Shown piece by piece: positions 1-64,000 of a DNA stretch of 64,000 nucleotides. The stretch lies in the NCBI GenBank assembly GCA_016710075.1, contig JADJLO010000038.1:238137-302136 (forward strand), in the 5' to 3' direction. The translations under genes and the position numbers were made by a program. Position 1 is the first letter of the stretch, and the number at the start of each line of letters is the position of its first letter. The notes beneath the pieces are model-generated. The model made no database searches. It was given only the letters and a program-made list of their open reading frames with translations, and was not told the DNA's origin. The DNA is from Acidobacteriota bacterium. GTDB lineage: Bacteria; Acidobacteriota; Blastocatellia; RBC074.

Positions 1-712
<712 letters not shown>

Positions 713-754
713 TTTCAGCCTCCAAAAGGAGTATAAAGATTAAAGTTGTCTTTT

Positions 755-1597
755 TTATGGAGTTTCGGTCAGCAAAGATCTGGCGGCCCACAGTTCCGGG
801 AAAAACTTTTTATCGAGGGTCATTTTGAGATAGGAGGAGCCGCTGCTTCCTCCGGTTCCCATCTTGATGCCGATGGTCCGCTCGACCATCTGGATATGGC
901 GCAGTCGCCAACTGACAATCAGTTCATCGAATTCCGTCAACCGCTCGCAGACATCGATCCAGTCGCGATGGCTTTTCTCGTCGCGGTAGATGGCGAGAAT
1001 TGCCTGAGCGCGCGCATCGAATCGCTGCTCATCACCTGCATTTTCAGCCAGAGCGGGCATGATACCAAGTTCGGAGAGAGCGTCGAAGATGACATCCCGC
1101 AAAGAAGGTTCCCGCAGGCGGCGTTCAAGCTGCGCATACATCTCCGGAGTCGGCTCATGATAGCGCAGCATCTTTTCATCCTTGAGCCCGCACAGGAATT
1201 CGATCTCGCGAAACTGTTCGGATTGAAACCCGCTCGCCGGGCGAAGCCCTCCCCGGAAAGCCAGAAAATGGGTCGGCAGCATCGTCTCAAGTATCGTGAA
1301 CTGCTCAACCAGGACTCTCGCGATTTCGGTGCAGCGACGCAACAGCCTTGCGGCCTCGTAAATATAATCTCTCGACGACGGGGTGCCGGCAGACTGCCGC
1401 AGGTTATGCACCACTGCATCCAGTTCGTGAAGCAACTGCTTGAACCAGAGTTCATAGGTCTGATGAATGATGATGAAAAGCATCTCATCGTGATGCGGCG
1501 GCTGCGATTCGGTCTGCTGAAGACCGATCAGCTCGGCAACTTTCAGATATGAACCATATGTAAGCTGACCCGGGCCTGTTTCTGACGGCGCCTGCAT
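755..1597 (-). CDS. kynA: tryptophan 2,3-dioxygenase
   Basis: 280-aa ORF (LTYGSYLKV...HDEMLFIIIHQTYELWFKQ...) of typical bacterial TDO length and sequence character; immediately upstream of and co-oriented with kynureninase (42-nt gap). Confidence 0.8.
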   Translation of the reverse strand: MQAPSETGPGQLTYGSYLKVAELIGLQQTESQPPHHDEMLFIIIHQTYELWFKQLLHELDAVVHNLRQSAGTPSSRDYIYEAARLLRRCTEIARVLVEQFTILETMLPTHFLAFRGGLRPASGFQSEQFREIEFLCGLKDEKMLRYHEPTPEMYAQLERRLREPSLRDVIFDALSELGIMPALAENAGDEQRFDARAQAILAIYRDEKSHRDWIDVCERLTEFDELIVSWRLRHIQMVERTIGIKMGTGGSSGSSYLKMTLDKKFFPELWAARSLLTETP

Positions 1598-1633
1598 TTT
1601 AAAACTCTCCTTTTCGTCATCTTTTTAATTTTC

Positions 1634-1892
1634 TTGTAACTGCTCAGCCCCTGTTCTTTAGATTAAATGGGAATAAAGGTCTTTTTCAACGCCAAGAGAG
1701 CCAAGAGCGCCAAGAGGATTCAGGGAGTGATTCATTATTTACTTTTAAAACCGGCTAAAATCGAGATGTCAGGCCAAATCATGGGCTATCCATCCTTGGC
1801 GTTCTTGGCTCTCTTGGCGTTCTTGGCGTTGAAAAAGACCTTTATTTACACGAAATCCATCAAATACTAAAGACCAGGGCTGAGCAGTTACA
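1634..1892. repeat. nested inverted-repeat element: outer IR GTAACTGCTCAGCCCCTG / CAGGGCTGAGCAGTTAC, inner ~46-bp IR arms built from GCCAAGAG-type repeats (family A hairpin element)
   Basis: Seen directly: ~1634-1653 pairs with ~1875-1892; ~1673-1718 (AATAAAGGTCTTTTTCAACGCCAAGAGAGCCAAGAGCGCCAAGAGGA) pairs with ~1793-1847. A related GTAAYTGCTCAGCCC hairpin occurs at ~48161-48219. Confidence 0.7.
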
Positions 1893-1909
1893 TTTACTTT
1901 ATCTTCCTC

Positions 1910-2962
1910 TTACTCACCGAATTTGAAGATTGATCCATTCGTGCCGACCACCCAGCCGCATTTCGGATTGAGGAAGAAAAGTCGTGTCAGGTTTGATCGC
2001 GTGCCGGGTGATTGGTCCTCCCAGGTTCGCCCTCCGTCGATTGTGTGGAGTAGAAGCCCACGGTCGCCGGCAACCCATCCTTCTTCCGGGTTGATAAAAA
2101 AAATGTCATTAAAGCTTTGAGACTGATCGGATTTGAGAGTCGCCCAGCGCAAGCCGCCGTCGGTTGTGGCAATGATGGCGCCATCAGCTCCTGCAGCCCA
2201 GCCGCGTTTCGAATCGATAAACCGGATGGATCTTAATGCGGCCGTAACGCCTGATCTCTGCTCATTCCAGTTGAGCCCTCCATCCTTGCTGTAGAGTATT
2301 GTTCCGCCGGAACCTGCTATCCAAATGTTCCGCTCATCGACTGCCTTGACATCGAGGAGCAGCTTTCTGACTCGCGAGTTCTGGAACTGCCATGTGCGGC
2401 CGCCATCCATGGTAGCCTGAATCGTGCCGCCCTCACCGCAGGCCCATCCCATAAGGCCGTCAACAAAGGAGGTTCTGACGAGCACGGAGTCCGGCGTCCG
2501 GTTGAAGACGGATTTCTTCGAGGGTTCGTCAAGAGCAGATGAGGGGGGCGATACGGGCCTTGCAGGTCTGCCTTCGATCCACTTGCCCCCTCCATCTTCA
2601 CTCAGCAGGATGGCGATCCTTTCGCTCCAGTCAGTTCCGGCGTCTCTGTTGAAGATACCCAATTCGCCAAGCAGAATTGCGCGGCCGCCTGGCAGAATAG
2701 CCAGATCGCGCCAATTCGAGCCCGCCTGGTTTTGAGGCAACCGATGCTTACGCCAGTTCGATCCGCCATCGTCAGTTACTATCAGAGCGCCGTTGCTGCC
2801 GGCAGCCCATCCGCGTTTTTCGTCGATGAAAATGACGGAATTGAAGCGCGCCAGCACACCGCTCGATTGCGCTTTCCAATCAGGGGACGGCTCGCTCTCA
2901 AGTCTGGCTGAAGCAGCAAAGAGCAGCATCGTGAGTATCAGGGTGAATTTGCTCAATGACAT
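1910..2962 (-). CDS. secreted BNR/Asp-box (sialidase-like) beta-propeller repeat protein, Ycf48-like
   Basis: 350 aa with N-terminal signal-like hydrophobic segment and repeated ...DGG.sW... / GG.tW motifs (TDDGGSNW, SEDGGGKW, TMDGGRTW, SKDGGLNW, TTDGGLRW, TIDGGRTW) typical of BNR repeats. Confidence 0.6.
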   Translation of the reverse strand: MSLSKFTLILTMLLFAASARLESEPSPDWKAQSSGVLARFNSVIFIDEKRGWAAGSNGALIVTDDGGSNWRKHRLPQNQAGSNWRDLAILPGGRAILLGELGIFNRDAGTDWSERIAILLSEDGGGKWIEGRPARPVSPPSSALDEPSKKSVFNRTPDSVLVRTSFVDGLMGWACGEGGTIQATMDGGRTWQFQNSRVRKLLLDVKAVDERNIWIAGSGGTILYSKDGGLNWNEQRSGVTAALRSIRFIDSKRGWAAGADGAIIATTDGGLRWATLKSDQSQSFNDIFFINPEEGWVAGDRGLLLHTIDGGRTWEDQSPGTRSNLTRLFFLNPKCGWVVGTNGSIFKFGE

Positions 2963-2978
2963 TTTTTATTAACCGATT

Positions 2979-3468
2979 TCACTGTGCGATAACACGCATC
3001 CACGCCGCCAGCGACACCAGACCCATGAATTTATCGATCGTTTTGAATTTGTTACCTGGAACGATGATCGTGTCACCCGGCGCCAGAAAGAGGTCGCGAG
3101 CCTTGCCGCTCTCGACATCCTTGATATTGACCTTGATCGGAACAGTCTGGCCGCCGGACTGCAAACGCAGGATGTTGACATTCTTCCGGTCACCGAATTT
3201 TGTTATGTAACCGGCTTTCGCCAGGGCTTCGGTGAGGCTCATCCGGCGCGTCATCTCATAAATCCCGGGAGTCACCACGTCGCCGACCACCTGTGGTCGT
3301 AAAAAAATTGTTAATATAGGGCAGGACCGCCGCCTCTGCCTCGGTCGAATCTTCACGACGCAAGCCCTGGCGTTCCGCTTCAGTTACGGGTTTTCCGCCC
3401 ACAGGCTGTTGTGCCCGCACATCCGGCGCCAGCAGTAAAATCAGCAAGACTATGCCTGTATACTTCAT
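2979..3468 (-). CDS. polysaccharide export protein (Wza/SLBB-domain family), reading frame broken at a T7/A7 homopolymer (~3302-3308); possible pseudogene, phase-variable gene or sequencing indel
   Basis: Track ORFs 3256..3468 (signal peptide MKYTGIVLLILLLAPDVRA...) and 2979..3356 (…VVGDVVTPGIYEMTRRMSLTEALAKAGYIT…PGDTIIVP, SLBB-like) overlap in different frames. Removing one T from the TTTTTTT run joins them into a ~162-aa signal-peptide + SLBB protein. Confidence 0.55.
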
Positions 3469-3516
3469 CGCCTGATTAACCTCTTTGAACTTTAGACATT
3501 AAACTTTGAACTTCCC

Positions 3517-4989
3517 TTACCTGCCATACCCGATTAACACGATCTTGATGGATTTGAAAATTATCCATGCATCAAAAAGCAGGGATGTATTTTTGATGTA
3601 ATAGAGATCGTACTGAAGTTTTTGTATGGCGTCCTCCACCGAGGCGCCGTATCCATAATTGACCTGGGCCCAGCCGGTCAGCCCGGGTTCGACCAGATGG
3701 CGTTGCGAATAAAACGGGATCTGCGTTGTCAACTGATCGACGAAAAACGGCCTCTCCGCGCGCGGGCCGACAAAGCTCATCTCACCGCGAATTATATTGA
3801 TGAATTGGGGAATCTCGTCGATTCGGGTCTTGCGGATGAAATTGCCGACCCTGGTGATGCGCGGATCCCTTTTTAAGGCCCACTGAGGCGTGCCGTCTTT
3901 TTCAGCATCGGTTCTCATAGAGCGAAATTTGATAATTCTGAAAATCCGTCCGTTCTTGCCGACGCGCTCCTGAGTGTAAAAGACCGGGCCTTGTGATTCG
4001 ATTTTTATGGCAAGAGCTGTGAGCAAAGCAAGGGGCATGGAGAGTAACACGCCGATGAAAGCGGCGGTAAAATTGAAGAGCCTGCGCAGCAGGTTCCCGG
4101 CCGTTCGCCTCTTGCCGCCGCCTGAAAAGATGACCCAGCTCGGGCGCAGCATTTCAATCTTGATTTTGCCGGTCAGTTTTTCATAAAGCGACGTGCCTTC
4201 CTCGATTGCGGCGCTCCCCTGAAGTCTTATCTGAAGCAGTTGATCCACCGGCATATGGCCGCGTCGATCCTGAAGCGCAACGACGACTCGATCGATATTC
4301 TCCTTTTCAACGATACTGATCAGATCGCCGACGACGCCAAGCACTGAGGGGTTGATCAGACTCTTGCCGACCAGCGCCGGATCCTCGGAGACGAATCCGA
4401 CGACCTTGTAGCCAAGGTCTTTTCTCAGCATGGCTTCGTGCGCGACTTCGCGCGCCAGATTGTCCGTCCCAATGATCAGTAACCTTTCGCCGAGCAGCGG
4501 GTGCCTCATCAGCCAGTGAATAACCAGCCGCCAGCAGATCATCATCAACAATGCGAGAATCATCGCAATCAGCGGGACACCGTTTGCGTAATGGCCAACG
4601 CCTCGCCCTTCAATCTCCTGCAGGTAGCCTATCAGCAGGGTCGGCCTCAGCATGAAAATCAGCCCCAGAATGAGGATCGCCACTCCTACCGCCTGAAAAA
4701 TATCGGTCAGCAGCTCACGTCGCAGCCGCGGTTTGGAAACATCATAAAGATCGAAAAGATAGAAGATGAACTGACAAATGAAGGTGGTAAAGAAGATCTT
4801 ATATATCCCGCGCTGCTCGAAGAGGACGGAGCCGGCGAAGCTTCCAAACCTCAGATAAAGACCAAGCAGAACGATCGTGAAGATGATTGCCGTCTCCACA
4901 AGAAGAAGTGTGAGGGTTTTAATTAATATTCCTCGGCGTCCCATAGTGCCACCAAGCGTCCGCTGAATGACGTCACGCCAGATCGTCAT
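3517..4989 (-). CDS. exopolysaccharide biosynthesis polyprenyl glycosylphosphotransferase (bacterial sugar transferase, WbaP/EpsB-like)
   Basis: 490 aa; N-terminal TM segments, central NAD-binding-like region and C-terminal sugar-transferase block (…PRITRVGNFIRKTRIDEIPQFINIIRGEMSFVGPRAERP…) characteristic of the family. Confidence 0.85.
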   Translation of the reverse strand: MTIWRDVIQRTLGGTMGRRGILIKTLTLLLVETAIIFTIVLLGLYLRFGSFAGSVLFEQRGIYKIFFTTFICQFIFYLFDLYDVSKPRLRRELLTDIFQAVGVAILILGLIFMLRPTLLIGYLQEIEGRGVGHYANGVPLIAMILALLMMICWRLVIHWLMRHPLLGERLLIIGTDNLAREVAHEAMLRKDLGYKVVGFVSEDPALVGKSLINPSVLGVVGDLISIVEKENIDRVVVALQDRRGHMPVDQLLQIRLQGSAAIEEGTSLYEKLTGKIKIEMLRPSWVIFSGGGKRRTAGNLLRRLFNFTAAFIGVLLSMPLALLTALAIKIESQGPVFYTQERVGKNGRIFRIIKFRSMRTDAEKDGTPQWALKRDPRITRVGNFIRKTRIDEIPQFINIIRGEMSFVGPRAERPFFVDQLTTQIPFYSQRHLVEPGLTGWAQVNYGYGASVEDAIQKLQYDLYYIKNTSLLFDAWIIFKSIKIVLIGYGR

Positions 4990-4999
4990 CGTGCATCAT

Positions 5000-5989
5000 T
5001 CAGAGCCGCATTATCCTTCCGATAAAACTCCGGCGAATTCTGTCGATCGCCTTATCTCGCACCCGTTGGCGCCGCTTTTCCCTGTCCGAATAATTGTAGT
5101 AATAATCATAGTACCCCGTATCCCTGATATTCTCGGCTCCGTTGAGGACGACGCCGAGGATCCGACCGGCCGGAAGGGAGTCAATGGCTTTTTCAATAGT
5201 GTCGTAATCGGCCATTCCCGCCCTTATCACCAGCAGGACTGAATCCGAATGGTTTGCCAGCAATCCGGCATCGGCAAAGGGGAGCACCGGGGGCGAATCG
5301 ATCAGAATGAAATCGTAATAATCGCGCAGTGAGGCAATAGTTTCGGCAAGTTTGCTGCTCGAAAGCGCTTCAGTCGGATTTTCAGTCTCGCGACTCGCCG
5401 GAAGAATGTCCAGCCCGGCAGTTTCAAGCCTGATCACGGCTTCTTTCAGATCGCACTGCGAACTTAACAACTCGCCGAGCCCTTTTGAAACCCTCAGCCC
5501 CAGATAAGCGCTGATGTTGGGCCTTCTCAAATCCCCGTCGATAACCAGCACTCTTTTCTCTTTTGATTGAGCGATCGCAATCGCCAGGTTGAGAGCCGTC
5601 GAGGTCTTCCCTTCACCGGCAATAGCGCTGCTCACCGTCAGCACTTTGACGTCCTTCTTTTGAGCATCGTGAAAAATCCTGGTTCTGAGAGTTTTGAACT
5701 GTTCGCACTCGGGGGCAAGCGGCTGTGTCAGCATGATCAGCCGCGGATGCAGGTGAGAGATGACGATTTTTTCGATCCTGTCAACTTGAAGTACGATGGT
5801 GCGGGGATTTACCGGCGCTTGTCTGAGGACGGGGCCGGCGGGAGCTCCAATCGCACTCGATAATTCCAGATCTTCGTAATCATCAGATTCGGCAGGCGCG
5901 GCAATTGGCGTTTCGGCCGGCCGGCCTTCCTCATCCTGATCATTGATTTCCTGCCGCCGGCGCTTGAGCGCCTCAAAGATTCTGGTCAT
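5000..5989 (-). CDS. polysaccharide biosynthesis tyrosine autokinase (BY-kinase, CpsD/CapB-like)
   Basis: 329 aa with Walker A in …VSSAIAGEGKTSTALNLAIAIA…, Walker A' VLVIDGDLRRP and C-terminal Y-rich cluster (GYYDYYYNYSD) typical of BY-kinases. Confidence 0.8.
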   Translation of the reverse strand: MTRIFEALKRRRQEINDQDEEGRPAETPIAAPAESDDYEDLELSSAIGAPAGPVLRQAPVNPRTIVLQVDRIEKIVISHLHPRLIMLTQPLAPECEQFKTLRTRIFHDAQKKDVKVLTVSSAIAGEGKTSTALNLAIAIAQSKEKRVLVIDGDLRRPNISAYLGLRVSKGLGELLSSQCDLKEAVIRLETAGLDILPASRETENPTEALSSSKLAETIASLRDYYDFILIDSPPVLPFADAGLLANHSDSVLLVIRAGMADYDTIEKAIDSLPAGRILGVVLNGAENIRDTGYYDYYYNYSDREKRRQRVRDKAIDRIRRSFIGRIMRL

Positions 5990-6034
5990 AAATGAAAGTA
6001 CTCAGGTTCGATTTCGAATAGACGAGGGGCCTGT

Positions 6035-7003
6035 TTAATCGCGCTTGTTGAAGCGCCCGGCAGATCTTCTGCGGACCGGCTTTATCTCCGATACTTTTGA
6101 TTCAGCCGGATGCTCCTCCTCTTCCCACCAGTCATCGAGCTGATCGGCATTTATCGAGAGAACTGGGGCTGCGTCTACTGCCCCGGCGTGAAGCGGAGGA
6201 GGCGCCAGATCGAGTGACTCGCAGACATCTGAAACAATCCCAGCGGTGATCAGCTTTTTATGCATCGCATAACCGCTGACCAGCGCATTGTCGCATATAT
6301 TGTTGATCAATCGTGGAATTCCTTCCGACGCCCGGCCAATGAGATCGATCGCATCTGAAGTGAAAAGGTCTAATCTCGCCGCGCCGGCCACCTTCAACCG
6401 CTTGCGAAGATAACCTGAGACCTCGTCCGACTTGAGCGGCTTGATCTCGCATCTCAGGCTGATCCGCTGCTTGAGCTGGCGCAGGCCCGGGTGATTCAGT
6501 TTTTCACGCAGTTCCGGCTGTCCCGAAAGGATTATCTGCAACTGTTTCTCCGTGTCGGTCTCAAAATTGAGCAACAGTCTGATCTCTTCAAGAAGTTCGC
6601 GTGAAAGCCCCTGGGCTTCATCGACGATCAGAACCGTCCTCAAACCCCTCGAATGCCTGACCGCCAGCATTTTGCCCAGCCTGATCAGCAGATCCGATTT
6701 GGACTTGTGTTCGTCGATGGCGAAATCACCGGCAATGTTGTGGTAAAACTCATCCACGCTCAGGCCCGGATTGACGATATTCGATGTCAGCACACTGCGA
6801 TCGAGCCGCGACATTATCGCTCTGATTACCGTAGTCTTCCCCGTGCCGACCTCTCCTGTCGCCACAATCAACCCCTTGCCATGCTGGATGCCGTATTGAA
6901 GATTCGCCAGGACTTCTCGATGACTCGGCGTGTAATAGAGAAAACGAGGATCGGGCGTCAGGCTGAAGGGAATCGATTTTAGACCGTAATATTGAAGATA
7001 CAT
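6035..7003 (-). CDS. ExeA-like AAA ATPase (secretion/EPS-locus associated, EpsE-like)
   Basis: 322 aa; …GLIVATGEVGTGKTTVIRAI… P-loop and overall resemblance to the general secretion pathway protein A / PEP-CTERM-locus ATPase family; 6 nt from the next gene. Confidence 0.7.
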   Translation of the reverse strand: MYLQYYGLKSIPFSLTPDPRFLYYTPSHREVLANLQYGIQHGKGLIVATGEVGTGKTTVIRAIMSRLDRSVLTSNIVNPGLSVDEFYHNIAGDFAIDEHKSKSDLLIRLGKMLAVRHSRGLRTVLIVDEAQGLSRELLEEIRLLLNFETDTEKQLQIILSGQPELREKLNHPGLRQLKQRISLRCEIKPLKSDEVSGYLRKRLKVAGAARLDLFTSDAIDLIGRASEGIPRLINNICDNALVSGYAMHKKLITAGIVSDVCESLDLAPPPLHAGAVDAAPVLSINADQLDDWWEEEEHPAESKVSEIKPVRRRSAGRFNKRD

Positions 7004-7008
7004 ATTAA

Positions 7009-8601
7009 TCAGTTATCTCCCGCGACCATGCTCAGTACGCCCGAGAGCCTGATAGCCTGGTACAAAGCCGGGATCGCCGCTGAAATCAGAATTATAACAG
7101 CCAGGATTTTGGCCGTTGCCATGACAGGCTGCCAGCGCCTCTCCTGTGGAGTCGAGATTCTCGGCACGGCGGCCAGCAGCGGCAGCTTCGCATAATGGGC
7201 CACATCACGAGCGTCACGGATGGTCATCAAAGCCCTGACTTCAAAAGCAGCGGCAGCGATCAGCCCCGAAAGCAAGCCGATAAAGAGAGAGAGCGGGTAG
7301 AGAGCCCTCCTGTTGGGAGATGCCGGGACCTCGGGCAGTCCGGCCGGATCCGACATCCTGAAGGTCTCGCCGCTAAAGTCGTTGATCACCCTGGCGCTGA
7401 ATTTTGCATTGTCTCTCATGGCGAGAAGGTCTTCGTATCTCTTGCGAAGTGTTGTGTAATCCCGTTCGATCCTCGTCGCTTCGGTGGCCAGCAGCGGTGT
7501 GGAACGCAGGCGAGACTGCAGCTCGGCATATTGCCTGTTGGTCTGCTCAAGCTCGGCCTCCTTTCTAATCAGATCTCTTTTGTCCGCTGCGATACGAATC
7601 TCCATCCCCGAGATTTGAGAATTCCCTCTGCGCGCCGATCTTCTGGCCTGGCGATCCTGCTCAATCCTGTTTCTCAGATCGTCCATCTCTTTATTGATTG
7701 ACTCTATCTGGACGCGGACCTTGATTACTTCGGGGTTCTTCTCGGTATAGGTGGTGAGCAGTTGTTTGAGTTGTGATTCAAGGTCGGCGCGTCTCGACCG
7801 GAGTTGTCCCTCGGTCTGCCCCGCTGATACAGGGACATCCGGCATCTCGGAATCCTGGGTTTTCAAAGTGGTCAGCAGTTGCTCATTCGTAGCTGTCTGA
7901 CTGCGCAGCGTATCGATCGACGATTGTTGAGACTGTCTGATCATGCCGAGGCTGTTCATCTGGCCGATCATATTCTGCTCCTGCCCCGGCAGGGCATCCG
8001 GATTTCTGACCAGGTATCCGGCCCGGGCCGACTCGATTTTCTCAAGCTCGCCTTTGACCTCGTTGATTCTCCCTTCCAACTGGTCGATCGTGGTATAAAC
8101 CTGCCGGCGAGTCTCATCAGAGTTGGCATCGATGAATCTGGCCGCCAGTTCCGCCGTCACGTCTCTCACCGTTCGCGGATCGGTCCCCCTGAACGATATC
8201 GAGAAGGCATAGACTCCCGCACTCGCGCTGAAAGGCTTGACCGTGATGTGTCTGAGCATCTCTTCTATCACCAGTTCGATCGGAGCGTTGCGGCGGGCCA
8301 TCTCCTGATAAAGTCCGAACCGGCCGATGATCCTTTGAAGTTCCGTGCGGCTCGTTACCTGCTTCTGAATCGTGCTCAGCCTCGAATTGAGATCTATCTG
8401 ATTGACCGGTTGAACGTATGCGGATGAAACCTTTGGCGGATCGACGATGATCACCGTCGTCGATTCATAGATGTCGGGCAACTTTCTGACGGCATAGCCC
8501 AGAGCCGCAGTCACGATGATAAACGGAACCAGGACGTAGTACCGCCTCACCCACAAAAGCTGCAGATACTCCGCCGGTGTCCTGATTCTTAAAGCCGCCA
8601 T
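7009..8601 (-). CDS. polysaccharide chain-length determinant (Wzz/GumC-family co-polymerase) with long coiled-coil periplasmic region
   Basis: 530 aa; N-terminal TM (YYVLVPFIIVTAALGYAV), Wzz-like start (…IYESTTVIIVDP…), long Q/E/R-rich coiled-coil, C-terminal TM. Confidence 0.75.
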   Translation of the reverse strand: MAALRIRTPAEYLQLLWVRRYYVLVPFIIVTAALGYAVRKLPDIYESTTVIIVDPPKVSSAYVQPVNQIDLNSRLSTIQKQVTSRTELQRIIGRFGLYQEMARRNAPIELVIEEMLRHITVKPFSASAGVYAFSISFRGTDPRTVRDVTAELAARFIDANSDETRRQVYTTIDQLEGRINEVKGELEKIESARAGYLVRNPDALPGQEQNMIGQMNSLGMIRQSQQSSIDTLRSQTATNEQLLTTLKTQDSEMPDVPVSAGQTEGQLRSRRADLESQLKQLLTTYTEKNPEVIKVRVQIESINKEMDDLRNRIEQDRQARRSARRGNSQISGMEIRIAADKRDLIRKEAELEQTNRQYAELQSRLRSTPLLATEATRIERDYTTLRKRYEDLLAMRDNAKFSARVINDFSGETFRMSDPAGLPEVPASPNRRALYPLSLFIGLLSGLIAAAAFEVRALMTIRDARDVAHYAKLPLLAAVPRISTPQERRWQPVMATAKILAVIILISAAIPALYQAIRLSGVLSMVAGDN

Positions 8602-8957
8602 CTGTTCGTCTCTCTTGATGTTTCTTTCGCGCCCTTGAGAGACTGTGACACGTCAAGGGCGTTCTCGCTCCGGTGATTATAGCTGAGGCAGCGCATCAAG
8701 GTCGAGACCGATATTTTTGGCCGGCTTAAAGTTCACCGGGAGGCGCGAATGGCGGAATCGCTCTCTCCCTGGCGGCGCCAGGCGATGGCCTTTGTCCAGG
8801 ATGTCGCGGGAGGCGTCGTCGCTTGCCCGCATGAATCCGGAGCCGATCGCGACTCTATGTTACACGGCTGAGTGAGAATTCCGGTTGACCGATCCGGACG
8901 GCTAATGTCTCATGATCAAGAAGGAGTTCACGGTTCTCATTTCACGAAAGGACCAAT

Positions 8958-10250
8958 TTGCCGAAATCGGATAATCAAGGATCGAAGGTTGAGTTGGTCC
9001 GCGCCATCGGTCGCTGGAGCCTGACAGCAGCGGTCATCAATGGAGTCATTGGCAGCGGGATCTTCGGCATGCCGTCGGCGGTGACGGGATTGGTCGGCAT
9101 CTGGAGTCCTGTCGCGGTTCTACTGGCCGGGGGCAGCATCTTTGCCGTGGTTCTGTGCTTCGCCGAGGTCGGCAGCCGGTTCGAGGATGCGGGCGGGCCG
9201 TATCTATACACCCGCGAGGCGTTCGGTCCGGCGATTGGTTTTCAAGTCGGCTGGCTGCACGTCTGGACCCGGCTGCTGTCGGCCGCCGCCGTGCTCAATA
9301 TCCTGGTCTCGTATCTCGCGCTGCTGATTCCGGCGGTCGGAACGCCTCACTGGCGCCTCTTCACGATGACGGCGGGGATGGGGCTCGTCACCTGGATCAA
9401 TGTGCGGGGAGTCCGTCAGGCGGCATGGGCCGTCAATACCTTTACCGTGGCTAAGCTGCTGCCCTTGTTTCTGCTGATTATTTTGGGAGTTTTCAGCCTC
9501 AAGCGGGAGATTCTGGCGACACAGGCCGTTGAGTCGCCAGGCTGGATCGAGGCTTTGCTGTTGCTGGTCTTTGCCTATGGCGGATTTGAATCTTCTGTCG
9601 TCACGGCCAGCGAGACTCGCGATCCGAAAAGGAACACGGCCTTCGCGCTGATCGTGGGAATGGGGACGGTGACGCTGGTTTATGGACTGGTGCAACTGGC
9701 GGTGATCGGCGTATTGCCCCACGCCGCCAGGAGTTCCACGCCAGTCGCCTCGGCCCTCGGAGAATTGCTCGGACCGGCCGGATTGGTCGTCGGCAGCCTG
9801 GCTGTCATCGTCTCTGTCTACGGTTGGCTGACAGGATTCTCGCTGACCACTCCGCGAATCCTCTACTCGATGGCGGAGCGGCGCGAACTGCCGACTTCCC
9901 TTGGCGATGTGCATCCGGTTTTCCGGACGCCGCACAAGGCCATCCTGATAAATTCGGCTGTCGCGTTGGGACTTGGTCTCTACGGCAGCTTCACCCAGAC
10001 GGCCACGTTGGCGGCAGTGACCCGGCTCGGCTATTACGGCTTGACCTGTGCTGCGTTGATTATTCTGCGCCGGCGCTCCGATCTGACGCCGGGCTTCCAT
10101 CTGCCGGGCGGCAGGGTGATCGCCATCACCGGCATTGCCTTTTGCCTCTGGCTGCTCGGCACTCGCAATCTCGCACAGGCCTGGACTCTGATGATCATCG
10201 TCGCCGTAGGCGGCCTTTTATGGCTCATCTCAAGGAGAAATGTAAATTGA
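8958..10250 (+). CDS. APC-family amino acid permease
   Basis: 430 aa, ~12 predicted TM helices, N-terminal block …AAVINGVIGSGIFGMPS… typical of APC transporters. Confidence 0.85.
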   Translation: MPKSDNQGSKVELVRAIGRWSLTAAVINGVIGSGIFGMPSAVTGLVGIWSPVAVLLAGGSIFAVVLCFAEVGSRFEDAGGPYLYTREAFGPAIGFQVGWLHVWTRLLSAAAVLNILVSYLALLIPAVGTPHWRLFTMTAGMGLVTWINVRGVRQAAWAVNTFTVAKLLPLFLLIILGVFSLKREILATQAVESPGWIEALLLLVFAYGGFESSVVTASETRDPKRNTAFALIVGMGTVTLVYGLVQLAVIGVLPHAARSSTPVASALGELLGPAGLVVGSLAVIVSVYGWLTGFSLTTPRILYSMAERRELPTSLGDVHPVFRTPHKAILINSAVALGLGLYGSFTQTATLAAVTRLGYYGLTCAALIILRRRSDLTPGFHLPGGRVIAITGIAFCLWLLGTRNLAQAWTLMIIVAVGGLLWLISRRNVN

Positions 10251-10354
10251 AAAATCAACATACCTGACAAATCTCCTTTGAACTTTGAACTTTAAACTTT
10301 AAACTCGATTGTTATCGTATTTGTAACTGGTCAATTTTCGTAGAGGCAGGTTAT

Positions 10355-11272
10355 ATGAGCAGCGCAATCTCAGTGGTTGGTGTCAGCAAGAGTTATGGCG
10401 ACTTCGTAGCCGTCGACAATCTATCCCTTGAAGTCAGGCAGGGCAGCATATTCGGCCTTCTCGGACCGAATGGCGCCGGGAAATCGACGACCATCAGAAT
10501 GATCGTCAACATTACCATGCCTGATTCCGGCGAGATTCGCCTCTTCGGCCGGCAGATGAATTCCAGTCTTCAGGAGCGTGTCGGCTACCTCCCGGAAGAT
10601 CGCGGCATGTATAAAAAGATGAAGATCGGCGAGCAGTTGGCGTTCTTCGCCGAGCTCAAAGGTCTTTCGCATGAGACGGCTCAAAAGAGAATCGACCAGT
10701 GGCTCGGCAGAATTGAGATGTCGGAGTGGAAGAACAAGAAATGGGAAGAGCTCTCCAAGGGAATGCAGCAAAAGATCCAGTTCGTATCGACGATCCTTCA
10801 TTCGCCTGAACTCGTGATCCTCGATGAGCCGTTTTCGGGGCTCGATCCGGTCAGTGCGGGGCTGCTCAAAGAGATCGTTCAGGAGCTGAGACAACAAAAC
10901 AAGACCATTATCTTCTCGACGCACCTCATGGAACAGGCCGAAGAACTCTGCGACGAGATCTGCCTGATCAATCACGGTCATAAAGTTCTTGGCGGATCCG
11001 TTCGCGAGATCAAAAGGGGCTTCGGCTGGCGCTATGTCGCCATCGACGGCGACAATCTCGACGATGTCCTGAACAATTCCCCACTGGTCAGCAAGGTGGT
11101 TGACCGGCGCGATCACAAGGATGTCACCATGGCCGAAGGCCATGATCCTCAGGAACTGCTCAAATACCTGGTCTCGGCCGGCGCCAATGTAACTCGCTTC
11201 GAAATGGTCGCGCCGTCACTCAACGAAATCTTCATCGAGAGCGTCACCAGAGTCTCCACCAGGAGCGCATGA
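10355..11272 (+). CDS. ABC transporter ATP-binding protein (ABC-2 type, with C-terminal accessory domain)
   Basis: Walker A GPNGAGKST, signature LSKGMQQK, Walker B LVILDEPFSGLD, H-loop; no permease gene adjacent. Confidence 0.85.
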   Translation: MSSAISVVGVSKSYGDFVAVDNLSLEVRQGSIFGLLGPNGAGKSTTIRMIVNITMPDSGEIRLFGRQMNSSLQERVGYLPEDRGMYKKMKIGEQLAFFAELKGLSHETAQKRIDQWLGRIEMSEWKNKKWEELSKGMQQKIQFVSTILHSPELVILDEPFSGLDPVSAGLLKEIVQELRQQNKTIIFSTHLMEQAEELCDEICLINHGHKVLGGSVREIKRGFGWRYVAIDGDNLDDVLNNSPLVSKVVDRRDHKDVTMAEGHDPQELLKYLVSAGANVTRFEMVAPSLNEIFIESVTRVSTRSA

Positions 11273-11823
11273 AACGTAAGTCGAAAAGCGAGATGGTCCT
11301 GGAGATTTACGACCAGGAAGCCATGGGCGAGGTCACCGCCAGGGAAATCGCCCTGATCAATCAAAAGCTGATCGATGAATTCGGCGAAGGCGGGTCAATG
11401 AGCCCTGCCGAGATCGCCCGCATCCTGATCGATGAAGACCTGCCCGTCCGCCTCGATCAGGTTTTCAGAATGTCCGCCCTGACCGACAAATACGAGGATA
11501 TGCTCGAAGGTCTGGCTCTCAACAAATCGCTCAAACAGGCCGAGCATTCGATCAGAAGAATCGACTCTCTACATCGGGAATTCCTCAAACAATCCGACAA
11601 AACCGGCGCCAGACTGGCCCGACAAACCGCTATCCGCGCAAAAGAGAACGCCCTCGCCTTATCGCGCAATACCGCCAATGCCTCAACCAAACGCGCCGAA
11701 CATCTGGAAATCGCCCAGTGGTTTACCGTCTGGCTGCAAACCCCGGACTTCTTCGAACAATGGCTCGAACTGAGAAAAAACACTGATGATTTTAAAGCGA
11801 GATTCGGTGAGATCCTGACCTGA
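11269..11823 (+). CDS. hypothetical soluble protein, translationally coupled to ABC ATPase (ATGA overlap)
   Basis: 184-aa ORF with good coding character, charged/helical composition and no TM; 4-nt overlap with the upstream gene's stop. Confidence 0.5.
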   Translation: MKRKSKSEMVLEIYDQEAMGEVTAREIALINQKLIDEFGEGGSMSPAEIARILIDEDLPVRLDQVFRMSALTDKYEDMLEGLALNKSLKQAEHSIRRIDSLHREFLKQSDKTGARLARQTAIRAKENALALSRNTANASTKRAEHLEIAQWFTVWLQTPDFFEQWLELRKNTDDFKARFGEILT

Positions 11824-12029
11824 GCACCCGACCGCCTGACCTGTTGATGGCTGTTAGATGGCTGGCAATAATCAATCACCCGGCCTTAACTGCAGATTTC
11901 AAAAAGAGCGGGCCGCCACCGAGCCTGGTGCCGAAGCTCAAAAGACGGCCCGCCCTGGCCCCTAGCTAATCAATGCTAGGCATATGTATAAAAGTTCCAA
12001 TCGGGTCTTTTTTCCGAATTAAAAAAATA

Positions 12030-14390
<2,361 letters not shown>

Positions 14391-14450
14391 GATTTTCAAC
14401 ACATCTTCAGCGCAGAGTCAGGATTATAGCATGGCGGGTGGATTATCAAG

Positions 14451-14508
14451 GATTTGAATCAGGCGATTTGAAAGATTTGAAAAATGATTGCGGAATACGA
14501 CTGATTTG
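14451..14508. promoter_or_regulatory. three direct GATTTGAA repeats (plus a GATTTGCC variant) in the divergent promoter region between the 7TM-HD gene and the HDAC-like gene
   Basis: Seen: …GGATTTGAATCAGGCGATTTGAAAGATTTGAAAAATGATTG…CTGATTTGCC…; spacing 10-14 nt, consistent with a transcription-factor operator array. Confidence 0.4.
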
Positions 14509-14540
14509 CCAATTTAAGGCACTGAGCTTACTATCGGCTC

Positions 14541-15488
14541 ATGAGCACAGGGATCATCTATTCTGAAGATTATCTGCATCATGACACGGGCGATCATCCT
14601 GAAAGGCGTGAGCGGTACAGGGCAACGATGGAAGGCCTCATGTCCGACACTGACCGGTGGGAGAGCTGGGCAAAGATTGCGCCGCGTCCGGCGACCGACG
14701 ACGAGTTGATGAGATGCCACACCGAGCGCACCCTGGTGCGGGTTGGTCAGGCATGCCTGCAGGCAACAATCTATGAGCACGTCTCGCTCGATTCCGACAC
14801 CGTCGTCTCGCAGCAATCCGATCACGCCGCACGGCTTGCGGCGGGTGGCGCATGTCGCGCAGTCGACGCGGTGGTCAGCGGCGAGGCCGGCGGTGTCTTT
14901 GTCGCCTGTCGCCCTCCCGGACACCACGCAACCCAGGGTCAGTCGATGGGCTTCTGCCTCTACAATAACGTCGCCGTCGCCGCGCGCTACGCTCAAGCCG
15001 CTTATCCCAACGAGATCAAACGCGTCCTGATAGTCGATTTCGACGTTCATCATGGAAACGGCACTCAGGATATTTTCTATGACGATCCGAGCGTCTTCTA
15101 TTACAGCCTGCACCAGTTCCCATGGTATCCGGGAACCGGAGGCGCCGATGAGCGCGGCATACGCGAAGGCGAAGGCTATACTCTCAACCTCCCGGTCCGC
15201 GCTCTGACTCCGGTTGAGAGCTACCTGCGCATGTTCAATCAGGGACTCGAAAACGCGATGAGTAAACTTTCGCCCGATCTGGTGATCATCTCAGCCGGTT
15301 TCGATGCTCACGAAACAGATCCGCTCGGACAACTGACGCTCAATGATCAAAGTTACGCCGAGATCACACGCCGGCTAAGAGAAGCGGCGAACGCCACCGC
15401 CAAAGGCCGACTCATCTCATGCCTCGAAGGCGGATACAACCTGCACACTCTCGGATCGACCGTCCTCGCCCACGTTTCCGAATTGTAA
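14541..15488 (+). CDS. histone deacetylase-family protein (AcuC/APAH-like)
   Basis: 315 aa; …DFDVHHGNGTQDIF… and …GFDAH..DPLG… zinc-dependent deacetylase signature blocks. Confidence 0.85.
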   Translation: MSTGIIYSEDYLHHDTGDHPERRERYRATMEGLMSDTDRWESWAKIAPRPATDDELMRCHTERTLVRVGQACLQATIYEHVSLDSDTVVSQQSDHAARLAAGGACRAVDAVVSGEAGGVFVACRPPGHHATQGQSMGFCLYNNVAVAARYAQAAYPNEIKRVLIVDFDVHHGNGTQDIFYDDPSVFYYSLHQFPWYPGTGGADERGIREGEGYTLNLPVRALTPVESYLRMFNQGLENAMSKLSPDLVIISAGFDAHETDPLGQLTLNDQSYAEITRRLREAANATAKGRLISCLEGGYNLHTLGSTVLAHVSEL

Positions 15489-15669
15489 CCGAACAATCGC
15501 GCCAATGGCCGATTTTGCCTCACTGACGGTTGAGCTTCACTCATTGAATTTTCATGGAGCATGACGGGTATTTGGATTGCCACAGCCTGATTGGAGGAGT
15601 ACTATGGACACGGCTGGTCTGTCTTCAGGTTGAGTAATCCAGAAAGAGACCAATCAAAACAACGAGTTT

Positions 15670-15695
15670 CAAGATCTACAAGCAAGATCTACAAG
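15670..15695. promoter_or_regulatory. tandem 13-bp direct repeat CAAGATCTACAAG x2 (each with palindromic AGATCT core) upstream of the FecR-like gene
   Basis: Seen directly ~28-53 nt upstream of the 15723 start. Confidence 0.35.
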
Positions 15696-15722
15696 ATTGA
15701 ATTGCGACAGGAGGCCTGACAC

Positions 15723-16871
15723 ATGAGAGTAATTTCCAGGATGACCGCTGTGGTGACCGCATCAGTTGCGCTGGTAGCTGTTCTTTCGATTTCAGCATCC
15801 GCTCAGCATCTGATTTCAAGCAGGGCGGGTTTTGTCAACCGAGCTGACGGCAAGGTGATGATTCTTCGCCAGGACAGCTTTGACGGCGAAAAGGGCCGCG
15901 CTTCCCTGGGCTCCCAGATGCGCAACGGCGACAGGCTTTTTACTGAAGCGGGAAGTTATTCGGAACTCCTCCTCAATCCAGGCTCATACCTGCGCATGAA
16001 TGAAAATGCGGAAGTTCGCGCGGTCAATACCAGCCTCATGCAAATCAGTTTTGAGATCGTCAGCGGTGCTGTAAATCTGGAGGTTGGCGAGGTTGACAAG
16101 AAGACTCCCATCGAAATCGTGACACGAGCCGGGAATCTGTACGTCGTTAAAGAGGGCATCTATCGAATCGAGGCAAAAGGCGGGATGATCTCGGTTGCGG
16201 CACGGCAGGGCGACATCCAGCTTGGCACACGCGATCAGGCGCTCATCGGCAAGGGTTACAAGATCCCACGCGGGAAATCAGCGATGTTCAATGATTCTTC
16301 ATCGCCGGTTCTTGCTAAAATCGATAAAGATAAAATAGACAATTTCGATGTCTGGTGTTTCAACCGGGCTCAGACACTGGTTTCAGCCAATCAGATGGCG
16401 CTGCGCCAGTCGCGCAACAGCAACAGTCTGGCATACGGGTGGTTCTTCGATCCGTTCAATAGCTGCTATACCTTCATGCCGAGACGCGGTCTGTTCTATT
16501 CACCGTATGGCTTCGGATTCTTCAATTCTTTCGGTAACTGCTTCACCTGCGGTTACGGTCCATATGGTTACTACTACAATCCATACAATTATCCGAACAA
16601 CGGCGGTGGCGGAGCCGGAACCCCGAACGCACCTGCAAGAGTGGTGGCGGGGATCGATCGCGCGCCAATTCAAAGGTCCATGGAAAGCAGAAGAGTTGAC
16701 AGCGCATCGACCTTCGATTCGGGCGTCGCATCCAGAGGCGGATTTGGAGATATTGGAGGATCGAGAACGGTCTCATCATCGGCTTCAACTTCCGTTATCT
16801 CGATGCCGGTGCCTTCAAGAGGCGGCGATAGCGGTGGTGGTGCGGCACCTTCCCGCCCGTCAAGACCATAA
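15723..16871 (+). CDS. secreted FecR-domain-like protein with Gly/Tyr/Asn-rich low-complexity C-terminus
   Basis: 382 aa, signal peptide (MRVISRMTAVVTASVALVAVLSISASA), central beta-rich region, C-terminal GYGPYGYYYNPYNYPNNGGGGAG… tail. Confidence 0.5.
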   Translation: MRVISRMTAVVTASVALVAVLSISASAQHLISSRAGFVNRADGKVMILRQDSFDGEKGRASLGSQMRNGDRLFTEAGSYSELLLNPGSYLRMNENAEVRAVNTSLMQISFEIVSGAVNLEVGEVDKKTPIEIVTRAGNLYVVKEGIYRIEAKGGMISVAARQGDIQLGTRDQALIGKGYKIPRGKSAMFNDSSSPVLAKIDKDKIDNFDVWCFNRAQTLVSANQMALRQSRNSNSLAYGWFFDPFNSCYTFMPRRGLFYSPYGFGFFNSFGNCFTCGYGPYGYYYNPYNYPNNGGGGAGTPNAPARVVAGIDRAPIQRSMESRRVDSASTFDSGVASRGGFGDIGGSRTVSSSASTSVISMPVPSRGGDSGGGAAPSRPSRP

Positions 16872-16884
16872 TCGAACCTGATAT

Positions 16885-16959
16885 AAATAAGGCATTGAAT
16901 GCTAAAGGGCGAGGATGAATATTCATCCCGCTCCCTTTTTAGCATTCAATGCCTTATTT
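16885..16959. terminator. nested near-perfect hairpin between convergent genes (likely bidirectional intrinsic terminator)
   Basis: AAATAAGGCATTGAATGCTAAAGGG…CCCTTTTTAGCATTCAATGCCTTATTT with inner palindrome GGATGAATATTCATCC; flanked by A/T runs on both sides. Confidence 0.6.
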
Positions 16960-16999
16960 CATGCCTGCCCTGCATTATTGATGTTGATGTTGATCCGGT

Positions 17000-17536
17000 C
17001 TATTTTTTCTCAGGGGGAACCGGCTTATCCTCCCACCAGCTGTCGATGACCAACTGGCCGTTTTCGATTATCAATCCAATCGGAAGAATCTTGTACTGGC
17101 CGTCGAGGAATTTATAGACGCAATCCTGGCGGACTTTATCGACCGTCCTGTCGCCGCTGGGAGTTGAAGCCGCTTCCATGACCTTCTCGTCTTTCTTATC
17201 GCCGAGCAAGCTCTCTCTGAGAGTCTTTTTCTCGGCAGCAAGCTTGATTCTGGCGGCGGTTGAGAGAAGCTTCTCAGCCTCTGGCCAGTTCCCGTCCTGC
17301 ACATTCCGGTTGAATTTGCTGAAAGCCTCGACGGTTTGCTTCGCGTCCGAGAGCGAAACCGGTGGAGCCGGCGGTTCGGGTGAAGGTCTTGTGATCACCC
17401 ATCGGTAAACTCCCCATGTCCCCGAAACAAACAACAAGGCAACCAGCCACAGAATGAGAGGCAGATTCTTGCTGCCGCCTTTCTTCTCCTCTTCGAGGTT
17501 TGCCTTCAGATCAGTATCTTCAAAAAGAGTTCTCAT
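17000..17536 (-). CDS. hypothetical membrane-anchored protein
   Basis: 178 aa; single N-terminal TM (LPLILWLVALLFVSGTWGVYRWVI) followed by charged soluble domain. Confidence 0.45.
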   Translation of the reverse strand: MRTLFEDTDLKANLEEEKKGGSKNLPLILWLVALLFVSGTWGVYRWVITRPSPEPPAPPVSLSDAKQTVEAFSKFNRNVQDGNWPEAEKLLSTAARIKLAAEKKTLRESLLGDKKDEKVMEAASTPSGDRTVDKVRQDCVYKFLDGQYKILPIGLIIENGQLVIDSWWEDKPVPPEKK

Positions 17537-17715
17537 TGTCTTCCTCTGTTTTATTTATTCAGTCCCAGCTACCTTCAAATTATCCGACAGCGCCAATGTT
17601 GTCAAACAACAGCATTAGAACGGTTCTGCAGCCGCTATTTGCATCTTTTGATTCTCCGGTTAAGCTTCGTGCTTCCGAATTTTGAACTCCGTGAATCTCA
17701 ATTTTATTAACAGGT

Positions 17716-18986
<1,271 letters not shown>

Positions 18987-19075
18987 GCCGATTCACCTTG
19001 AAATATAATGAATCCCATCTGTGTTTTCACTTACCAGCGTGGGGCACGGCTGATCACTGGAAGTAAGTTCAAGGT

Positions 19076-20494
19076 TTAGACTTCCCTGATCAGCGGCAGC
19101 CTGACAATAAATGTCGTTCCTTTTCCTGGCTCGCTCTGAGCGACAATCTTTCCTGCATGTGAATCGACAATCCATTTAACTATGGACAAGCCAAGGCCGA
19201 AACCGGAAGCGGACCGATCGCTGGTTTTGGCTGAACGGCGGAAGAATCGGTCAAAGATGTGTGGCAGGTCTTCGGGAGGAATGCCTCGACCGGAATCGGA
19301 GACTGTCAGAACAGCGTCATCCCCTTCAGCCTTCAATCCAAGGATAATTGAGCCGCGCTGCTCGGTATATTTGATGGCATTATCGAGCAGGTTGAGAAGC
19401 AGTTGTTTGATCCGGTGCATATCGGCATTAATGATGACCTTACCCTGAGGCTGATGATAGGTAAGGGTCTGGTCCCGCTGATCAGCCAGAGGCAGGATGT
19501 ATTCGGTCATCTTGCTGCACAGGTCATCGAGATCCATCGGCTCGCATTTCAGCTCTACCTTGCCGGCATCTGCCCGGGCAAGCATCAGCAGGTCTTCAAC
19601 AAGTCTGGAGAGCCTGACAATCTCCTCCAGATTCGATGTCAGAACGCGCTGGTACTCTTCTTTGCCGCGCTCACGGCGAAGCGTGATTTCAATATCAGCC
19701 CGCATGACGGCCAGCGGCGTGCGAAGTTCATGCGAGGCATCGGAGGTGAACTGTTTCTGTCTCTCGAAGGCCGCCTGCAGCCGGGAGATCATATGATTGA
19801 AAGTTGCGGCGAGACGGCCGATCTCGTCCATCCTGGCCGAGGCCGGCACTCTTTCGGAAAGATCTCCGGCCGCTCCAATCTGCTCCGCTGCCGTGGTGAT
19901 GCGATCAACTGGCCGCAAAGCCTGATTGGCCAGCAGCAGCCCTCCGTAGCTCCCCAGCAACAAGACAGCGGGAATTGCCAGTCCAAGCACAAGCAGCAAC
20001 CGCTTTCTTGCAATATCAAGGGCTTCCAGCGACTGCCCCAGCCTAATGAAGTAGGTGCCGTTGCCTTCCTGATCAGGCACACGCCTTGTGGCGACTCTCA
20101 TCGGTTCGCCGGATTCAAGTTCCATCGTTTTGAAATAGGTGCGGCCTGTTTCCAGTTTCATCAGTGCATCTATTTCGACAGGGATTCTATCCTGGGGAGT
20201 GGCCAGCATCTCATCCGTCACCATTCCACTTTCGTCAATCAATTGGGTCAGGTGCGGCGAGATCTGCAGCAACTGCTCTTCGTGAGCTGTATTGCCGGGA
20301 TGATCGGGTATGTCCGCATCGGCAACGTGATCCATGCTCCGCTCGATCTTCGTTATCTGGAACTCCAGGGTCTCGTCGATCGTCATGACCAGACTTCGCG
20401 AAAGATACCAGTAAATCGATATTCCAAAGACAAGCAGAATGACCGTCAGGATGGCCAGATAATAGAGGGTGAGCTTGATTCTTAGTGAGAGCAT
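19076..20494 (-). CDS. sensor histidine kinase (HAMP-HisKA-HATPase_c)
   Basis: Two TM segments, H-box …ASHELRTPL…, N/G1/G2 boxes (…LLDNAIKYT…, …DSGRGIP…, …GFGLGLSIV…). Track start is TTG at 20503; ATG at 20494. Confidence 0.85.
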   Translation of the reverse strand: MLSLRIKLTLYYLAILTVILLVFGISIYWYLSRSLVMTIDETLEFQITKIERSMDHVADADIPDHPGNTAHEEQLLQISPHLTQLIDESGMVTDEMLATPQDRIPVEIDALMKLETGRTYFKTMELESGEPMRVATRRVPDQEGNGTYFIRLGQSLEALDIARKRLLLVLGLAIPAVLLLGSYGGLLLANQALRPVDRITTAAEQIGAAGDLSERVPASARMDEIGRLAATFNHMISRLQAAFERQKQFTSDASHELRTPLAVMRADIEITLRRERGKEEYQRVLTSNLEEIVRLSRLVEDLLMLARADAGKVELKCEPMDLDDLCSKMTEYILPLADQRDQTLTYHQPQGKVIINADMHRIKQLLLNLLDNAIKYTEQRGSIILGLKAEGDDAVLTVSDSGRGIPPEDLPHIFDRFFRRSAKTSDRSASGFGLGLSIVKWIVDSHAGKIVAQSEPGKGTTFIVRLPLIREV

Positions 20495-20511
20495 ATAGGG
20501 CAAACTGTTCA

Positions 20512-20737
20512 GATTACGAAACTGAAGAAAGAGAGATTACCAAACAGACGAAATAAACGAAACAGACGAAAAAAACCAGACGATGGTCAAAGGGATTAAT
20601 AAAGCAATAAGCACTGGTTTTATGTTTATCGGGGTATTTTCGCCCGACCAACGTCTGGAATTTTTTCGTCTGTTTCGTTTATTTCGTCTGTTTGGTAATC
20701 TCTCTTCTTCTGTAATCTCTCTTCCATCTTCGTAATC
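20512..20737. repeat. family B hairpin element (terminal GATTACGAAAC…; arms rich in AACAGACGAAATAAACGAAACAGACG) inserted between response-regulator and histidine-kinase genes
   Basis: Seen: left arm ~20512-20582 and right arm ~20652-20737 are imperfect reverse complements (…CAAACAGACGAAATAAACGAAACAGACGAAAAAAACCAGACG… vs …CGTCTGGAATTTTTTCGTCTGTTTCGTTTATTTCGTCTGTTTGG…). Related copies at ~23210 and ~25727. Confidence 0.7.
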
Positions 20738-20750
20738 CGGCTTTCCTGGA

Positions 20751-21467
20751 TCAGGAAGCCTTCGATTCGACAATGATGCTTGAATCCACCGTCGGGGTCT
20801 TGAACATGTAGCCGACTCCACGGATGGTATGAATCAATTTCGGCTCGAATTGACGGTCAATCTTGTTGCGAAGGTAATTGATGTATACGTCGATGACATT
20901 GGTCAGAGTGTCGAACGTCTCTTCCCAGACCTTTTCCGAGAGCACTTCGCGGGAGAGGATTTCATCCGGGTGGCGCATGAAATATTCGAGCAGGGCGAAC
21001 TCTTTTCCGGTCAGCTGGACCTCAATGCCGGCGCGCGACGCACGGCGATTGATGAGATTCAAATACAAATCTCCGGTCTGGATCCTGGTTGTATCTTCAG
21101 GCTGTGTCCGTCTGAGCAGGGCCCTTATTCTTGCCACCAGTTCGGTAAAGGCGAACGGCTTGGTCAGATAATCGTCCGCACCGCTGTCCAATCCTTTGAC
21201 TTTCATCTCGGTACTGTCCTGTGCGGTGAGGATGAGGATCGGTGTCTTGATCCCTTCGCTGCGAAGATCCCGCGCAATATCAAGTCCATCGCGTCCCGGC
21301 AATCCGAGATCCAGCACAATCAGATCATGACCGCCTGATTTTGCCGCCTGTGATCCGGTATCTCCGTCGTACGCCGTATCGACTTCCATCCCCTCTTCCT
21401 CAAGACCACGCTTGATCAGGTCGGCCATCTTCTGCTCGTCTTCAATTACTAATACGCGCATTGCCAT
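20751..21467 (-). CDS. OmpR-family DNA-binding response regulator
   Basis: 238 aa; receiver domain (…VLVIEDE…DLIVLDLGLPGRDGL…) and winged-helix C-terminal domain. Confidence 0.9.
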   Translation of the reverse strand: MAMRVLVIEDEQKMADLIKRGLEEEGMEVDTAYDGDTGSQAAKSGGHDLIVLDLGLPGRDGLDIARDLRSEGIKTPILILTAQDSTEMKVKGLDSGADDYLTKPFAFTELVARIRALLRRTQPEDTTRIQTGDLYLNLINRRASRAGIEVQLTGKEFALLEYFMRHPDEILSREVLSEKVWEETFDTLTNVIDVYINYLRNKIDRQFEPKLIHTIRGVGYMFKTPTVDSSIIVESKAS

Positions 21468-21715
21468 TTATTTAAGCTCCTTATGAGAATTGCTGGAAGA
21501 TTTTTCTTTGACCCTGCATTTGTCGACTCAAGGGAGTCTGCCAAGATGCGAGGATATGTCGGGGTATTGGGGATCGTATAACTAACCTTATACATCATCT
21601 TTTATTCGGGGCAAGAATAATTTGAAATATCTCATGGGGGGGCGATTCGGAACTGGATTATACGACAAATTCGCCGAAGATTAAATTTTTTTCTAATGAT
21701 CTCGAAAAATTCTAT

Positions 21716-22060
21716 CTAATTATTATGAAGATTAGGCTTAACAGCGCCGGCAAGCCATTCAAGATAGTCAATTGAGCCGGCAATGATGGGAAGAGCGATA
21801 ATTTCCGGTGTCTGGTAGGGGTGATATTGTTTGATGAAAGATTCAAGAAGGGGAAAAGTGGGTGAAGTAGTTTTGATAATAATCAGGAATTCGTCCGATT
21901 GCTGAACTGAGGATTGCCAGCGATAGATCGATTTGATGCGGGGAAGAATCTGGACGCAGGCTGCGAGATGAGCGTCGACGAGCAGGGAGGCGAGTTTTTC
22001 GGCATCCTCAATATTTTCAAGGGTGGTGAGGACAACCATGCATTCACTGATTTCCGACAT
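21716..22060 (-). CDS. cutA: divalent-cation tolerance protein CutA
   Basis: C-terminal 114 aa of track ORF 21716..22225 (MSEISECMVVLTTLENIEDAEKLASLLVDAHLAACVQILP…) matches CutA1 family; start moved to the internal ATG that avoids overlap with the upstream gene. Confidence 0.7.
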   Translation of the reverse strand: MSEISECMVVLTTLENIEDAEKLASLLVDAHLAACVQILPRIKSIYRWQSSVQQSDEFLIIIKTTSPTFPLLESFIKQYHPYQTPEIIALPIIAGSIDYLEWLAGAVKPNLHNN

Positions 22061-22334
22061 CCTGATCCTCCGTGAGGGTTTGGGACTCGTCCTGGAAGAA
22101 GGCGTCATAGAGTTCCATGGCTTTTTCGAGTTCGGCGGCGGGGACGAGGAGTTGTATCTCTGAAAAGCCGCCGACCATTGGCAGAGGGTCCAATCCACCG
22201 AAGTTCCCTCCCTGAAGTACGGCATCGATGCCGTTGTTCTGGAGCAATTCGTGCACCTGACCGGCTTCGCTCATATTGGCGAAATGAGCGAGCGTCACGA
22301 ATTCTGCGTCATTATCGTTTTTATTTTTGGTCAT
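22044..22334 (-). CDS. small DUF2007-like protein (putative signal-transducing protein)
   Basis: 96-aa ORF, acidic, compact; family call is from sequence resemblance only. Confidence 0.45.
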   Translation of the reverse strand: MTKNKNDNDAEFVTLAHFANMSEAGQVHELLQNNGIDAVLQGGNFGGLDPLPMVGGFSEIQLLVPAAELEKAMELYDAFFQDESQTLTEDQDVGNQ

Positions 22335-22337
22335 GAT

Positions 22338-23195
22338 TCATTCTCCTGACAACCATCTACCTTTAAAGACGGCCCGGGCTTCGCCGGTCTGAAGGACTTT
22401 TCCATTATCGAGCCATTGGATGTGAAGTTCGCCTGCGACAGTGACTACAGTGACCATGTTTTCGATGAGGCCGTTGAGCATGGAAGCTATGGCGGCGGCG
22501 CAGGAACCCGTGCCCGAGGAGAGGGTCTCACCGCATCCGCGCTCCCAGAATCTGACTTCGATGCGGTCACGGTTGACCACACGGATGAACTCGACATTAG
22601 TGCGGTCCGGAAATGACTGATGCATTTCGATTTTTGCGCCGAGCTCACGCCAGTCAATGTCGTCAAAGTCGTCAACGAAGATGCTGCAATGAGGATTGCC
22701 CATCGAGACCGAGGTGAATTCAAAGGTCCGGCCATCGACTACAAGCTTTTGCCGGACAACTTTATCAGATGGCGATTCGAGCAGCACGGGGATTTCAGCG
22801 CTTTTGAGTTTCGGAACTCCCATATCCGTCTCGAACAGGAACCCGTCCTGAAGCCGCTCAACCGGGCGCAGTGACTTGATACCGGCGCCGGTGGCTATGC
22901 TTACCCGAGGTTGATCCCACCCTTCGACAAGATAAAGATATGCGGCGACGCAGCGGGTTCCATTCCCGGAAATCGGCGTCTCACCGCCGTCGGAATTGAA
23001 CAGTCTCACCTCAAAATCGGCGCCGTCGACGCCCGTGCGATCGAGCAGCAACTCGACTCCATCGGCGCCGGCGCCGAAATGCCGGTCACAGATACGCCGC
23101 GAGAAAGCCTCGAAATCGTCAGTCAACGATCTCAATTCCGATTCGCGCATGATCAGAAAATCATTGCCCAGAGCCTGGAATTTGTGAAACTTCAT
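22338..23195 (-). CDS. dapF: diaminopimelate epimerase
   Basis: 285 aa; N-terminal FxKMxGxGNDF-type block (MKFHKFQALGNDFLI) and second catalytic Cys region (…GNPHCSIFVDD…). Confidence 0.9.
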   Translation of the reverse strand: MKFHKFQALGNDFLIMRESELRSLTDDFEAFSRRICDRHFGAGADGVELLLDRTGVDGADFEVRLFNSDGGETPISGNGTRCVAAYLYLVEGWDQPRVSIATGAGIKSLRPVERLQDGFLFETDMGVPKLKSAEIPVLLESPSDKVVRQKLVVDGRTFEFTSVSMGNPHCSIFVDDFDDIDWRELGAKIEMHQSFPDRTNVEFIRVVNRDRIEVRFWERGCGETLSSGTGSCAAAIASMLNGLIENMVTVVTVAGELHIQWLDNGKVLQTGEARAVFKGRWLSGE

Positions 23196-23209
23196 GTCAC
23201 TGAAGAAAA

Positions 23210-23343
23210 GATTACGAAACAGATCAATGCAGAATGCGAAATGGTTCGAATGCGCATTTTGGATTGAATGACTGGAAATGCCCAGCGGCTTTAATATCCT
23301 GAATCAACATTCTGCATTCTTCATTCTGCATTCTGCATTCTAC
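23210..23343. repeat. family B-related element: GATTACGAAACAGA terminus plus CAGAATGCGAA / tandem CATTCTG x4 repeats
   Basis: Seen: …GATTACGAAACAGATCAATGCAGAATGCGAAATGG… and …CAACATTCTGCATTCTTCATTCTGCATTCTGCATTCTAC…; lies between dapF start and the PfkB gene stop. Confidence 0.55.
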
Positions 23344-24279
23344 TTATATCTCGAAATGAGTGAAATCCTTGAACAGGTGGAAGCGATCGCGGATTTCAGA
23401 CGGCTGGAGCTTCAACAAGCGGTCGCAACTGAACTCCTCGACATTGTAGGAGGCCATGACCGATCCGTAAATCACCGCGCGACGCAGGGTCGTCTCATCG
23501 ATCTTGTCGGACTGGGCGAGATAACCCATAAATCCTCCGGCGAAGCTGTCACCAGCGCCGGTCGGATCGAAAACGCTGTCCAGCGGGAATGCCGGCGTCG
23601 CAAAATAGGTGTCTCTGGTGAAGAAAGCGGCGCCGTATTCACCGCGCTTGACGACGAGCATGCTGGGACCGAGAGTCAGGATCTTCCTTGCGGCGCGGAT
23701 GAGGTTGGGTTCCTGGGCGAGTTCCCGGGCCTCGGCATCGTTGATGATCAGGGCATCGACCACCGCAATCGTCTTGAGCAACTCATCGCGGCTGCTCTCG
23801 ATCCAGTAATTCATGGTATCCATGGCGACAAAGCGTGCGTCTACTTGTTCGCGCACTTCCCGCTGCAGGCCCGGCTGAATATTGGCGAGAAAGAGAAACG
23901 GCGATTTCCTTGCGGTCGGGGAAAGCTCGGGCTTGAATTCGGCAAAGACGTTGAGTTGCGTGTCGAGAGTGCGCGCGGTATTCAGATCGAAACCGTATTC
24001 TCCAACCCAGCGGAAGGTCCGGCCTCCGCTGATTCGCTGCAGGTTATCGGTATTGATCTTCCTTTCGCGAAAAACCGCCTCATCATCGTGCGAAAAATCA
24101 TCGCCGACGACTGCGACCACCGCAACATCGGTAAAAAAAGACGATGAGACCGAAAAGTGCAGTGCGGCGCCCCCCAGACTCCGTTCCCGAACCCCGAAGG
24201 GCGTCTTGATCGAATCGATGGCGACCGACCCGACAACTAACAATGGTGCCGGTGCGGCAGGTGTGGTCGGTATTGTCAT
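23344..24279 (-). CDS. PfkB-family carbohydrate/nucleoside kinase
   Basis: 311 aa; ribokinase-like fold signature …GGAALHFSVSSS… N-terminal and …DPTGAGDSFAGGF… anion-hole/ATP motif near C-terminus. Confidence 0.8.
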   Translation of the reverse strand: MTIPTTPAAPAPLLVVGSVAIDSIKTPFGVRERSLGGAALHFSVSSSFFTDVAVVAVVGDDFSHDDEAVFRERKINTDNLQRISGGRTFRWVGEYGFDLNTARTLDTQLNVFAEFKPELSPTARKSPFLFLANIQPGLQREVREQVDARFVAMDTMNYWIESSRDELLKTIAVVDALIINDAEARELAQEPNLIRAARKILTLGPSMLVVKRGEYGAAFFTRDTYFATPAFPLDSVFDPTGAGDSFAGGFMGYLAQSDKIDETTLRRAVIYGSVMASYNVEEFSCDRLLKLQPSEIRDRFHLFKDFTHFEI

Positions 24280-24286
24280 TAAAAAA

Positions 24287-24766
24287 CTATCCCTTCTTAT
24301 CCTTGTTTTGAGTCTTCGCTTCTTCCAGCCTCTTCTGTACGTCGGCTTTCAATGCGCTGTCCGGATATTCCTTCGTCACTCTGGTCCAGTACTGGATGGC
24401 CTTTTGTCCTGATCTCCCATCCTCTTTGTAGACCTCACCGAGCATGAAATAGACATCATCCGTCCGGCCAAAATTCGGATTGCTGTCAAGAATCTCCATC
24501 AGCCTGCCTTCAACGGCCTTATTGAGACGCTCCCAGCCATCCTTGTCTTTTTTGTCGGGCTTTCGTTTGTAGAAGTAGTATTTGGCCACTTCGAGGTTGT
24601 GATATGACTGCTTTTCGAGCTCAGGGTCACTTGGCAGCGATACCGGTCCGCGACCCGGCCCCTGCTGGATGGACGAAACCGGAACTGATGCCGCAGCAAC
24701 AACATTGAACAGCGCCAGTACCCCTGAAAATAGAATCGATAACCTGATGAATGAACGAGGTTTCAT
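24287..24766 (-). CDS. secreted hypothetical protein (possible TPR/lipoprotein)
   Basis: 159 aa with signal peptide and Lys-rich soluble domain. Confidence 0.45.
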   Translation of the reverse strand: MKPRSFIRLSILFSGVLALFNVVAAASVPVSSIQQGPGRGPVSLPSDPELEKQSYHNLEVAKYYFYKRKPDKKDKDGWERLNKAVEGRLMEILDSNPNFGRTDDVYFMLGEVYKEDGRSGQKAIQYWTRVTKEYPDSALKADVQKRLEEAKTQNKDKKG

Positions 24767-24804
24767 ACAACCTTACCTCTTTTTGAGTTAAAAAAATTTA
24801 TTCC

Positions 24805-25674
24805 CTATTCACCGACGTATTTGCCGATGATCGCATTCAGCTTTTTCTTTGTTGCCGCCGGAATAGCCTCACGCTGTGTGAGTATCGCATTTTTGAGCGC
24901 CGATGAATGCCCGCACTCGCGTCGGCTGCCTGTAAGCCGGTTGACTGCCTCGCGGATGATCTTCTGGGCATTGACCGCATTTTTATTGAGATACTCGATA
25001 ATCATATCGATTGTGACGGCGTCGTGTTCGGGGTGCCAGCAGTCGTAATCGGTCACCAAGGCCATGGTGGCATAGCAGATTTCGGCTACGCGAGCGAGCT
25101 TCGCTTCCTGCAGATTGGTCATTCCGATGACATCCATTCCCCAGGTTCTGTAGAGACGGGATTCCGCCAGTGTCGAGAAGGCGGGCCCTTCCATATTTAG
25201 ATACGTGCCGCCGCGATGTATTTTTACCCCGATCGATTCGCCGGCATCGGCAATGACATTGCAGAGGTCGTCACAAACCGGATGCGCAAAGGTGATGTGA
25301 GCGACCACGCCCTCGCCGAAGAATGTCGAGACACGCCCGCGCGTGCGGTCGAAGAACTGGTCGGGAACGACAATGTCTGTCGGCGCATACTGCTCCTGAA
25401 GCGAGCCGACCGCTGAAGCCGAAATAATCCATTCGACTCCGAGCAGCTTCATCGCATAAATGTTGGCCCTGAACGGCAGCTCTGTCGGCATGAGGCGGTG
25501 CCCGCGCCCGTGCCGTGCGAGAAACGCAACCGGAGTCCCGTCAAGCGTCCCAAGTATCAGATTGTCCGAAGGCTTGCCGAATGGAGTATCAATGCTGATT
25601 TCACGAACATCGCTCAGCCCCTCCATCTGATAAAGCCCGCTGCCTCCAATGATTCCTATTGTTGCCTTTTCCAT
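24805..25674 (-). CDS. mtnP: S-methyl-5'-thioadenosine phosphorylase
   Basis: 289 aa; …[10 protein letters not shown]… phosphate-binding start and PNP/MTAP family blocks. Confidence 0.9.
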
Positions 25675-25726
25675 TTTCCCTCTAAAGCGATTGTTTCTGA
25701 TGCCGGTGGCCGGTGGAATGAGACAG

Positions 25727-25879
25727 GATTACGAAACAGACGGAATAAACGAAACAAACGAAAAAACTGACGGAGATAAAAGTCCTGGTTCTTCTGCTGT
25801 TCGTTTATTTTGAAGATGACTCTCACTGAACGCATGAGAATCTTTCGTTTGTTTCGTTTATTCCGTCTGTTTCGTAATC
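25727..25879. repeat. family B hairpin element (GATTACGAAACAGACGGAATAAACGAAACAAACGAAA … TTTCGTTTGTTTCGTTTATTCCGTCTGTTTCGTAATC)
   Basis: Seen: near-perfect ~37-bp inverted arms ~25727-25764 and ~25844-25879 with ~80-bp loop; shares terminus and core with the 20512-20737 element. Confidence 0.75.
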
Positions 25880-25884
25880 TATCT

Positions 25885-25926
25885 TTCCTCTGGCTTTCCT
25901 CTGGCGTTCCTCTGGCTTTCCTCTGG
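25885..25926. repeat. tandem 10/11-bp repeat TTCCTCTGGC(K) x4 immediately adjacent to the family B element
   Basis: Seen: TTTCCTCTGGCTTTCCTCTGGCGTTCCTCTGGCTTTCCTCTGG. Confidence 0.8.
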
Positions 25927-25946
25927 ATCGGAATGCTTACTCCGAT

Positions 25947-27173
25947 TTACTTTTTCTCTTTCGAGTCCATTTGTTTGTTCAGGTTCGGAACTGCACCGGA
26001 ACGGTTAGGATCGAATCCGGGAATCTTGACTGGAAAATCAGCGGGCACTTCCACCTTGTATTTGAGGGAGGCGTCTTCGAGTGCTCGTTTGACCTTTTCA
26101 TCTATCATCTTCCGCTCGAAGCTCTGAGCCTCGGTAGTGCTGACATAGATGTGGCGAGCTTTGATCTCATCGACCGGTTCAGGTTTGGGGGTTGGCGCAG
26201 CGGCTCCCTTGTTCGCGTCGGCGCCGGCCGCAGGGGTTGGAGCAGGGGCCGGGATGGCCTTGCGCTTGTCGTCGACGCGGACGATATGGAATCCGAAGCT
26301 GGTCTTGATCAGTTCAGTTGAGACCTGCCCCTTTTCCATGGAGAAAGCGGCCTTTTCAAAATCCGGATCCATCTTTCCCTTCGAGAACCAGTCGAGATCA
26401 CCGCCGCGACCGCGGGTTCCATCGTCATTGAACTCGTCGGCGAGCTTCTCAAAACTCTCTCCCTTCTTGAGCCTGTCAAGAAGCGTCTGGGCATTTGCCT
26501 TGAGCTTTTCAATGTCGGCCTCAGGGTGTTCTGCGAGGTATTTCGCCTTATCCGCATCCGAGGGTTTGAGCTTATCTTCAAGCGATTCGGTGTAGAGGTT
26601 CGCAAGCAGATTGGCCTTGCTGATCTTGAGCTGGACCTTGCTGATCGCTTCTTTATCGAGGTTCGCCTGGCGCGCCCGCTGCGCCCTGACCATCAATTCT
26701 CCCCACTGCTGTTTGAGCTGTTCCTTCTGTTCGTCGGAGCCCTGCTCCTTTCTCCCCTCACTGACCATCTTGTAATCCTGTTCGAATTGCGCCTTGTGCG
26801 TATCGCAATAGCCATTGACCTCTTCCTGGGAGATAGTCACTTCAGGATTTCGCTTGGTGTACTCGGTGGCAAGCATCTGCTCAGTGCTCAGGGCAAAACG
26901 ATTTTTAAACTTCTCAGTCTTGTGAATGCCTTCCGCTTCCGCGGCCTGGGCCAGTGCAAAAGCCTGCTTGAATGTCTGGATAAGCTGTTTGCGCTGCCCA
27001 TCATTCTGGCCCAGCATTCTCTTCTGGCTGTCATTAAGCGATTCGGCCAGCGTTGAAAGCTCGGCGGACTCCAGTTTTGCGAATTCGCTTTTGAAGATAA
27101 AGCCGCAAGACTGTATCGACGCGAAGATCGCTATCAATGAGATTGATAATATTGCTTTACTTATGGATTTCAA
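25947..27173 (-). CDS. periplasmic peptidyl-prolyl cis-trans isomerase (SurA/PpiD-like chaperone domain + parvulin domain)
   Basis: 408 aa; signal peptide, coiled chaperone-like region, C-terminal parvulin block (…ARHIYVST…FGFHIVRVDDKR…). Track start is TTG. Confidence 0.7.
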   Translation of the reverse strand: MKSISKAILSISLIAIFASIQSCGFIFKSEFAKLESAELSTLAESLNDSQKRMLGQNDGQRKQLIQTFKQAFALAQAAEAEGIHKTEKFKNRFALSTEQMLATEYTKRNPEVTISQEEVNGYCDTHKAQFEQDYKMVSEGRKEQGSDEQKEQLKQQWGELMVRAQRARQANLDKEAISKVQLKISKANLLANLYTESLEDKLKPSDADKAKYLAEHPEADIEKLKANAQTLLDRLKKGESFEKLADEFNDDGTRGRGGDLDWFSKGKMDPDFEKAAFSMEKGQVSTELIKTSFGFHIVRVDDKRKAIPAPAPTPAAGADANKGAAAPTPKPEPVDEIKARHIYVSTTEAQSFERKMIDEKVKRALEDASLKYKVEVPADFPVKIPGFDPNRSGAVPNLNKQMDSKEKK

Positions 27174-27298
27174 GATCTGACTCCTTGGTTATTTTTTTAG
27201 ATAGCTGTGCGGTTACCTCTACGGAGGCTTTATTTATTCGCCGGCACAGATCGCAAGGGCGGAAACGCCTTGCTTGACAAAAATTTTGCGACTGGGGC

Positions 27299-27721
27299 TC
27301 AGTGAGAGCCGGTTCCCTTCTGCGTCAACTCGATGAGCACTCCGCCGGTGTTGGCCGGGTGGATGAAGGCCACCAGGGCTCCAGCTGCGCCGATCCTCGG
27401 CTGCTCGTCTATCAAACGAACTCCACGCGTTTTGAGTTCTTCAAGTTTGGCCGCGACGTCATCCACCTCGACGCAGATGTGATGGATTCCCTGGCCGCGC
27501 TTTGCAATGAACTTCCCGACCGGCGTCTCATCTCCTGTCGGCTCCAGCAGTTCTATGCGGCTCTCACCGATCGGCAGCAGAGCTACTTTGACACCCTGGT
27601 CCTCGACGACTTCCACCGCCCCGAGTTCCAGCCCCATTCCTTCACGCCAGAAATTCAATGCATCCTCAATCGAGCTGACGGCAACTCCAAGGTGCTGAAT
27701 TTTCGATACTTTCGATGACAT
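27299..27721 (-). CDS. mce: methylmalonyl-CoA epimerase (VOC/glyoxalase-fold)
   Basis: …IQHLGVAVSSIEDALNFW… and …IHHICVEVDDV… metal-binding halves of the VOC fold; directly downstream of meaB. Track start TTG at 27745; ATG at 27721. Confidence 0.7.
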   Translation of the reverse strand: MSSKVSKIQHLGVAVSSIEDALNFWREGMGLELGAVEVVEDQGVKVALLPIGESRIELLEPTGDETPVGKFIAKRGQGIHHICVEVDDVAAKLEELKTRGVRLIDEQPRIGAAGALVAFIHPANTGGVLIELTQKGTGSH

Positions 27722-27748
27722 AAACAATTCCTTCAAAAAGTCCAAACT

Positions 27749-28708
<960 letters not shown>

Positions 28709-28915
28709 TAGTGGCCGGTTACCATGATTCGTCTGATCTTGACGCGATTTCCGCGTCCGAAACAAGTTTTTAAATATAACCGTAAACCGTTTGAAATTCC
28801 ACCTGTGTGCGCCGTTTAAAGTTTCGGGTGCAAAGATTCGCCAATTACAGGTCAAACCTCTTTTAACTTTGAACATTAAACTTTAAACTGCCTTGGAGGA
28901 GGCCTTCGAGGAGAC

Positions 28916-29509
28916 ATGATGACGGCAGATCTGATAACTACACTTGGAACCGCAATGGGATCGGCCTGGCTTTCGGGAATCAATCTCTATGCCACGGTCG
29001 TGACGCTGGGAATTCTGGAGAGATTCAAGCTGGTGAAGCTGCCCGGCGGGTTGGATATGCTTGGAAACTGGTGGGTCATTGGCCTGGCCGGTGGGATGTA
29101 TCTGATAGAGTTCGTTGCCGACAAGGTTCCGGTGGTCGATTCTGCCTGGGACGCGGTGCATACGTTTATTCGGGTTCCTGCAGGCGCGATACTTGCGGCA
29201 ACGGCTTTTGCTGAATTCGATCCGGCAGTAAAGATTACGGCAATGATCCTCGGTGGTGGGATAGCGCTGGGTTCGCACGGGACAAAAGCCGCCACGCGGC
29301 TTGCGGCAAACACAAGTCCCGAGCCGATTTCAAACATCGCGCTCAGCCTCGGCGAGGATGCCCTGACCTTCGGCTCGACCATATTGATGGCCTTCTATCC
29401 GATAGCCATTCTGATCGTCGTTATTATTTTCCTCGTCATCGCCATCTGGCTGGTACCGAAGATCGTCAGGGGACTTAGGAGCTTGTTCGTTCGGGTCAGA
29501 GATGCTTGA
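28916..29509 (+). CDS. DUF4126-like integral membrane protein
   Basis: 197 aa, 4-5 TM segments, strong SD (GGAGGAGG) upstream. Confidence 0.55.
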   Translation: MMTADLITTLGTAMGSAWLSGINLYATVVTLGILERFKLVKLPGGLDMLGNWWVIGLAGGMYLIEFVADKVPVVDSAWDAVHTFIRVPAGAILAATAFAEFDPAVKITAMILGGGIALGSHGTKAATRLAANTSPEPISNIALSLGEDALTFGSTILMAFYPIAILIVVIIFLVIAIWLVPKIVRGLRSLFVRVRDA

Positions 29510-30689
29510 AGTTGAGCCGTTTGTAAATGCCGATCAGATCGGCTGCGACATCGTCCCATGTTGCGGCTGCTCCGGTTGAGGCGATCCCGGCTCGATTCCA
29601 TTTGCGATCGAGCGCGCAGAGTATCGCCTGAGCAAGGGCTGCGGCAGAATATTCATAAATAATCTGACCGCAATCCGGTTGACCGATCAATTCTCGCACC
29701 CCGCCGACATCGACTGAAACTACCGGAGTCCCGCAGGACAAGGACTCGATGACGACATTCGGGCACCCTTCACGATGGCTGGCAAGGCATAAAAGGTCAG
29801 CCGCCGAATACCATTCCGCGAGTTCGGCCTGAGTTTTCACTCCGGCAAGCACGATCTTATTTGAAAGACCCAGTCCGTCAATTTTCCCCTGCAGCCTTTC
29901 TCTTTCCGGCCCTTCACCAGCGATGTAGAGTTTGAGACCACGACTGTCGAGCAGGCTCATGGCATCGATCAGCCTGTCAAAGCCTTTTTCTTTGACGAGA
30001 GAGCCGGCGGCAAGAATTACTTTCAACTCCTGCTCGATTCCCAGCTTCCGACGGGATTGCGTCATGTCCCTGAGGTGAAAGACCGACTTGTCGACGCCAT
30101 TGCGAACGACGCTTATCTTTTGTTCGGCGATACCGAGTGAGACGATCTTGTCTTTGAGGGCGGCACTTACGGCGACGATATGGCCGGCTTTCTGAAGGGT
30201 TCCCTTGATGAGGGGGCGAATCAGAGGCATCTCGGAGAAGAGGTTGATGTCGGTCCCGCGCGCTGTTATCACGACTCGCAGGCCAAGCTTCCGCGCAATT
30301 TTCACAGCAGCGTAGCCATCAGGATAAACGTAATGAGCGTCGATGAGATCGATTGGATCTGCTTCGTGAAGCCTGCGGATGAGGCCCTCCGCGCCCTTCG
30401 CCATCCACTTGCCATAGAAGCTCATTCCGATCTTCGGAGTGACAAGATATCGCGGATGCCACGTTCCGATGCCTTCAATTTTCTCGAACTCCGGAATTCG
30501 AGACATCAGCGCCCATCGATTCGGGATTAACCTTGAATTCAGAGATTGCGGGAAAAACGGGACAGGAGCGACGCAGCGGAGATTGACGCCTTCAATACGA
30601 CTCAGCGCGCAGAGACGGTTCTTGACAAACAGGCCAAAGCCCGGCTGTTCACTGTTCGGCCAGAGTGTGGTGAAGGCGAGAATGTTCAT
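29496..30689 (-). CDS. glycosyltransferase family 1 (GT4-like)
   Basis: 397 aa; C-terminal E-x7-E-like region (…ASHREGCPNVVIESLSCGTPVV…). Confidence 0.8.
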   Translation of the reverse strand: MNILAFTTLWPNSEQPGFGLFVKNRLCALSRIEGVNLRCVAPVPFFPQSLNSRLIPNRWALMSRIPEFEKIEGIGTWHPRYLVTPKIGMSFYGKWMAKGAEGLIRRLHEADPIDLIDAHYVYPDGYAAVKIARKLGLRVVITARGTDINLFSEMPLIRPLIKGTLQKAGHIVAVSAALKDKIVSLGIAEQKISVVRNGVDKSVFHLRDMTQSRRKLGIEQELKVILAAGSLVKEKGFDRLIDAMSLLDSRGLKLYIAGEGPERERLQGKIDGLGLSNKIVLAGVKTQAELAEWYSAADLLCLASHREGCPNVVIESLSCGTPVVSVDVGGVRELIGQPDCGQIIYEYSAAALAQAILCALDRKWNRAGIASTGAAATWDDVAADLIGIYKRLNFKHL

Positions 30690-30696
30690 TCGGATT

Positions 30697-32591
30697 TCAT
30701 CGATGCATGAATTTTCGCTGCCAAAGCCTGAAGATCAGGGCAGTCCACAGAGGACGCGAGAAATCGCTCAATCCTGATTGATGTTTGCGCCAGAGTTCGT
30801 CGACATATTTTCCATCGATCAGTCCGTCATCAGCGCCGCCATTGAAAAGGATCTCCCGTGCCATCGGTTTTAAATCCGTTCGCAGCCATTCCGAAATCGG
30901 AATGACAAAGCCTCTTTTGGGCCGATCGAGCACTTGTCGAGGCAGCAGACTCTCGGCAGCCTTCCTAAAGATATATTTCCCCTGGAGCCCCTTCAATTTC
31001 AAGCGAGAGGGAATGCGGGCAGCCAGAGCCATGAATTTGTGATCGAGCAACGGGCTTCGCACTTCGAGCGAGACTGCCATCTTGCACGATCGACCTTGGT
31101 CAGAATGTCATCGGCCAGATAGGTTTTGATGTCCGCATACATCGCGCAGGAGAGCGGATCGCGGGAGCCGGAGCTTTTGTAATGTCTTAGAAACTGGTCA
31201 AACGGATCGTAGCCGTTCAAGGAAGCGAGAAACTCTTTGCCGAGTATCCTGTCTCTGTGTTGAGCAACTGCACCGTAAACGGAATTGAAATATGCAGATG
31301 CCGGGTCGAGCGAAAGATTCATGAGCGTCGATTTCGCTCTCAGGGGTTGTGGCAGCCAGTCAGCTTTAGGGTATATTGCCGCCATCGCGCCAAACAGCGG
31401 CTCTCGAATGAATTGAGGCAGAAAAGCGCGGACTCTGTTTTCCGCCGCATCGAAGAGATACCTTCTGTAACCGGCAAAGTTCTCATCGCCGCCGTCGCCT
31501 GAAAGCGCCACCTTGACAAACTGCCGGGCAGCCTGTGATACGTAAAATGCGGGGATGGCGGATGAGTCTGCAAAGGGCTCATCGAAATGCCACGCCAGCT
31601 TTTCAATAACTCCGGCTGAATCGGGTGTAATCATGCTCTCGTGATGATCCGTTCCAAGCAATCCGGCCAGTTCGCGGGCTTCGGAAGTCTCACTGTATTG
31701 CTCAAGACTGAATCCGACCGTCGTGGTGGTTACCGGCCTGTCAGCGAGTCCGGTCATCTGTGAGACGACGGCGGAAGAATCGAGCCCGCCTGAGAGGAAC
31801 GCGCCCAGGGGCACATCGCTGATCATCCGTAGTTCAACGGCTTTTTGGAATTCCTCAATCAGCAAATCGCACCACTCGGATTCCGTGCGATCGTCTGTCT
31901 GGCCGAAATCCAGATCCCAGTATTTGCGAATGAGGATACCTTCGGGACTGGCGACCAGGATGTGTCCCGCTGGCAATTTCCTTACCCCTCGAAAAATGGT
32001 CTTTGGCGACGGGATATATTGACAGGTGAAGTAATCGGCCAGAGCTTCGCAATCGAGTTCACGCTCAACCGAAGGATGTTCGATGACGGCTTTGAGTTCC
32101 GACCCGAAAATCAAGGAGCCTTTTGTGTCTGCGTAATAGAGTGGCTTCTTGCCCACTCGATCTCTGGCCAGTATGACTTTATTCTTTCGAAAATCCCGGA
32201 TGGCGAAGGCAAACATGCCTCTGAGTTTATCCACACAGGATTCCCCGAATTCTTCGTAAAGATGAAGGATCGTCTCGGTATCAGACCGCGTTTTGAAGCT
32301 ACGGCCGCGACTTGAAAGATACTGGTTAAGCTCTCTGTAATTATAGATTTCGCCATTGAAGACGATGGCCAGGGATCCGTCCTCGTTGAGCATCGGCTGA
32401 TGGCCCGATTGCAAATCGATAACCGACAGGCGGCGATGCCCGAGGCCAATTGGATTCTGGCTTTTATTGTCGATAAAATAACCGGCATCATCCGGGCCGC
32501 GATGAGCCAGCACTCCCGTCATTGCCCGCAGTATCTCTTCGCGGATCGGTTGACCGCTGCTGTAACTATAAATGCCGCTGATACCGCACAT
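30697..32591 (-). CDS. asparagine synthetase-family glutamine amidotransferase (exosortase-system-associated amidotransferase type), frameshifted near ~31075-31085
   Basis: Track ORF 30999..32591 starts MCGISGIY (N-terminal Cys nucleophile) and carries …SGGLDSS… PP-loop. It ends …[12 protein letters not shown]…, while the +1 frame continues …(DRAS)[14 protein letters not shown]… into ORF 30697..31080, the canonical AsnB C-terminal block. One missing nucleotide restores a ~630-aa protein. Confidence 0.8.
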
Positions 32592-32594
32592 GAT

Positions 32595-33833
32595 TCAAAC
32601 CCGTTTCATTTGTACCAACTCACGGGCTATCAGATGAAAGCTCGTCGAAAGAGCCGCGATCTCATAGAACAGTTCAAGATCGTTCCGGCTCAGAAAATTG
32701 GCCGAAACGACATATCCGATCAGGGCGATTTCAAGACCGTGCGAATAAGCGATCAGCTTTGAATCAGGAGCCCTTGATCTGAGATCGCTCCTGGCCCTGC
32801 GGAGTCTGTAAAAACTCAGCACGATAATCGACAGAAAAATTATCAGCGCCGGCAAGCCGGCATCGACAGCCATCTGCAGAAAAGAGTTATGAGCGACTCT
32901 GACAGCCGTTGTATCGCTGTAGCGGCTGTATGCTTCGAGCATACTCCGCGGTCCGACGCCGAAGACCGGATGATCGGCAATGATCGAGAGGCAGACCCGC
33001 CAGGTCGCCAGTCTCATCTGCGCGGATTCATCGGCTTCGCTCGCATTTCTGATCGTCCCGACACGCTCAACCACCCTCGCAGGCAACACGAACAGAAGCA
33101 GCAGACCGAGAACAATGACTGCGGCAATGCCGCTCAATTTATGTCGCGACTTGAGAGCGATGCATAAAGCCACCACGCATAATCCAAGGAATCCGCCTCT
33201 CGAAAGAGTGAAGATAACCGTGATCATCATCATGGCCGACAAGACGTAGCAGCTTCTTTTCAGCCAGATCTGAGGTTCTCCCCGCCCGGCATAAAACGCC
33301 AGTGGCGCCGCCACATTGAGCAGCAGCGCGTAATCGTTATTGTCTTCAAAGGCCCCGCCGGGGCCGTAGATTCGCGTCTGCCCGAGCGTCAGCAGAATGC
33401 CCAGGTTCGATCGAAATGCCAGAAAACCAATTGAAAAAACAGTGCATAAAATCAGCCACCGGACTCGTTTTTCCGAATCGACCATGGCCGTGATCAGAAG
33501 CGCGATGAGTAGCGTCTTGCTGAATTCGATCAGCTTTGCCTGGGCGGTCGCCGGGAATTCCGAAAGAAATGCCGCAAGTGCGAGCTGCAGCCAAAGCAGC
33601 AGAATCAGGCCAGTCGGAATGAGCTGTGGAGACCGCTTCGTCAACTCGAAAATCAGATATCCGATCAGGGTCGAGCCCGCGACCGCGAGAGATAACTGGG
33701 TGGTCGGCATATATGCCCATTCATGCGGACGCACATAGGCTATCCAGACATAGCTCATCAACCCGGTAAATGGGGCGAAAAACGCCAGCGGGATCAGCAG
33801 AAATATTATGCTAAAGATGAGTAGCTGTCGCAT
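32595..33833 (-). CDS. O-antigen ligase-like (Wzy_C) polymerase/ligase membrane protein
   Basis: 412 aa, ~10 TM; …TLSRGGFLG… and …[16 protein letters not shown]… motifs characteristic of the O-antigen ligase family. Confidence 0.7.
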
Positions 33834-33869
33834 TCAAAAGGTGCGAGGGGCAGGGGCCCCGGATTTGAT

Positions 33870-34424
33870 CTATTTTCTGGCGCTGAAATTGGCGGACTGG
33901 TCACTGACGCCCTGCCTCTTGTTTGCGACTCTTGCCATGACGAAAAGCAGGTCGGACATCCTGTTGAGATAGATCAAAGCCTGCTGGTTGATCTCTTCGT
34001 GAGCGGCGAGGGTCACAACGGCGCGCTCGGCCCTGCGAGCAACTGTCCTTGCCAGATGCAGTACTGATCCGAACTCGGAACCGCCCGGCAGAATGAATTC
34101 CTTGAGCGGTTCGAGCTCCTCCAGAAGCAGGTCGATCAAATGCTCCAGCTCCGTCACGTGATCCTCATCGATCCGGGGGACCTGAATACTCAAAGGGCTT
34201 GCGAGATCGGCTCCGACGATGAAAAGCTCGTTCTGTATTTTTCCAAGCGCCTCATCGAGCTGAGTATCCACCAGTCCGACCCGCGACAGCCCGAGCCACG
34301 AATTAAGTTCGTCCACGTCTCCGTAAGCAGCAACCCGCACATCCGCCTTGCTGACGCGGCTCCCATCGACCAGCGACGTCTGACCCGCATCACCGCTCTT
34401 CGTATAAACTCTCGTTATCCTCAA
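33870..34424 (-). CDS. PduO-type ATP:cob(I)alamin adenosyltransferase
   Basis: 184 aa; …[12 protein letters not shown]…[15 protein letters not shown]… N-terminal signature of MMAB/PduO-type ATR. Track start is TTG. Confidence 0.85.
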
Positions 34425-34443
34425 AAATGACTCCTTTTGATTA

Positions 34444-35577
34444 TCAGTTGATAATTTTTGAATATAGATCCGAATATTTTCCGATCATTATTTCAGAGTT
34501 GCCTTGGCCTTCGACACGGAGCCTGCCGGCTGCGCCAAACGCGGTTGCCATCTTTTTATCGTTGTAAAAAGCGGCAATCCTGTCTGCCAGCATTCGCGAA
34601 TTCTCCGGCTCGACAAGAAATCCCGAAACCCCATCATCGACCAGATCAGGCAAAGCGCCAACGGCGGAGGCCACTACTGGAAGTCTGGAGGCCATGGCTT
34701 CAAGGACCGTCAGGGGCATCCCTTCGGACAATGACGCCAGCACAAAAACATTCATCGCGCCAAGCAATCGCGGCACATCGTCGCGAGCGCCGGTAAAGAC
34801 GACTTCAGACGATAGCCCGGCCTCGTTGACGCACTGCTGCAGGGAGCTTCTCAATTCTCCATCTCCGACAATCAGAAGTCTGATGTCGGCTTGAGAGTGG
34901 GACTGCCTGAGATTGGCGTATGCCCTGACAAGAGTGAACAGATCCTTGGGAGGGCTCAGTCTCGCCACCGTCCCAATGACGAAATGGTTTCCATCTAATC
35001 CCAATTCAGGCCGGATGTCTTTTCTGTCAGCCTGATCGATCCGGTTGAGATCGATGCCGTTCGGAATCACGCCCATCCGGGATCGTGGAAAGCCTGTCTG
35101 ACCGCAAAAATAGTCGGCGAGCTCGCCCGAAACGGTGAAGACTGCATCCGAGAAATGATACAACAGCCTCCGGGCAATCCTGCTTTTGATCGGCTCGCTT
35201 TTGATATTCGGCCAATTCCTGCCGTGTTCAGAGTGAACCAGCCGCCAGGTTTTCGCCGGCAGCCCGGCGATCATTGTGTCGATACCGGATCGGTTCTGAG
35301 TATGCACGATATCGGGTTTTTCATCCCGAATGACGCGCGCGATCTTGAACGGCATCAAGCGGTCAGCGGCTTCTCCTTTTCCGATTTCGATCACCCGGAC
35401 ATCGGCATGCAGAAACTTCGCCGCCTCGCCAACTTTCGATATGCAGCAGATCGATTGCGAAAAGCGGTTGCGATCGAGTCCGTTGGCGACATCAATCACA
35501 ACGCGCTCCATCCCACCCATACCGAGCGAATCCAGGATGTGTAGAATTTTTACCGGGTCCCTGGACATAGCCACCAT
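34444..35577 (-). CDS. glycosyltransferase family 1
   Basis: 377 aa; GT-B fold blocks (…[18 protein letters not shown]…, C-terminal …[22 protein letters not shown]…). Confidence 0.8.
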
Positions 35578-35626
35578 CTCAGCAATGAAGGCGATGCAAT
35601 GAACAAAGCTCTCATTATCCGTAATT

Positions 35627-36490
35627 TCACCGTGGGTTTGTTGTTTTTGGAAACAGCATCAAGTTGAGCCAATGCCGAGGGATAATCGCCTTTCCCCAGA
35701 TAGTCCCTGAAGAGTGCCATTCCAAGTTGCGCCTGCAGCGCAACCATCTGTCCGGATATCCATTGTCGCTGTTCCGGTGTCGTTTTTCTTCCCGATTGAG
35801 TTTGTGGTAAACCGAGATGAGGCATTTGAGCTGGCTGACCCCGGTGCCGGAGAGCGACTCCTCCCGCCGGCGATATGCCACCAACACTTCATCGGTGAAT
35901 TTAAACCGGTGGCCGTTGAGCAACATTCGGAGCCATAGGTCGAAGTCTTCGGCGCCCTGCCCCTCAAGGCTTTCGTCAAAGCCATTCATCGCCTCGACAG
36001 CTTCGCGCCGCATGACAAGCGAGCCGAAAATATAACACTCGCGCCGGAGAACCCTGTCGAAAGTCACCGGCTCGGAAACAGGAAAAACATCCTGGTAGAG
36101 TTTGCCGTCCAATTTTGTCGCCCCCCGGAAGACGGCATTCGGATACGCCACACTGATGGCTGGATCCGATTCAAGTATCCCGACAAGCGATTCGAGGAAT
36201 CGCGGCATCCAGACGTCATCCCCGTCGAGCAGGGCGATGTAATCCCCTTTGGCGACTCTCAATCCAGCGTTCCTTGCCGCCATGACCCCGCGATTCCCCT
36301 GCTTCAGATAGTTGATCCGGGAAAGAAATGGAGCAATATTCTTTTCAGTATCGTCGGTTGATCCGTCGTTGATGACAATGGCTTCGAAGTCTTTGTAAGT
36401 CTGAGAAAATAGCGACTCCAAAGTTTGAGCAATATACCGGCCCACATTGTATGCGGGGATGATTACGCTGACGGTTGGACTGTTCGCCAT
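35627..36490 (-). CDS. glycosyltransferase family 2
   Basis: …[21 protein letters not shown]…INDGSTD… and DGDD (D-x-D) motif. Track start TTG at 36505; ATG at 36490. Confidence 0.8.
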
Positions 36491-36542
36491 ATCGGGTGTC
36501 TTCAAGATCGAAGCCGCGAGTTTCCGGTTTCAAAACAGTGTT

Positions 36543-37598
36543 TCAACGATCCGTCGCCTGGCTCTTGGGATCCAGGCCCAGATGTTCGCGGAACCAGTTG
36601 GCGGCCGCTTTGGAGCTGATCTCAAATGCCTCGTCGATGTACATCTCAAAGTGCGTGATGCCGGGAACGCTGATGAGCTTCTTCGGGCCGGTCAGCACTT
36701 CCATTGCGGCGTAGGCGTGATCGCGGTTGTTCATCAACTGTTCTTTCTCGGCCACGATAAAGAGTACGGGCCGGTCGCCGATAGCTTTCAGATGGTGAAA
36801 CGGGCGGTATTCGGCGACCATCTGATTTGTTTCGACATCCACCATGCGTCTGGTTGAGTAGCCGGTCTCGAATTCGCCGCCGCGCCCGGTGCGCGAGCGC
36901 TTGATCGCATCTTCAAGCAGCGCGCCTTTGAGAGAGGCGGGCCCGGGCTGTGAATTCCTGCCTGCGATTGACGGAATTTGCACGGCGACTGCTTTGACGC
37001 GCGCGTCCAGCGCTGCCGTCATTATCGAATGGCCACCCGCGAAGCTCGAACCCCAGACGCCTATGCGGTCCGGGTCAACACCCGGCTCACCTTGAAGATA
37101 AGAGATCGCATTGCGATAGTCCTCAACCATCTTCATCGGCAGCAGCCGCGTACGCGTCAACACCACGTCCATTTTCGTCCTGGTGATTCGCCGGCCATCG
37201 AGCGCCTGACTGGGATCAGCCGTCGTCACGGTGGGTTGCGCCTGCGAAATAAAAGAATCGCTCGATCCCCAGCCGCGATAATCAATCACCAGCGCTACCA
37301 GACCCAGTTCCGCAAAACGAGCGCCGTATTTTTCAATCGAGAAATGCGTGCCCGCCCAGCCTTGTCCCAGGACGACTCCGGGTGTCTTGCCGCTTGCGGA
37401 AAAACCTTTGGGATAAAAAATCTTTGCGTAACAGCCCACGCCGTCGCTGTAATAAGTCACTTCTTTCGCCGTCACGCCGTCGGCGATTTTGTAGCCCCAG
37501 TCTTCCGGCGTCAGGCCGCTTTTGATTTTCTTTTCCTGTGCTACCGCGCCGGGCATCAGGCAACAAAGCAACAAAACCACGGTCGTCAGCTTGCTCAT
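36543..37598 (-). CDS. secreted alpha/beta-hydrolase (dienelactone-hydrolase/X-Pro dipeptidyl-peptidase-like)
   Basis: 351 aa; signal peptide; nucleophile elbow …GVWGSSFAGGH…; paralogous to the next gene. Confidence 0.7.
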   Translation of the reverse strand: MSKLTTVVLLLCCLMPGAVAQEKKIKSGLTPEDWGYKIADGVTAKEVTYYSDGVGCYAKIFYPKGFSASGKTPGVVLGQGWAGTHFSIEKYGARFAELGLVALVIDYRGWGSSDSFISQAQPTVTTADPSQALDGRRITRTKMDVVLTRTRLLPMKMVEDYRNAISYLQGEPGVDPDRIGVWGSSFAGGHSIMTAALDARVKAVAVQIPSIAGRNSQPGPASLKGALLEDAIKRSRTGRGGEFETGYSTRRMVDVETNQMVAEYRPFHHLKAIGDRPVLFIVAEKEQLMNNRDHAYAAMEVLTGPKKLISVPGITHFEMYIDEAFEISSKAAANWFREHLGLDPKSQATDR

Positions 37599-37663
37599 CG
37601 TTTGACCTCCAATTTGTTATTTAAGAAAGAATCCCACATCCGCGGCAATGACCGCGCCTCTCG

Positions 37664-38725
37664 TTATTTTTTCAAGTATTGATCAAACCATTCGATTGCG
37701 AGTTTGATCGCGCGCTCGCGCTCCGTGGTGTATATGCCGTAGTGCGTAATGCCGGGCACGAGCACATACTTCTTTGGTTGCGGGGCGCGATCGTATGCGA
37801 GTTTGCCGTGAAGCTTGATGTCGAAGAGTTCTTCTTTTTCGGCATCAATAAACAGGGCCGCGCAGTTTTTGAGTTTGGCGGCCTCTTCAACCGGCGAATA
37901 GAGTAGCAGTTTATTTCGAATTGGAGCGCCGATCAGGCTGCCGACCACGACCTGGCGGGGCGGCGGATAGCCCAGTTCGCCGCGCGCGCGGCGGGTCGCT
38001 TCGTCATATGCGGATTTCAACTGATCGGCCTCGTTGCCCGCCAATACGGTCATTGCCGCCGGACGCGAATCAAACGCGGACACCTGGCCTACGATGGCCC
38101 TGACACGCGAATCGTGCGCGGCAACGTAAACGATGTGGCCGCCCGAATAACTCGATCCGCGCAGGCCAATGCGGTCTTTGTCCACCATTGGTTCGCCCAT
38201 CGCCCAGTGAATCGCATTGAACCAATCGGTGACGAATTCCAGTGGATCAACGACCTCGCGCACTTCCATAACTTCGGCGGTAAATTTCTGCGCTTGCCCG
38301 TATTTCGGTTTGACCGGCGAAGTGCCCGTTAAAATCAAGCGCGAATCGCTTTCGCCCCAGCCGCGATAATCGAATGTCAACACCAGATAGCCCGCGTTCG
38401 CCAGATCAATCGAATCGCGCCGAAAGGCCGCAGCCGTGCCGCCCCAGCCGTGAGCTTGAATAATCGTCGGCAGCTTTTTGCCCGCCAGTGATTTGAGTGA
38501 AAAGAGTTCGCCATACATCCGCACACCTTCACTGATGATGTTGACGCGGCGAAAATCGAGGTTGTCGGGCGCTTTGAAATTCGCAAGGGCTGCTTGTTGT
38601 TGCGCCGCCGGGTCAGGCGGGCGCTGTGGTTGCCCGGCTGTCTGATTGCTTTGCTGTGCAGACAAGCGCTGCGTGAAAAGCAACATGACGAAAGTGAGGG
38701 TCATGATTGTTTTGTGCTTCAGCAT
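37664..38725 (-). CDS. secreted alpha/beta-hydrolase paralog
   Basis: Start at internal MLKHKTIMTLTFVMLLFTQRLSAQQ signal peptide; nucleophile elbow …GLRGSSYSGGH…; same fold blocks as 36543..37598. Confidence 0.7.
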   Translation of the reverse strand: MLKHKTIMTLTFVMLLFTQRLSAQQSNQTAGQPQRPPDPAAQQQAALANFKAPDNLDFRRVNIISEGVRMYGELFSLKSLAGKKLPTIIQAHGWGGTAAAFRRDSIDLANAGYLVLTFDYRGWGESDSRLILTGTSPVKPKYGQAQKFTAEVMEVREVVDPLEFVTDWFNAIHWAMGEPMVDKDRIGLRGSSYSGGHIVYVAAHDSRVRAIVGQVSAFDSRPAAMTVLAGNEADQLKSAYDEATRRARGELGYPPPRQVVVGSLIGAPIRNKLLLYSPVEEAAKLKNCAALFIDAEKEELFDIKLHGKLAYDRAPQPKKYVLVPGITHYGIYTTERERAIKLAIEWFDQYLKK

Positions 38726-38810
38726 AATTTCTCCTTGAAGTAGCGTTCGTAGCATTATCATCAAGCCAATGAGGTTGCAGACGAAAACTGTCCTGCAGTA
38801 TCGGGAATCT

Positions 38811-40844
38811 TTATGGCTTGTTCTGCGGCAATGCAAAGAGCAACACCGTCGCCGAGCCTTTGGCCGCAAGCCAGAATCCGGTTGCATTGCCGGAATTGAC
38901 TGCAATGTACTGCCGTCCGTTGATCGCGTAACTGATGATACCGCCATTGAGCGGCCCCCCGGCATTGAAGCGATAAAGCACCTTGCCATCACGCGCGTCC
39001 AGCACTAGAAAGTCACCCGTCAGTTCGCCTGTAAAAATCAACTCCGCCGACGTCGTCGTCACTGCTGCCAGCATCGGTCGTTGCGATTCGTACTTCCAGC
39101 GCACTTGTCCGGTCGCCGCATCGATCGCCGTCAACCAGCCGCGCGATTGCTCCACCGGATCCCGGACAGAAGTCCCGCCCATGTAACCGCCCACCCCCGC
39201 GCGAAACTCCTTCGCTTTTTTAAACGTTGAGCACCAATCGACCGCGTTGACAAACAACATATTCAACCCTGGATTGTAGGCCGGCCCATTCCATTGCACA
39301 CCACCCAGCACACCCGGGCAGGCGTAAACACCTTCGGTTGTATTTAGCGGCACATCAGGGTTCTTGCGCGTTGTCACCGGCACCGCGTAAAGATGTTCGT
39401 GCGTTTCGCGATCGAGCACGTGCAGTAATCCATCTTTGCCGGTGGTTGTAATCAGCTTGCGCATTTTGCCGTTTATTCTGGTTTCAAACAGCGGGCTGAC
39501 CTGTGTCACATCCCAGTCGTGAAAATCGGCCGGCACTGCCTGGTAGAACCATTGCAATTTGCCGGTGCGCGCATCGAGCGCCAGCAACGAGTTGGTGTAA
39601 AGATTGTTGCCCAACCGCGAGTCGGTATAAAAATCAGGTGCGGGATTGGAAACCGGCACGTAAAGCACGCCTTTTACAGGGTCAAGCGAAAGGGGTGCCC
39701 AGATGGAGCCGCCGCCGGTCGTCAGGGCCGTGGGATCTTTCCATGTTTCCGCGCCCGGTTCGCCTTCGTCAGGAACCGTATTAAAGCGCCAAACCGGCGC
39801 GCCGTCTTCCAGGCGAAAAGCGCCGACCCAGCCTTTGACGCCGGATTCGCTGCCCGCCGGACCGATCAGAATCAGGTCTTCGTAAAGCAACGGCGCCATC
39901 GTAAAACCCGCTTCGCGTTTCTTGCGATCCAATATTGGACGTTCCCACAGCAGCTTGCCGTTCGCAGCATCGTAAGCGACCAAATACCCATCGTGCGTGC
40001 CGCGTATGACCTTGCCGTCTTTGAGCGCGACGCCGCGGTACATGAGCCAGCCGTCGGGCCCTTTCGGCTTGCGATCAACGCGCCATTTCACCTTGAGCGT
40101 TGTCGCATCCAGCGCCATCGTCGCATTGCTCGTCGACACATACATCACGCCTTGATACACCAGCGGGTTGTTGTGAAAGACGTTGGCATCGGCGACCTGA
40201 TAAATGGCAACCGGTTGCAACGATGCGGCATTGCTGCGATTGATCTGCTTGAGGTCTACGAAACGCTGCCCACCGTAATCGTGATTTGAGTGCAACCAGT
40301 CGGTGTTATTGTTCGCGGCGGCGTTCAATTCGGCTTGCGTCGGTCCGGCTGTGCTCGCCTTCGCACCGCTGCTGAAGAATTCAGGCGCGGCAGTCTTCGC
40401 GACAGGAACGCCTGATTGCCGCGCAATCCTGGTTTGCTTCAGCTTTGCCTCATCCGCAGTCAGTTCACGAGGGCCTGCCGCATAACCATTGCTCGAGAGC
40501 ATGAAGGCCACGATGTCAAGGTATTGCTCAACGGTGAGCGAATCGGGCTTGCCATAAGGCATCTCCATTTTGGTGATGTTGTAAAGTTCGCCAAGCGCGC
40601 GCTCGTTCCACTTGGCCATGAAACGCTCACCCGCGAGCGGGCTGGACGGTGTGCCTTCAAGGCTCTGTCCGTGGCACGAAGCGCAATGCTGCGCATAAAG
40701 CCGCTTGCCGCGTTCGGCTTGCGCCTGGCTGTAAAGCCGTTCAGTTTGCGAGGACGCAGAAGGCAACACCGCCATCATTGCCGCGCCAAGACATAATATT
40801 GCCAGGGTGAATCGCCCACCCCACCTGAACAAATCAAGATTCAT
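38811..40844 (-). CDS. PQQ-type beta-propeller dehydrogenase-like protein with N-terminal cytochrome c domain (putative quinohemoprotein)
   Basis: Signal peptide, CASCHG heme-binding motif, then at least 5 A.D..tG...W-type propeller repeats (…LVAYDAANGKLLWE…, …LLALDARTGKLQWFY…, …LTAIDAATGQVRWKY…). Track start TTG at 40862; ATG with SD at 40844. Confidence 0.7.
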   Translation of the reverse strand: MNLDLFRWGGRFTLAILCLGAAMMAVLPSASSQTERLYSQAQAERGKRLYAQHCASCHGQSLEGTPSSPLAGERFMAKWNERALGELYNITKMEMPYGKPDSLTVEQYLDIVAFMLSSNGYAAGPRELTADEAKLKQTRIARQSGVPVAKTAAPEFFSSGAKASTAGPTQAELNAAANNNTDWLHSNHDYGGQRFVDLKQINRSNAASLQPVAIYQVADANVFHNNPLVYQGVMYVSTSNATMALDATTLKVKWRVDRKPKGPDGWLMYRGVALKDGKVIRGTHDGYLVAYDAANGKLLWERPILDRKKREAGFTMAPLLYEDLILIGPAGSESGVKGWVGAFRLEDGAPVWRFNTVPDEGEPGAETWKDPTALTTGGGSIWAPLSLDPVKGVLYVPVSNPAPDFYTDSRLGNNLYTNSLLALDARTGKLQWFYQAVPADFHDWDVTQVSPLFETRINGKMRKLITTTGKDGLLHVLDRETHEHLYAVPVTTRKNPDVPLNTTEGVYACPGVLGGVQWNGPAYNPGLNMLFVNAVDWCSTFKKAKEFRAGVGGYMGGTSVRDPVEQSRGWLTAIDAATGQVRWKYESQRPMLAAVTTTSAELIFTGELTGDFLVLDARDGKVLYRFNAGGPLNGGIISYAINGRQYIAVNSGNATGFWLAAKGSATVLLFALPQNKP

Positions 40845-41091
40845 GCCTAACCTCCAATTCAAAAGAGACAGGATTGACAGGATGTTTCACAACCTCACTG
40901 AATTGCCGATACAGCCCAGGCGCCGGCGCCCTGGCAACCGTATATCTGCCGGACGCAATTCCCCAAATGCAATTCAATTGATTCGGTGATCATTCTTTAG
41001 ATTTAATTTCAGTATAGCCCTTGCCGCCATATTGGGCACAATCAATTCCGCATGGTTGGAAATCAACCAAGTATGAAGTCATCAGGCGCAT

Positions 41092-42009
41092 TTACTTTTT
41101 CCAGTATCCGGTGAAAAACCACAGATTGAGTTCCTGCTCGAAGGCGCCTGGAAGATCGCGCTTAAGCATTGAAGCAAACCATCGCGGGAAAGATTCCAGG
41201 GTTTTGCGAATCAGGAATCTCGGCATACCGAAGATCCGAGGCGCCGGTAGTGAATGGAGCCGGTTCATCACCGCCATTGAAGCGCCATAACTGCGATACC
41301 ACTTGCGAAAATAGTTTCTGGTGAGCCTCGCGGCCGGAATTCTGTGAAAGACCTTCATCCGGGGCTCATAGACGCCGCGAAATTTTGCGGCCCTGAGTCG
41401 GAGATAAAACTCGCTGTCTTCGCATAATCCAAGGGCTTCGCCGAAACCACCCAGATCGGTATTGAACACTCCGGTCTTTTCGAGCACCCGGCGAAGCACT
41501 GCCCCGTTGCCGCCGGAAAAACCGTGATGCGTGGCTGTATCATCGTCATGATCGTGCAGGATTCTTTGATCACCGCCGTCAAAAAGCGATACTGGCCCGC
41601 GCAGCCTGTCGTCATACCAGCGCGGAGGCGGGATTTCCCAGTCACCGTACACGGGCCCGGTAGCATAATCATACCCGTCTGTGAAGACCCGATGAATGGC
41701 GCAAAGCCATTGATCATCGACAAGCTGGTCGTCATCGGTGAAGGCGATTATTTCAGCGGTCGTGTTTGCTATCCCGGTATTGAGGGCGAAGGATTTCCCC
41801 TGCCTCGGTTCGAATAAATAGCGTAGCCGGCCGCCGGTATGCTCCGCGAGTTCCTTGACCACATCTCGTGTAGAGTCATTTGAATTGTTGTCGACGACGG
41901 TTATCGAATAATCGAATCCAGGTTCACGACCTGCATCGAGCACGCTCTTCAATGCTTTCTCAAGATAATCGGCTCGATTGTATGTGGCAATGATGACGTC
42001 GATATTCAT
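41092..42009 (-). CDS. glycosyltransferase family 2
   Basis: …MNIDVIIATYNRADYL…VVDNNSND… and DDD motif. Confidence 0.8.
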   Translation of the reverse strand: MNIDVIIATYNRADYLEKALKSVLDAGREPGFDYSITVVDNNSNDSTRDVVKELAEHTGGRLRYLFEPRQGKSFALNTGIANTTAEIIAFTDDDQLVDDQWLCAIHRVFTDGYDYATGPVYGDWEIPPPRWYDDRLRGPVSLFDGGDQRILHDHDDDTATHHGFSGGNGAVLRRVLEKTGVFNTDLGGFGEALGLCEDSEFYLRLRAAKFRGVYEPRMKVFHRIPAARLTRNYFRKWYRSYGASMAVMNRLHSLPAPRIFGMPRFLIRKTLESFPRWFASMLKRDLPGAFEQELNLWFFTGYWKK

Positions 42010-42058
42010 GATTGATAACTTATCAAAACGGACAGGTCGCGTTGAGGAGCATTCGCAT

Positions 42059-43588
42059 CTAACGGGATCTCTTAGTGGCTTCAATCAAAATAACTCCACT
42101 CAATGCGGGCCATCTTTTCGCCGCGCGGTGCCAGAGGCGTTCAATCCGGGACACGAGCGGGATGTGACCGTAAACGTCCGGATGTTCGAGCAGTTCGATC
42201 TTCCAGGATTCAAACTCCGATTGAGTGAAGATTTCTTCGATCCTCGAAGGACGATTGAAGCGGAAATAAGTCGGGTAAGCTTCCGAGCCCGAACGTTTCT
42301 CGAACATCGAGACAATAGCCGGATGAAGAGCATTCGGAATGGCGCGTGCGACGATGGAGACTATGTCTAGAGAGTTCGGTGTAATCGCGAGCAGCACTCC
42401 ACCGGGTCGCAGAACTCGTGCAATTTCCGCAAGCACCGGCCCGGGATCCGGCAGATGTTCAAAGACCATGTTTGAAGTTACGAGATCGAAACTGTCGTCA
42501 GTGAAAGGCAGGCGCCCGGCTCCCGCAAGAATTCTCTCATGGCAGAAATCATTTTCGAGCAGTGCCTCACGATCACCGTCAACTCCGACAATCAACCCCG
42601 ACAGGGATTTCAAATCCTCTTCGAGTTCGAGTTTGCCTCGCAACCACCATGGCACAGCGCCGCGACCGCAACCCAGATCGAGCCATCTGGAATCTCCTCT
42701 AAGGCGATCCCGCAACCGGTTCAGGTATGTTTTCTGAGGATGTTGAGGCTGGGCGGATCCTCGAAGCCTGCGGGATGAGTTCCGGTCGATGGCGTCCTCG
42801 ATCAGATTGTAGATGGAGTTTCCCGGATTTTTCCCGACGACGTGAAAATCAAAACGGGCAAGCCAATCGGCTTTGTCTCGAACGCGGCGAAGCCCGCTTT
42901 CTCTAAGACTGCGCCTGATGACGGAATCATCCTTCATGAGATGCATCGGACGTTGATCGTCGATTCCCGCCCGGTAGTTGAAAATCAGACGGCCGCCATC
43001 TTTCATGGCAAGGCTCAACTCCTTCATTTCCGCTGCCGGGTCGACCAGGTGCTCAAACACATCTGTGGCGGTGATCATGTCAAAATATCTTCGCGGCAAA
43101 GGGTTCTCATTGAGATCGAGAAACTCCGCTTTCAAACCTCTTCGCTCGAACCTCCACCTGGCAAAGTCGAGCATCGTCGAAGAAATATCGGCGATGGTCA
43201 CACTGAATCCATGACGGGCGAAAAGAATCCCGGTCGATCCGACTCCTGATCCAAAATCGAGAAAACAAGAAGCTCCAGTGTCTTTGGCATAATCCAGAAT
43301 CGCGACGTTGATCGAATTGGTTTCAAGATCGGCCGCGTGCCACCAGATATGCTCGTAGATATAACTTTGCGTGTGACGGTAGAATTCGCGGATCTGAGCC
43401 GGCGTTTGGCGCGGCGCCGAAAGCCATTCGGATCTGGAATCGGCCAGGGCATTTTCGCACAAGCCACGGGCAGCTTTCGCGCTAATTCCAAAATACTCGG
43501 ACAGCTCGCGAAGAGAGCTTTCAATCAAGTCGTCTTCTTCAGGCAGAAGCAGCGCATCGCGCCATTCCGCCGCCCACCTGCTCTTCAT
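42059..43588 (-). CDS. tandem class I SAM-dependent methyltransferase (two MTase domains)
   Basis: Two SAM-binding motif I blocks (…FLDFGSGVGSTGILFA… and …WLDLGCGRGAVPWW…), each followed by motif II/III-like segments (…ITATDVFEHL…, …VTSNMVFEHL…). Confidence 0.75.
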   Translation of the reverse strand: MKSRWAAEWRDALLLPEEDDLIESSLRELSEYFGISAKAARGLCENALADSRSEWLSAPRQTPAQIREFYRHTQSYIYEHIWWHAADLETNSINVAILDYAKDTGASCFLDFGSGVGSTGILFARHGFSVTIADISSTMLDFARWRFERRGLKAEFLDLNENPLPRRYFDMITATDVFEHLVDPAAEMKELSLAMKDGGRLIFNYRAGIDDQRPMHLMKDDSVIRRSLRESGLRRVRDKADWLARFDFHVVGKNPGNSIYNLIEDAIDRNSSRRLRGSAQPQHPQKTYLNRLRDRLRGDSRWLDLGCGRGAVPWWLRGKLELEEDLKSLSGLIVGVDGDREALLENDFCHERILAGAGRLPFTDDSFDLVTSNMVFEHLPDPGPVLAEIARVLRPGGVLLAITPNSLDIVSIVARAIPNALHPAIVSMFEKRSGSEAYPTYFRFNRPSRIEEIFTQSEFESWKIELLEHPDVYGHIPLVSRIERLWHRAAKRWPALSGVILIEATKRSR

Positions 43589-43626
43589 AGAATCACCATT
43601 CGAGGCCGGCTACAATGCCGGTGCCA

Positions 43627-44568
43627 TTAATATCCGTCCCGTCTCCACATCACCCAGGGCGCGGCCAGCAGGCCAACAATCAGGCCGTATACCTGCCCAC
43701 GCCTGCGTCTGAGCAGATCCTCGGAATCAGCATTCCGACGGCTCCATCTTTTCGGGACTTTGAGAAATGTCCAGTAGAGTACGCGCATGGCGTATCTGTC
43801 GCCTCGCATTGCATGCTTCATCAGATATGCCGAGAACCCTTTCGCATAACCATATTCGAGGCGAACGGCCTGATCGACACTCTTTCTGTCGTGATTGTGA
43901 TAAACGATCACAGTGGGCGCATAGAGCAAACGGCATCCGCTTCTGAGCGCACGGTAGAAGATTTCGGCTTCATCGGCGCCTGCAAAAAATCGCCCGGCTC
44001 CGAGCCTGACATCGAATCTGCCGATGCGATCGAAGATCTCACGGCGAAATGCCATGTTGGCGCCCATCAGAAAAAAACCCGGATCCGGAAAGACAAAAGT
44101 CTGGCGTTCTTGAGAAACCTGAAGCGATACACGCTGTAGATCATCGGAGCCCGGCAGAACACGCCCTCCAAGCACCAAAAGCTCCGGATCAGAGCCGAAT
44201 TCATGATAAATCTCGTTGAGCCATTCGGAGTCAACCAGGACGTCATCATCCGTGAAAACGATGATCTCGCCCACGGCTGATTCAATTCCCGCATTGCGGG
44301 CAAACGTCAGTCCCTTGCGCGGCTCAGCGATGTAACGAACATGGTCAGGATATTTTTCGATCCAGCGGCGAACAAACGCCTCCGTTCCGTCGCTTGAACC
44401 GTTGTCGACCACAATGACTTCATACGCATATTCACCTGAAAATTTCTGAGCTGAAAATATTTCAAGCGTTCGTTCGAGCGACCGTACGCGATCACGCGTG
44501 CAAATAACGACGCTGACTTTCGGCCTTTGCCTTTCGGGATTTGCAGATGGCAACGATGACAGGTTCAA
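43627..44568 (-). CDS. glycosyltransferase family 2
   Basis: …[18 protein letters not shown]…[10 protein letters not shown]… and FTDDD motif; 4-nt overlap with upstream GT1. Confidence 0.8.
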
Positions 44569-45797
44569 AGCGGCTGTTGTTTCACCCTTTCATTTAAAAG
44601 CGATCGGTAAATCCCGGAATATTGACCGGTGATCGTGTTCCAATCCCGCTCTTCAAGAGCATAGTCGCGTGCATTGCGGCTCAATTCGGCTCTAGACATG
44701 GGATCATCAAGGACCCTTTCCAGAGATTGAGCCAGCAGGCGCGGGCTGGCCGGTTGAACGAGGCACCCGGTCACGCCGTCCCTGATCAGTTCGCGCATAC
44801 CGCCCACATCCGATGCGATCACGGCTTTTCCCATCGCCATCGCTTCAAGAGGCTTCAAAGGCGTGGTCAATTCGGTCAGCCTTGAACTGATACGGGGATA
44901 GACTAGAACATCCATGACCGAGTAGTAACGTCTTATCTGATCGTGATCGACCTTGCCGGCGAAGATGAAACCGTCCTGCAGATCGGCCGGTATCGACTGT
45001 CTCAAGGCGGCCTCGCACTCACCCTCTCCAACCAGCATCAATCGCAAGTCCGCGCGCTTCTTCATCAGAATGATCATTGCATCGACAAGGTATTCCAACC
45101 CCTCGTAAGAATAGAACGATCCGATGAAACCCGCAGTCAGCTTTTCCTTGAGACCGTACTGTTCGGTCAAATCAGCATCGGGAGGCACTGGCTGAAAGAA
45201 GTCCGCATCGACGCCATTGGGAACGACAAAGATTTTCGCAGGCGGTATCCCCCGTCTGATCAGGTCGTCCCTCAGGGCTTCGCTGATCACTGCGATCTTC
45301 GCGGCCTCTTCGAGCACCGACTGCTCGAGCTTTCTCGAAGTCCTGTATTTGAGGGAGTTGTAACGCGTTTTCCCGCGATCGACCGCGGCATCCTCGTCGT
45401 AATAATGCAGATCGTAAAGCCAGGGCAGGCCCGTTTCTTTTGAGGCTCTGGCTGCCGCCATTCCATTGAGCGACGGTGAATGGGCGTGGATCAGATCTAC
45501 TTTGTGCTCCATGGCCAGCACCGCGATGGTCCTCGACAACGATGCCAGCGTAGCCATCTGCCTGAACATTGATACCGATTTAAGCCTTGAAGATAAACTG
45601 AAAACCGGCCAGTCGGTGCGATGATATTCGATCCCGTTTATCGTCTCCAGTTCGCCGGGGCAATCCCCGTGTTTCGGCGAAGTGACCGCAAGCGGATCGA
45701 TTCCCAGCCGCCGCTGTGTCCTGAGAATGTAGTCGCTTCGTATGCTGTAACCGCTGATCAGAGGCAGCGAGTGATCGAGGACATGAAGGACTTTCAT
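44565..45797 (-). CDS. glycosyltransferase family 1
   Basis: 410 aa GT-B; overlaps neighbours by 4 nt on both sides (operonic). Confidence 0.8.
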
Positions 45798-47053
45798 CGA
45801 TTGGCTTTTCGCGTGTTTTTATTACTCAAGTCGGAACCGCTCATCGTCCGACTGCCGGCAACGGACTCAACGACCTCGACCATGCCTTGAAGCAGCGGTT
45901 TCCATGCATGCCGCTGCTCCACGAAGTTTCGGGCACTGAGTGAGAGCGTTTCACTCAAAGCCGCATCTTCCATAATTCCGATCACCGATTCGGCGAAGCG
46001 CTCGGGTGAACCGGCCACAATCAGCTCTTGTCCATCAGTCAGACCCAACCCGGCAACAGATTCAGGCGCGGCAACTACGGGCCTGCCGCAAGCCATAGAC
46101 TCAAGCACCTTATTCTGCACGCCTCTGGCGATGCGCAGCGGAACCACGCAGACAGCCGCTTTTCGCAGGTACGGCCTGACGTCAACGACATATCCCGTCA
46201 CCTCTATGCCGGCCGACTGTGCAAGCTTTCTGATCGCACGAGCCGGATTCGAACCGACTATCTGGAATATGACTTCAGGTTTTCGCAAGCGGATCAGCGG
46301 CAGAACATCGTCGACAAACCATTTCACCCCGTCAATATTGGCAAAATAATCCATCGCCCCAACGAAGACCAGATGTTTGGGCTTCTCGTGAGAAGGCTCG
46401 TTTCGGACATTGAAAAATTCCAGATCGACTCCATTGGTCATGAGGGTGACCTTCGCCCGTCTTGAAAATTCATCCAGGCTCTTTTCGAGCAGCGCCGCTT
46501 CACGGCTTGTCGCCAGAAATGTCTGGGGGAATTTCAGGATCACTCCGGTTTCAAACTTCCTCAGTCGCGCAGATTCAAGTCGGTAGAGCCATGATCGAGG
46601 CCACTTGACCACCCTGGAATAATCAAGCCATTTCTCCGAATCGACATCGACAAGATCGACAACCGTTCTGGAGGCCAGATGATCGGGGACATACTGCGCC
46701 ATCACCCCGGAGTAAACGAAGACTGCATCGAAATCATGGCTGGCTGTCGCATCTGTCACCGCTCGCGCCATCTCGCCTGAATGAAAATAGCCGGTCGAGA
46801 GTGCCTCATTAGTCACCAGGCTCCACACCGTTCGAAGCAGGGACTCAGACCGGCGCAGCTTGATTATCCGCACCGAAGCACAATGCCGGGCAAGCTCAGT
46901 CTCATGCTCCTGATCGTCGATGCCGCCGGCAAATGCAAGTAGATGAACCTCGTGCCCGCAATCAACAAGCGCTCTCAATTCATGATAAGACCTGATCTTG
47001 TCGCCTTTGTCAGGCGGATATGGAATTCTGTGTGCGAGGTATAGTAATTTCAT
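45794..47053 (-). CDS. glycosyltransferase family 1 (exosortase/PEP-CTERM-locus-associated sugar transferase type)
   Basis: 419 aa; MKLLYLAHRIPYPPDKGDKIRSYH… start typical of the EpsH/PEP-CTERM-associated GT1 subfamily. Confidence 0.75.
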   Translation of the reverse strand: MKLLYLAHRIPYPPDKGDKIRSYHELRALVDCGHEVHLLAFAGGIDDQEHETELARHCASVRIIKLRRSESLLRTVWSLVTNEALSTGYFHSGEMARAVTDATASHDFDAVFVYSGVMAQYVPDHLASRTVVDLVDVDSEKWLDYSRVVKWPRSWLYRLESARLRKFETGVILKFPQTFLATSREAALLEKSLDEFSRRAKVTLMTNGVDLEFFNVRNEPSHEKPKHLVFVGAMDYFANIDGVKWFVDDVLPLIRLRKPEVIFQIVGSNPARAIRKLAQSAGIEVTGYVVDVRPYLRKAAVCVVPLRIARGVQNKVLESMACGRPVVAAPESVAGLGLTDGQELIVAGSPERFAESVIGIMEDAALSETLSLSARNFVEQRHAWKPLLQGMVEVVESVAGSRTMSGSDLSNKNTRKANR

Positions 47054-47054
47054 A

Positions 47055-48143
47055 TCAGGGCAGATATTTCACGATTCGCGGGCCAATCAGCTTTGTCAGA
47101 CTCAGCGGCAGGCGCTTCCACGCCTCAATGAAAATTCTGAATTTCGGATTCAGCGGATTTATTTCAGGCGCTTTGCCGCCGCCGAAGTGAAAACACCTGT
47201 AATTCAGCTGTTTTTCATTCATCTTCCAACCGCGTTTGAACCGGTAAGATCCGGTTCCCTTTTTACTGCGGCCAAAATCGAAGCGAGTGAAGCCGCGGCC
47301 GGCCGAGAGACGCATAAGCTCTGAGTACATGAAATTGTTGATCCCCGCTCGATGGAACTCGGGATACGCGCCCGCGTAGTATGGCATGACGCAGTCGCGA
47401 AAATAGAAGCTCATGACTGCGCCTGCCAGTCTTCCTCCAGATCCTCTCGCCTGCCTGACAGCCAGGATGTCGCAACTTTCCGGAAATGCTCGCAGAAATT
47501 CCAGGAACAATCTCTTGGGGAAAACAGGCGTGCCGAGGTTCCTCACACTCCTCGCGTATACCTCGTAGAACTCATCGAGCAACTCTTCACCACCTCTGAC
47601 TGCATATAATCCCGCCGCCATGCCGATCCTGATCATCCTGCGAACGTCCCCCGGATAGCCTCTCATCCGATCATCGTCATCCTCGGCGATTCCGCTTTCG
47701 AATGTCACATAGAGATCCACGGTATCTGACATTGCGTCATCGTAATTAAAACTGGCCTCCGCGGTTTGACGCAATTCGAGATAGTCCACTTTCCGTTCGA
47801 TTGCGATCTCGCGGGCCCGGTGAATAAGTGCCTGGTATGTGGCCTGATCATCTCCCAGAACGCCTCCGTATACCGCATTCGGACTCGAAACCAGCATCGA
47901 CCCGTAAAAGAGTCCGGGAATGCCGCCCTTTACCAGAAACAGCGGCAGGACGCCGGTGATCTCTCCTCCCCGTTCGGCATAAATACAGAAGGACCGATGC
48001 CCCCAGGTATTGCAAACCACCCTGATCCATCCACTCAAATGGCAGAAGGTCGCCTCTCGTGTCTTCAGGACATAATCATCCCATCGACCGGAATCAGCCT
48101 CGGAATACTCTTTTACTGTTACTGTTATTTCGCTGAGAGACAT
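47055..48143 (-). CDS. FemAB-like/GNAT-fold acyltransferase (PEP-CTERM-system-associated FemAB-related protein type)
   Basis: 362 aa; two GNAT-like halves; position between the GT operon and polysaccharide deacetylase mirrors the exosortase-associated FemAB-related family. Confidence 0.65.
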   Translation of the reverse strand: MSLSEITVTVKEYSEADSGRWDDYVLKTREATFCHLSGWIRVVCNTWGHRSFCIYAERGGEITGVLPLFLVKGGIPGLFYGSMLVSSPNAVYGGVLGDDQATYQALIHRAREIAIERKVDYLELRQTAEASFNYDDAMSDTVDLYVTFESGIAEDDDDRMRGYPGDVRRMIRIGMAAGLYAVRGGEELLDEFYEVYARSVRNLGTPVFPKRLFLEFLRAFPESCDILAVRQARGSGGRLAGAVMSFYFRDCVMPYYAGAYPEFHRAGINNFMYSELMRLSAGRGFTRFDFGRSKKGTGSYRFKRGWKMNEKQLNYRCFHFGGGKAPEINPLNPKFRIFIEAWKRLPLSLTKLIGPRIVKYLP

Positions 48144-48160
48144 AAAAAAGTTGTAATTGC

Positions 48161-48219
48161 TCAGCCCCCATCTTCAAATGTTCAAGAAGATGGGGGCTGA
48201 GCAATTACAAAAAGCTTAA
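48161..48219 (-). terminator. perfect 25-bp stem hairpin (family A core GTAATTGCTCAGCCCCC) followed on the minus strand by a T-run; intrinsic-terminator-like between the deacetylase and FemAB-like genes
   Basis: TTGTAATTGCTCAGCCCCCATCTTC aaatgttca GAAGATGGGGGCTGAGCAATTACAA; minus-strand 3' flank reads CTTTTTTATG. Confidence 0.6.
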
Positions 48220-48235
48220 AGTTTAAACTTTTCTC

Positions 48236-49189
48236 TTAGTCCATCCTGGCATAAGCCGCTGTTGAGCTGATCATTTGTGGTTCGATGGCAGTCACTTCAA
48301 GTTCATTCAGGTAAAGAACCTCGCGGACGGGAGCGAACCTGAAGTCATCCAGCAACTGACTCAGTCTCGGCATGGTGCGATCCAGATTGATCCGGTGCCG
48401 CCAGACATTGAACCGGCCTCCGCTGATTACCGGTTGATCAGGATCGACTTCCCAGGCATGAACCATAAACATCGCCGGCATGCCTTCAGTAGAATTGATC
48501 CGCTTTAAACACCATCGAAACAAGGGATAGGGCAAAAGCCGGAAATAACCGCCTCCTGCCACAGGCAGATTCTGCCCGGCCATTCTTATCGTTGATGGCG
48601 GGAATTCAATGATCTGACCTGCTTCACGTCTGATCACGTGAAGCGATCTTTCCGCGCCAGGCATTCCGTACCTGTCATGGTGAATCGGAAAGATCGATGA
48701 ATCGTACCTGAATCCTTCCTCTATCAGAATATCGAGCGCCCAGAGCGTCTTCGCATTGATCGAATAGGTCGGAGCGCGATACCCGACAACCTCTTCTCCC
48801 GTGACATCCTCCAAAATCTTCCTGGCACGTCTCAGGTCCACCCGAAAAGTTTCGGGGGTCTGACTGGTAATCAACCGGTGATCATAACCATGACACGCTA
48901 TCTCATGCCCGCTATCCGATATTTTTCGAATCAATCTCTGATGATGTTCGGCGACCCAGCCGAGAATGAAGAATGTCGCCTTGAGACCTTTTTGATCAAA
49001 AAGGTCCAGCAACCTGGTGGTGTTCGACTCAATTCTAGGCTCGAAGCGGCGCCAGTCCTGACGCGGAATTATTCCCGAAAAAGCCTCAACCTGGAAATAA
49101 TCCTCCACGTCGACCGTTAAAGCATTTATGGGCGGTTGTGAGTCATTGACCATCTTTTGACCTGGCGATGGAGCAGAGCGGGAAAACAA
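48236..49189 (-). CDS. polysaccharide deacetylase (PEP-CTERM-locus subfamily type)
   Basis: 317 aa; …[15 protein letters not shown]… N-terminal block and …HGYDHRL… His motif. Confidence 0.8.
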
Positions 49190-49288
49190 AATCCAGGAAT
49201 GGATTCTGTCGTAACAATAATCAACGCAAGCCGATGATAGCCTCAGACCAGCAGGAGGTTCAAGCGGAAATTGCCCGGCAGCTTATGT

Positions 49289-49322
49289 GCGGGCGGGGCG
49301 GGCGGGGTGGGCGGGGTCGGCG
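49289..49322. promoter_or_regulatory. G-tract array (GGGCGGGG x4; C-rich on the coding strand) followed by A8 and a CAGGCATTACA x2 direct repeat, ~100 nt upstream of the EPS-modification operon start
   Basis: Seen: TGCGGGCGGGGCGGGCGGGGTGGGCGGGGTCGGCG…GAGAAAAAAAATCAGGCATTACAGGCATTACATG. Confidence 0.4.
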
Positions 49323-49350
49323 TGAGAAAAAAAATCAGGCATTACAGGCA

Positions 49351-50619
49351 TTACATGATCTGCAGCAGATCCACAATGGCGGTAACGTCTCGTGGACGCC
49401 TTGCTTCAGTCTTCATCCATTCGATATCGGTTTGAGTTTCACTGATCCGCCTGATCCGATCGATATACTCATTCAATGAAAGACGCCATATCAATTGTTC
49501 ATCCAGTTCTTCAGAAAATGCCATGATCGCAGCTTTGCTGATTTTGACCTTATTGAGCTCTGCCTCGATTTTGCGCCGGTAGTCGCTGACAGAGGCATCC
49601 GACATTTTCACCAGCTCGGCGATCTCCTGACCGGATGGTTCAGTTGGATCGAAATAGATATGCCAGAGAATCCTCCATACTTTTTCGGTTCGAGCGGTGT
49701 TGTCTCTGACAAGACTGCTCAAATGACTGAGGAAATGATTGGCGGCAATACGGCCCAGTTTCTCCTCTTCAGCCCGCAGGACGAGCACCTCGGGACTTTC
49801 GGACGTGAACGCTATTGAATCGAGAAAATGGCTTCCCTGTCGCTGCTCATTGAACTCGTCATCAATCGTGTTCATGACAGGGTCGTAAACGGGAAGCTTG
49901 CTCAGCGCAAGATTTCTGAGCACTTTCAAGGGAGCCGGAGAATCGATGGCCTCGAAAATCTCCACCATCAACTCAACCAGTTCCTGATTGCTAACTATTA
50001 CTTGAGCTTCTCCCGTGCAGCCAGTCCGGCGGCGATTGCGCCGGCGCATCGGTATCGAAGTGATTCGCTCCTGACAGGTCCCGTTGTCTTTGAGAGACTT
50101 TCCGTCCTCCCAGTCACGAAGACCATAAATCACCTCCGCAGCCTGCCGATAACGAGCTTTCCGGTCCCTGGGCTGCTTGAACTTCCTGAATCTGGGATCC
50201 GTCTCAAGCACACCGCTGATCCGACGGGCCATCCGGTAATTCTCGGGCCGGCGACGCCGCAGACCTCCAATCAGCAGATTGGTCAGCTCAATCTGATAGA
50301 TCTCTTTTTCGATCTCTTCATCGGTCATCTGCGAATCAATGTAGTGATTGAAACGGTTTTTCTGCAATAAAAGAAGATAGAGATCCTGAGTCAGATCCTG
50401 GAGTGTAATCAGCGTGATTGTAGAGGAAGATTGCCGCTGTCCGATCAGAGCGGTGCGGACCATGTGATGTCTCGAAATCAGGCGAAGCAGCTCTTTCCAT
50501 AATAGTTCTGCGTCACCTTCGGCTATTATTGTTCTCCAGGAAAAAACACTTCTCCTGGAATAGGCATACGACGATACCTTCGCCGGTAAATGCGGCGATT
50601 GCAATGCTGGAGCTTTCAT
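49351..50619 (-). CDS. hypothetical 422-aa protein with sigma-70-like N-terminal (region 2-like) and C-terminal HTH (region 4-like) segments separated by a ~200-aa insert
   Basis: …LTQDLYLLLLQKNRFNHY…EIYQIELTNLLIGGLRRRR… resembles sigma region 2; …QEIAELVKMSDASVSDYRRKIEAELNK… resembles a region-4 HTH; weak, inference only. Confidence 0.4.
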   Translation of the reverse strand: MKAPALQSPHLPAKVSSYAYSRRSVFSWRTIIAEGDAELLWKELLRLISRHHMVRTALIGQRQSSSTITLITLQDLTQDLYLLLLQKNRFNHYIDSQMTDEEIEKEIYQIELTNLLIGGLRRRRPENYRMARRISGVLETDPRFRKFKQPRDRKARYRQAAEVIYGLRDWEDGKSLKDNGTCQERITSIPMRRRNRRRTGCTGEAQVIVSNQELVELMVEIFEAIDSPAPLKVLRNLALSKLPVYDPVMNTIDDEFNEQRQGSHFLDSIAFTSESPEVLVLRAEEEKLGRIAANHFLSHLSSLVRDNTARTEKVWRILWHIYFDPTEPSGQEIAELVKMSDASVSDYRRKIEAELNKVKISKAAIMAFSEELDEQLIWRLSLNEYIDRIRRISETQTDIEWMKTEARRPRDVTAIVDLLQIM

Positions 50620-51272
50620 TTTTCAATTCCGAACGAGTTTCAGACCAATGTGAGGGGTCTGGATGCCTGCAGGGGCATCTGTTATGTGTAGTTGATACTG
50701 CCAGTCATAATCTGGTTGGGATACCAATTACGATCTGATCAGTGGAAGGCGCAAGACTTTTACGATCTGGGCTGATCGATTTAAGTTATTTGTTTTTCAC
50801 AAACAATGGGCAACTGTTTGAGGGCTGTTATTCTGATTTTAGTTCTTGCACCAACACTTGCTTTTCTTATCTTATCGGCCGGTTTTTCCGGCTCTATAAT
50901 TTTTATCAAGTAAACCAGAGCATTGCATCGAAGCGATGCCGGACCTGTATTTTTCCCACGAACGATGTGCACTCGAGAGTCGTAACTTCAAAACTCTCGA
51001 GCTGAGGTCCGAACATAAGGATTGACGACGCAGCGTAGTGGGACGCTGCAGCATGCAATCATGTAATCAGGCATACAAACGTCAAAATTCAATCATCAAA
51101 GAGCTAAAAGTGGCGGACAGAGGGGGATCTGCCTGTAGTGACTTGATCGGCGACGCGGATTAATAAAACCGAAGTCTTCAACCAAACCGGGCGCATTATA
51201 TTCCTACTGAATACTACCTGCCAATGCTTTTTTACAAAAATGGCAAGATAAGATAAATTTTCTCCTGTGAGC

Positions 51273-51818
51273 TTAGACCTGCCCCGGAGGCGGGTAGTTT
51301 GTAGGATATTGGGGAGGTGGCGGAGCCATGCCCTTTCGCTTCTCGAACAGGGCGATGCCCAGTAATCCGCCAAGCACGGTGAATCCGCCAAGAAGGACGG
51401 AGAACATGAGCAGAAACGGCAATGAGGCAATGACTCTTTGAGCGGCGGTCTGATTGACCGAGGCCTCTATCATTTTCTGGATCGTCTCCTGGAGTGAAGG
51501 GTCGCTGGATCTGGCGGCAACGGCCTCAAGAACCTTAAAGGTTATGCCCTGAGCCATGCCTGAAAACGCGAGGGGAAGACTGACGAGAACGTATATGCCT
51601 GCGCCAATCAAACCTGCAAACAGTCCGATTTGAGCGCCCTCGGAAGTTTTGACAATCCTTGGAGACTTGTCAACAAGCATTTTTGAAGCCACTGCGCCGC
51701 CGATCAGCGCCCATGCACAGAAACAGCAATTGGCGATACTGATGATGGGAATCACGGAAAAAAAGCCGACGATCAGGCCGCCGAACAGGGCAGGTTGTTT
51801 CCAGTCAAGGTCGTTCAT
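51273..51818 (-). CDS. hypothetical integral membrane protein with Pro-rich C-terminus
   Basis: 181 aa, 4 TM, C-terminal …APPPPQYPTNYPPPGQV. Confidence 0.5.
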   Translation of the reverse strand: MNDLDWKQPALFGGLIVGFFSVIPIISIANCCFCAWALIGGAVASKMLVDKSPRIVKTSEGAQIGLFAGLIGAGIYVLVSLPLAFSGMAQGITFKVLEAVAARSSDPSLQETIQKMIEASVNQTAAQRVIASLPFLLMFSVLLGGFTVLGGLLGIALFEKRKGMAPPPPQYPTNYPPPGQV

Positions 51819-51876
51819 GATTATTAATCCTCACAGTCAATAGAATCAGTTTGCATCGGAAAGCTTGGAAGCAAAG

Positions 51877-52374
51877 TTAAATTCTGAGCTTATGATTACG
51901 AATCATCAGGTCGCTCAGAGCCGAGAAGACGCCCGGCATAAGATAAAACGCCGAGACGCCGCCGAAGACAAAACCGGTAATGCCGCGGGAGAGAAAAGTA
52001 TTGGCGAAGAGGCCGGTCAATCCTCCGGCGAAGTCCAAAGCCATGGGAATGCCGGCGAGAATCAACAGTCTCCGATCGGGAAACTCTTCTTTGTCCAGGG
52101 GGCTGATAAATGGGTAGGTGATGAGCCCCGCGAGGAATCCGGCGTATATCGCTGTGCAGCGCGAGCAGACACCGAGAGGGAAGCCCAGCAGGTGATAGGT
52201 CCTGTCGGGAATCTGATGGCAGACGGCCGAAAAGCCCTGATAAAGAATCAGCGAAGCCGCCACCTTGCCACCCGCCATCAACAGTGAAGGCAGGACGATC
52301 AATGCCAGCCAAAAAACGGAGAGCATCAATAATCCGAGGTAGACAATTCCGGCCAGTTTATCTCTGGAGTGCAT
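51877..52374 (-). CDS. DUF2085-like membrane protein
   Basis: Start at internal MHSRDKLAGIVYLG…; …CHQIPDRTYH…CSRCTAIY… Cys/His motif of DUF2085. Confidence 0.5.
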   Translation of the reverse strand: MHSRDKLAGIVYLGLLMLSVFWLALIVLPSLLMAGGKVAASLILYQGFSAVCHQIPDRTYHLLGFPLGVCSRCTAIYAGFLAGLITYPFISPLDKEEFPDRRLLILAGIPMALDFAGGLTGLFANTFLSRGITGFVFGGVSAFYLMPGVFSALSDLMIRNHKLRI

Positions 52375-52381
52375 AACTAGA

Positions 52382-53401
52382 CTACCTGCCCGAGAAATCG
52401 AAAAAATCGTAGACGGTGCGTGCGAGCCGTCCCATCTGTTCTTCCACTTCGCCGCGACTGGTACGTTTGTCGACGGTAAAGACGACGAGGACGACGGGGC
52501 GCCCCTGGACAAATATCACGCCGGCATCGTTGGTGACCGAGCCGATGGTTCCGGTTTTGTGGGCCATGCCTGCCGATTCGGGCAGGTAGCGAGGCAGGCG
52601 CTGGTTGAACTGCTGCCTGCGTAAAATGGTCATCATCTGGTTGCAGGAATCTTTTCCGGCGACCTCGCCCCTGACTATCTTTTCGATCAGTTTAGCCATG
52701 TCGCATGGAGAAGCGACGTCCTTGAGGATTGCGGCGAACTCCTTTTCCGCAGCCGCCATCTTCTCGGGTGAAGGCTGGTTCGTCCCAGACTGAGGCAGGA
52801 GCATGATCTCTTTTGCAGATTTCCCCTTGACCCGTTCATCGGACAGTGCGATGAAATCGCGAATCAGCTCGAAGGTCGTCCGGTCGACACGGATATTTCC
52901 GAGACCGAACGACCGCATCGTGGCGGTCACATTCTCAGCCCCGACTTTTTTGAGCAGGATATCGGTCGCCTCGTTATCGCTCAGGATGATCATGAGCAAA
53001 GCCAGATCGCGGATGGTGGGTTTGAGCCCGCTTGAAAGCAATGGCAGGACGCCGCTGCCGAGGGTTCTGTCATTTTCCGTGATCTCCAGACGTTCATCGA
53101 GGGAGAACTTCCCTGCCTCGGCCTGGCGGAAAACCTCGACCAGAATCGGTATCTTGAAGACGCTGGCCATGGGAAAGAGACGATCGCCGTTAATCGACAA
53201 CTCCTCGCCGGTCTTGATATCCCGGACGGCGACGCCCATCGTGCCGGGGAAGAGATCGACCATCTCCTGCAAACGGGCTCGCAATTTCTCAAGCTGCTGC
53301 GGGCCTTTTGCCTGATTCTGACCCTGCTGCGCCTGAGCCATCCCCCGTCCCGCAAACAACAAAACAACGATCGCTAGTATGATATTCCTGGGCTTTATCA
53401 T
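52382..53401 (-). CDS. class A beta-lactamase-family serine hydrolase
   Basis: Signal peptide; SVFK (S-x-x-K), SDN and KTG motifs in canonical order and spacing. Confidence 0.8.
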   Translation of the reverse strand: MIKPRNIILAIVVLLFAGRGMAQAQQGQNQAKGPQQLEKLRARLQEMVDLFPGTMGVAVRDIKTGEELSINGDRLFPMASVFKIPILVEVFRQAEAGKFSLDERLEITENDRTLGSGVLPLLSSGLKPTIRDLALLMIILSDNEATDILLKKVGAENVTATMRSFGLGNIRVDRTTFELIRDFIALSDERVKGKSAKEIMLLPQSGTNQPSPEKMAAAEKEFAAILKDVASPCDMAKLIEKIVRGEVAGKDSCNQMMTILRRQQFNQRLPRYLPESAGMAHKTGTIGSVTNDAGVIFVQGRPVVLVVFTVDKRTSRGEVEEQMGRLARTVYDFFDFSGR

Positions 53402-53416
53402 CTCTAATCTCGATTA

Positions 53417-54478
53417 TTACAGCCGGTCGAATCTGACAAACGAATCCGGGCCACCCTCGACGTGGACGGTATCGACGAAGCGAACATGCATGGTCTCGGT
53501 CGTCATGATCAGCGACTGGGTGCGTTTTCCGGTGCCGAAAAATCTTGCACCACGGAGAATCGTCCCATCGGTCACGCCGCAAGCGGCAAAGATGATTTTT
53601 TTACCCGGCGCCAGATCGTTGGTGTGATAAACACGGGAAGGATCCGAGATGCCCATCTTCTCCATTCGCTCGACGAGGCCATCGGCAATCTTGGCTCTGT
53701 CTTCAGGCTGTTCGAGCTGTTCCTTGAGGACGAACCGCGACTGGATCTCGCCGTTCAGGCATTTCATGGCGGCGGCCGTGATGACGCCTTCCGGGCCGCC
53801 GCCGATCCCCATTAGAGCGTGCACACCCGAGCCTGCAACGGCCGCTGAGACGCCGGCCGAGAGATCGCCGTCGGTGATCAGCCTGATTCTGGCTCCGGTT
53901 TCTCCAATTTCATGAACCAGCTTTTTGTGTCGCGGCCTGTCGAGAACGACGATTGTCAGGTCTTCGACTTTTCTCTTGAGTCTCGAGGCTATGGCTTCAA
54001 GGTTGTCTCTCACAGGTGCGTCGATATCGACCGCGCCCTTGACCGACGGTCCGACAACGATCTTGTTCATGTAGACATCAGGCGCGTGCAGCAGGCCGCC
54101 TTTCTCCGCCGCGGCCAGAACCGCAATGGCGTTCGGAGCTCCCGAGGCGCAGAGATTTGTTCCTTCCAGAGGGTCAACCGCAATATCGACCTGAGGATAC
54201 TTCCCCTCATTGCCGGGCCTGGCTCCCAACCCGAGCCGCTCGCCGATATAAAGCATCGGCGCTTCATCACGCTCGCCTTCACCAATGACAATGGTTCCAT
54301 CCATCGGACTTCTATCCATCACCTCGCGCATCTTCTCCACCGCCACGTGATCGGAATACTTGCGATCACCTCGACCCATCGTTCGCGCCGCATCAATGGC
54401 CGCAGCCTCCACCACTCTTAAAAAATCGAAGAGCAGGTCGTACTCAAGCGGCCGAATTATCGTATTTTCTTCGCTCAT
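53417..54478 (-). CDS. glpX: fructose-1,6-bisphosphatase class II
   Basis: 353 aa; GlpX family blocks (…[12 protein letters not shown]…, …[11 protein letters not shown]…). Confidence 0.9.
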
Positions 54479-54610
54479 ATTATTTTATAGACTCCAAATT
54501 ATTTTAAAGACGCTGAAATTGAGAAAAGTTTAAAAAGTTTAAAGTTCAATGTACAAAGACGTTGATCGTGGCGCCCTCGTTTTAAACTATAAACTCACTT
54601 GCTCCATCAT

Positions 54611-55189
54611 TCATTCTTCCACGAGTTCAGACAGGTGCGGGTCAAAACAGGCTCTGCAACGGGCTTCATAAGCATCGGAAGCGCCGACCACGACGCGCTC
54701 GCGGCTGGCGATCAATCTTTGGGTATAAGTCGCAGGGCTGCCGCATCTGACGCAGATCGCGTGAGTTTTGGTGATATCTTCAGCGATGGCCAGCAACAGG
54801 GGCATCGGATCGAAAGGCCTGCCAAGGTAATCCATATCGAGACCCGCGATGATCACCCGCTTGCCGAGATCCGCCAGTTTATTGGCCACGCTGACAAGGT
54901 CGCCGTCGAAGAACTGACCTTCATCTATCCCGACGACCTCAGTATCCATATCGACGATCACCAGGATTTCAGTAGCAGACTGGACGGTCTCTGATTGAAT
55001 CTTCATCTCCGAGTGAGAAACTATGTGCTCCTCGCTGTAACGCACGTCGATAACGGGTTTGAATATTTGAACCTTGCGCCGTGCTATCTGGGCACGGCGC
55101 AACCTGCGTATCAATTCCTCGCTCTTGCCGCTGAACATCGAGCCGGTAATCACCTCGATCCAGCCTGAGTCTGACGAATGTCGCTCCAA
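54611..55189 (-). CDS. tdk: thymidine kinase
   Basis: 192 aa; P-loop [14 protein letters not shown] and C-terminal zinc ribbon (…[13 protein letters not shown]…C..C). Confidence 0.9.
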
Positions 55190-55379
55190 AATCTGTCATC
55201 TTCCTTTCCAGGGGCTTTCAACGATTACAATTATTAACGAATTATGGCCCAACGTCTACACTATAAACCATAGACAGCGCAAGATAATCGAGCCAGCTCC
55301 GGGGTGTTGCATTTTCCGCCGCGCCCATTAACAATCGGAGGCGGCAGAAGCGATCAAAAAAAAGTAAAAGAGGTCTGGA

Positions 55380-56615
55380 ATGGCTGCTTCGATCATTGAG
55401 CCGGGAAACGGATTGCAAGCCGTTAATCTTGAAGGGCTGACACTTGACGCCCGCATCAGGGCCGCCTTCGAATTCATCGATGGCTCTTCAGCACGGTTTA
55501 CTGCAGAACAGATTCGCATCTGCGAGATACCCGCGCCGCCATTCAAGGAGCAGGAAAGGGCGAGGTATTTTGCCTCCAGGTTTGTCGAACTGGGACTCCA
55601 GGATGTTCACACCGACAGTGAAGGCAACGTCATAGGCTTTTACAGGGGACGGCTTGAGCAGCCGCTGCTCGTACTCTCTGCGCATCTCGATACGGTCTTC
55701 CCTGAAGGGACGGACGTCCGTGTCAGGAAGATCGGCAACAGGCTTTGCGCTCCCGGCATCGCGGATGATGTATCGGGTCTTGCGGCACTCATCGGATTGA
55801 TTCAGTCCCTCAATGCAGCGGAATTGAAGACGCGCGGGACAATCGCTTTTGTCGCCACCGTCGGCGAGGAGGGCGAGGGCAACTTGCGCGGCGTACGACA
55901 TCTGTTTAGCGAAGGAAAACTCGCCGGCAGGGTCTCGGCGTTCGTCTCTTTTGACGGCCCCGGAGTCGAATGCATCACTCATCAGGCACTCGGATCCCGT
56001 CGCTTTCGCGTGCGACTTGAGGGGCCCGGCGGTCACAGCTGGGGCGATTTCGGAGTCGTCAACCCGGTTCACGCTCTCGGCAGGGTGATTTCAAGAATAT
56101 CGGACTACCAGGTTCCCGCAGATCCCCGCACGACATACAACATCGGTCGCATCGAGGGTGGCGAATCCGTCAATGTCATCCCGCAGTCGGCATCACTCGA
56201 TATCGATCTCCGTTCGGCTTCCGAATTCGAACTGCTGCGCCTGGAAGAGTTTCTCATAGCCGCCGTCGACCAAGCCGTCATCGACGAGAATGTTCTGAGG
56301 GCCGCCTCCGGTGTAAAATTGAGATCCGAAATCACGATGATCGGCGACAGACCTTCCGGCGAGACTCCCCTCAATGCGCCAATCGTCAAAACTGCTATCG
56401 CCGCATCGCGGGCTCTCGGCGTCAATCCGATTCTCAACCGCGCCTCGACCGATTCCAATATCCCGATCAAACTCGGAGTTCAGGCAATTACGCTCGGAGC
56501 CGGCGGAGTCTCCAGCGATTCTCATCGCCTCAGCGAATGGTACGATCCGACCGGCAGAGAACTGGGCTATAAACGGGCCCTGCTGACCGCCATCGGCATG
56601 GTCGGACTGGAATAA
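55380..56615 (+). CDS. M20-family metallopeptidase/deacylase
   Basis: 411 aa; …SAHLDTVFP…, …GIADDVSG… and …VGEEGEGN… metal-ligand blocks of the M20/ArgE/DapE fold. Confidence 0.8.
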
Positions 56616-56630
56616 TCGCTATATATCAAT

Positions 56631-57134
56631 CTAACTATCCTGTTTAGCTTTGGTAATATTTATCGGCAGGTTCGGCAGTTTCTGCATTTCGCCAATGAAG
56701 CGCCCCTCCCTCGCCGTTTCAATCGCCCTGATCAGAGCCTGATCCTCCTGAACTCCGTAAATCAGATGGCCGCCGATGACATAAGTCGGGACACCCTTGA
56801 TTCCATAAGTCCGGGCTATGAGCAGATCTTCATCAACCTCATCGGTCATCTCCCCGCCTTCAAGAACCCCTGCCAGCACGGAGGAATTCAACCCGATCTT
56901 CCATGCCAGTTCCTTCAGAACTTCGACATCTCCAATGTCCCGGTCCTCGACGAACAATGATTTGAAAAGGCCTCGATGAAACTCTTCAAGGCGTCCCTGT
57001 GTCCGCGCCCATGCAGCCGCCTCGTGCGCCATCCTCGTGAGCGGAGCTCTGGACGGTTGCCTGATCTCGACACCGAGCCTCTCAGCCATCGGATAAATGG
57101 TATTCCGCCACCCCTCATTCATGGCTTCTCCCAC
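56631..57134 (-). CDS. DsbA-family thioredoxin-fold protein (FrnE/2-hydroxychromene-2-carboxylate isomerase-like)
   Basis: 167 aa; …YGIKGVPTYVIGGHLIYGVQ… C-terminal block of DSBA-like proteins. Confidence 0.7.
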   Translation of the reverse strand: MGEAMNEGWRNTIYPMAERLGVEIRQPSRAPLTRMAHEAAAWARTQGRLEEFHRGLFKSLFVEDRDIGDVEVLKELAWKIGLNSSVLAGVLEGGEMTDEVDEDLLIARTYGIKGVPTYVIGGHLIYGVQEDQALIRAIETAREGRFIGEMQKLPNLPINITKAKQDS

Positions 57135-57244
57135 CGTTTTTGTTCAACACTGACACGTAGTATAAAAGCCAATACAAAAGCGACCCGGACACGCATTGTT
57201 TGAAAGTGTCGAGCCTTAATAAAACATTTGTTCAAGGAGGAACA

Positions 57245-57493
57245 ATGGCAGAAGATTATGAAAATTACAGCGATTATGAACGGGATTTCTTCATGGCCGT
57301 TGATCGCAATACGCTCTCGGAACAGGCCATCTTCGACGCTCTCTCGACCATAGGCGACGACCAGTATTACACCTTGTTCGAAGTCGAGGTCGAGCACGTC
57401 TGCGGCCCCGCTCACGTCCAGGTTTTTCCGGAACGCGCCGGCACCCTCTACAGATGCCTCAATTGCGGAGTCTCGGGAATCATCGGCGGATAA
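57245..57493 (+). CDS. small hypothetical protein with C-terminal C-x-C…CxxC cluster
   Basis: 82 aa from ATG with strong SD (AAGGAGGAACAATGG); …HVCGPAHV…YRCLNCGVSGIIGG*. Confidence 0.4.
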   Translation: MAEDYENYSDYERDFFMAVDRNTLSEQAIFDALSTIGDDQYYTLFEVEVEHVCGPAHVQVFPERAGTLYRCLNCGVSGIIGG

Positions 57494-57502
57494 CCTGATT
57501 AC

Positions 57503-57554
57503 GAGATTTGAAATAAGAGAAACATCCATATCCGAATCTCTTATTTCAAATCTC
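57503..57554. terminator. perfect 18-bp stem hairpin between convergent genes (bidirectional terminator-like)
   Basis: GAGATTTGAAATAAGAGA aacatccatatccgaa TCTCTTATTTCAAATCTC. Confidence 0.6.
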
Positions 57555-57576
57555 AATACTGGATTTCCCGATCGTT

Positions 57577-58773
57577 CTAGTTGAGCTTGACCGCCTTGTA
57601 ACCGCCCTTCGAATAGTCCCTGATCCACCATACCGCAAAGACGACAAAGGGGATAATTGCCAGCATTGCCACCCACTTGAAGGATTGGGCGTCTCCGATC
57701 CTGTCGCGGATCTTGCCCATGTTGAATATCACCAGCCCGAGCATAAACTGCCCGGCAAACCCCATCAGTCCCATGGTGAAGGCCCCGCCCTGCGGAAATC
57801 TCTCCGAAGTGATGCCAAGCATCGTCGGCCACATAAAACAGACACCGACATAAAAGACCGTAGCCGCCATATATGCCGTTGTCGGAGATCCGGCATTCGA
57901 CAACAGGTAGAGGCCCACCGAGGCTATCGTCACCGAAGCCCACATCATCCCAATCGGTGAAATCCTGTGGGCAATCGGACCGGCAAAATACCTCAGCACA
58001 AACATTAACGCGCTTCCATAAACCAGAATCAGGATGCCGCTCATCGTTCGCCAGCTTGGTCAGGACCGAATCGACCATCTGACCCGGCGCCAGCTCAATC
58101 GAAGCAGTGATCATCTGCATCCCAGCAGCAGCAGGAATGCCGGATTGAGCGCGGTCTTGAGCATCTCACCCGTCGAAATACCAGAGGCCACACGCTCTGT
58201 CGGAGGGAATTTCTGCCCGAAAATCAGGATCCCATAGAGGAGTGTCGGAACCAGAATGATCCCCATCTGGAGTTGCCAGTGCAACCCGAAATGCTTCATG
58301 AAATAACCCAGCAGCCCTCCTATGATCAGCCCCCCAGGCCACCATGAATGCAGCACATTGAGCTTGTGCGTCTTCTCCTCTGGAAACATTGTCGCAATCA
58401 AGGGATTAATCACCGCCTCTACCAGCCCGTTGCCAAACCCCGCAAGCAACATCGAAAGATACATGACCAGGTAACTGGGAGCCATGATAAACCCCACAAT
58501 ACCAACAATATGCAGCGAAAACGCAAGGTAGAGAAGGTTCCTCATTCCCAGCGCATCGAGCATTGGCGAGGTCACCAGGATCGATGCCGCAAAACCAAAA
58601 AATGCCATGGTCGAGATCCACGCATAATCGGCTTTTGCTTCACTCTGTTTGAAAAAACTGCCTAACGCTGGGTCGTTCAAGACGAGATCCTCGACGTTGC
58701 CACGCAGCGCAAATATCATCGCCGTGACAACCAGAGCCAGACAACTGGCTATAAACAGCCTTCGTTGATTCAT
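57577..58773 (-). CDS. MFS transporter, interrupted in the central cytoplasmic loop (two frame changes ~66 nt apart / two in-frame TGA)
   Basis: Track ORFs 58111..58851 (TM1-6, start at internal MNQRRLF… with SD) and 57577..58044 (TM7-12) are in the same frame but separated by two TGA codons. The intervening segment reads as clean protein (…QMITASIELAPGQMVDSVLTKLANDE…) only in another frame. Confidence 0.6.
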
Positions 58774-59029
58774 GTTTTTTTCCTCCGGCATTGCTGGATT
58801 TATTTTTTTTACGTTGGGTACCTGGAATCGCCCCGCATCCTGGTTTCGCAAAATTTCGCGTGATTATGTATTCAAGATCCGGAAAAGGCAATCGGGATGC
58901 TGCTGTGAAGCTTAAAGTTCCGGATCCAAAGTCAAAAGAAATCTCCCTCAAGAATTAATTTCTCAAAGAATGTGAAAATCAGATAAACTATCCCCCGTTT
59001 ATTAATTTTCCGATTACTAATCATAAATA

Positions 59030-59236
59030 ATGACTAGTGATCTTGATTTACCTGCTGAAACAACATTAGAAATGAAAAAAAACGGTGTGAAAATTTTACC
59101 AGGTGAGTCCAACCTGCACACATTTGCCGAATTAACATTAAAATCAGTAGATGTTGTAGTTTATGGGGGAAAAGCCGGAAACTTTATGGAACAATTCATA
59201 ACCCGGAGCGTGTCAGCGTCAGAAGATGTTCACTGA
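59030..59236 (+). CDS. possible small ORF (68 aa) inside a ~470-bp AT-rich island
   Basis: ORF present but no SD; region GC far below window average; coding status uncertain. Confidence 0.2.
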   Translation: MTSDLDLPAETTLEMKKNGVKILPGESNLHTFAELTLKSVDVVVYGGKAGNFMEQFITRSVSASEDVH

Positions 59237-59330
59237 ACGCTCGAATTGCGGCAAGAGTCATTAGAAAATACTGACCGCAATAAGGCACCTCATCAGACCT
59301 GAGCGATAAAAGCGATCAAAAGCAATAGAG

Positions 59331-60245
59331 ATGAACCATCTTCCACAAGAAGAACCCGGGGCACAAGAAGAGCCCGGGGCCGCAGATCAGACCGGGCCGG
59401 ATCTAACAGATCAAGCAGATCCAACAGATCAGGCAGATCAGGCAGATCAGGCAGATCCAATCGAAGCTTCGATAAAAGATCAAAAAAATGCCCGGGACGA
59501 GCGGATTGAAACAGGCATCAAACCAATGTCATCTCTGGCATCAACCGCCGGCTCAAATTTTGGTTCAAAGGACAGGGAGTTGAAGACAGAGAATCCGGCG
59601 CTGTCAGGCGAACAGCCAGAGATGGCAGATCAGGCAGAAAAGCCCGGTCCGGTCGCTGATAAAATCGCCGATAAAATCGACGATCACGCGCTGCTCGAAG
59701 CGACGCGCAACGGTGATGAGGATGCCTTCCAGGAACTTGTGAGACGCTACCGTAATCAGATAACCAATTACGTCTACAGGATGTTGAATGATTACGACAG
59801 GGCGGTTGACATTGCGCAGGAAACTTTCGTCAGGGTTTATATGCATGCCGACAGATATCAGGCAACATATAATTTCTCGACATACATCTACCGGATCGCA
59901 TACAACCTCGCGATCACGGAACTGCGGCAGAGAAAACGAAGAAGGCTGATACCGCTGCCGACTTTCTTTTCGGACAAGGACAGCCAGGAGATAGAGGTTG
60001 AGCTTCCAGATCAGAAGCAGGTTCTGGCAGATGACGCGATGATCGATGACGAGAGACGTCGTGCGGTCTCAAAGGCAATAGCGAGCCTGCCGGATATTTA
60101 CAGAGCCCCGCTGGTGCTCTGCGATATTGAAGAAAAGAGCTACGAAGAGATCTCTGAAATTCTTGGATTGCCGGCCGGAACGGTGAAATCCCGTATCAAC
60201 CGGGCCAGGAATCTTCTGAAAGAAAAACTCAGAGAGTTTATTTAG
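59331..60245 (+). CDS. ECF-type sigma-70 family RNA polymerase sigma factor with ~115-aa acidic N-terminal extension containing DQA tandem repeats
   Basis: Region 2 (…FQELVRRYRNQITNYVYRML…AQETFVRVY…YIYRIAYNLAITELRQRKRR…) and region 4 (…SYEEISEILGLPAGTVKSRINRARNLLKEKL…); N-terminus …GPDLTDQADPTDQADQADQADPIE…. Confidence 0.85.
   Translation: MNHLPQEEPGAQEEPGAADQTGPDLTDQADPTDQADQADQADPIEASIKDQKNARDERIETGIKPMSSLASTAGSNFGSKDRELKTENPALSGEQPEMADQAEKPGPVADKIADKIDDHALLEATRNGDEDAFQELVRRYRNQITNYVYRMLNDYDRAVDIAQETFVRVYMHADRYQATYNFSTYIYRIAYNLAITELRQRKRRRLIPLPTFFSDKDSQEIEVELPDQKQVLADDAMIDDERRRAVSKAIASLPDIYRAPLVLCDIEEKSYEEISEILGLPAGTVKSRINRARNLLKEKLREFI
59406..59457 (+). repeat. tandem 9-bp repeats (CAGATCAGG-type, about five units) encoding the DQADQADQAD tract
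   Basis: Seen: CAGATCAAGCAGATCCAACAGATCAGGCAGATCAGGCAGATCAGGCAGATCC. Confidence 0.8.
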
Positions 60246-60307
60246 ACAGGCAGTAAAGCCAGTCAGTATAGTTTGATCCGGGTAATTAAAAGTTGGAGAT
60301 TATATTA

Positions 60308-60655
60308 ATGACCTGTAAAGATATTAAAACGTCAATTGATTCGGCATCCCGACGGGACCCGGTCGCGCCATCAGTCAAGTCCCATCTGATGGAATGCACG
60401 GATTGCAGCAGTTATTCCGATCAGACGATGGGTCTGATTGCACTGCTCAGGGCCCAGCCGATGGTTGAGGTGCCTTCAGATTTCGACTTCAAGCTGCGGG
60501 CGAGAATTGCAAGAGCCAAGTCCGAGCCTGAATCAACGTCCATTCTTGGGCATCTCTGGGCGAAAACTTTTTCCTGGGGACAGACGGCAACAGCGGCTGC
60601 GGCGCTTGGTCTGGTGTTGACCTTCGTCACCTACAATTATATGCACCGATCCTAA
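60308..60655 (+). CDS. zf-HC2-type anti-sigma factor; probably continues in the +1 frame to ~60968 (periplasmic domain), i.e. frameshifted near 60645
   Basis: …HLMECTDCSSY… zinc-finger motif, TM segment (…TATAAAALGLVLTFVTY…). Track ORF 60711..60968 is in a frame that is open back to ~60621 and reads as a T/A/S-rich periplasmic domain. Removing one C at CACC (~60645) fuses them. Confidence 0.6.
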   Translation: MTCKDIKTSIDSASRRDPVAPSVKSHLMECTDCSSYSDQTMGLIALLRAQPMVEVPSDFDFKLRARIARAKSEPESTSILGHLWAKTFSWGQTATAAAALGLVLTFVTYNYMHRS

Positions 60656-61070
60656 CGCCATTGTCCAGGGTGTTTCGACTTCGGCAGTTGCGAGCCTGAC
60701 AGAGCAGGCTTTGCCGGCGGCGGGGGCAACCTTGCCGACCGAAGCTGCAAAGACGACACGAGTCGCCAGCAGAAACGTGCACCAGCCCGTTTTGATGCCA
60801 GTGCTGGAAAAATCCGGCGTTGAAAACCAGGGCAATCAGAGAAATGACGGCACCTGGAAAGCCTACAATTCCGAAAAGAGGCAGATAGTTGCGGCTCCAT
60901 CGAGTTCGACGCTGGTTGGAGCTGAAGGCTACGCGGTCAAGACTGCCGCTTTTGTGCCTTCAATCTAGTGACCGAGGAGTTGTTGAGATATATTTCAGGC
61001 CGCAGGTGAGCCTCTCGCCCTGCGGCCTTAATCCTTTGTTTTGTACCGCCAAAAGTTCACTTCAATCAGA

Positions 61071-62690
61071 ATGTCTCTGCGAGTCCGATTCCGCAACACA
61101 GCTGTTTTATTCTGGATTCTCGCGCTAATTGCCTCAGTGCCCGGCCAGATTCCGAAGCAGCCGGGCAGTAAAAACCGCCAGGCCACACCCCGCACAGCTA
61201 AACAAAAACAAGACCTGGAACAGGAAAAAGATCCCGGGGCGAATCTGCTCAGACAGGATGCTCCGAAAGGTTGGGTTTGGGTCACTCAAATCGTGGACCT
61301 TTCACAGCAACTTGGAGGTGAAGCCGCGATCATGACGCTGGATGGAGAGCCTGTGCCATCAATGCAGCGACGCAGAATAACGCTCGGTCTGATTCTGGAT
61401 AACGAAGGGCACATTGCGACCAGACTGATAGATGTGACGCCGAACAGGCCACCGATTAACATCTCCGTTCGCGCGTTGGGATCGAGACCTGCTACGGCTG
61501 ACTTTATCGGGATGGATACGGTCAGCGGGCTCTGTGTCCTGAAAACCGACGACGAGAGCATCAAAGCCGGTGCTTTTTCAAGCCCGGATCCGCTCCCGCT
61601 CCGCATGGATATCAATCTGTATGGTTTTCATCCGAACAAGCCGCTCAATCTGGATTCGGCTGTAGTGGCCGGCAGTCCACGTGTAATCCTGTTCAAAGGC
61701 AGAATTTCCAAAGCGCTCGGCGATTTCCGATACAATCAGGGAAACCCAATTTATACACTTGTCAGTCCTGGATTGACTGCGGTGCAGGATTGCAGCCTGA
61801 TTCTTGACCGGGGAAACTCGATCTTCGGACTGGCCATTTACAACATGGGAGCCGGCGGCAAACACCTTGTTTATCCCGTTTCAATGATTCAGAAAATCAC
61901 GCAATTGGTGATCAACACACACAAAAGCATATCGCACGGATGGCTTGGAGCAACAGGCATCGATGAGTACGGAAGAATGATCACGCCGACATCGAAAGCG
62001 AGCAATCCGACAGTCTCGGAAAGAGGTGTGAGGATCACAGCCGTGGCTCCCGACAGTCCGGCAGAGATTGCCGGCGTGCGCCCGAAAGACATTCTCCTCA
62101 ACGTCAATGATCGACGGATCGAGACATATGCACAATTGGCAAGCCTGATAAGGCAGATCCCGGCCAACAACGAAATAAGCCTTCGTGTAAAAAGAGGCAT
62201 TGAATACAAGGTGCTCAGGGCGAAGCTGGTTGCCGCCCCCGCGGTTGAACCCGAACAACAACTGATAGCTTTCGCCAGAAGGCTTGAATCAATGGAAGAA
62301 GAGCTGAGGCTGCTGCCTCCGAGCGATCCGGCCAGGAACAAACTGGAATCCAAGGTCGACATGATGAGGCATTTCGTAGGGGCAGTGACAGGCCCGGCGC
62401 CACCCGAGATCAGACTGCGTGTTTTTTACGGAATGGAAGTTCAGCCTCTGACCGGCCAGTTGATGAATTACTTTTCGGTCTCACAGGGGCTGCTCATTTC
62501 AAATGTGCTCGAAGGCAACCGGGCATTTAAATCCGGTCTCAAAGCGGGCGATGTGATAACTAAAATAGGCGATATCGTCATTACCGATATGACAAGCCTC
62601 ATGACTGGCCTGGATAAATGGGTCAACGGGCAGTTGCAAATAACCGTATCGCGCCGTCATGAAAGCCTGAAGTTGAATTTCAAGAATTGA
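61071..62690 (+). CDS. HtrA/DegP-like PDZ-domain protein with degenerate trypsin-like domain
   Basis: Signal peptide (MSLRVRFRNTAVLFWILALIASVPG); GNS-containing remnant (…LDRGNSIFGLAIY…) rather than canonical GNSGGPL; two PDZ-like segments (…GDILLNVNDRRIETYAQLASLI…, …GDVITKIGDIVITDMTSL…). Confidence 0.55.
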   Translation: MSLRVRFRNTAVLFWILALIASVPGQIPKQPGSKNRQATPRTAKQKQDLEQEKDPGANLLRQDAPKGWVWVTQIVDLSQQLGGEAAIMTLDGEPVPSMQRRRITLGLILDNEGHIATRLIDVTPNRPPINISVRALGSRPATADFIGMDTVSGLCVLKTDDESIKAGAFSSPDPLPLRMDINLYGFHPNKPLNLDSAVVAGSPRVILFKGRISKALGDFRYNQGNPIYTLVSPGLTAVQDCSLILDRGNSIFGLAIYNMGAGGKHLVYPVSMIQKITQLVINTHKSISHGWLGATGIDEYGRMITPTSKASNPTVSERGVRITAVAPDSPAEIAGVRPKDILLNVNDRRIETYAQLASLIRQIPANNEISLRVKRGIEYKVLRAKLVAAPAVEPEQQLIAFARRLESMEEELRLLPPSDPARNKLESKVDMMRHFVGAVTGPAPPEIRLRVFYGMEVQPLTGQLMNYFSVSQGLLISNVLEGNRAFKSGLKAGDVITKIGDIVITDMTSLMTGLDKWVNGQLQITVSRRHESLKLNFKN

Positions 62691-62825
62691 GCGGCGCCTG
62701 AATCATCCTGCCCCCGCCACCCCTTCCGGCACGAACTTTTTCAATCATCTTCAACCGTTGCGACGCCTGAGCAGTCCTGATATTCTCTGTTTTCGAATAT
62801 AGAGAATGAGAAAGCCGCTGACAAA

Positions 62826-63161
62826 TTGAAATTACAGATGTCCGCCAAGATCACCGTTATTGTATACATCCTTATCTGCTTTGAGGTCGGGGTGTTGTTG
62901 CTCATCCTGCCCTGGACTCATTTCTGGGAGGACAATATCTTTTTATACTTCATCACCGGCAAGCTGAATGCGGCGTGGGTGCCGACATTCATGACCAGCG
63001 GATATGTCAGAGGAGCGGTGACAGGACTTGGCGTGCTCAATATCCTTGCCGGGTTAAGGGACATATTCAAGTTCAGGGATAGCGTGGAAGCGCTGTCGTC
63101 ATATGCTGACACCCAGAAAGAAAGATCCCAGGATGCTTCGGTTGAAGCCCCCGCCAAATAA
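62826..63161 (+). CDS. small hypothetical membrane protein
   Basis: 111 aa, 2-3 TM. Confidence 0.4.
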   Translation: MKLQMSAKITVIVYILICFEVGVLLLILPWTHFWEDNIFLYFITGKLNAAWVPTFMTSGYVRGAVTGLGVLNILAGLRDIFKFRDSVEALSSYADTQKERSQDASVEAPAK

Positions 63162-63798
63162 CTTGATCTACCTGATCACCAATAGAAAATCTTATCAATC
63201 CGATGATCGAGGGTCTGAATCAGATAAACAGATTGAGGCCGTCAGGATCGCAGCAGAAGCCGGATGTCAATTAATACAGATCCGTGAGAAGGACCTGGAA
63301 ACAGGGGCTTTGAGTCGTTTTTCGCGATCGGCCATCGAGGCGGCGCATCGATATGACAAAAAAGTTTTGATCAACGACCGGCTCGATGTGGCATTTGCAG
63401 TGGGCGCAGACGGGGTGCATCTGAGAGTCGACTCAATTCCGTGTTCGGCGGCACGCAGGGCAGCGGATGCAAGAGGGTTGACGGATTTCATGATCGGAGT
63501 CTCGACCCACTCACTCGATCAAGCACTGGATGCGTGGGATTCCGGGGCCGATTTCATAGTCTGCGGACCGGTTTTTGAGACGCCGACGAAGATGGCATAC
63601 GGCGCCCCGCTGGGGCTTGAACGATTCGGCGAGATCTGTCGGCGGGTGAGGATTCCAGTCATTGCCCTCGGCGGCGTAACCCTTGCCAATTATCGAGAGG
63701 CGATCGAAGCCGGAGCCGCAGGCATTGCAGCCATCGGGTTGTTTGCAAACCCGGACAAGTTAAAGTTAGATGAGGTCATCAAAGAATTACTGACTTGA
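63103..63798 (+). CDS. thiE: thiamine-phosphate synthase
   Basis: …LIYLITNR…LIQIREKDL…VHL…GVSTHS…GADFIVCGPVFETPTK…IPVIALGGV… canonical ThiE blocks. Start may be the internal ATG at 63133 (the 63103 start overlaps the upstream small ORF). Confidence 0.85.
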   Translation: MLTPRKKDPRMLRLKPPPNNLIYLITNRKSYQSDDRGSESDKQIEAVRIAAEAGCQLIQIREKDLETGALSRFSRSAIEAAHRYDKKVLINDRLDVAFAVGADGVHLRVDSIPCSAARRAADARGLTDFMIGVSTHSLDQALDAWDSGADFIVCGPVFETPTKMAYGAPLGLERFGEICRRVRIPVIALGGVTLANYREAIEAGAAGIAAIGLFANPDKLKLDEVIKELLT

Positions 63799-63806
63799 AT
63801 CAGCTA

Positions 63807-64000
63807 TCATCCATTGCTTAATTTTGTCCTGATCTGATCATTATCGAGCGCAGCCATGATTGAAGCGACATCTCCGATGCGGTTGCCCAGACCGGCAGGG
63901 ACGATCCGGCAGGCGGCCACAGCCTGAGGCAGAGCCTCTTGAGCAAGGGTCTGCCTTGCGGTCAGAAAAATTCTTTCACCCAGAGCGACCGCCAGTGAGC
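63807..64000 (-). CDS. C-terminal fragment of an unidentified gene running off the window end
   Basis: Minus-strand open frame to window end, translation …LTARQTLAQEALPQAVAACRIVPAGLGNRIGDVASIMAALDNDQIRTKLSNG*; not identifiable from this fragment. Confidence 0.3.
   Translation of the reverse strand, partial: SLAVALGERIFLTARQTLAQEALPQAVAACRIVPAGLGNRIGDVASIMAALDNDQIRTKLSNG

Follow-up and report, generated by a model that had tools for sequence, protein, structure and literature searches.

Two separated gene blocks in a Blastocatellia genome probably form one exopolysaccharide pathway of the XrtA/PEP-CTERM-associated type

In a genome from the Blastocatellia (Acidobacteriota), habitat activated sludge (wastewater), genes for export and for synthesis of an exopolysaccharide (EPS) lie in two blocks with no exosortase gene beside them. 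Do the blocks serve one pathway, and does that pathway belong with the exosortase A (XrtA) systems? In the 64 kb stretch of DNA that was analysed, here called the window, block 1 (1910–8601) and block 2 (29496–50619) are entirely on the minus strand (Table 1); re-reading the ORFs bore out the gene coordinates and uniform orientation given by an earlier reading of the sequence without database searches (the sequence-only reading). We consider it probable that each of the two blocks supplies half of a single EPS pathway of the XrtA/PEP-CTERM-associated type. The locus is another example of a known EPS system, and its split layout is itself conserved.

Table 1. Features of the two blocks, in order of transcription
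Position	Strand	Feature	Basis
7009–8601	−	Polysaccharide co-polymerase/chain-length determinant, first gene of block 1	TIGR03007, 211 bits (cut-off 279)
6035–7003	−	ExeA-like AAA ATPase, XrtA-system-associated	TIGR03015 only match, 273 bits (cut-off 324)
5000–5989	−	Stand-alone BY-type tyrosine autokinase	TIGR03018, 163 bits (<231); TIGR01007, 150 bits (>108)
3517–4989	−	Priming polyprenyl glycosylphosphotransferase, EpsB_2 type	TIGR03013, 459 bits (>393)
2979–3468 (ORF 2979–3356)	−	Wza/OPX-like exporter gene remnant	TIGR03027, C-terminal half only
1910–2962	−	BNR/Ycf48-like beta-propeller protein, conserved last gene of block 1	PF14870 PSII_BNR
51195–51224	−	Sigma-70-type promoter-like site, TTGGCA, 18 nt spacer, TATAAT	Read from sequence
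49351–50619	−	422 aa HTH protein, Blastocatellia family without annotation, possible divergent sigma factor	
48236–49189	−	XrtA-system polysaccharide deacetylase	TIGR03006, 384 bits (>276)
47055–48143	−	FemAB-family XrtA-associated protein	TIGR03019, 345 bits (>260)
45794–47053	−	GT4 glycosyltransferase, stp1	TIGR03087, 439 bits (>317)
44565–45797	−	GT4 glycosyltransferase, stp3	TIGR04063, 451 bits (>442)
43627–44568	−	GT2 glycosyltransferase	GT2-type matches under cut-off; kept in relatives
42059–43588	−	Tandem SAM-dependent methyltransferase, two domains	Two Methyltransf_11/12/25 stretches
41092–42084	−	GT2 glycosyltransferase	Profile match and relatives
36543–40862	−	Lineage-specific insertion	One cytochrome-c/PQQ-dehydrogenase-like gene, two alpha/beta hydrolases
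38811–40862	−	Cytochrome-c/PQQ-dehydrogenase-like gene	Family match
37664–38992, 36543–37598	−	Two alpha/beta hydrolases	Family matches
35627–36505	−	GT2 glycosyltransferase	Profile match and relatives
34444–35577	−	GT4 glycosyltransferase, stp2-like	Best match TIGR03088, 300 bits (<409)
33870–34424	−	PduO-type ATP:cob(I)alamin adenosyltransferase	TIGR00636, 213 bits (>108); PF01923
32595–33833	−	O-antigen-ligase/Wzy-like membrane protein, putative polymerase	TIGR03097, 227 bits (>188)
30697–32591	−	AsnB-type amidotransferase, split	TIGR03108, 629.5 bits (profile 1–503) and 113 bits (504–624)
29496–30689	−	GT4 glycosyltransferase, last gene of block 2	Profile match

The proteins were compared with the NCBIfam/TIGRFAM curated cut-offs for XrtA/PEP-CTERM-associated subfamilies, a check set beforehand. 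Six score above them (TIGR03013, TIGR03006, TIGR03019, TIGR03087, TIGR04063 and TIGR03097), and the assignment to an XrtA-type EPS system therefore stands. For five more (TIGR03007, TIGR03015, TIGR03018, TIGR03088 and TIGR03108) the best match is an XrtA family but lies under the cut-off, and TIGR03027 matches a fragment only. Homologues of the co-polymerase with 70–77% identity carry the JGI name ‘chain length determinant protein (PEP-CTERM system associated)’. The gene content listed in the sequence-only reading was recovered in full: TIGRFAM profiles matched each of the Wza-like, glycosylphosphotransferase, BY-kinase, ExeA-like ATPase and co-polymerase proteins of block 1 and the AsnB-type, O-antigen-ligase-like, FemAB-like and deacetylase proteins of block 2, and exactly seven glycosyltransferase genes were counted, four of GT4 type and three GT2. 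A Wzx/Wzy pathway is represented by its priming transferase, polymerase, co-polymerase and kinase (TIGR03013, TIGR03097, TIGR03007-like and TIGR01007). No MOP-family Wzx flippase was matched among the window ORFs scanned, and no Wzx candidate was found among window proteins with at least six predicted TM segments. Wzm/Wzt ABC genes occupy block 2 in some relatives instead of Wzx.

The two blocks are complementary. Profile scans of their ORFs found no GT2/GT4-type glycosyltransferase and no polymerase in block 1, and no priming enzyme, co-polymerase or exporter in block 2. The same families are contiguous in three Thermoanaerobaculia/Acidobacteriota loci (L006, L012 and L015) and in four gammaproteobacterial loci (L010, L014, L016 and L017), where XrtA lies between stp1 and asnB, and these relatives support the proposal that the blocks are halves of one system. 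The separation by ~20 kb of other genes was also borne out: the gap is 20.9 kb and holds unrelated genes (a permease, an ABC ATPase, an HD-domain protein, hom, dapF, MTAP, meaB and others, and a CztS/CztR-type two-component pair). The split is thus real, but it is not unusual, since it is conserved across genera. In GCA_016715865.1, from another genus (ChnLen 75% identical), both blocks are on one contig, with ~39 kb from ChnLen to the regulator-like gene and intervening genes that match those of the window (hom, FecR, HDAC-like, 7TM-HD and ABC). The layout in two blocks is ancestral to at least two genera. That the blocks are independent systems, making or exporting different polymers, is highly improbable. 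A 21 kb stretch of unrelated genes separates them, a shared upstream 12-mer was not found, and in another genome they are ~2000 locus tags apart, but neither is self-sufficient, their families form a single contiguous cluster in other phyla and classes, and both are kept together across Blastocatellia genera.

An XrtA HMM made from five proteobacterial XrtA sequences (two confirmed as TIGR03109), which a very divergent exosortase could escape, gave no match at E ≤ 10 when run against the window translated in six frames, and no exosortase A gene (TIGR03109/TIGR02602, usually with an EpsI domain) in the ~10 kb to its left (L001–L003) or in the ~30 Blastocatellia/Acidobacteriota loci examined. 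TM prediction left no unassigned polytopic membrane protein in the window. A C-terminal motif scan with a heuristic regular expression found no PEP-CTERM-like tail, either in the window or in its conspecific flank, and PrsK, PrsR and PrsT were not found in the window, where the CztS/CztR-type pair is the sole kinase/regulator pair. These results confirm that the window lacks genes for XrtA, PrsK/PrsR and PEP-CTERM proteins, as the sequence-only reading had it, but the missing exosortase is not unusual. Only 5/77 related loci have XrtA within 10 kb of stp1, and the 72 without it at that distance include a complete Methylomarinum chromosome with PrsK in the locus. In the Blastocatellia genome GCA_035652435.1, a true PEP-CTERM protein (TIGR02595, 24.5 bits, >16; tail IPEPSTLILLGSGLFGLATLARRRF) and a PrsT-like TPR protein (TIGR02917, 269 bits) precede the orthologous block 1. 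PrsT-like proteins flank block 1 in L134 and L135 (TIGR02917, 269 and 230 bits, <312) and are absent beside block 1 of the window. These neighbours of block 1 show that the class has a real link to the exosortase system. For the genome of the window, the exosortase and PEP-CTERM genes most likely lie outside the analysed stretch, as they do in most relatives. PrsK/PrsR/PrsT were tied to Proteobacteria by Haft et al. 2006 (PMC1569441), who predicted other regulators outside that phylum.

The locus might instead be an ordinary Wzy-dependent EPS cluster of the Wza/Wzc type that shares ancestry with the XrtA loci, in a genome, and perhaps a Blastocatellia lineage, without an exosortase or exported PEP-CTERM proteins. 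We regard this as unlikely. It agrees with the lack of XrtA in the window, its left flank and every Acidobacteriota locus examined, including the contiguous L006, L012 and L015, and with export proteins that score under the XrtA-subfamily cut-offs. The cut-offs exceeded by the six proteins were, however, calibrated on XrtA-containing genomes, in other Blastocatellia the PEP-CTERM and PrsT-like genes are neighbours of the orthologous export block, and a distance of more than 10 kb between XrtA and stp1 is the rule in the related loci (72/77, the Methylomarinum chromosome among them).

Two genes of the blocks are broken in this assembly, a truncated exporter gene and a frameshifted asnB, both overlooked in the earlier reading. 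Alignment and frame analysis revealed an out-of-frame 236 bp deletion in the Wza-like gene (junction 3291/3292) that removes the Poly_export domain; the TIGR03027 match covers profile positions 85–168 only, and the assembly thus has no intact OPX channel with Poly_export and SLBB domains. Three conspecific genomes (MAGs) encode the intact 241 aa protein with both domains. A 1-base deletion near 31080 (GCAAG^ATGG) splits asnB into 30999–32591 and 30697–31080; in relative L085 the gene is intact (627 aa). As similar indels occur elsewhere in the window and split genes are found in L001, faulty assembly is the most likely source of the asnB frameshift, and the wza deletion could be a mis-assembly. 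If real, the deletion would block export in this strain, and with the frameshift it could reflect a system decaying there. We considered whether both lesions are real and the locus is being inactivated, leaving an EPS-export-deficient variant, which is possible though doubtful. The deletion is confined to the window among five sequences of the species and is too large for a base-calling error, and a 257 bp palindromic insertion 1.4 kb away is a real structural difference in the same strain. Conversely, single-base indels affect conserved window genes, including those for homoserine dehydrogenase (CCCC read as CCC, whereas L136 has an intact hom of 428 aa) and an MFS transporter, and the conspecific L001, which has similarly split genes, is a long-read MAG. 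Inactivation in this strain is compatible with an XrtA-type pathway as the best explanation of the ancestral function.

In the pathway that we infer, block 1 would prime the polymer, control its chain length and export it. Its TIGR03013 phosphoglycosyl transferase would start the repeat unit on undecaprenyl phosphate, the co-polymerase, separate tyrosine autokinase and ExeA-like ATPase would be further contributions of the block, and the Wza-like protein would be the outer-membrane channel. The conserved BNR-propeller gene that ends the block directly follows the Wza gene in 4/4 other Blastocatellia block-1 loci examined. Block 2 would serve synthesis and modification: its seven glycosyltransferases would assemble the repeat unit, modification would fall to the deacetylase, FemAB-like transferase, AsnB-like amidotransferase and tandem methyltransferase, and the O-antigen-ligase-like protein (eight predicted TM segments) would act as a Wzy-like polymerase. 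The final GT4 gene is kept after asnB in relatives, and a terminator-like hairpin lies beyond it (29309–29289).

Some block 2 genes, namely the PduO-type, PQQ-dehydrogenase-like, hydrolase and tandem methyltransferase genes, had also been overlooked. The clusters of L082, L084 and L085–L096 retain the tandem methyltransferase. PduO-type copies, 76–82% identical, are present in 19 Blastocatellia-like metagenome loci, between stp2 and the O-antigen-ligase gene or beside whichever of these the contig has. The 36543–40862 insertion is missing from eight Blastocatellia loci that have both flanking GT2 genes, the starts of which are ~1.1 kb apart there.

The gene heading block 2 was described in the sequence-only reading as sigma-like. 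Weak fold matches to sigma factors and weak HTH matches in 31/40 family members lend this weak support, but the window protein has no Pfam or NCBIfam match, Sigma70 regions 2 and 4 included. Sigma70_r4 matches 4/40 members weakly (E ≥ 0.04), hhalign against an ECF sigma factor aligned 23 columns at 1.5% probability, and a PDB profile search returned nothing relevant. All 225 homologues are named ‘hypothetical’, and in three other genera the gene is always directly upstream of deacetylase-FemAB-stp1. Read as a sigma factor, the protein (~420 aa) would be about twice the usual length of ECF-type sigma-70 factors, with ~170 residues separating the sigma-2-like domain from the sigma-4-like one, and whereas those factors carry regions 2 and 4, Sigma70_r2 matches 0/40 members of this family. 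A lineage-specific HTH protein in this position would most likely control the transcription of the block, and may be a very divergent sigma factor. The promoter-like site, ~570 nt upstream of the gene, recurs upstream of the orthologues in L083 and L084, but not in the third such region compared, and may act as a promoter. We suggest only tentatively that XrtA-type EPS in the Blastocatellia is controlled by a dedicated, so far undescribed and extremely divergent sigma-70/ECF-like factor, with a ~0.6–0.8 kb leader on its own transcript, rather than by PrsK/PrsR and sigma-54.

Among clusters of the same phylum, those of the Thermoanaerobaculia/Acidobacteriota MAGs L006, L012 and L015 have the same families (27–53% identity) and, likewise, no XrtA within 10 kb, but their export and synthesis genes form one ~15 kb cluster and the 422 aa regulator-like gene is absent. 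The closest described systems are XrtA/EpsH1 loci such as those for methanolan (Methylobacillus eps) and for zooglan and floc formation (Zoogloea) (Haft et al. 2006, PMC1569441; epsSMASH preprint, 10.64898/2025.12.21.693542). Common to these and the window are the co-travelling families (TIGR03013, 03007, 03018, 03015, 03027, 03006, 03019, 03087, 03088, 04063, 03108 and 03097), an activated-sludge habitat and a Wzy-type logic with a PCP/BY-kinase/OPX export module. Unlike the window, they have xrtA/epsI between stp1 and asnB, and PrsK/PrsR. In the window a 21 kb gap instead divides the system into two blocks, the synthesis block is headed by the unannotated HTH, sigma-like gene, and the cluster additionally has the conserved PduO-type adenosyltransferase and tandem methyltransferase.

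The open reading frames agreed in position with those of the sequence-only reading, and both blocks lie wholly on the minus strand, with 20.9 kb of unrelated metabolism and regulation genes between them. That reading had taken them for an exosortase A (XrtA)-type exopolysaccharide (EPS) locus with seven glycosyltransferases in the synthesis block (block 2), and the same seven were found. As six families score above curated cut-offs, the subfamily scores do not refute the XrtA-type interpretation, which stands. The BNR/Ycf48-like gene is counted as part of the priming, chain-length and export block (block 1) because it comes next after the Wza-like exporter gene in 4/4 other block 1 loci.

Features of the two blocks and their surroundings (scores in bits, followed by the curated cut-off)
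Feature	Position	Strand	Location	Model, score or remark
257-bp palindrome	1636-1892		between BNR gene and tryptophan 2,3-dioxygenase	
BNR/Ycf48-like gene	1910-2962	-	block 1	
Wza-like ORF, 125 aa	2979-3356	-	block 1	TIGR03027, profile positions 85-168 only
Priming glycosylphosphotransferase	3517-4989	-	block 1	TIGR03013, 459 vs 393
Tyrosine autokinase	5000-5989	-	block 1	TIGR03018, 163 vs 231; TIGR01007, 150 vs 108
ExeA-like ATPase	6035-7003	-	block 1	TIGR03015, 273 vs 324
Chain-length determinant	7009-8601	-	block 1	TIGR03007, 211 vs 279
790-aa protein	12030-14402		between blocks	
Homoserine dehydrogenase (hom)	17716-18986		between blocks	split
meaB and methylmalonyl-CoA epimerase	27299-28876		just past block 2 end	
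Terminal GT4	29496-30689	-	block 2	below cut-off
AsnB-type amidotransferase	30697-32591	-	block 2	TIGR03108; split
O-antigen-ligase-like	32595-33833	-	block 2	TIGR03097, 227 vs 188
PduO-type adenosyltransferase	33870-34424		block 2	
stp2-like GT4	34444-35577	-	block 2	TIGR03088, 300 vs 409
GT2	35627-36505	-	block 2	below cut-off
Cytochrome-c/PQQ-dehydrogenase-like gene, two alpha/beta hydrolases	36543-40862	EPS strand	block 2	
GT2	41092-42084	-	block 2	below cut-off
GT2	43627-44568	-	block 2	below cut-off
stp3 (GT4)	44565-45797	-	block 2	TIGR04063, 451 vs 442
stp1 (GT4)	45794-47053	-	block 2	TIGR03087, 439 vs 317
FemAB-like	47055-48143	-	block 2	TIGR03019, 345 vs 260
Deacetylase	48236-49189	-	block 2	TIGR03006, 384 vs 276
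C-rich repeat tract	49290-49335	-	spacer, 422-aa gene to deacetylase	
422-aa protein	49351-50619	-	head of block 2	
Long non-coding stretch	50620-51272		upstream of 422-aa gene	
Small hairpin	50679-50662		upstream of 422-aa gene	
Promoter-like site	51224-51195		upstream of 422-aa gene	sigma-70 type
MFS transporter	57119-58851			split

Neither block is self-sufficient. Contiguous loci in Thermoanaerobaculia/Acidobacteriota (L006, L012 and L015) carry, in this order, wza, the chain-length determinant, the tyrosine kinase, the priming transferase epsB2, stp1, the O-antigen-ligase-like gene, asnB, an stp3-like gene, the deacetylase and femAB, and the gammaproteobacterial order is chain-length determinant, tyrosine kinase, ATPase, deacetylase, stp1, xrtA, asnB, stp3. 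In GCA_016715865.1, from another Blastocatellia genus, both blocks are on one contig, with approximately 39 kb between the chain-length gene and the regulator-like gene, and the intervening genes are the same as in the window (hom, FecR, HDAC-like, 7TM-HD and ABC). As both blocks surround the same genes in a second genus, the split is conserved and is not an oddity of the window. In one other genome, where block 2 includes just five or six genes, approximately 2000 locus tags separate it from block 1. Block 1 of GCA_016715865.1 (positions 10001-15625 of the fetched locus) has the order chain-length determinant, ATPase, tyrosine kinase, wza, BNR and lacks the priming glycosylphosphotransferase, which must therefore have its gene at some other site in that genome. 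The 790-aa protein between the blocks has both a 7TM-HD (HDIG) and a polynucleotide-kinase-like domain; its counterpart in GCA_016715865.1 is two neighbouring genes (595 and 183 aa), and it could be a true fusion or an indel artefact.

The exosortase, PEP-CTERM substrates and PrsK/PrsR-type regulators that the sequence-only reading reported missing are indeed absent from the window. An XrtA HMM, built from five proteobacterial sequences of which two were confirmed as TIGR03109 (299 and 340 bits), had no match at E<=10 in the six-frame translation, and the window's polytopic membrane proteins (at least 200 aa long, with six or more predicted helices) number just four, all from other families. 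A scan for the C-terminal motif found no PEP-CTERM tail, and a single two-component pair is present, which belongs to the heavy-metal CztS/CztR type. A protein with NHL/SBBP repeats (approximately 1020 aa; L002, 14564-17626), encoded approximately 5 kb past the window's left end, ends in what we take to be an Acidobacteria-type C-terminal domain and not a PEP-CTERM tail.

When genome contigs were searched with stp1, the window's species was not among the matches, the best of which was a Blastocatellia contig with 52% identity. A profile search with the five XrtA sequences returned no XrtA traceable to this species, and every match with an organism name was proteobacterial. XrtA was also not found in approximately 20 Blastocatellia loci from a metagenome scan with the O-antigen-ligase-like protein, or around block 1 in four relatives; of the approximately 30 Acidobacteriota loci examined, none showed it. 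The genes following stp1 in relatives were considered as XrtA candidates and rejected; they encode O-antigen-ligase-like proteins, UDP-glucose dehydrogenase, WecB, a second Stp1 or methyltransferases. Since XrtA is within 10 kb of stp1 in just 5/77 loci, all five of them proteobacterial, absence at the level of the locus says little. Ahead of the chain-length gene in GCA_035652435.1 are an 802-aa PrsT-like TPR protein and a 241-aa protein with a textbook PEP-CTERM tail (IPEPSTLILLGSGLFGLATLARRRF; TIGR02595, 24.5 bits against a cut-off of 16); a PrsT-like gene is also present in a second relative (L135). A PEP-CTERM substrate beside a block 1 orthologue implies an exosortase, and we consider it likely that XrtA is encoded elsewhere in the genome of the window's species.

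The 422-aa protein had been called sigma-like. It has no Pfam or NCBIfam match, and its 225 homologues (339-467 aa) are all annotated as hypothetical, those with names all being from Blastocatellia/Acidobacteria. The family is highly conserved (mean column identity 62%), and in three other genera the gene immediately precedes deacetylase-femAB-stp1, lying on the same strand with 0.8-1.0 kb of upstream gap. Weak Pfam helix-turn-helix (HTH) matches were found in 31/40 family members, and hhalign aligned the family with the window's ECF sigma factor in the region 4.2 HTH alone. The protein can safely be described as an HTH DNA-binding protein tied to the EPS locus. That it is a sigma factor is a hypothesis. 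Sigma70_r4 was matched in 4/40 members, and for its AlphaFold2 model (pLDDT 67, moderate quality) Foldseek found no PDB match at E<=0.001, the top match (E 0.026) being a sigma-D model. This conserved, unannotated regulator-like family heading the synthesis block is the sole new lead.

The non-coding stretch upstream of this gene includes the promoter-like site and the small hairpin, in which changes are apparently compensatory, both conserved in some relatives, as well as a conserved CCTCAC..TGGTC element; the hairpin and this element are just ahead of the start codon. To judge from these sequence features, the promoter-like site and hairpin suggest a long leader. Rfam returned no match in the whole window at gathering thresholds and only a chance snoRNA match in sensitive mode (49150-51350), and no tRNAs were found. 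The regions upstream of the chain-length, deacetylase and 422-aa genes have no 12-mer in common, one mismatch being allowed, and promoter and terminator scans gave counts equal or close to those expected by chance. A C-rich tract of CCCCGCC-like repeats (GCCGACCCCGCCCACCCCGCCCGCCCCGCCCGC) is present in the spacer (161 bp) that separates the 422-aa gene from the deacetylase gene.

Among relatives, some genes of block 2 are conserved and others vary. The tandem methyltransferase is kept, and Wzm/Wzt ABC genes are present in some; no Wzx flippase was found within the window. The PduO-type gene occupies the same position, between stp2 and the O-antigen-ligase-like gene, in 19 Blastocatellia-like loci (from L085-L106; 76-82% identity), which rules out a random housekeeping insertion. 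Just outside the end of the cluster are meaB and the epimerase gene. Either a B12-related gene group was interrupted by insertion of the O-antigen-ligase-like, asnB and GT4 genes, or the PduO-type enzyme acts in the pathway. The cytochrome-c/PQQ-dehydrogenase-like gene and the two hydrolase genes are missing from the relatives compared and are an insertion into the EPS block only in the window's lineage. The 683-aa product of the former has a cytochrome-c domain and a PQQ propeller and is acido-empty-quinoprotein-like, below the cut-off; the hydrolases matched no NCBIfam XrtA-associated hydrolase family, and were ruled out as such. In at least one relative (L085), a gene for a distant 639-aa AsnB-like protein lies between the third GT2 gene and stp2, in place of this insertion.

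Exact protein matches to the window's left end were found in three MAGs (GCA_016711965.1, GCA_016717465.1 and GCA_963852515.1), which together with one wastewater metagenome contig share 98-99% identity with the window; homologues carrying names are from Blastocatellia/Acidobacteriota. Exact look-ups with thiE, the HtrA-like protein, the ECF sigma factor and FemAB gave no match. The exporter gene is damaged in the window's assembly. Relative to the conspecific genomes, where the Wza-like protein is intact (241 aa), it is 236 bp short, not a multiple of three, and the Poly_export domain is lost. This deletion may be a real change in the strain or a mis-assembly. Located 1.4 kb from it is a real insertion in the window's strain, a near-perfect 257-bp palindrome with terminal inverted repeats of approximately 17 nt (GTAACTGCTCAGCCC...) and a predicted hairpin of -133 kcal/mol. 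The palindrome is not present in four conspecific sequences, has no further copies in the window or fetched loci, and looks like a MITE. Single-base indels also split asnB (one missing base), hom (CCCC reduced to CCC near 18103) and the MFS transporter gene. As hom is a single gene (428 aa) in one relative and similar split genes occur in one conspecific MAG, these frameshifts are best read as errors left over from long-read assembly, and the genes as intact in life rather than as pseudogenes.

The sequence-only reading was essentially right in both observation and interpretation. The locus belongs, as an ordinary case, to the XrtA-associated EPS systems of Haft et al. 2006 (PMC1569441), and its split layout and missing exosortase are normal for the lineage. 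Clusters of the XrtA type underlie the floc and biofilm matrix in activated sludge, the studied case being the Zoogloea zooglan/PEP-CTERM system, and an abundant uncultured wastewater lineage of Acidobacteria bears the same machinery. This widens the range in which XrtA-type matrix systems should be sought; locus-based detectors that need a neighbouring exosortase will miss such clusters. In the window's lineage the layout is a stable one of two blocks and lacks the proteobacterial regulators.

Follow-up and report, generated by a model that had tools for sequence, protein, structure and literature searches.

Gene context and hairpin elements

The window (the whole 64-kb stretch analysed) contains three repeat elements, E1, E2 and E3, located as originally predicted in gaps between co-directional genes of the minus strand. 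E1 lies between the genes of an OmpR-family response regulator (RR) and a sensor histidine kinase (HK), with the HK start codon about 17 nt past its outermost repeat. E2 lies between the genes of PfkB and DapF, and E3 between those of a PpiC-type rotamase and an MTA/purine nucleoside phosphorylase (PNP). A fourth element, E4, is nested and belongs to the same architectural class as E1 and E3. The coordinates are listed in Table 1.

Table 1. Positions of the repeat elements and adjoining genes in the window
Feature	Position	Strand	Remarks
E4, nested hairpin	1635-1892		outer arms TGTAACTGCTCAGCCCC; inner arms 1661-1715 and 1803-1857
HK gene	19076-20494	-	HAMP/HisKA/HATPase; downstream of E1
E1 with outer imperfect extension	20512-20737		extension parts 20512-20534 and 20701-20737
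E1 core hairpin	20529-20706		arms 20529-20574 (A-rich) and 20661-20706 (T-rich); loop 20575-20660
RR gene	20751-21467	-	PF00072, PF00486; upstream of E1
Solo terminal fragment of the E1/E3 family	23202-23224	+	GAAGAAAAGATTACGAAACAGA; at one end of E2
E2 proper, weak hairpin	23226-23341		arms are (AGAATGC)/(CATTCTG) heptamer arrays
PNP gene	24805-25674	-	downstream of E3
E3 core hairpin	25727-25879		arms 25727-25763 and 25843-25879; loop 25764-25842
11-mer tandem array	25883-25926		CTTTCCTCTGG x4; abuts E3
Rotamase gene	25947-27173	-	PpiC-type; upstream of E3

The arms of E1 (46 nt each) and E3 (37 nt each) are 100% complementary and are separated by 86 and 79 nt, respectively. They consist of four tandem 9-mers (ACGAAAYAR), and TRF assigns both arms a period of 9 (and 18). 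The arms of E1 and E3 are 93% identical, and all three differences of E3 are matched in its partner arm. The two loops (79-86 nt) are mutually unrelated, and that of E1 contains an inner stem of 13 bp (20576-20588 with 20646-20658). GATTACGAAACAGAC (≤ 2 mismatches) occurs six times in the window (0.13 expected) and AAACGAAACAGACG also six times (0.40 expected), every match to either motif lying inside E1, E2 or E3. The predicted folds of the intergenic transcripts are very stable for E1 (-123.9 kcal/mol, z = -15) and E3 (-103.6 kcal/mol, z = -10). The perfect arms, their identity and the motif excess bear out the original prediction that E1 and E3 are related hairpins, and the folding that it proposed as a check gives the same result for these two. 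The termini that it took to be shared are not clean: the E1 arm has GATTACC, and the outer GATTACGAA copies are part of 22-nt tandem duplications of the E1 end. These duplications, of about 22 nt each, make up the outer extension of E1 as GATTACGAAAC-GAAGAGAGA units, the number of which varies among strains (the window, L001, L019 and L087).

The short tandem repeats that had been reported are present, as four copies of the 11-mer beside E3 and 4.9 copies of CATTCTG at 23308-23341. The 11-mer array looks like an expansion of the purine-rich leader of the element; it has four copies in the window, three in L001, L087 and L089, and two in L019. Further tandem unit families in the window, besides the 11-mer array, are (AGAATGC)n, (GCCAAGAGN)n and (CTTTRAA)n.

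E2 does not stand as a full third copy of the family. It shares only about 22 nt (86% identity) with one family end, a fragment that is present in all four strains and is scored by nhmmer at just E = 0.31. Its arms are 18 nt long, 83-89% complementary and built from a heptamer unlike the 9-mers of E1 and E3, with a count that is altered in L087. The predicted fold (-41.3 kcal/mol, z = -2.1) is scarcely more stable than those of shuffled sequences. Judged from its sequence, E2 (23202-23341) is chimeric, combining a 22-nt fragment of the family with a separate heptamer hairpin of a different repeat family. Heptamer arrays and hairpins of (AGAATGC)/(CATTCTG) are also found in IMG/VR contigs.

The inner arms of E4 are 55 nt long, consist of GCCAAGAGN 9-mers and enclose a loop of 87 nt. 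The whole element is precisely missing in L032, a strain with 98.8% identity, which thus exhibits an empty site. A possible 3-bp direct repeat (AAG) is seen only at the E4 composite, which is unrelated to the E1/E3 family.

Distribution of the family

The window comes from a member of the Blastocatellia. In a genome scan with an exact 22-mer of the arm, the matches listed include Blastocatellia and Acidobacteria MAGs at unrelated loci. The hairpins at these loci are complete, their arms being about 50 nt and their loops 15-25 nt long, at densities of up to two hairpins, or one hairpin and a solo arm, per 8 kb; four additional copies come from metagenomes. Unpaired solo arms are found at two Blastocatellia loci (L010b and L015b). 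Other copies occupy narrow gaps beside housekeeping genes (e.g., murB and those of a PBP, DAHP synthase and an ECF sigma factor), and co-directional, convergent and divergent gaps are occupied alike. The presence of E1/E3 arms at unrelated loci in many Blastocatellia genomes agrees with the prediction of a dispersed repeat family rather than a locus-specific sequence.

One arm of about 45-50 nt makes up the repeat unit of the family, and an arbitrary spacer of 15-90 nt lies between two inverted units. The arm consensus begins with a purine-rich leader, GAAGAGAGAT, followed by the 9-mers ACGGAACAG-ACGGAATAA-ACGAAACAA-ACGGAAA. The inverted arms range from 37 to 55 nt and the whole elements from 110 to 190 bp, with a hairpin potential of 40-60 bp on either strand, as DNA or RNA. 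The arm variant in the species of the window is ACGAAAC...ACGAAA, and that in other genera is ACGGAAC...ACGGAAA. Arm identity is about 90% among genera with a protein identity of only about 70%, which is unusually high for selfish repeats, and a host factor could constrain the sequence. The family is dispersed and has lineage-specific arm variants, and some of its copies are decaying.

Outside the Acidobacteria, 29 nt of the T-rich arm recur, unpaired and invariant, at five Rhodospirillaceae/Reyranella loci; at least one non-Acidobacteria match (L014) is a coding low-complexity chance match. At the gathering score, Rfam gives no match for the window and nine related loci, and at E ≤ 1 only generic plant miRNA-precursor hairpins are returned (44-45 bits versus cut-offs of 150-211). 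No publication describing the E1/E3 family was found.

The orthologous gaps were compared in four syntenic relatives (L022, L025, L026 and L090), whose HK and PNP show an identity of about 71% and about 85%, respectively. Their gaps measure 75-79 nt (RR-HK), 82-117 nt (rotamase-PNP) and 20 nt (PfkB-DapF), and none of those orthologous to the E1, E2 and E3 gaps contains family sequence. The RR-HK gap is occupied by unrelated GC-rich hairpins and the rotamase-PNP gap by a canonical terminator or another hairpin, and there is no hairpin at the PfkB-DapF and E4 sites. The absence of family sequence from the orthologous gaps is the opposite of what the original prediction had named as the sign of a conserved regulatory sequence. 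Because the short gaps of the relatives hold unrelated hairpins or nothing, E1-E3 appear to have been gained in this lineage, with the qualification that for E1 and E3 insertion and loss are not strictly separable in a cross-genus comparison with unreadable junctions. Within the species, no empty site for E1 or E3 is seen in the four or five strains compared.

Evolution among strains

The strain set comprises four or five strains of the species, including the window, L001, L019, L087 and L089. Across 14 copies, 19 of 45 stem pairs are changed on both sides, a number reached in none of 500 shuffles. Within the species, two double transversions that restore pairing are seen, G:C to C:G in E1 on the window branch and T:A to G:C in E3 on the branch of L001, L087 and L089, versus 0.014 expected under independent sites (P about 10-4).

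The loops, read from short-read metagenome assemblies, occur in both orientations. For E1, the window and L019 share one orientation, and L001 and L087 have the opposite one; for E3, L019 differs in orientation from the window, L001, L087 and L089. Each element thus shows one inversion on the strain tree. The inverted loops bear substitutions and deletions of their own that are common to sister strains. Loops of different copies align with scores of at most 16, versus 51-74 for orthologous loops. Such unrelated loops are not predicted by simple copy-and-paste of the whole element.

Repeat units are also lost and gained in the arms and flanks. An 18-nt unit is lost from the E1 arm of L019, the E3 arms are truncated in L019 and L087, an arm and loop are tandemly duplicated in L028, and the copy number of the flanking arrays changes by whole units between strains. 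The evolution of the family thus proceeds by copying between the arms, inversion of the spacer and slippage of the repeats. Documented effects of template switching include the homogenisation of arms as well as the inversion of spacers (PMC8604942, PMC5941160), and the pattern among the strains fits template switching on DNA. It does not fit selection on RNA, because the non-Watson-Crick stem positions on the transcribed strand comprise 13 G-U versus 10 A-C.

Interpretation and alternatives

The explanation that we favour, with a probability of roughly 0.6, is that E1 and E3 belong to an undescribed, interspersed palindromic repeat family of the Blastocatellia that resembles REP, MITE and STRR elements and is likely mobile. 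The family may consist of non-autonomous DNA that spreads much as REPIN, MITE or STRR elements do, and would be mobilised by an enzyme encoded elsewhere or by a replication or repair route. Switching of the polymerase between the arms as templates would preserve their perfect complementarity and now and then flip the loop. The label 'MITE-like' given in the original prediction suits the inverted arms, the short non-coding sequence and the presence/absence polymorphism; it does not suit the lack of a target-site duplication, shared interior and transposase. No transposase or recombinase domain is encoded in the 64-kb window, no target-site duplication flanks about 20 copies aligned by their ends, and no Y1/HUH-like ORF is found in about 370 kb of Blastocatellia loci with approximate query sequences.

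The highly stable structures predicted for E1 and E3 and the covariation of stem pairs are also compatible with selected cis-acting RNA. Under this alternative, the hairpins would be intercistronic RNase III sites, attenuators or bidirectional terminators that spread by recruitment and set the relative expression of the neighbouring cistrons, e.g., a low HK:RR ratio. The RR-HK and rotamase-PNP slots habitually hold hairpins in the relatives, so that a hairpin there may be useful, and just a few nucleotides separate the base of the E1 structure from the start codon of the kinase. We nevertheless consider selection on RNA unlikely. The transcribed strand exhibits no preference for G-U, the recent compensated changes are pairs of transversions, for which a wobble intermediate is impossible, and some strains carry truncated arms without visible constraint. 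Moreover, divergent and convergent gaps are occupied as well, the relatives have no hairpin at the PfkB-DapF and E4 sites, and no T-run follows the stems. For a simple intrinsic terminator, which is rejected, the AT-rich stems of 37-46 bp have neither the trailing T-run nor, in the scan, a terminator-like site in E1 or E3.

The two loop orientations, which arose independently for E1 and E3 among strains 1-3% diverged, raise the question of invertons, in which a site-specific recombinase would act at the inverted arms and, by flipping the loop, switch the downstream gene in phase variation. This is very unlikely, since neither loop has a sigma-70-like promoter or terminator-like site in the scan, the window carries no recombinase gene, and the arms are much longer than recombinase core sites require. 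The loops, besides being unrelated between copies, are too short in other genera for a switchable signal, and the single inversion per element is explicable by rare template switches. About as unlikely is a role of the 9-mer arrays as repeated binding sites of a DNA- or RNA-binding protein (e.g., an RHH-type regulator, a nucleoid protein, Hfq or S1), with the hairpin potential being secondary. The unit sequence is kept across genera, and both the solo arms and the unpaired Rhodospirillaceae/Reyranella stretch accord with binding sites. Against them, the arms depart from the consensus jointly, unlike independent sites, a period of 9 bp does not match the turn of the DNA helix, the position and orientation relative to promoters and start codons are inconsistent, and the matches outside the Acidobacteria include the chance match noted above. 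As for assembly artefact or chance, inverted repeats do disturb assemblers, as seen from three short contigs (L002, L020 and L031) that end exactly at the E1 edges. The probability of such an origin is negligible, considering that E1 and E3 occur with identical flanks in four or five independent assemblies (NCBI, JGI and ENA), that the motif counts are well above those of shuffles, and that the inverted loops carry changes common to sister strains.

If E1 and E3 are copies of an interspersed repeat, effects on the host operons would be by-products of a perfect duplex of about 46 bp in a polycistronic mRNA. Candidate effects are cleavage by RNase III, which would uncouple the fates of the RR and HK mRNA, pausing or partial termination of RNA polymerase at the U-rich 3' arm, and a kinase translation start masked by the structure. 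Any effect of E1 on the RR-HK operon is plausible but would probably be incidental. Given the lack of G-U bias, the convergent and divergent copies and the free decay between strains, nothing appears to argue for RNA-level control of the kinase as the reason for the existence of E1. In annotation, the RR-HK hairpin should therefore not be taken as a conserved riboregulator.

A more specific proposal, which we hold to be improbable, is that the arms are recognition sites of a dedicated Blastocatellia-wide enzyme (a RAYT/TIRYT-like HUH enzyme, an IS110-like recombinase or a new one) that copies, nests and flips the hairpins. If so, the family would constitute a new replicator system that persists vertically outside the Proteobacteria, extending systems of the REPIN-RAYT kind to another phylum, and its 9-mer arm motif would extend into the Alphaproteobacteria. 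Loop flipping may then be programmed and give cell-to-cell differences in expression, e.g., of the kinase.

Acidobacteria are abundant in soil and have almost no genetics, and their repeats are poorly described. The family provides a recognisable, class-wide marker of intergenic DNA in the Blastocatellia, and it interrupts short-read assemblies right at the element edges. It is also an unusually clear natural case of template-switch evolution on long palindromes, in which a divergence of about 2% spans both the double-transversion correction of arms and the inversion of an 80-nt spacer.

Comparison with known systems

Eukaryotic Foldback (FB) transposons, which are of kilobase scale and sometimes carry a transposase, likewise have long inverted arms made of short tandem repeats and a variable centre, a likeness in architecture that gives no indication of relatedness. 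Like bacterial MITEs (Correia/NEMIS, ERIC, RUP and Nezha), the family is non-coding, 100-200 bp long and intergenic, with long terminal inverted repeats, presence/absence polymorphism and co-transcribed hairpins that are cleavable by RNase III (in the family, by prediction). Unlike them, it has no target-site duplication, conserved interior or parent IS with matching ends.

The closest terms of comparison in architecture include the REP/BIME/REPIN elements with their RAYT in Proteobacteria, and the TIR-repeat families flanking TIRYT tyrosine transposases, one group of which comes from Acidobacteria (PMC3733652, PMC3116915). Like REP/BIME/REPIN, the family is extragenic, of high copy number and composed of two inverted units that form a long hairpin around spacers (20-100 bp) of variable sequence and length, with no target-site duplication. 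The dimers also nest in other palindromes, solo units occur, and related species retain the repeats. Compensatory changes in the hairpin of inverted units, as in REPINs, are found in the E1/E3 family as well. In contrast to the REP unit, an imperfect palindrome of 20-40 nt, the family unit is 45-50 nt of tandem 9-mers and is not palindromic, its arms being nearly without T and incapable of self-pairing. Its ends (GAAGAGAGAT.../...ATCTCTCTTC) bear no GTAG/CGTC tag. REPs are usually species-specific, whereas the family arms are about 90% conserved across genera, and no repeat-flanked RAYT or TIRYT gene is found in the window and the 370 kb of loci.

Cyanobacterial STRR sequences were reportedly described by Mazel et al. 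in 1990. They resemble the family in having arrays of short tandem units in intergenic or intercistronic gaps, often as inverted pairs that form hairpins and also unpaired, and in the coexistence of several unit families within one genome. A role in transcript stability has been suggested for STRR. The STRR units are 7-bp tandem repeats and form hairpins, e.g., in the hupS/hupL gap (PMC2670836); those of the family, in a different phylum, are 9 nt long and come in four variants in a fixed order, which together with the conserved leader make a defined 45-nt element.

Correction of quasipalindromes and spacer inversion by template switching constitute the Ripley model (PMC5941160, PMC8604942), which describes a mutational process and not, as here, a family of elements. 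Its predictions, namely the copying of mismatches from arm to arm, perfect arms and whole-spacer inversions that end inside the arms, are all observed between the strains. In the documented cases the arms are mostly < 20 bp and the spacers a few bp long, compared with arms of 37-46 bp and spacers of 79-86 bp in E1 and E3.

Architecture of the intergenic elements

From 17 to 29 kb the window has genes on the minus strand only, in the order (descending coordinates) rotamase, MTA/purine nucleoside phosphorylase (PNP), TPR protein, PfkB kinase, DapF, DUF2007, CutA1, response regulator (RR) and histidine kinase (HK). The elements E1 and E3 each consist of two complementary arms around a loop. The arm is composed of a GAAGAGAGATT leader followed by four tandem 9-mers (ACGAAACAG ACGAAATAA ACGAAACAG ACGAAAAAA). 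Between E1 and E3 the arms have 93% sequence identity, and each of the three differences between them is mirrored in the partner arm. Two diagnostic arm motifs occur six times each in the window, against shuffle expectations of 0.13 and 0.40. Folding of the intergenic transcripts, a check proposed with the original prediction, gives very stable predicted structures for both E1 (-123.9 kcal/mol, z = -15) and E3 (-103.6 kcal/mol, z = -10).

The original prediction grouped three copies in one family. E1 and E3 do belong together by their homologous arms, but E2 has only ~22 nt at one end in common with them, and its remainder is a weak hairpin of its own (z = -2.1) with arms of (AGAATGC)n heptamers.

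Three independent short metagenome contigs (L002, L020 and L031) terminate within a few nt of the outer edge of E1; hairpins of this kind break short-read assemblies.

Positions of the elements, neighbouring genes and related repeats
Feature	Sequence	Positions	Context	Description
RR	window	20751-21467	minus strand	OmpR-type response regulator
HK	window	19076-20494	minus strand	HAMP/HisKA sensor kinase
E1 arms	window	20529-20574, 20661-20706	RR-HK gap	46 nt, perfect complementarity, 86 nt between
E3 arms	window	25727-25763, 25843-25879	rotamase-PNP gap	37 nt, perfect complementarity, 79 nt between
E2, end in common with E1/E3	window	23202-23223		
E2, (AGAATGC)n	window	23226-23341		
(AGAATGC)n sites	L059	5419-5482, 7443-7505, 9937-10014		
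(AGAATGC)n sites	L066	133-189, 4751-4827		
E4	window	1635-1892		TGTAACTGCTCAGCCCC hairpin with nested inner hairpin
E4 inner hairpin	window		nested in TGTAACTGCTCAGCCCC hairpin	55-nt arms of GCCAAGAGN 9-mers, 87-nt loop
Solo TGTAACTGCTCAGCCCC-family hairpin	window	48151-48210	between two minus-strand genes	perfect 25-nt arms (TTGTAATTGCTCAGCCCCCATCTTC), 10-nt loop
Hairpin AAATAAGGCATTGAATGCTAAAGGG...	window	16885-16959	intergenic gap	29-nt arms, 90% complementary, 17-nt loop
(CTTTRAA)x4 arrays	window	3483-3513, 10276-10305, 28860-28889, also ~48213-48230	intergenic gaps	
18-nt and 9-nt tandem repeats	window	59344-59460	N-terminal region of ECF-type sigma factor ORF (59331-60245)	CAGATCAGG x5.7
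TGTTTCGTTTATTTCGTCTGTTTCGTTTA, among the matches listed	L006; L007; L009; L011; L017	6558-6594; 3472-3511; 163-197; 4045-4082; 3017-3052	Rhodospirillaceae and Reyranella MAGs	
Slot hairpins of relatives	L022; L025; L090	2517-2595; 9926-10000; 5884-6000	RR-HK and rotamase-PNP slots	unrelated hairpins

Empty sites in related genomes

In the syntenic loci of other Blastocatellia (identity to the window ~71% for HK and ~85% for PNP) the gene order is kept and the gaps are short. The RR-HK gap is 221-256 nt in the window's species and 75-79 nt in the relatives, where it contains an unrelated GC-rich hairpin (~-44 kcal/mol). The rotamase-PNP gap is 238-272 nt against 82-117 nt, with a canonical GC hairpin and T-run in the relative L025 and another unrelated hairpin in L090. 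The PfkB-DapF gap is 148-163 nt against 20 nt, with no hairpin seen in the relatives. A search of these syntenic relatives with the arm profile gave no match. The short gaps and the lack of an arm match there indicate that E1, E2 and E3 were gained in the lineage of the window, and relatives without the elements are the outcome that had been named beforehand as supporting a mobile family.

In the RR-HK and rotamase-PNP slots the position of a hairpin is conserved while its sequence turns over, and the arms of some of the relatives' hairpins resemble short tandem units (GGGGNGAC).

Changes of arms and loops among strains

E1-E3 are spanned by four strains, namely the window, L001 (= L088; GCA_963852515.1), L087 (GCA_016711965.1) and L019 (JGI); a fifth contig, L089, contains E3 only. 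A tree of the strains, built from substitution identities over 8 kb, has the topology (L019,(window,(L001,L087))) and a summed branch length of ~0.04. On the window branch both arms of E1 are altered, from GATTACG/CGTAATC to GATTACC/GGTAATC, and on the L001/L087/L089 branch both arms of E3 are altered, from GATTACG/CGTAATC to GATGACG/CGTCATC. These events are paired transversions, of which 0.014 are expected under independent substitution (P ~1e-4). Across 14 copies from several genera, both-sided change is found at 19 of 45 stem pairs, which was matched by none of 500 shuffles.

The loops change orientation as well. The E1 loop is oriented alike in the window and L019 and the opposite way round in L001 and L087, the latter two having a 12-nt deletion in common; the E3 loop is alike in the window, L001, L087 and L089 and inverted in L019. 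These orientations are those of short-read metagenome assemblies, with loop alignment scores of 51-65 in the matching orientation versus 5-8 in the opposite one. The asymmetric bases adjacent to the arms flip together with the loop, and therefore the end points of the inversions lie inside the arms.

Copies also decay. Exactly one 18-nt unit is lost from the right E1 arm of L019, in which an E3 arm is shortened and carries uncompensated changes, and an E3 arm of L087 is truncated. Unit number differs between strains in the 11-mer array adjoining E3 (4, 3 or 2 copies), in the 22-nt end-duplications of E1 and in the E2 heptamers. Concerted arm change, inversion, slippage and gain are the parts of the mechanism that are shown.

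Polymerase template switching between inverted arms has been documented to homogenise the arms and invert the spacers (PMC5941160, PMC8604942). Taken together, the arm, loop and decay patterns point to processes at the DNA level, in which template switching between the inverted arms would produce both arm homogenisation and loop inversion, and slippage would alter the number of tandem units. The observed pattern can be explained with no selection acting on an RNA helix.

E4 and the TGTAACTGCTCAGCCCC hairpins

A scan of the whole window identified a fourth element of the E1/E3 architecture, E4. The whole composite (1636-1892) is missing from the 98.8%-identical strain L032 (GCA_016711965.1), in which the empty site lies at ~11069-11070 with the junction GATAAAG|AAAATT, as read by eye and from BLAST coordinates. 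The trinucleotide AAG is present at both edges of the insert in the window, and the polymorphism could have arisen either by insertion, with duplication of 3 bp, or by deletion through microhomology. The solo hairpin at 48 kb and the outer arms of E4 belong to one family, and the arm of the solo hairpin has an exact match in one IMG/VR contig (L077) among the matches listed.

Two other differences from L032 are of in-frame size: the window is without 237 nt at ~3292, inside a polysaccharide-export (Poly_export/SLBB) gene, and has a further 81 nt (7544-7624) within coding sequence.

Distribution of the arm family

Homologues of HK place the window in the class Blastocatellia of the Acidobacteriota. 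The exact arm 22-mer, scanned against one genome per species, has at least 16 loci, and 10 of the 16 among the matches listed are in Blastocatellia or Acidobacteria MAGs. Eight of these ten acidobacterial loci have the hairpin in full (arms ~50 nt, loop 15-25 nt); in some of the 8-kb loci there is also another hairpin or a single unpaired arm. The hairpins occupy tight intergenic gaps between co-directional, convergent (L008) or divergent (L012) genes, with housekeeping genes as neighbours (gene contexts of L003-L018 are from rough ORF calls). With the arm variant of the window's lineage, a metagenome scan yielded at least four further copies, one of them with a tandem duplication of arm plus loop.

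Conservation of the unit begins at (G)AAGAGAGAT, with no common sequence beyond, and no direct repeat that could be a target-site duplication lies beside the aligned copies. The arm signature is ACGAAAC...ACGAAA in the window's species and ACGGAAC...ACGGAAA in other genera. From the dispersal, the lineage-specific gains and the lineage-specific arm variants, the family is probably mobile. The unrelated loops between conserved arms suggest that the propagating unit may be the arm rather than the whole hairpin.

No transposase or recombinase was found in the 64-kb window or in ~370 kb of related Blastocatellia DNA. Pfam scans of the window and the hairpin neighbours gave only housekeeping and polysaccharide genes, and phmmer with IS200 and IS608 TnpA (approximate query sequences, a weak test) gave nothing below E = 0.2 among all stop-to-stop ORFs. 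The arm 22-mer has no match in viral contigs, and there is therefore no sign of phage carriage. A gathering-threshold Rfam search of the window and nine related loci gave no match; an E-value search of 20450-26000 returned only sub-threshold miRNA-precursor matches, which reflect generic long hairpins. Full-text search with four arm sequences found no paper containing them.

Several candidates were rejected. Matches of the GCCAAGAG 9-mer in viral contigs are coding low-complexity repeats and not hairpins; a long-loop MITE core common to E1, E3 and the loci L027 and L028 fails because the loops are unrelated; and none of the consensus sequences of integron attC, CRISPR, parS or SOS box fits.

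Other repeats

The E2 heptamer is matched exactly over 19 nt in at least 44 IMG/VR viral contigs. It forms perfect hairpins, several per contig, in two contigs of ~62% GC (L059 and L066); some such viral-contig hairpins lie inside outer arms of (GGGGGTGA)n, and elsewhere the arrays are solo. In Rhodospirillaceae and Reyranella MAGs an invariant unpaired 29-mer, TGTTTCGTTTATTTCGTCTGTTTCGTTTA, has the 9-mer pattern of the T-rich arm. TGCGAC stands in front of it, as does a GCAACAWTGTTGC palindrome in three of five loci; Rfam gave nothing meaningful on these alphaproteobacterial loci. A possible link to the acidobacterial family is a shared factor, horizontal transfer or convergence.

The (CTTTRAA)x4 heptamer array is dispersed over three or four gaps of the window, oriented either way with respect to the genes, and in L032 the array at 10276 has a different composition of units. 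The hairpin at 16885-16959 is conserved in L001 and unrelated to the other families. The repeats at 59344-59460 are coding and outside the hairpin families. STRR-like short tandem repeats seem to be frequent in the genome of the window.

Possible effect on the RR-HK operon and alternative explanations

A perfect 46-bp RNA duplex is a substrate of RNase III. The 3' arm of the E1 RNA is U-rich, and the base of the predicted structure stops a few nt before the HK start codon. E1 might influence expression of the RR-HK operon. Since this gap also contains a hairpin of some kind in the relatives, a hairpin there may be tolerated or even useful. The distribution of the family argues that regulation is not the reason for its existence. 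That the hairpins are selected riboregulators or terminators is weakened by copies in gaps of every gene orientation, by their free decay between strains and by the absence of terminator features; non-Watson-Crick stem positions are also without strand bias (13 G-U versus 10 A-C on the transcribed strand), although this lack of G-U excess is uninformative.

The inversions raise the alternative that E1 and E3 are invertons. This reading is weakened as well, because each element has a single inversion, the loops are unrelated and, in other genera, tiny, and no recombinase gene was found in the 64-kb window. Moreover, the promoter and terminator scan found no site in the E1 and E3 loops, with overall counts equal to those of shuffles. 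Protein-binding iterons, which the unpaired motif copies in Alphaproteobacteria would favour, are a minor possibility for the 9-mer arrays, considering that the two arms depart from the consensus together. E1 and E3 are present in four or five independent assemblies, which rules out an artefact.

Comparison with known repeats

On the best-supported reading, E1 and E3 represent a new interspersed palindromic repeat family, which behaves like REP dimers or REPINs, MITEs and the STRR hairpins of cyanobacteria and fits the definition of none. In its arms the 9-mers follow a fixed order behind a conserved leader. The units of REPs and REPINs are palindromes tagged by GTAG or CGTC (PMC3733652), which the unit of this family is not. 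The original description as MITE-like is borne out by the dispersed hairpins and lineage gains, but not by the copies themselves, which are without a target-site duplication and without a common internal sequence. As in REP dimers, which are described with variable spacers, unrelated loops are found between conserved arms. The repeats are a genuine feature of the sequence and their family is undescribed, but the kind of element is a familiar one.
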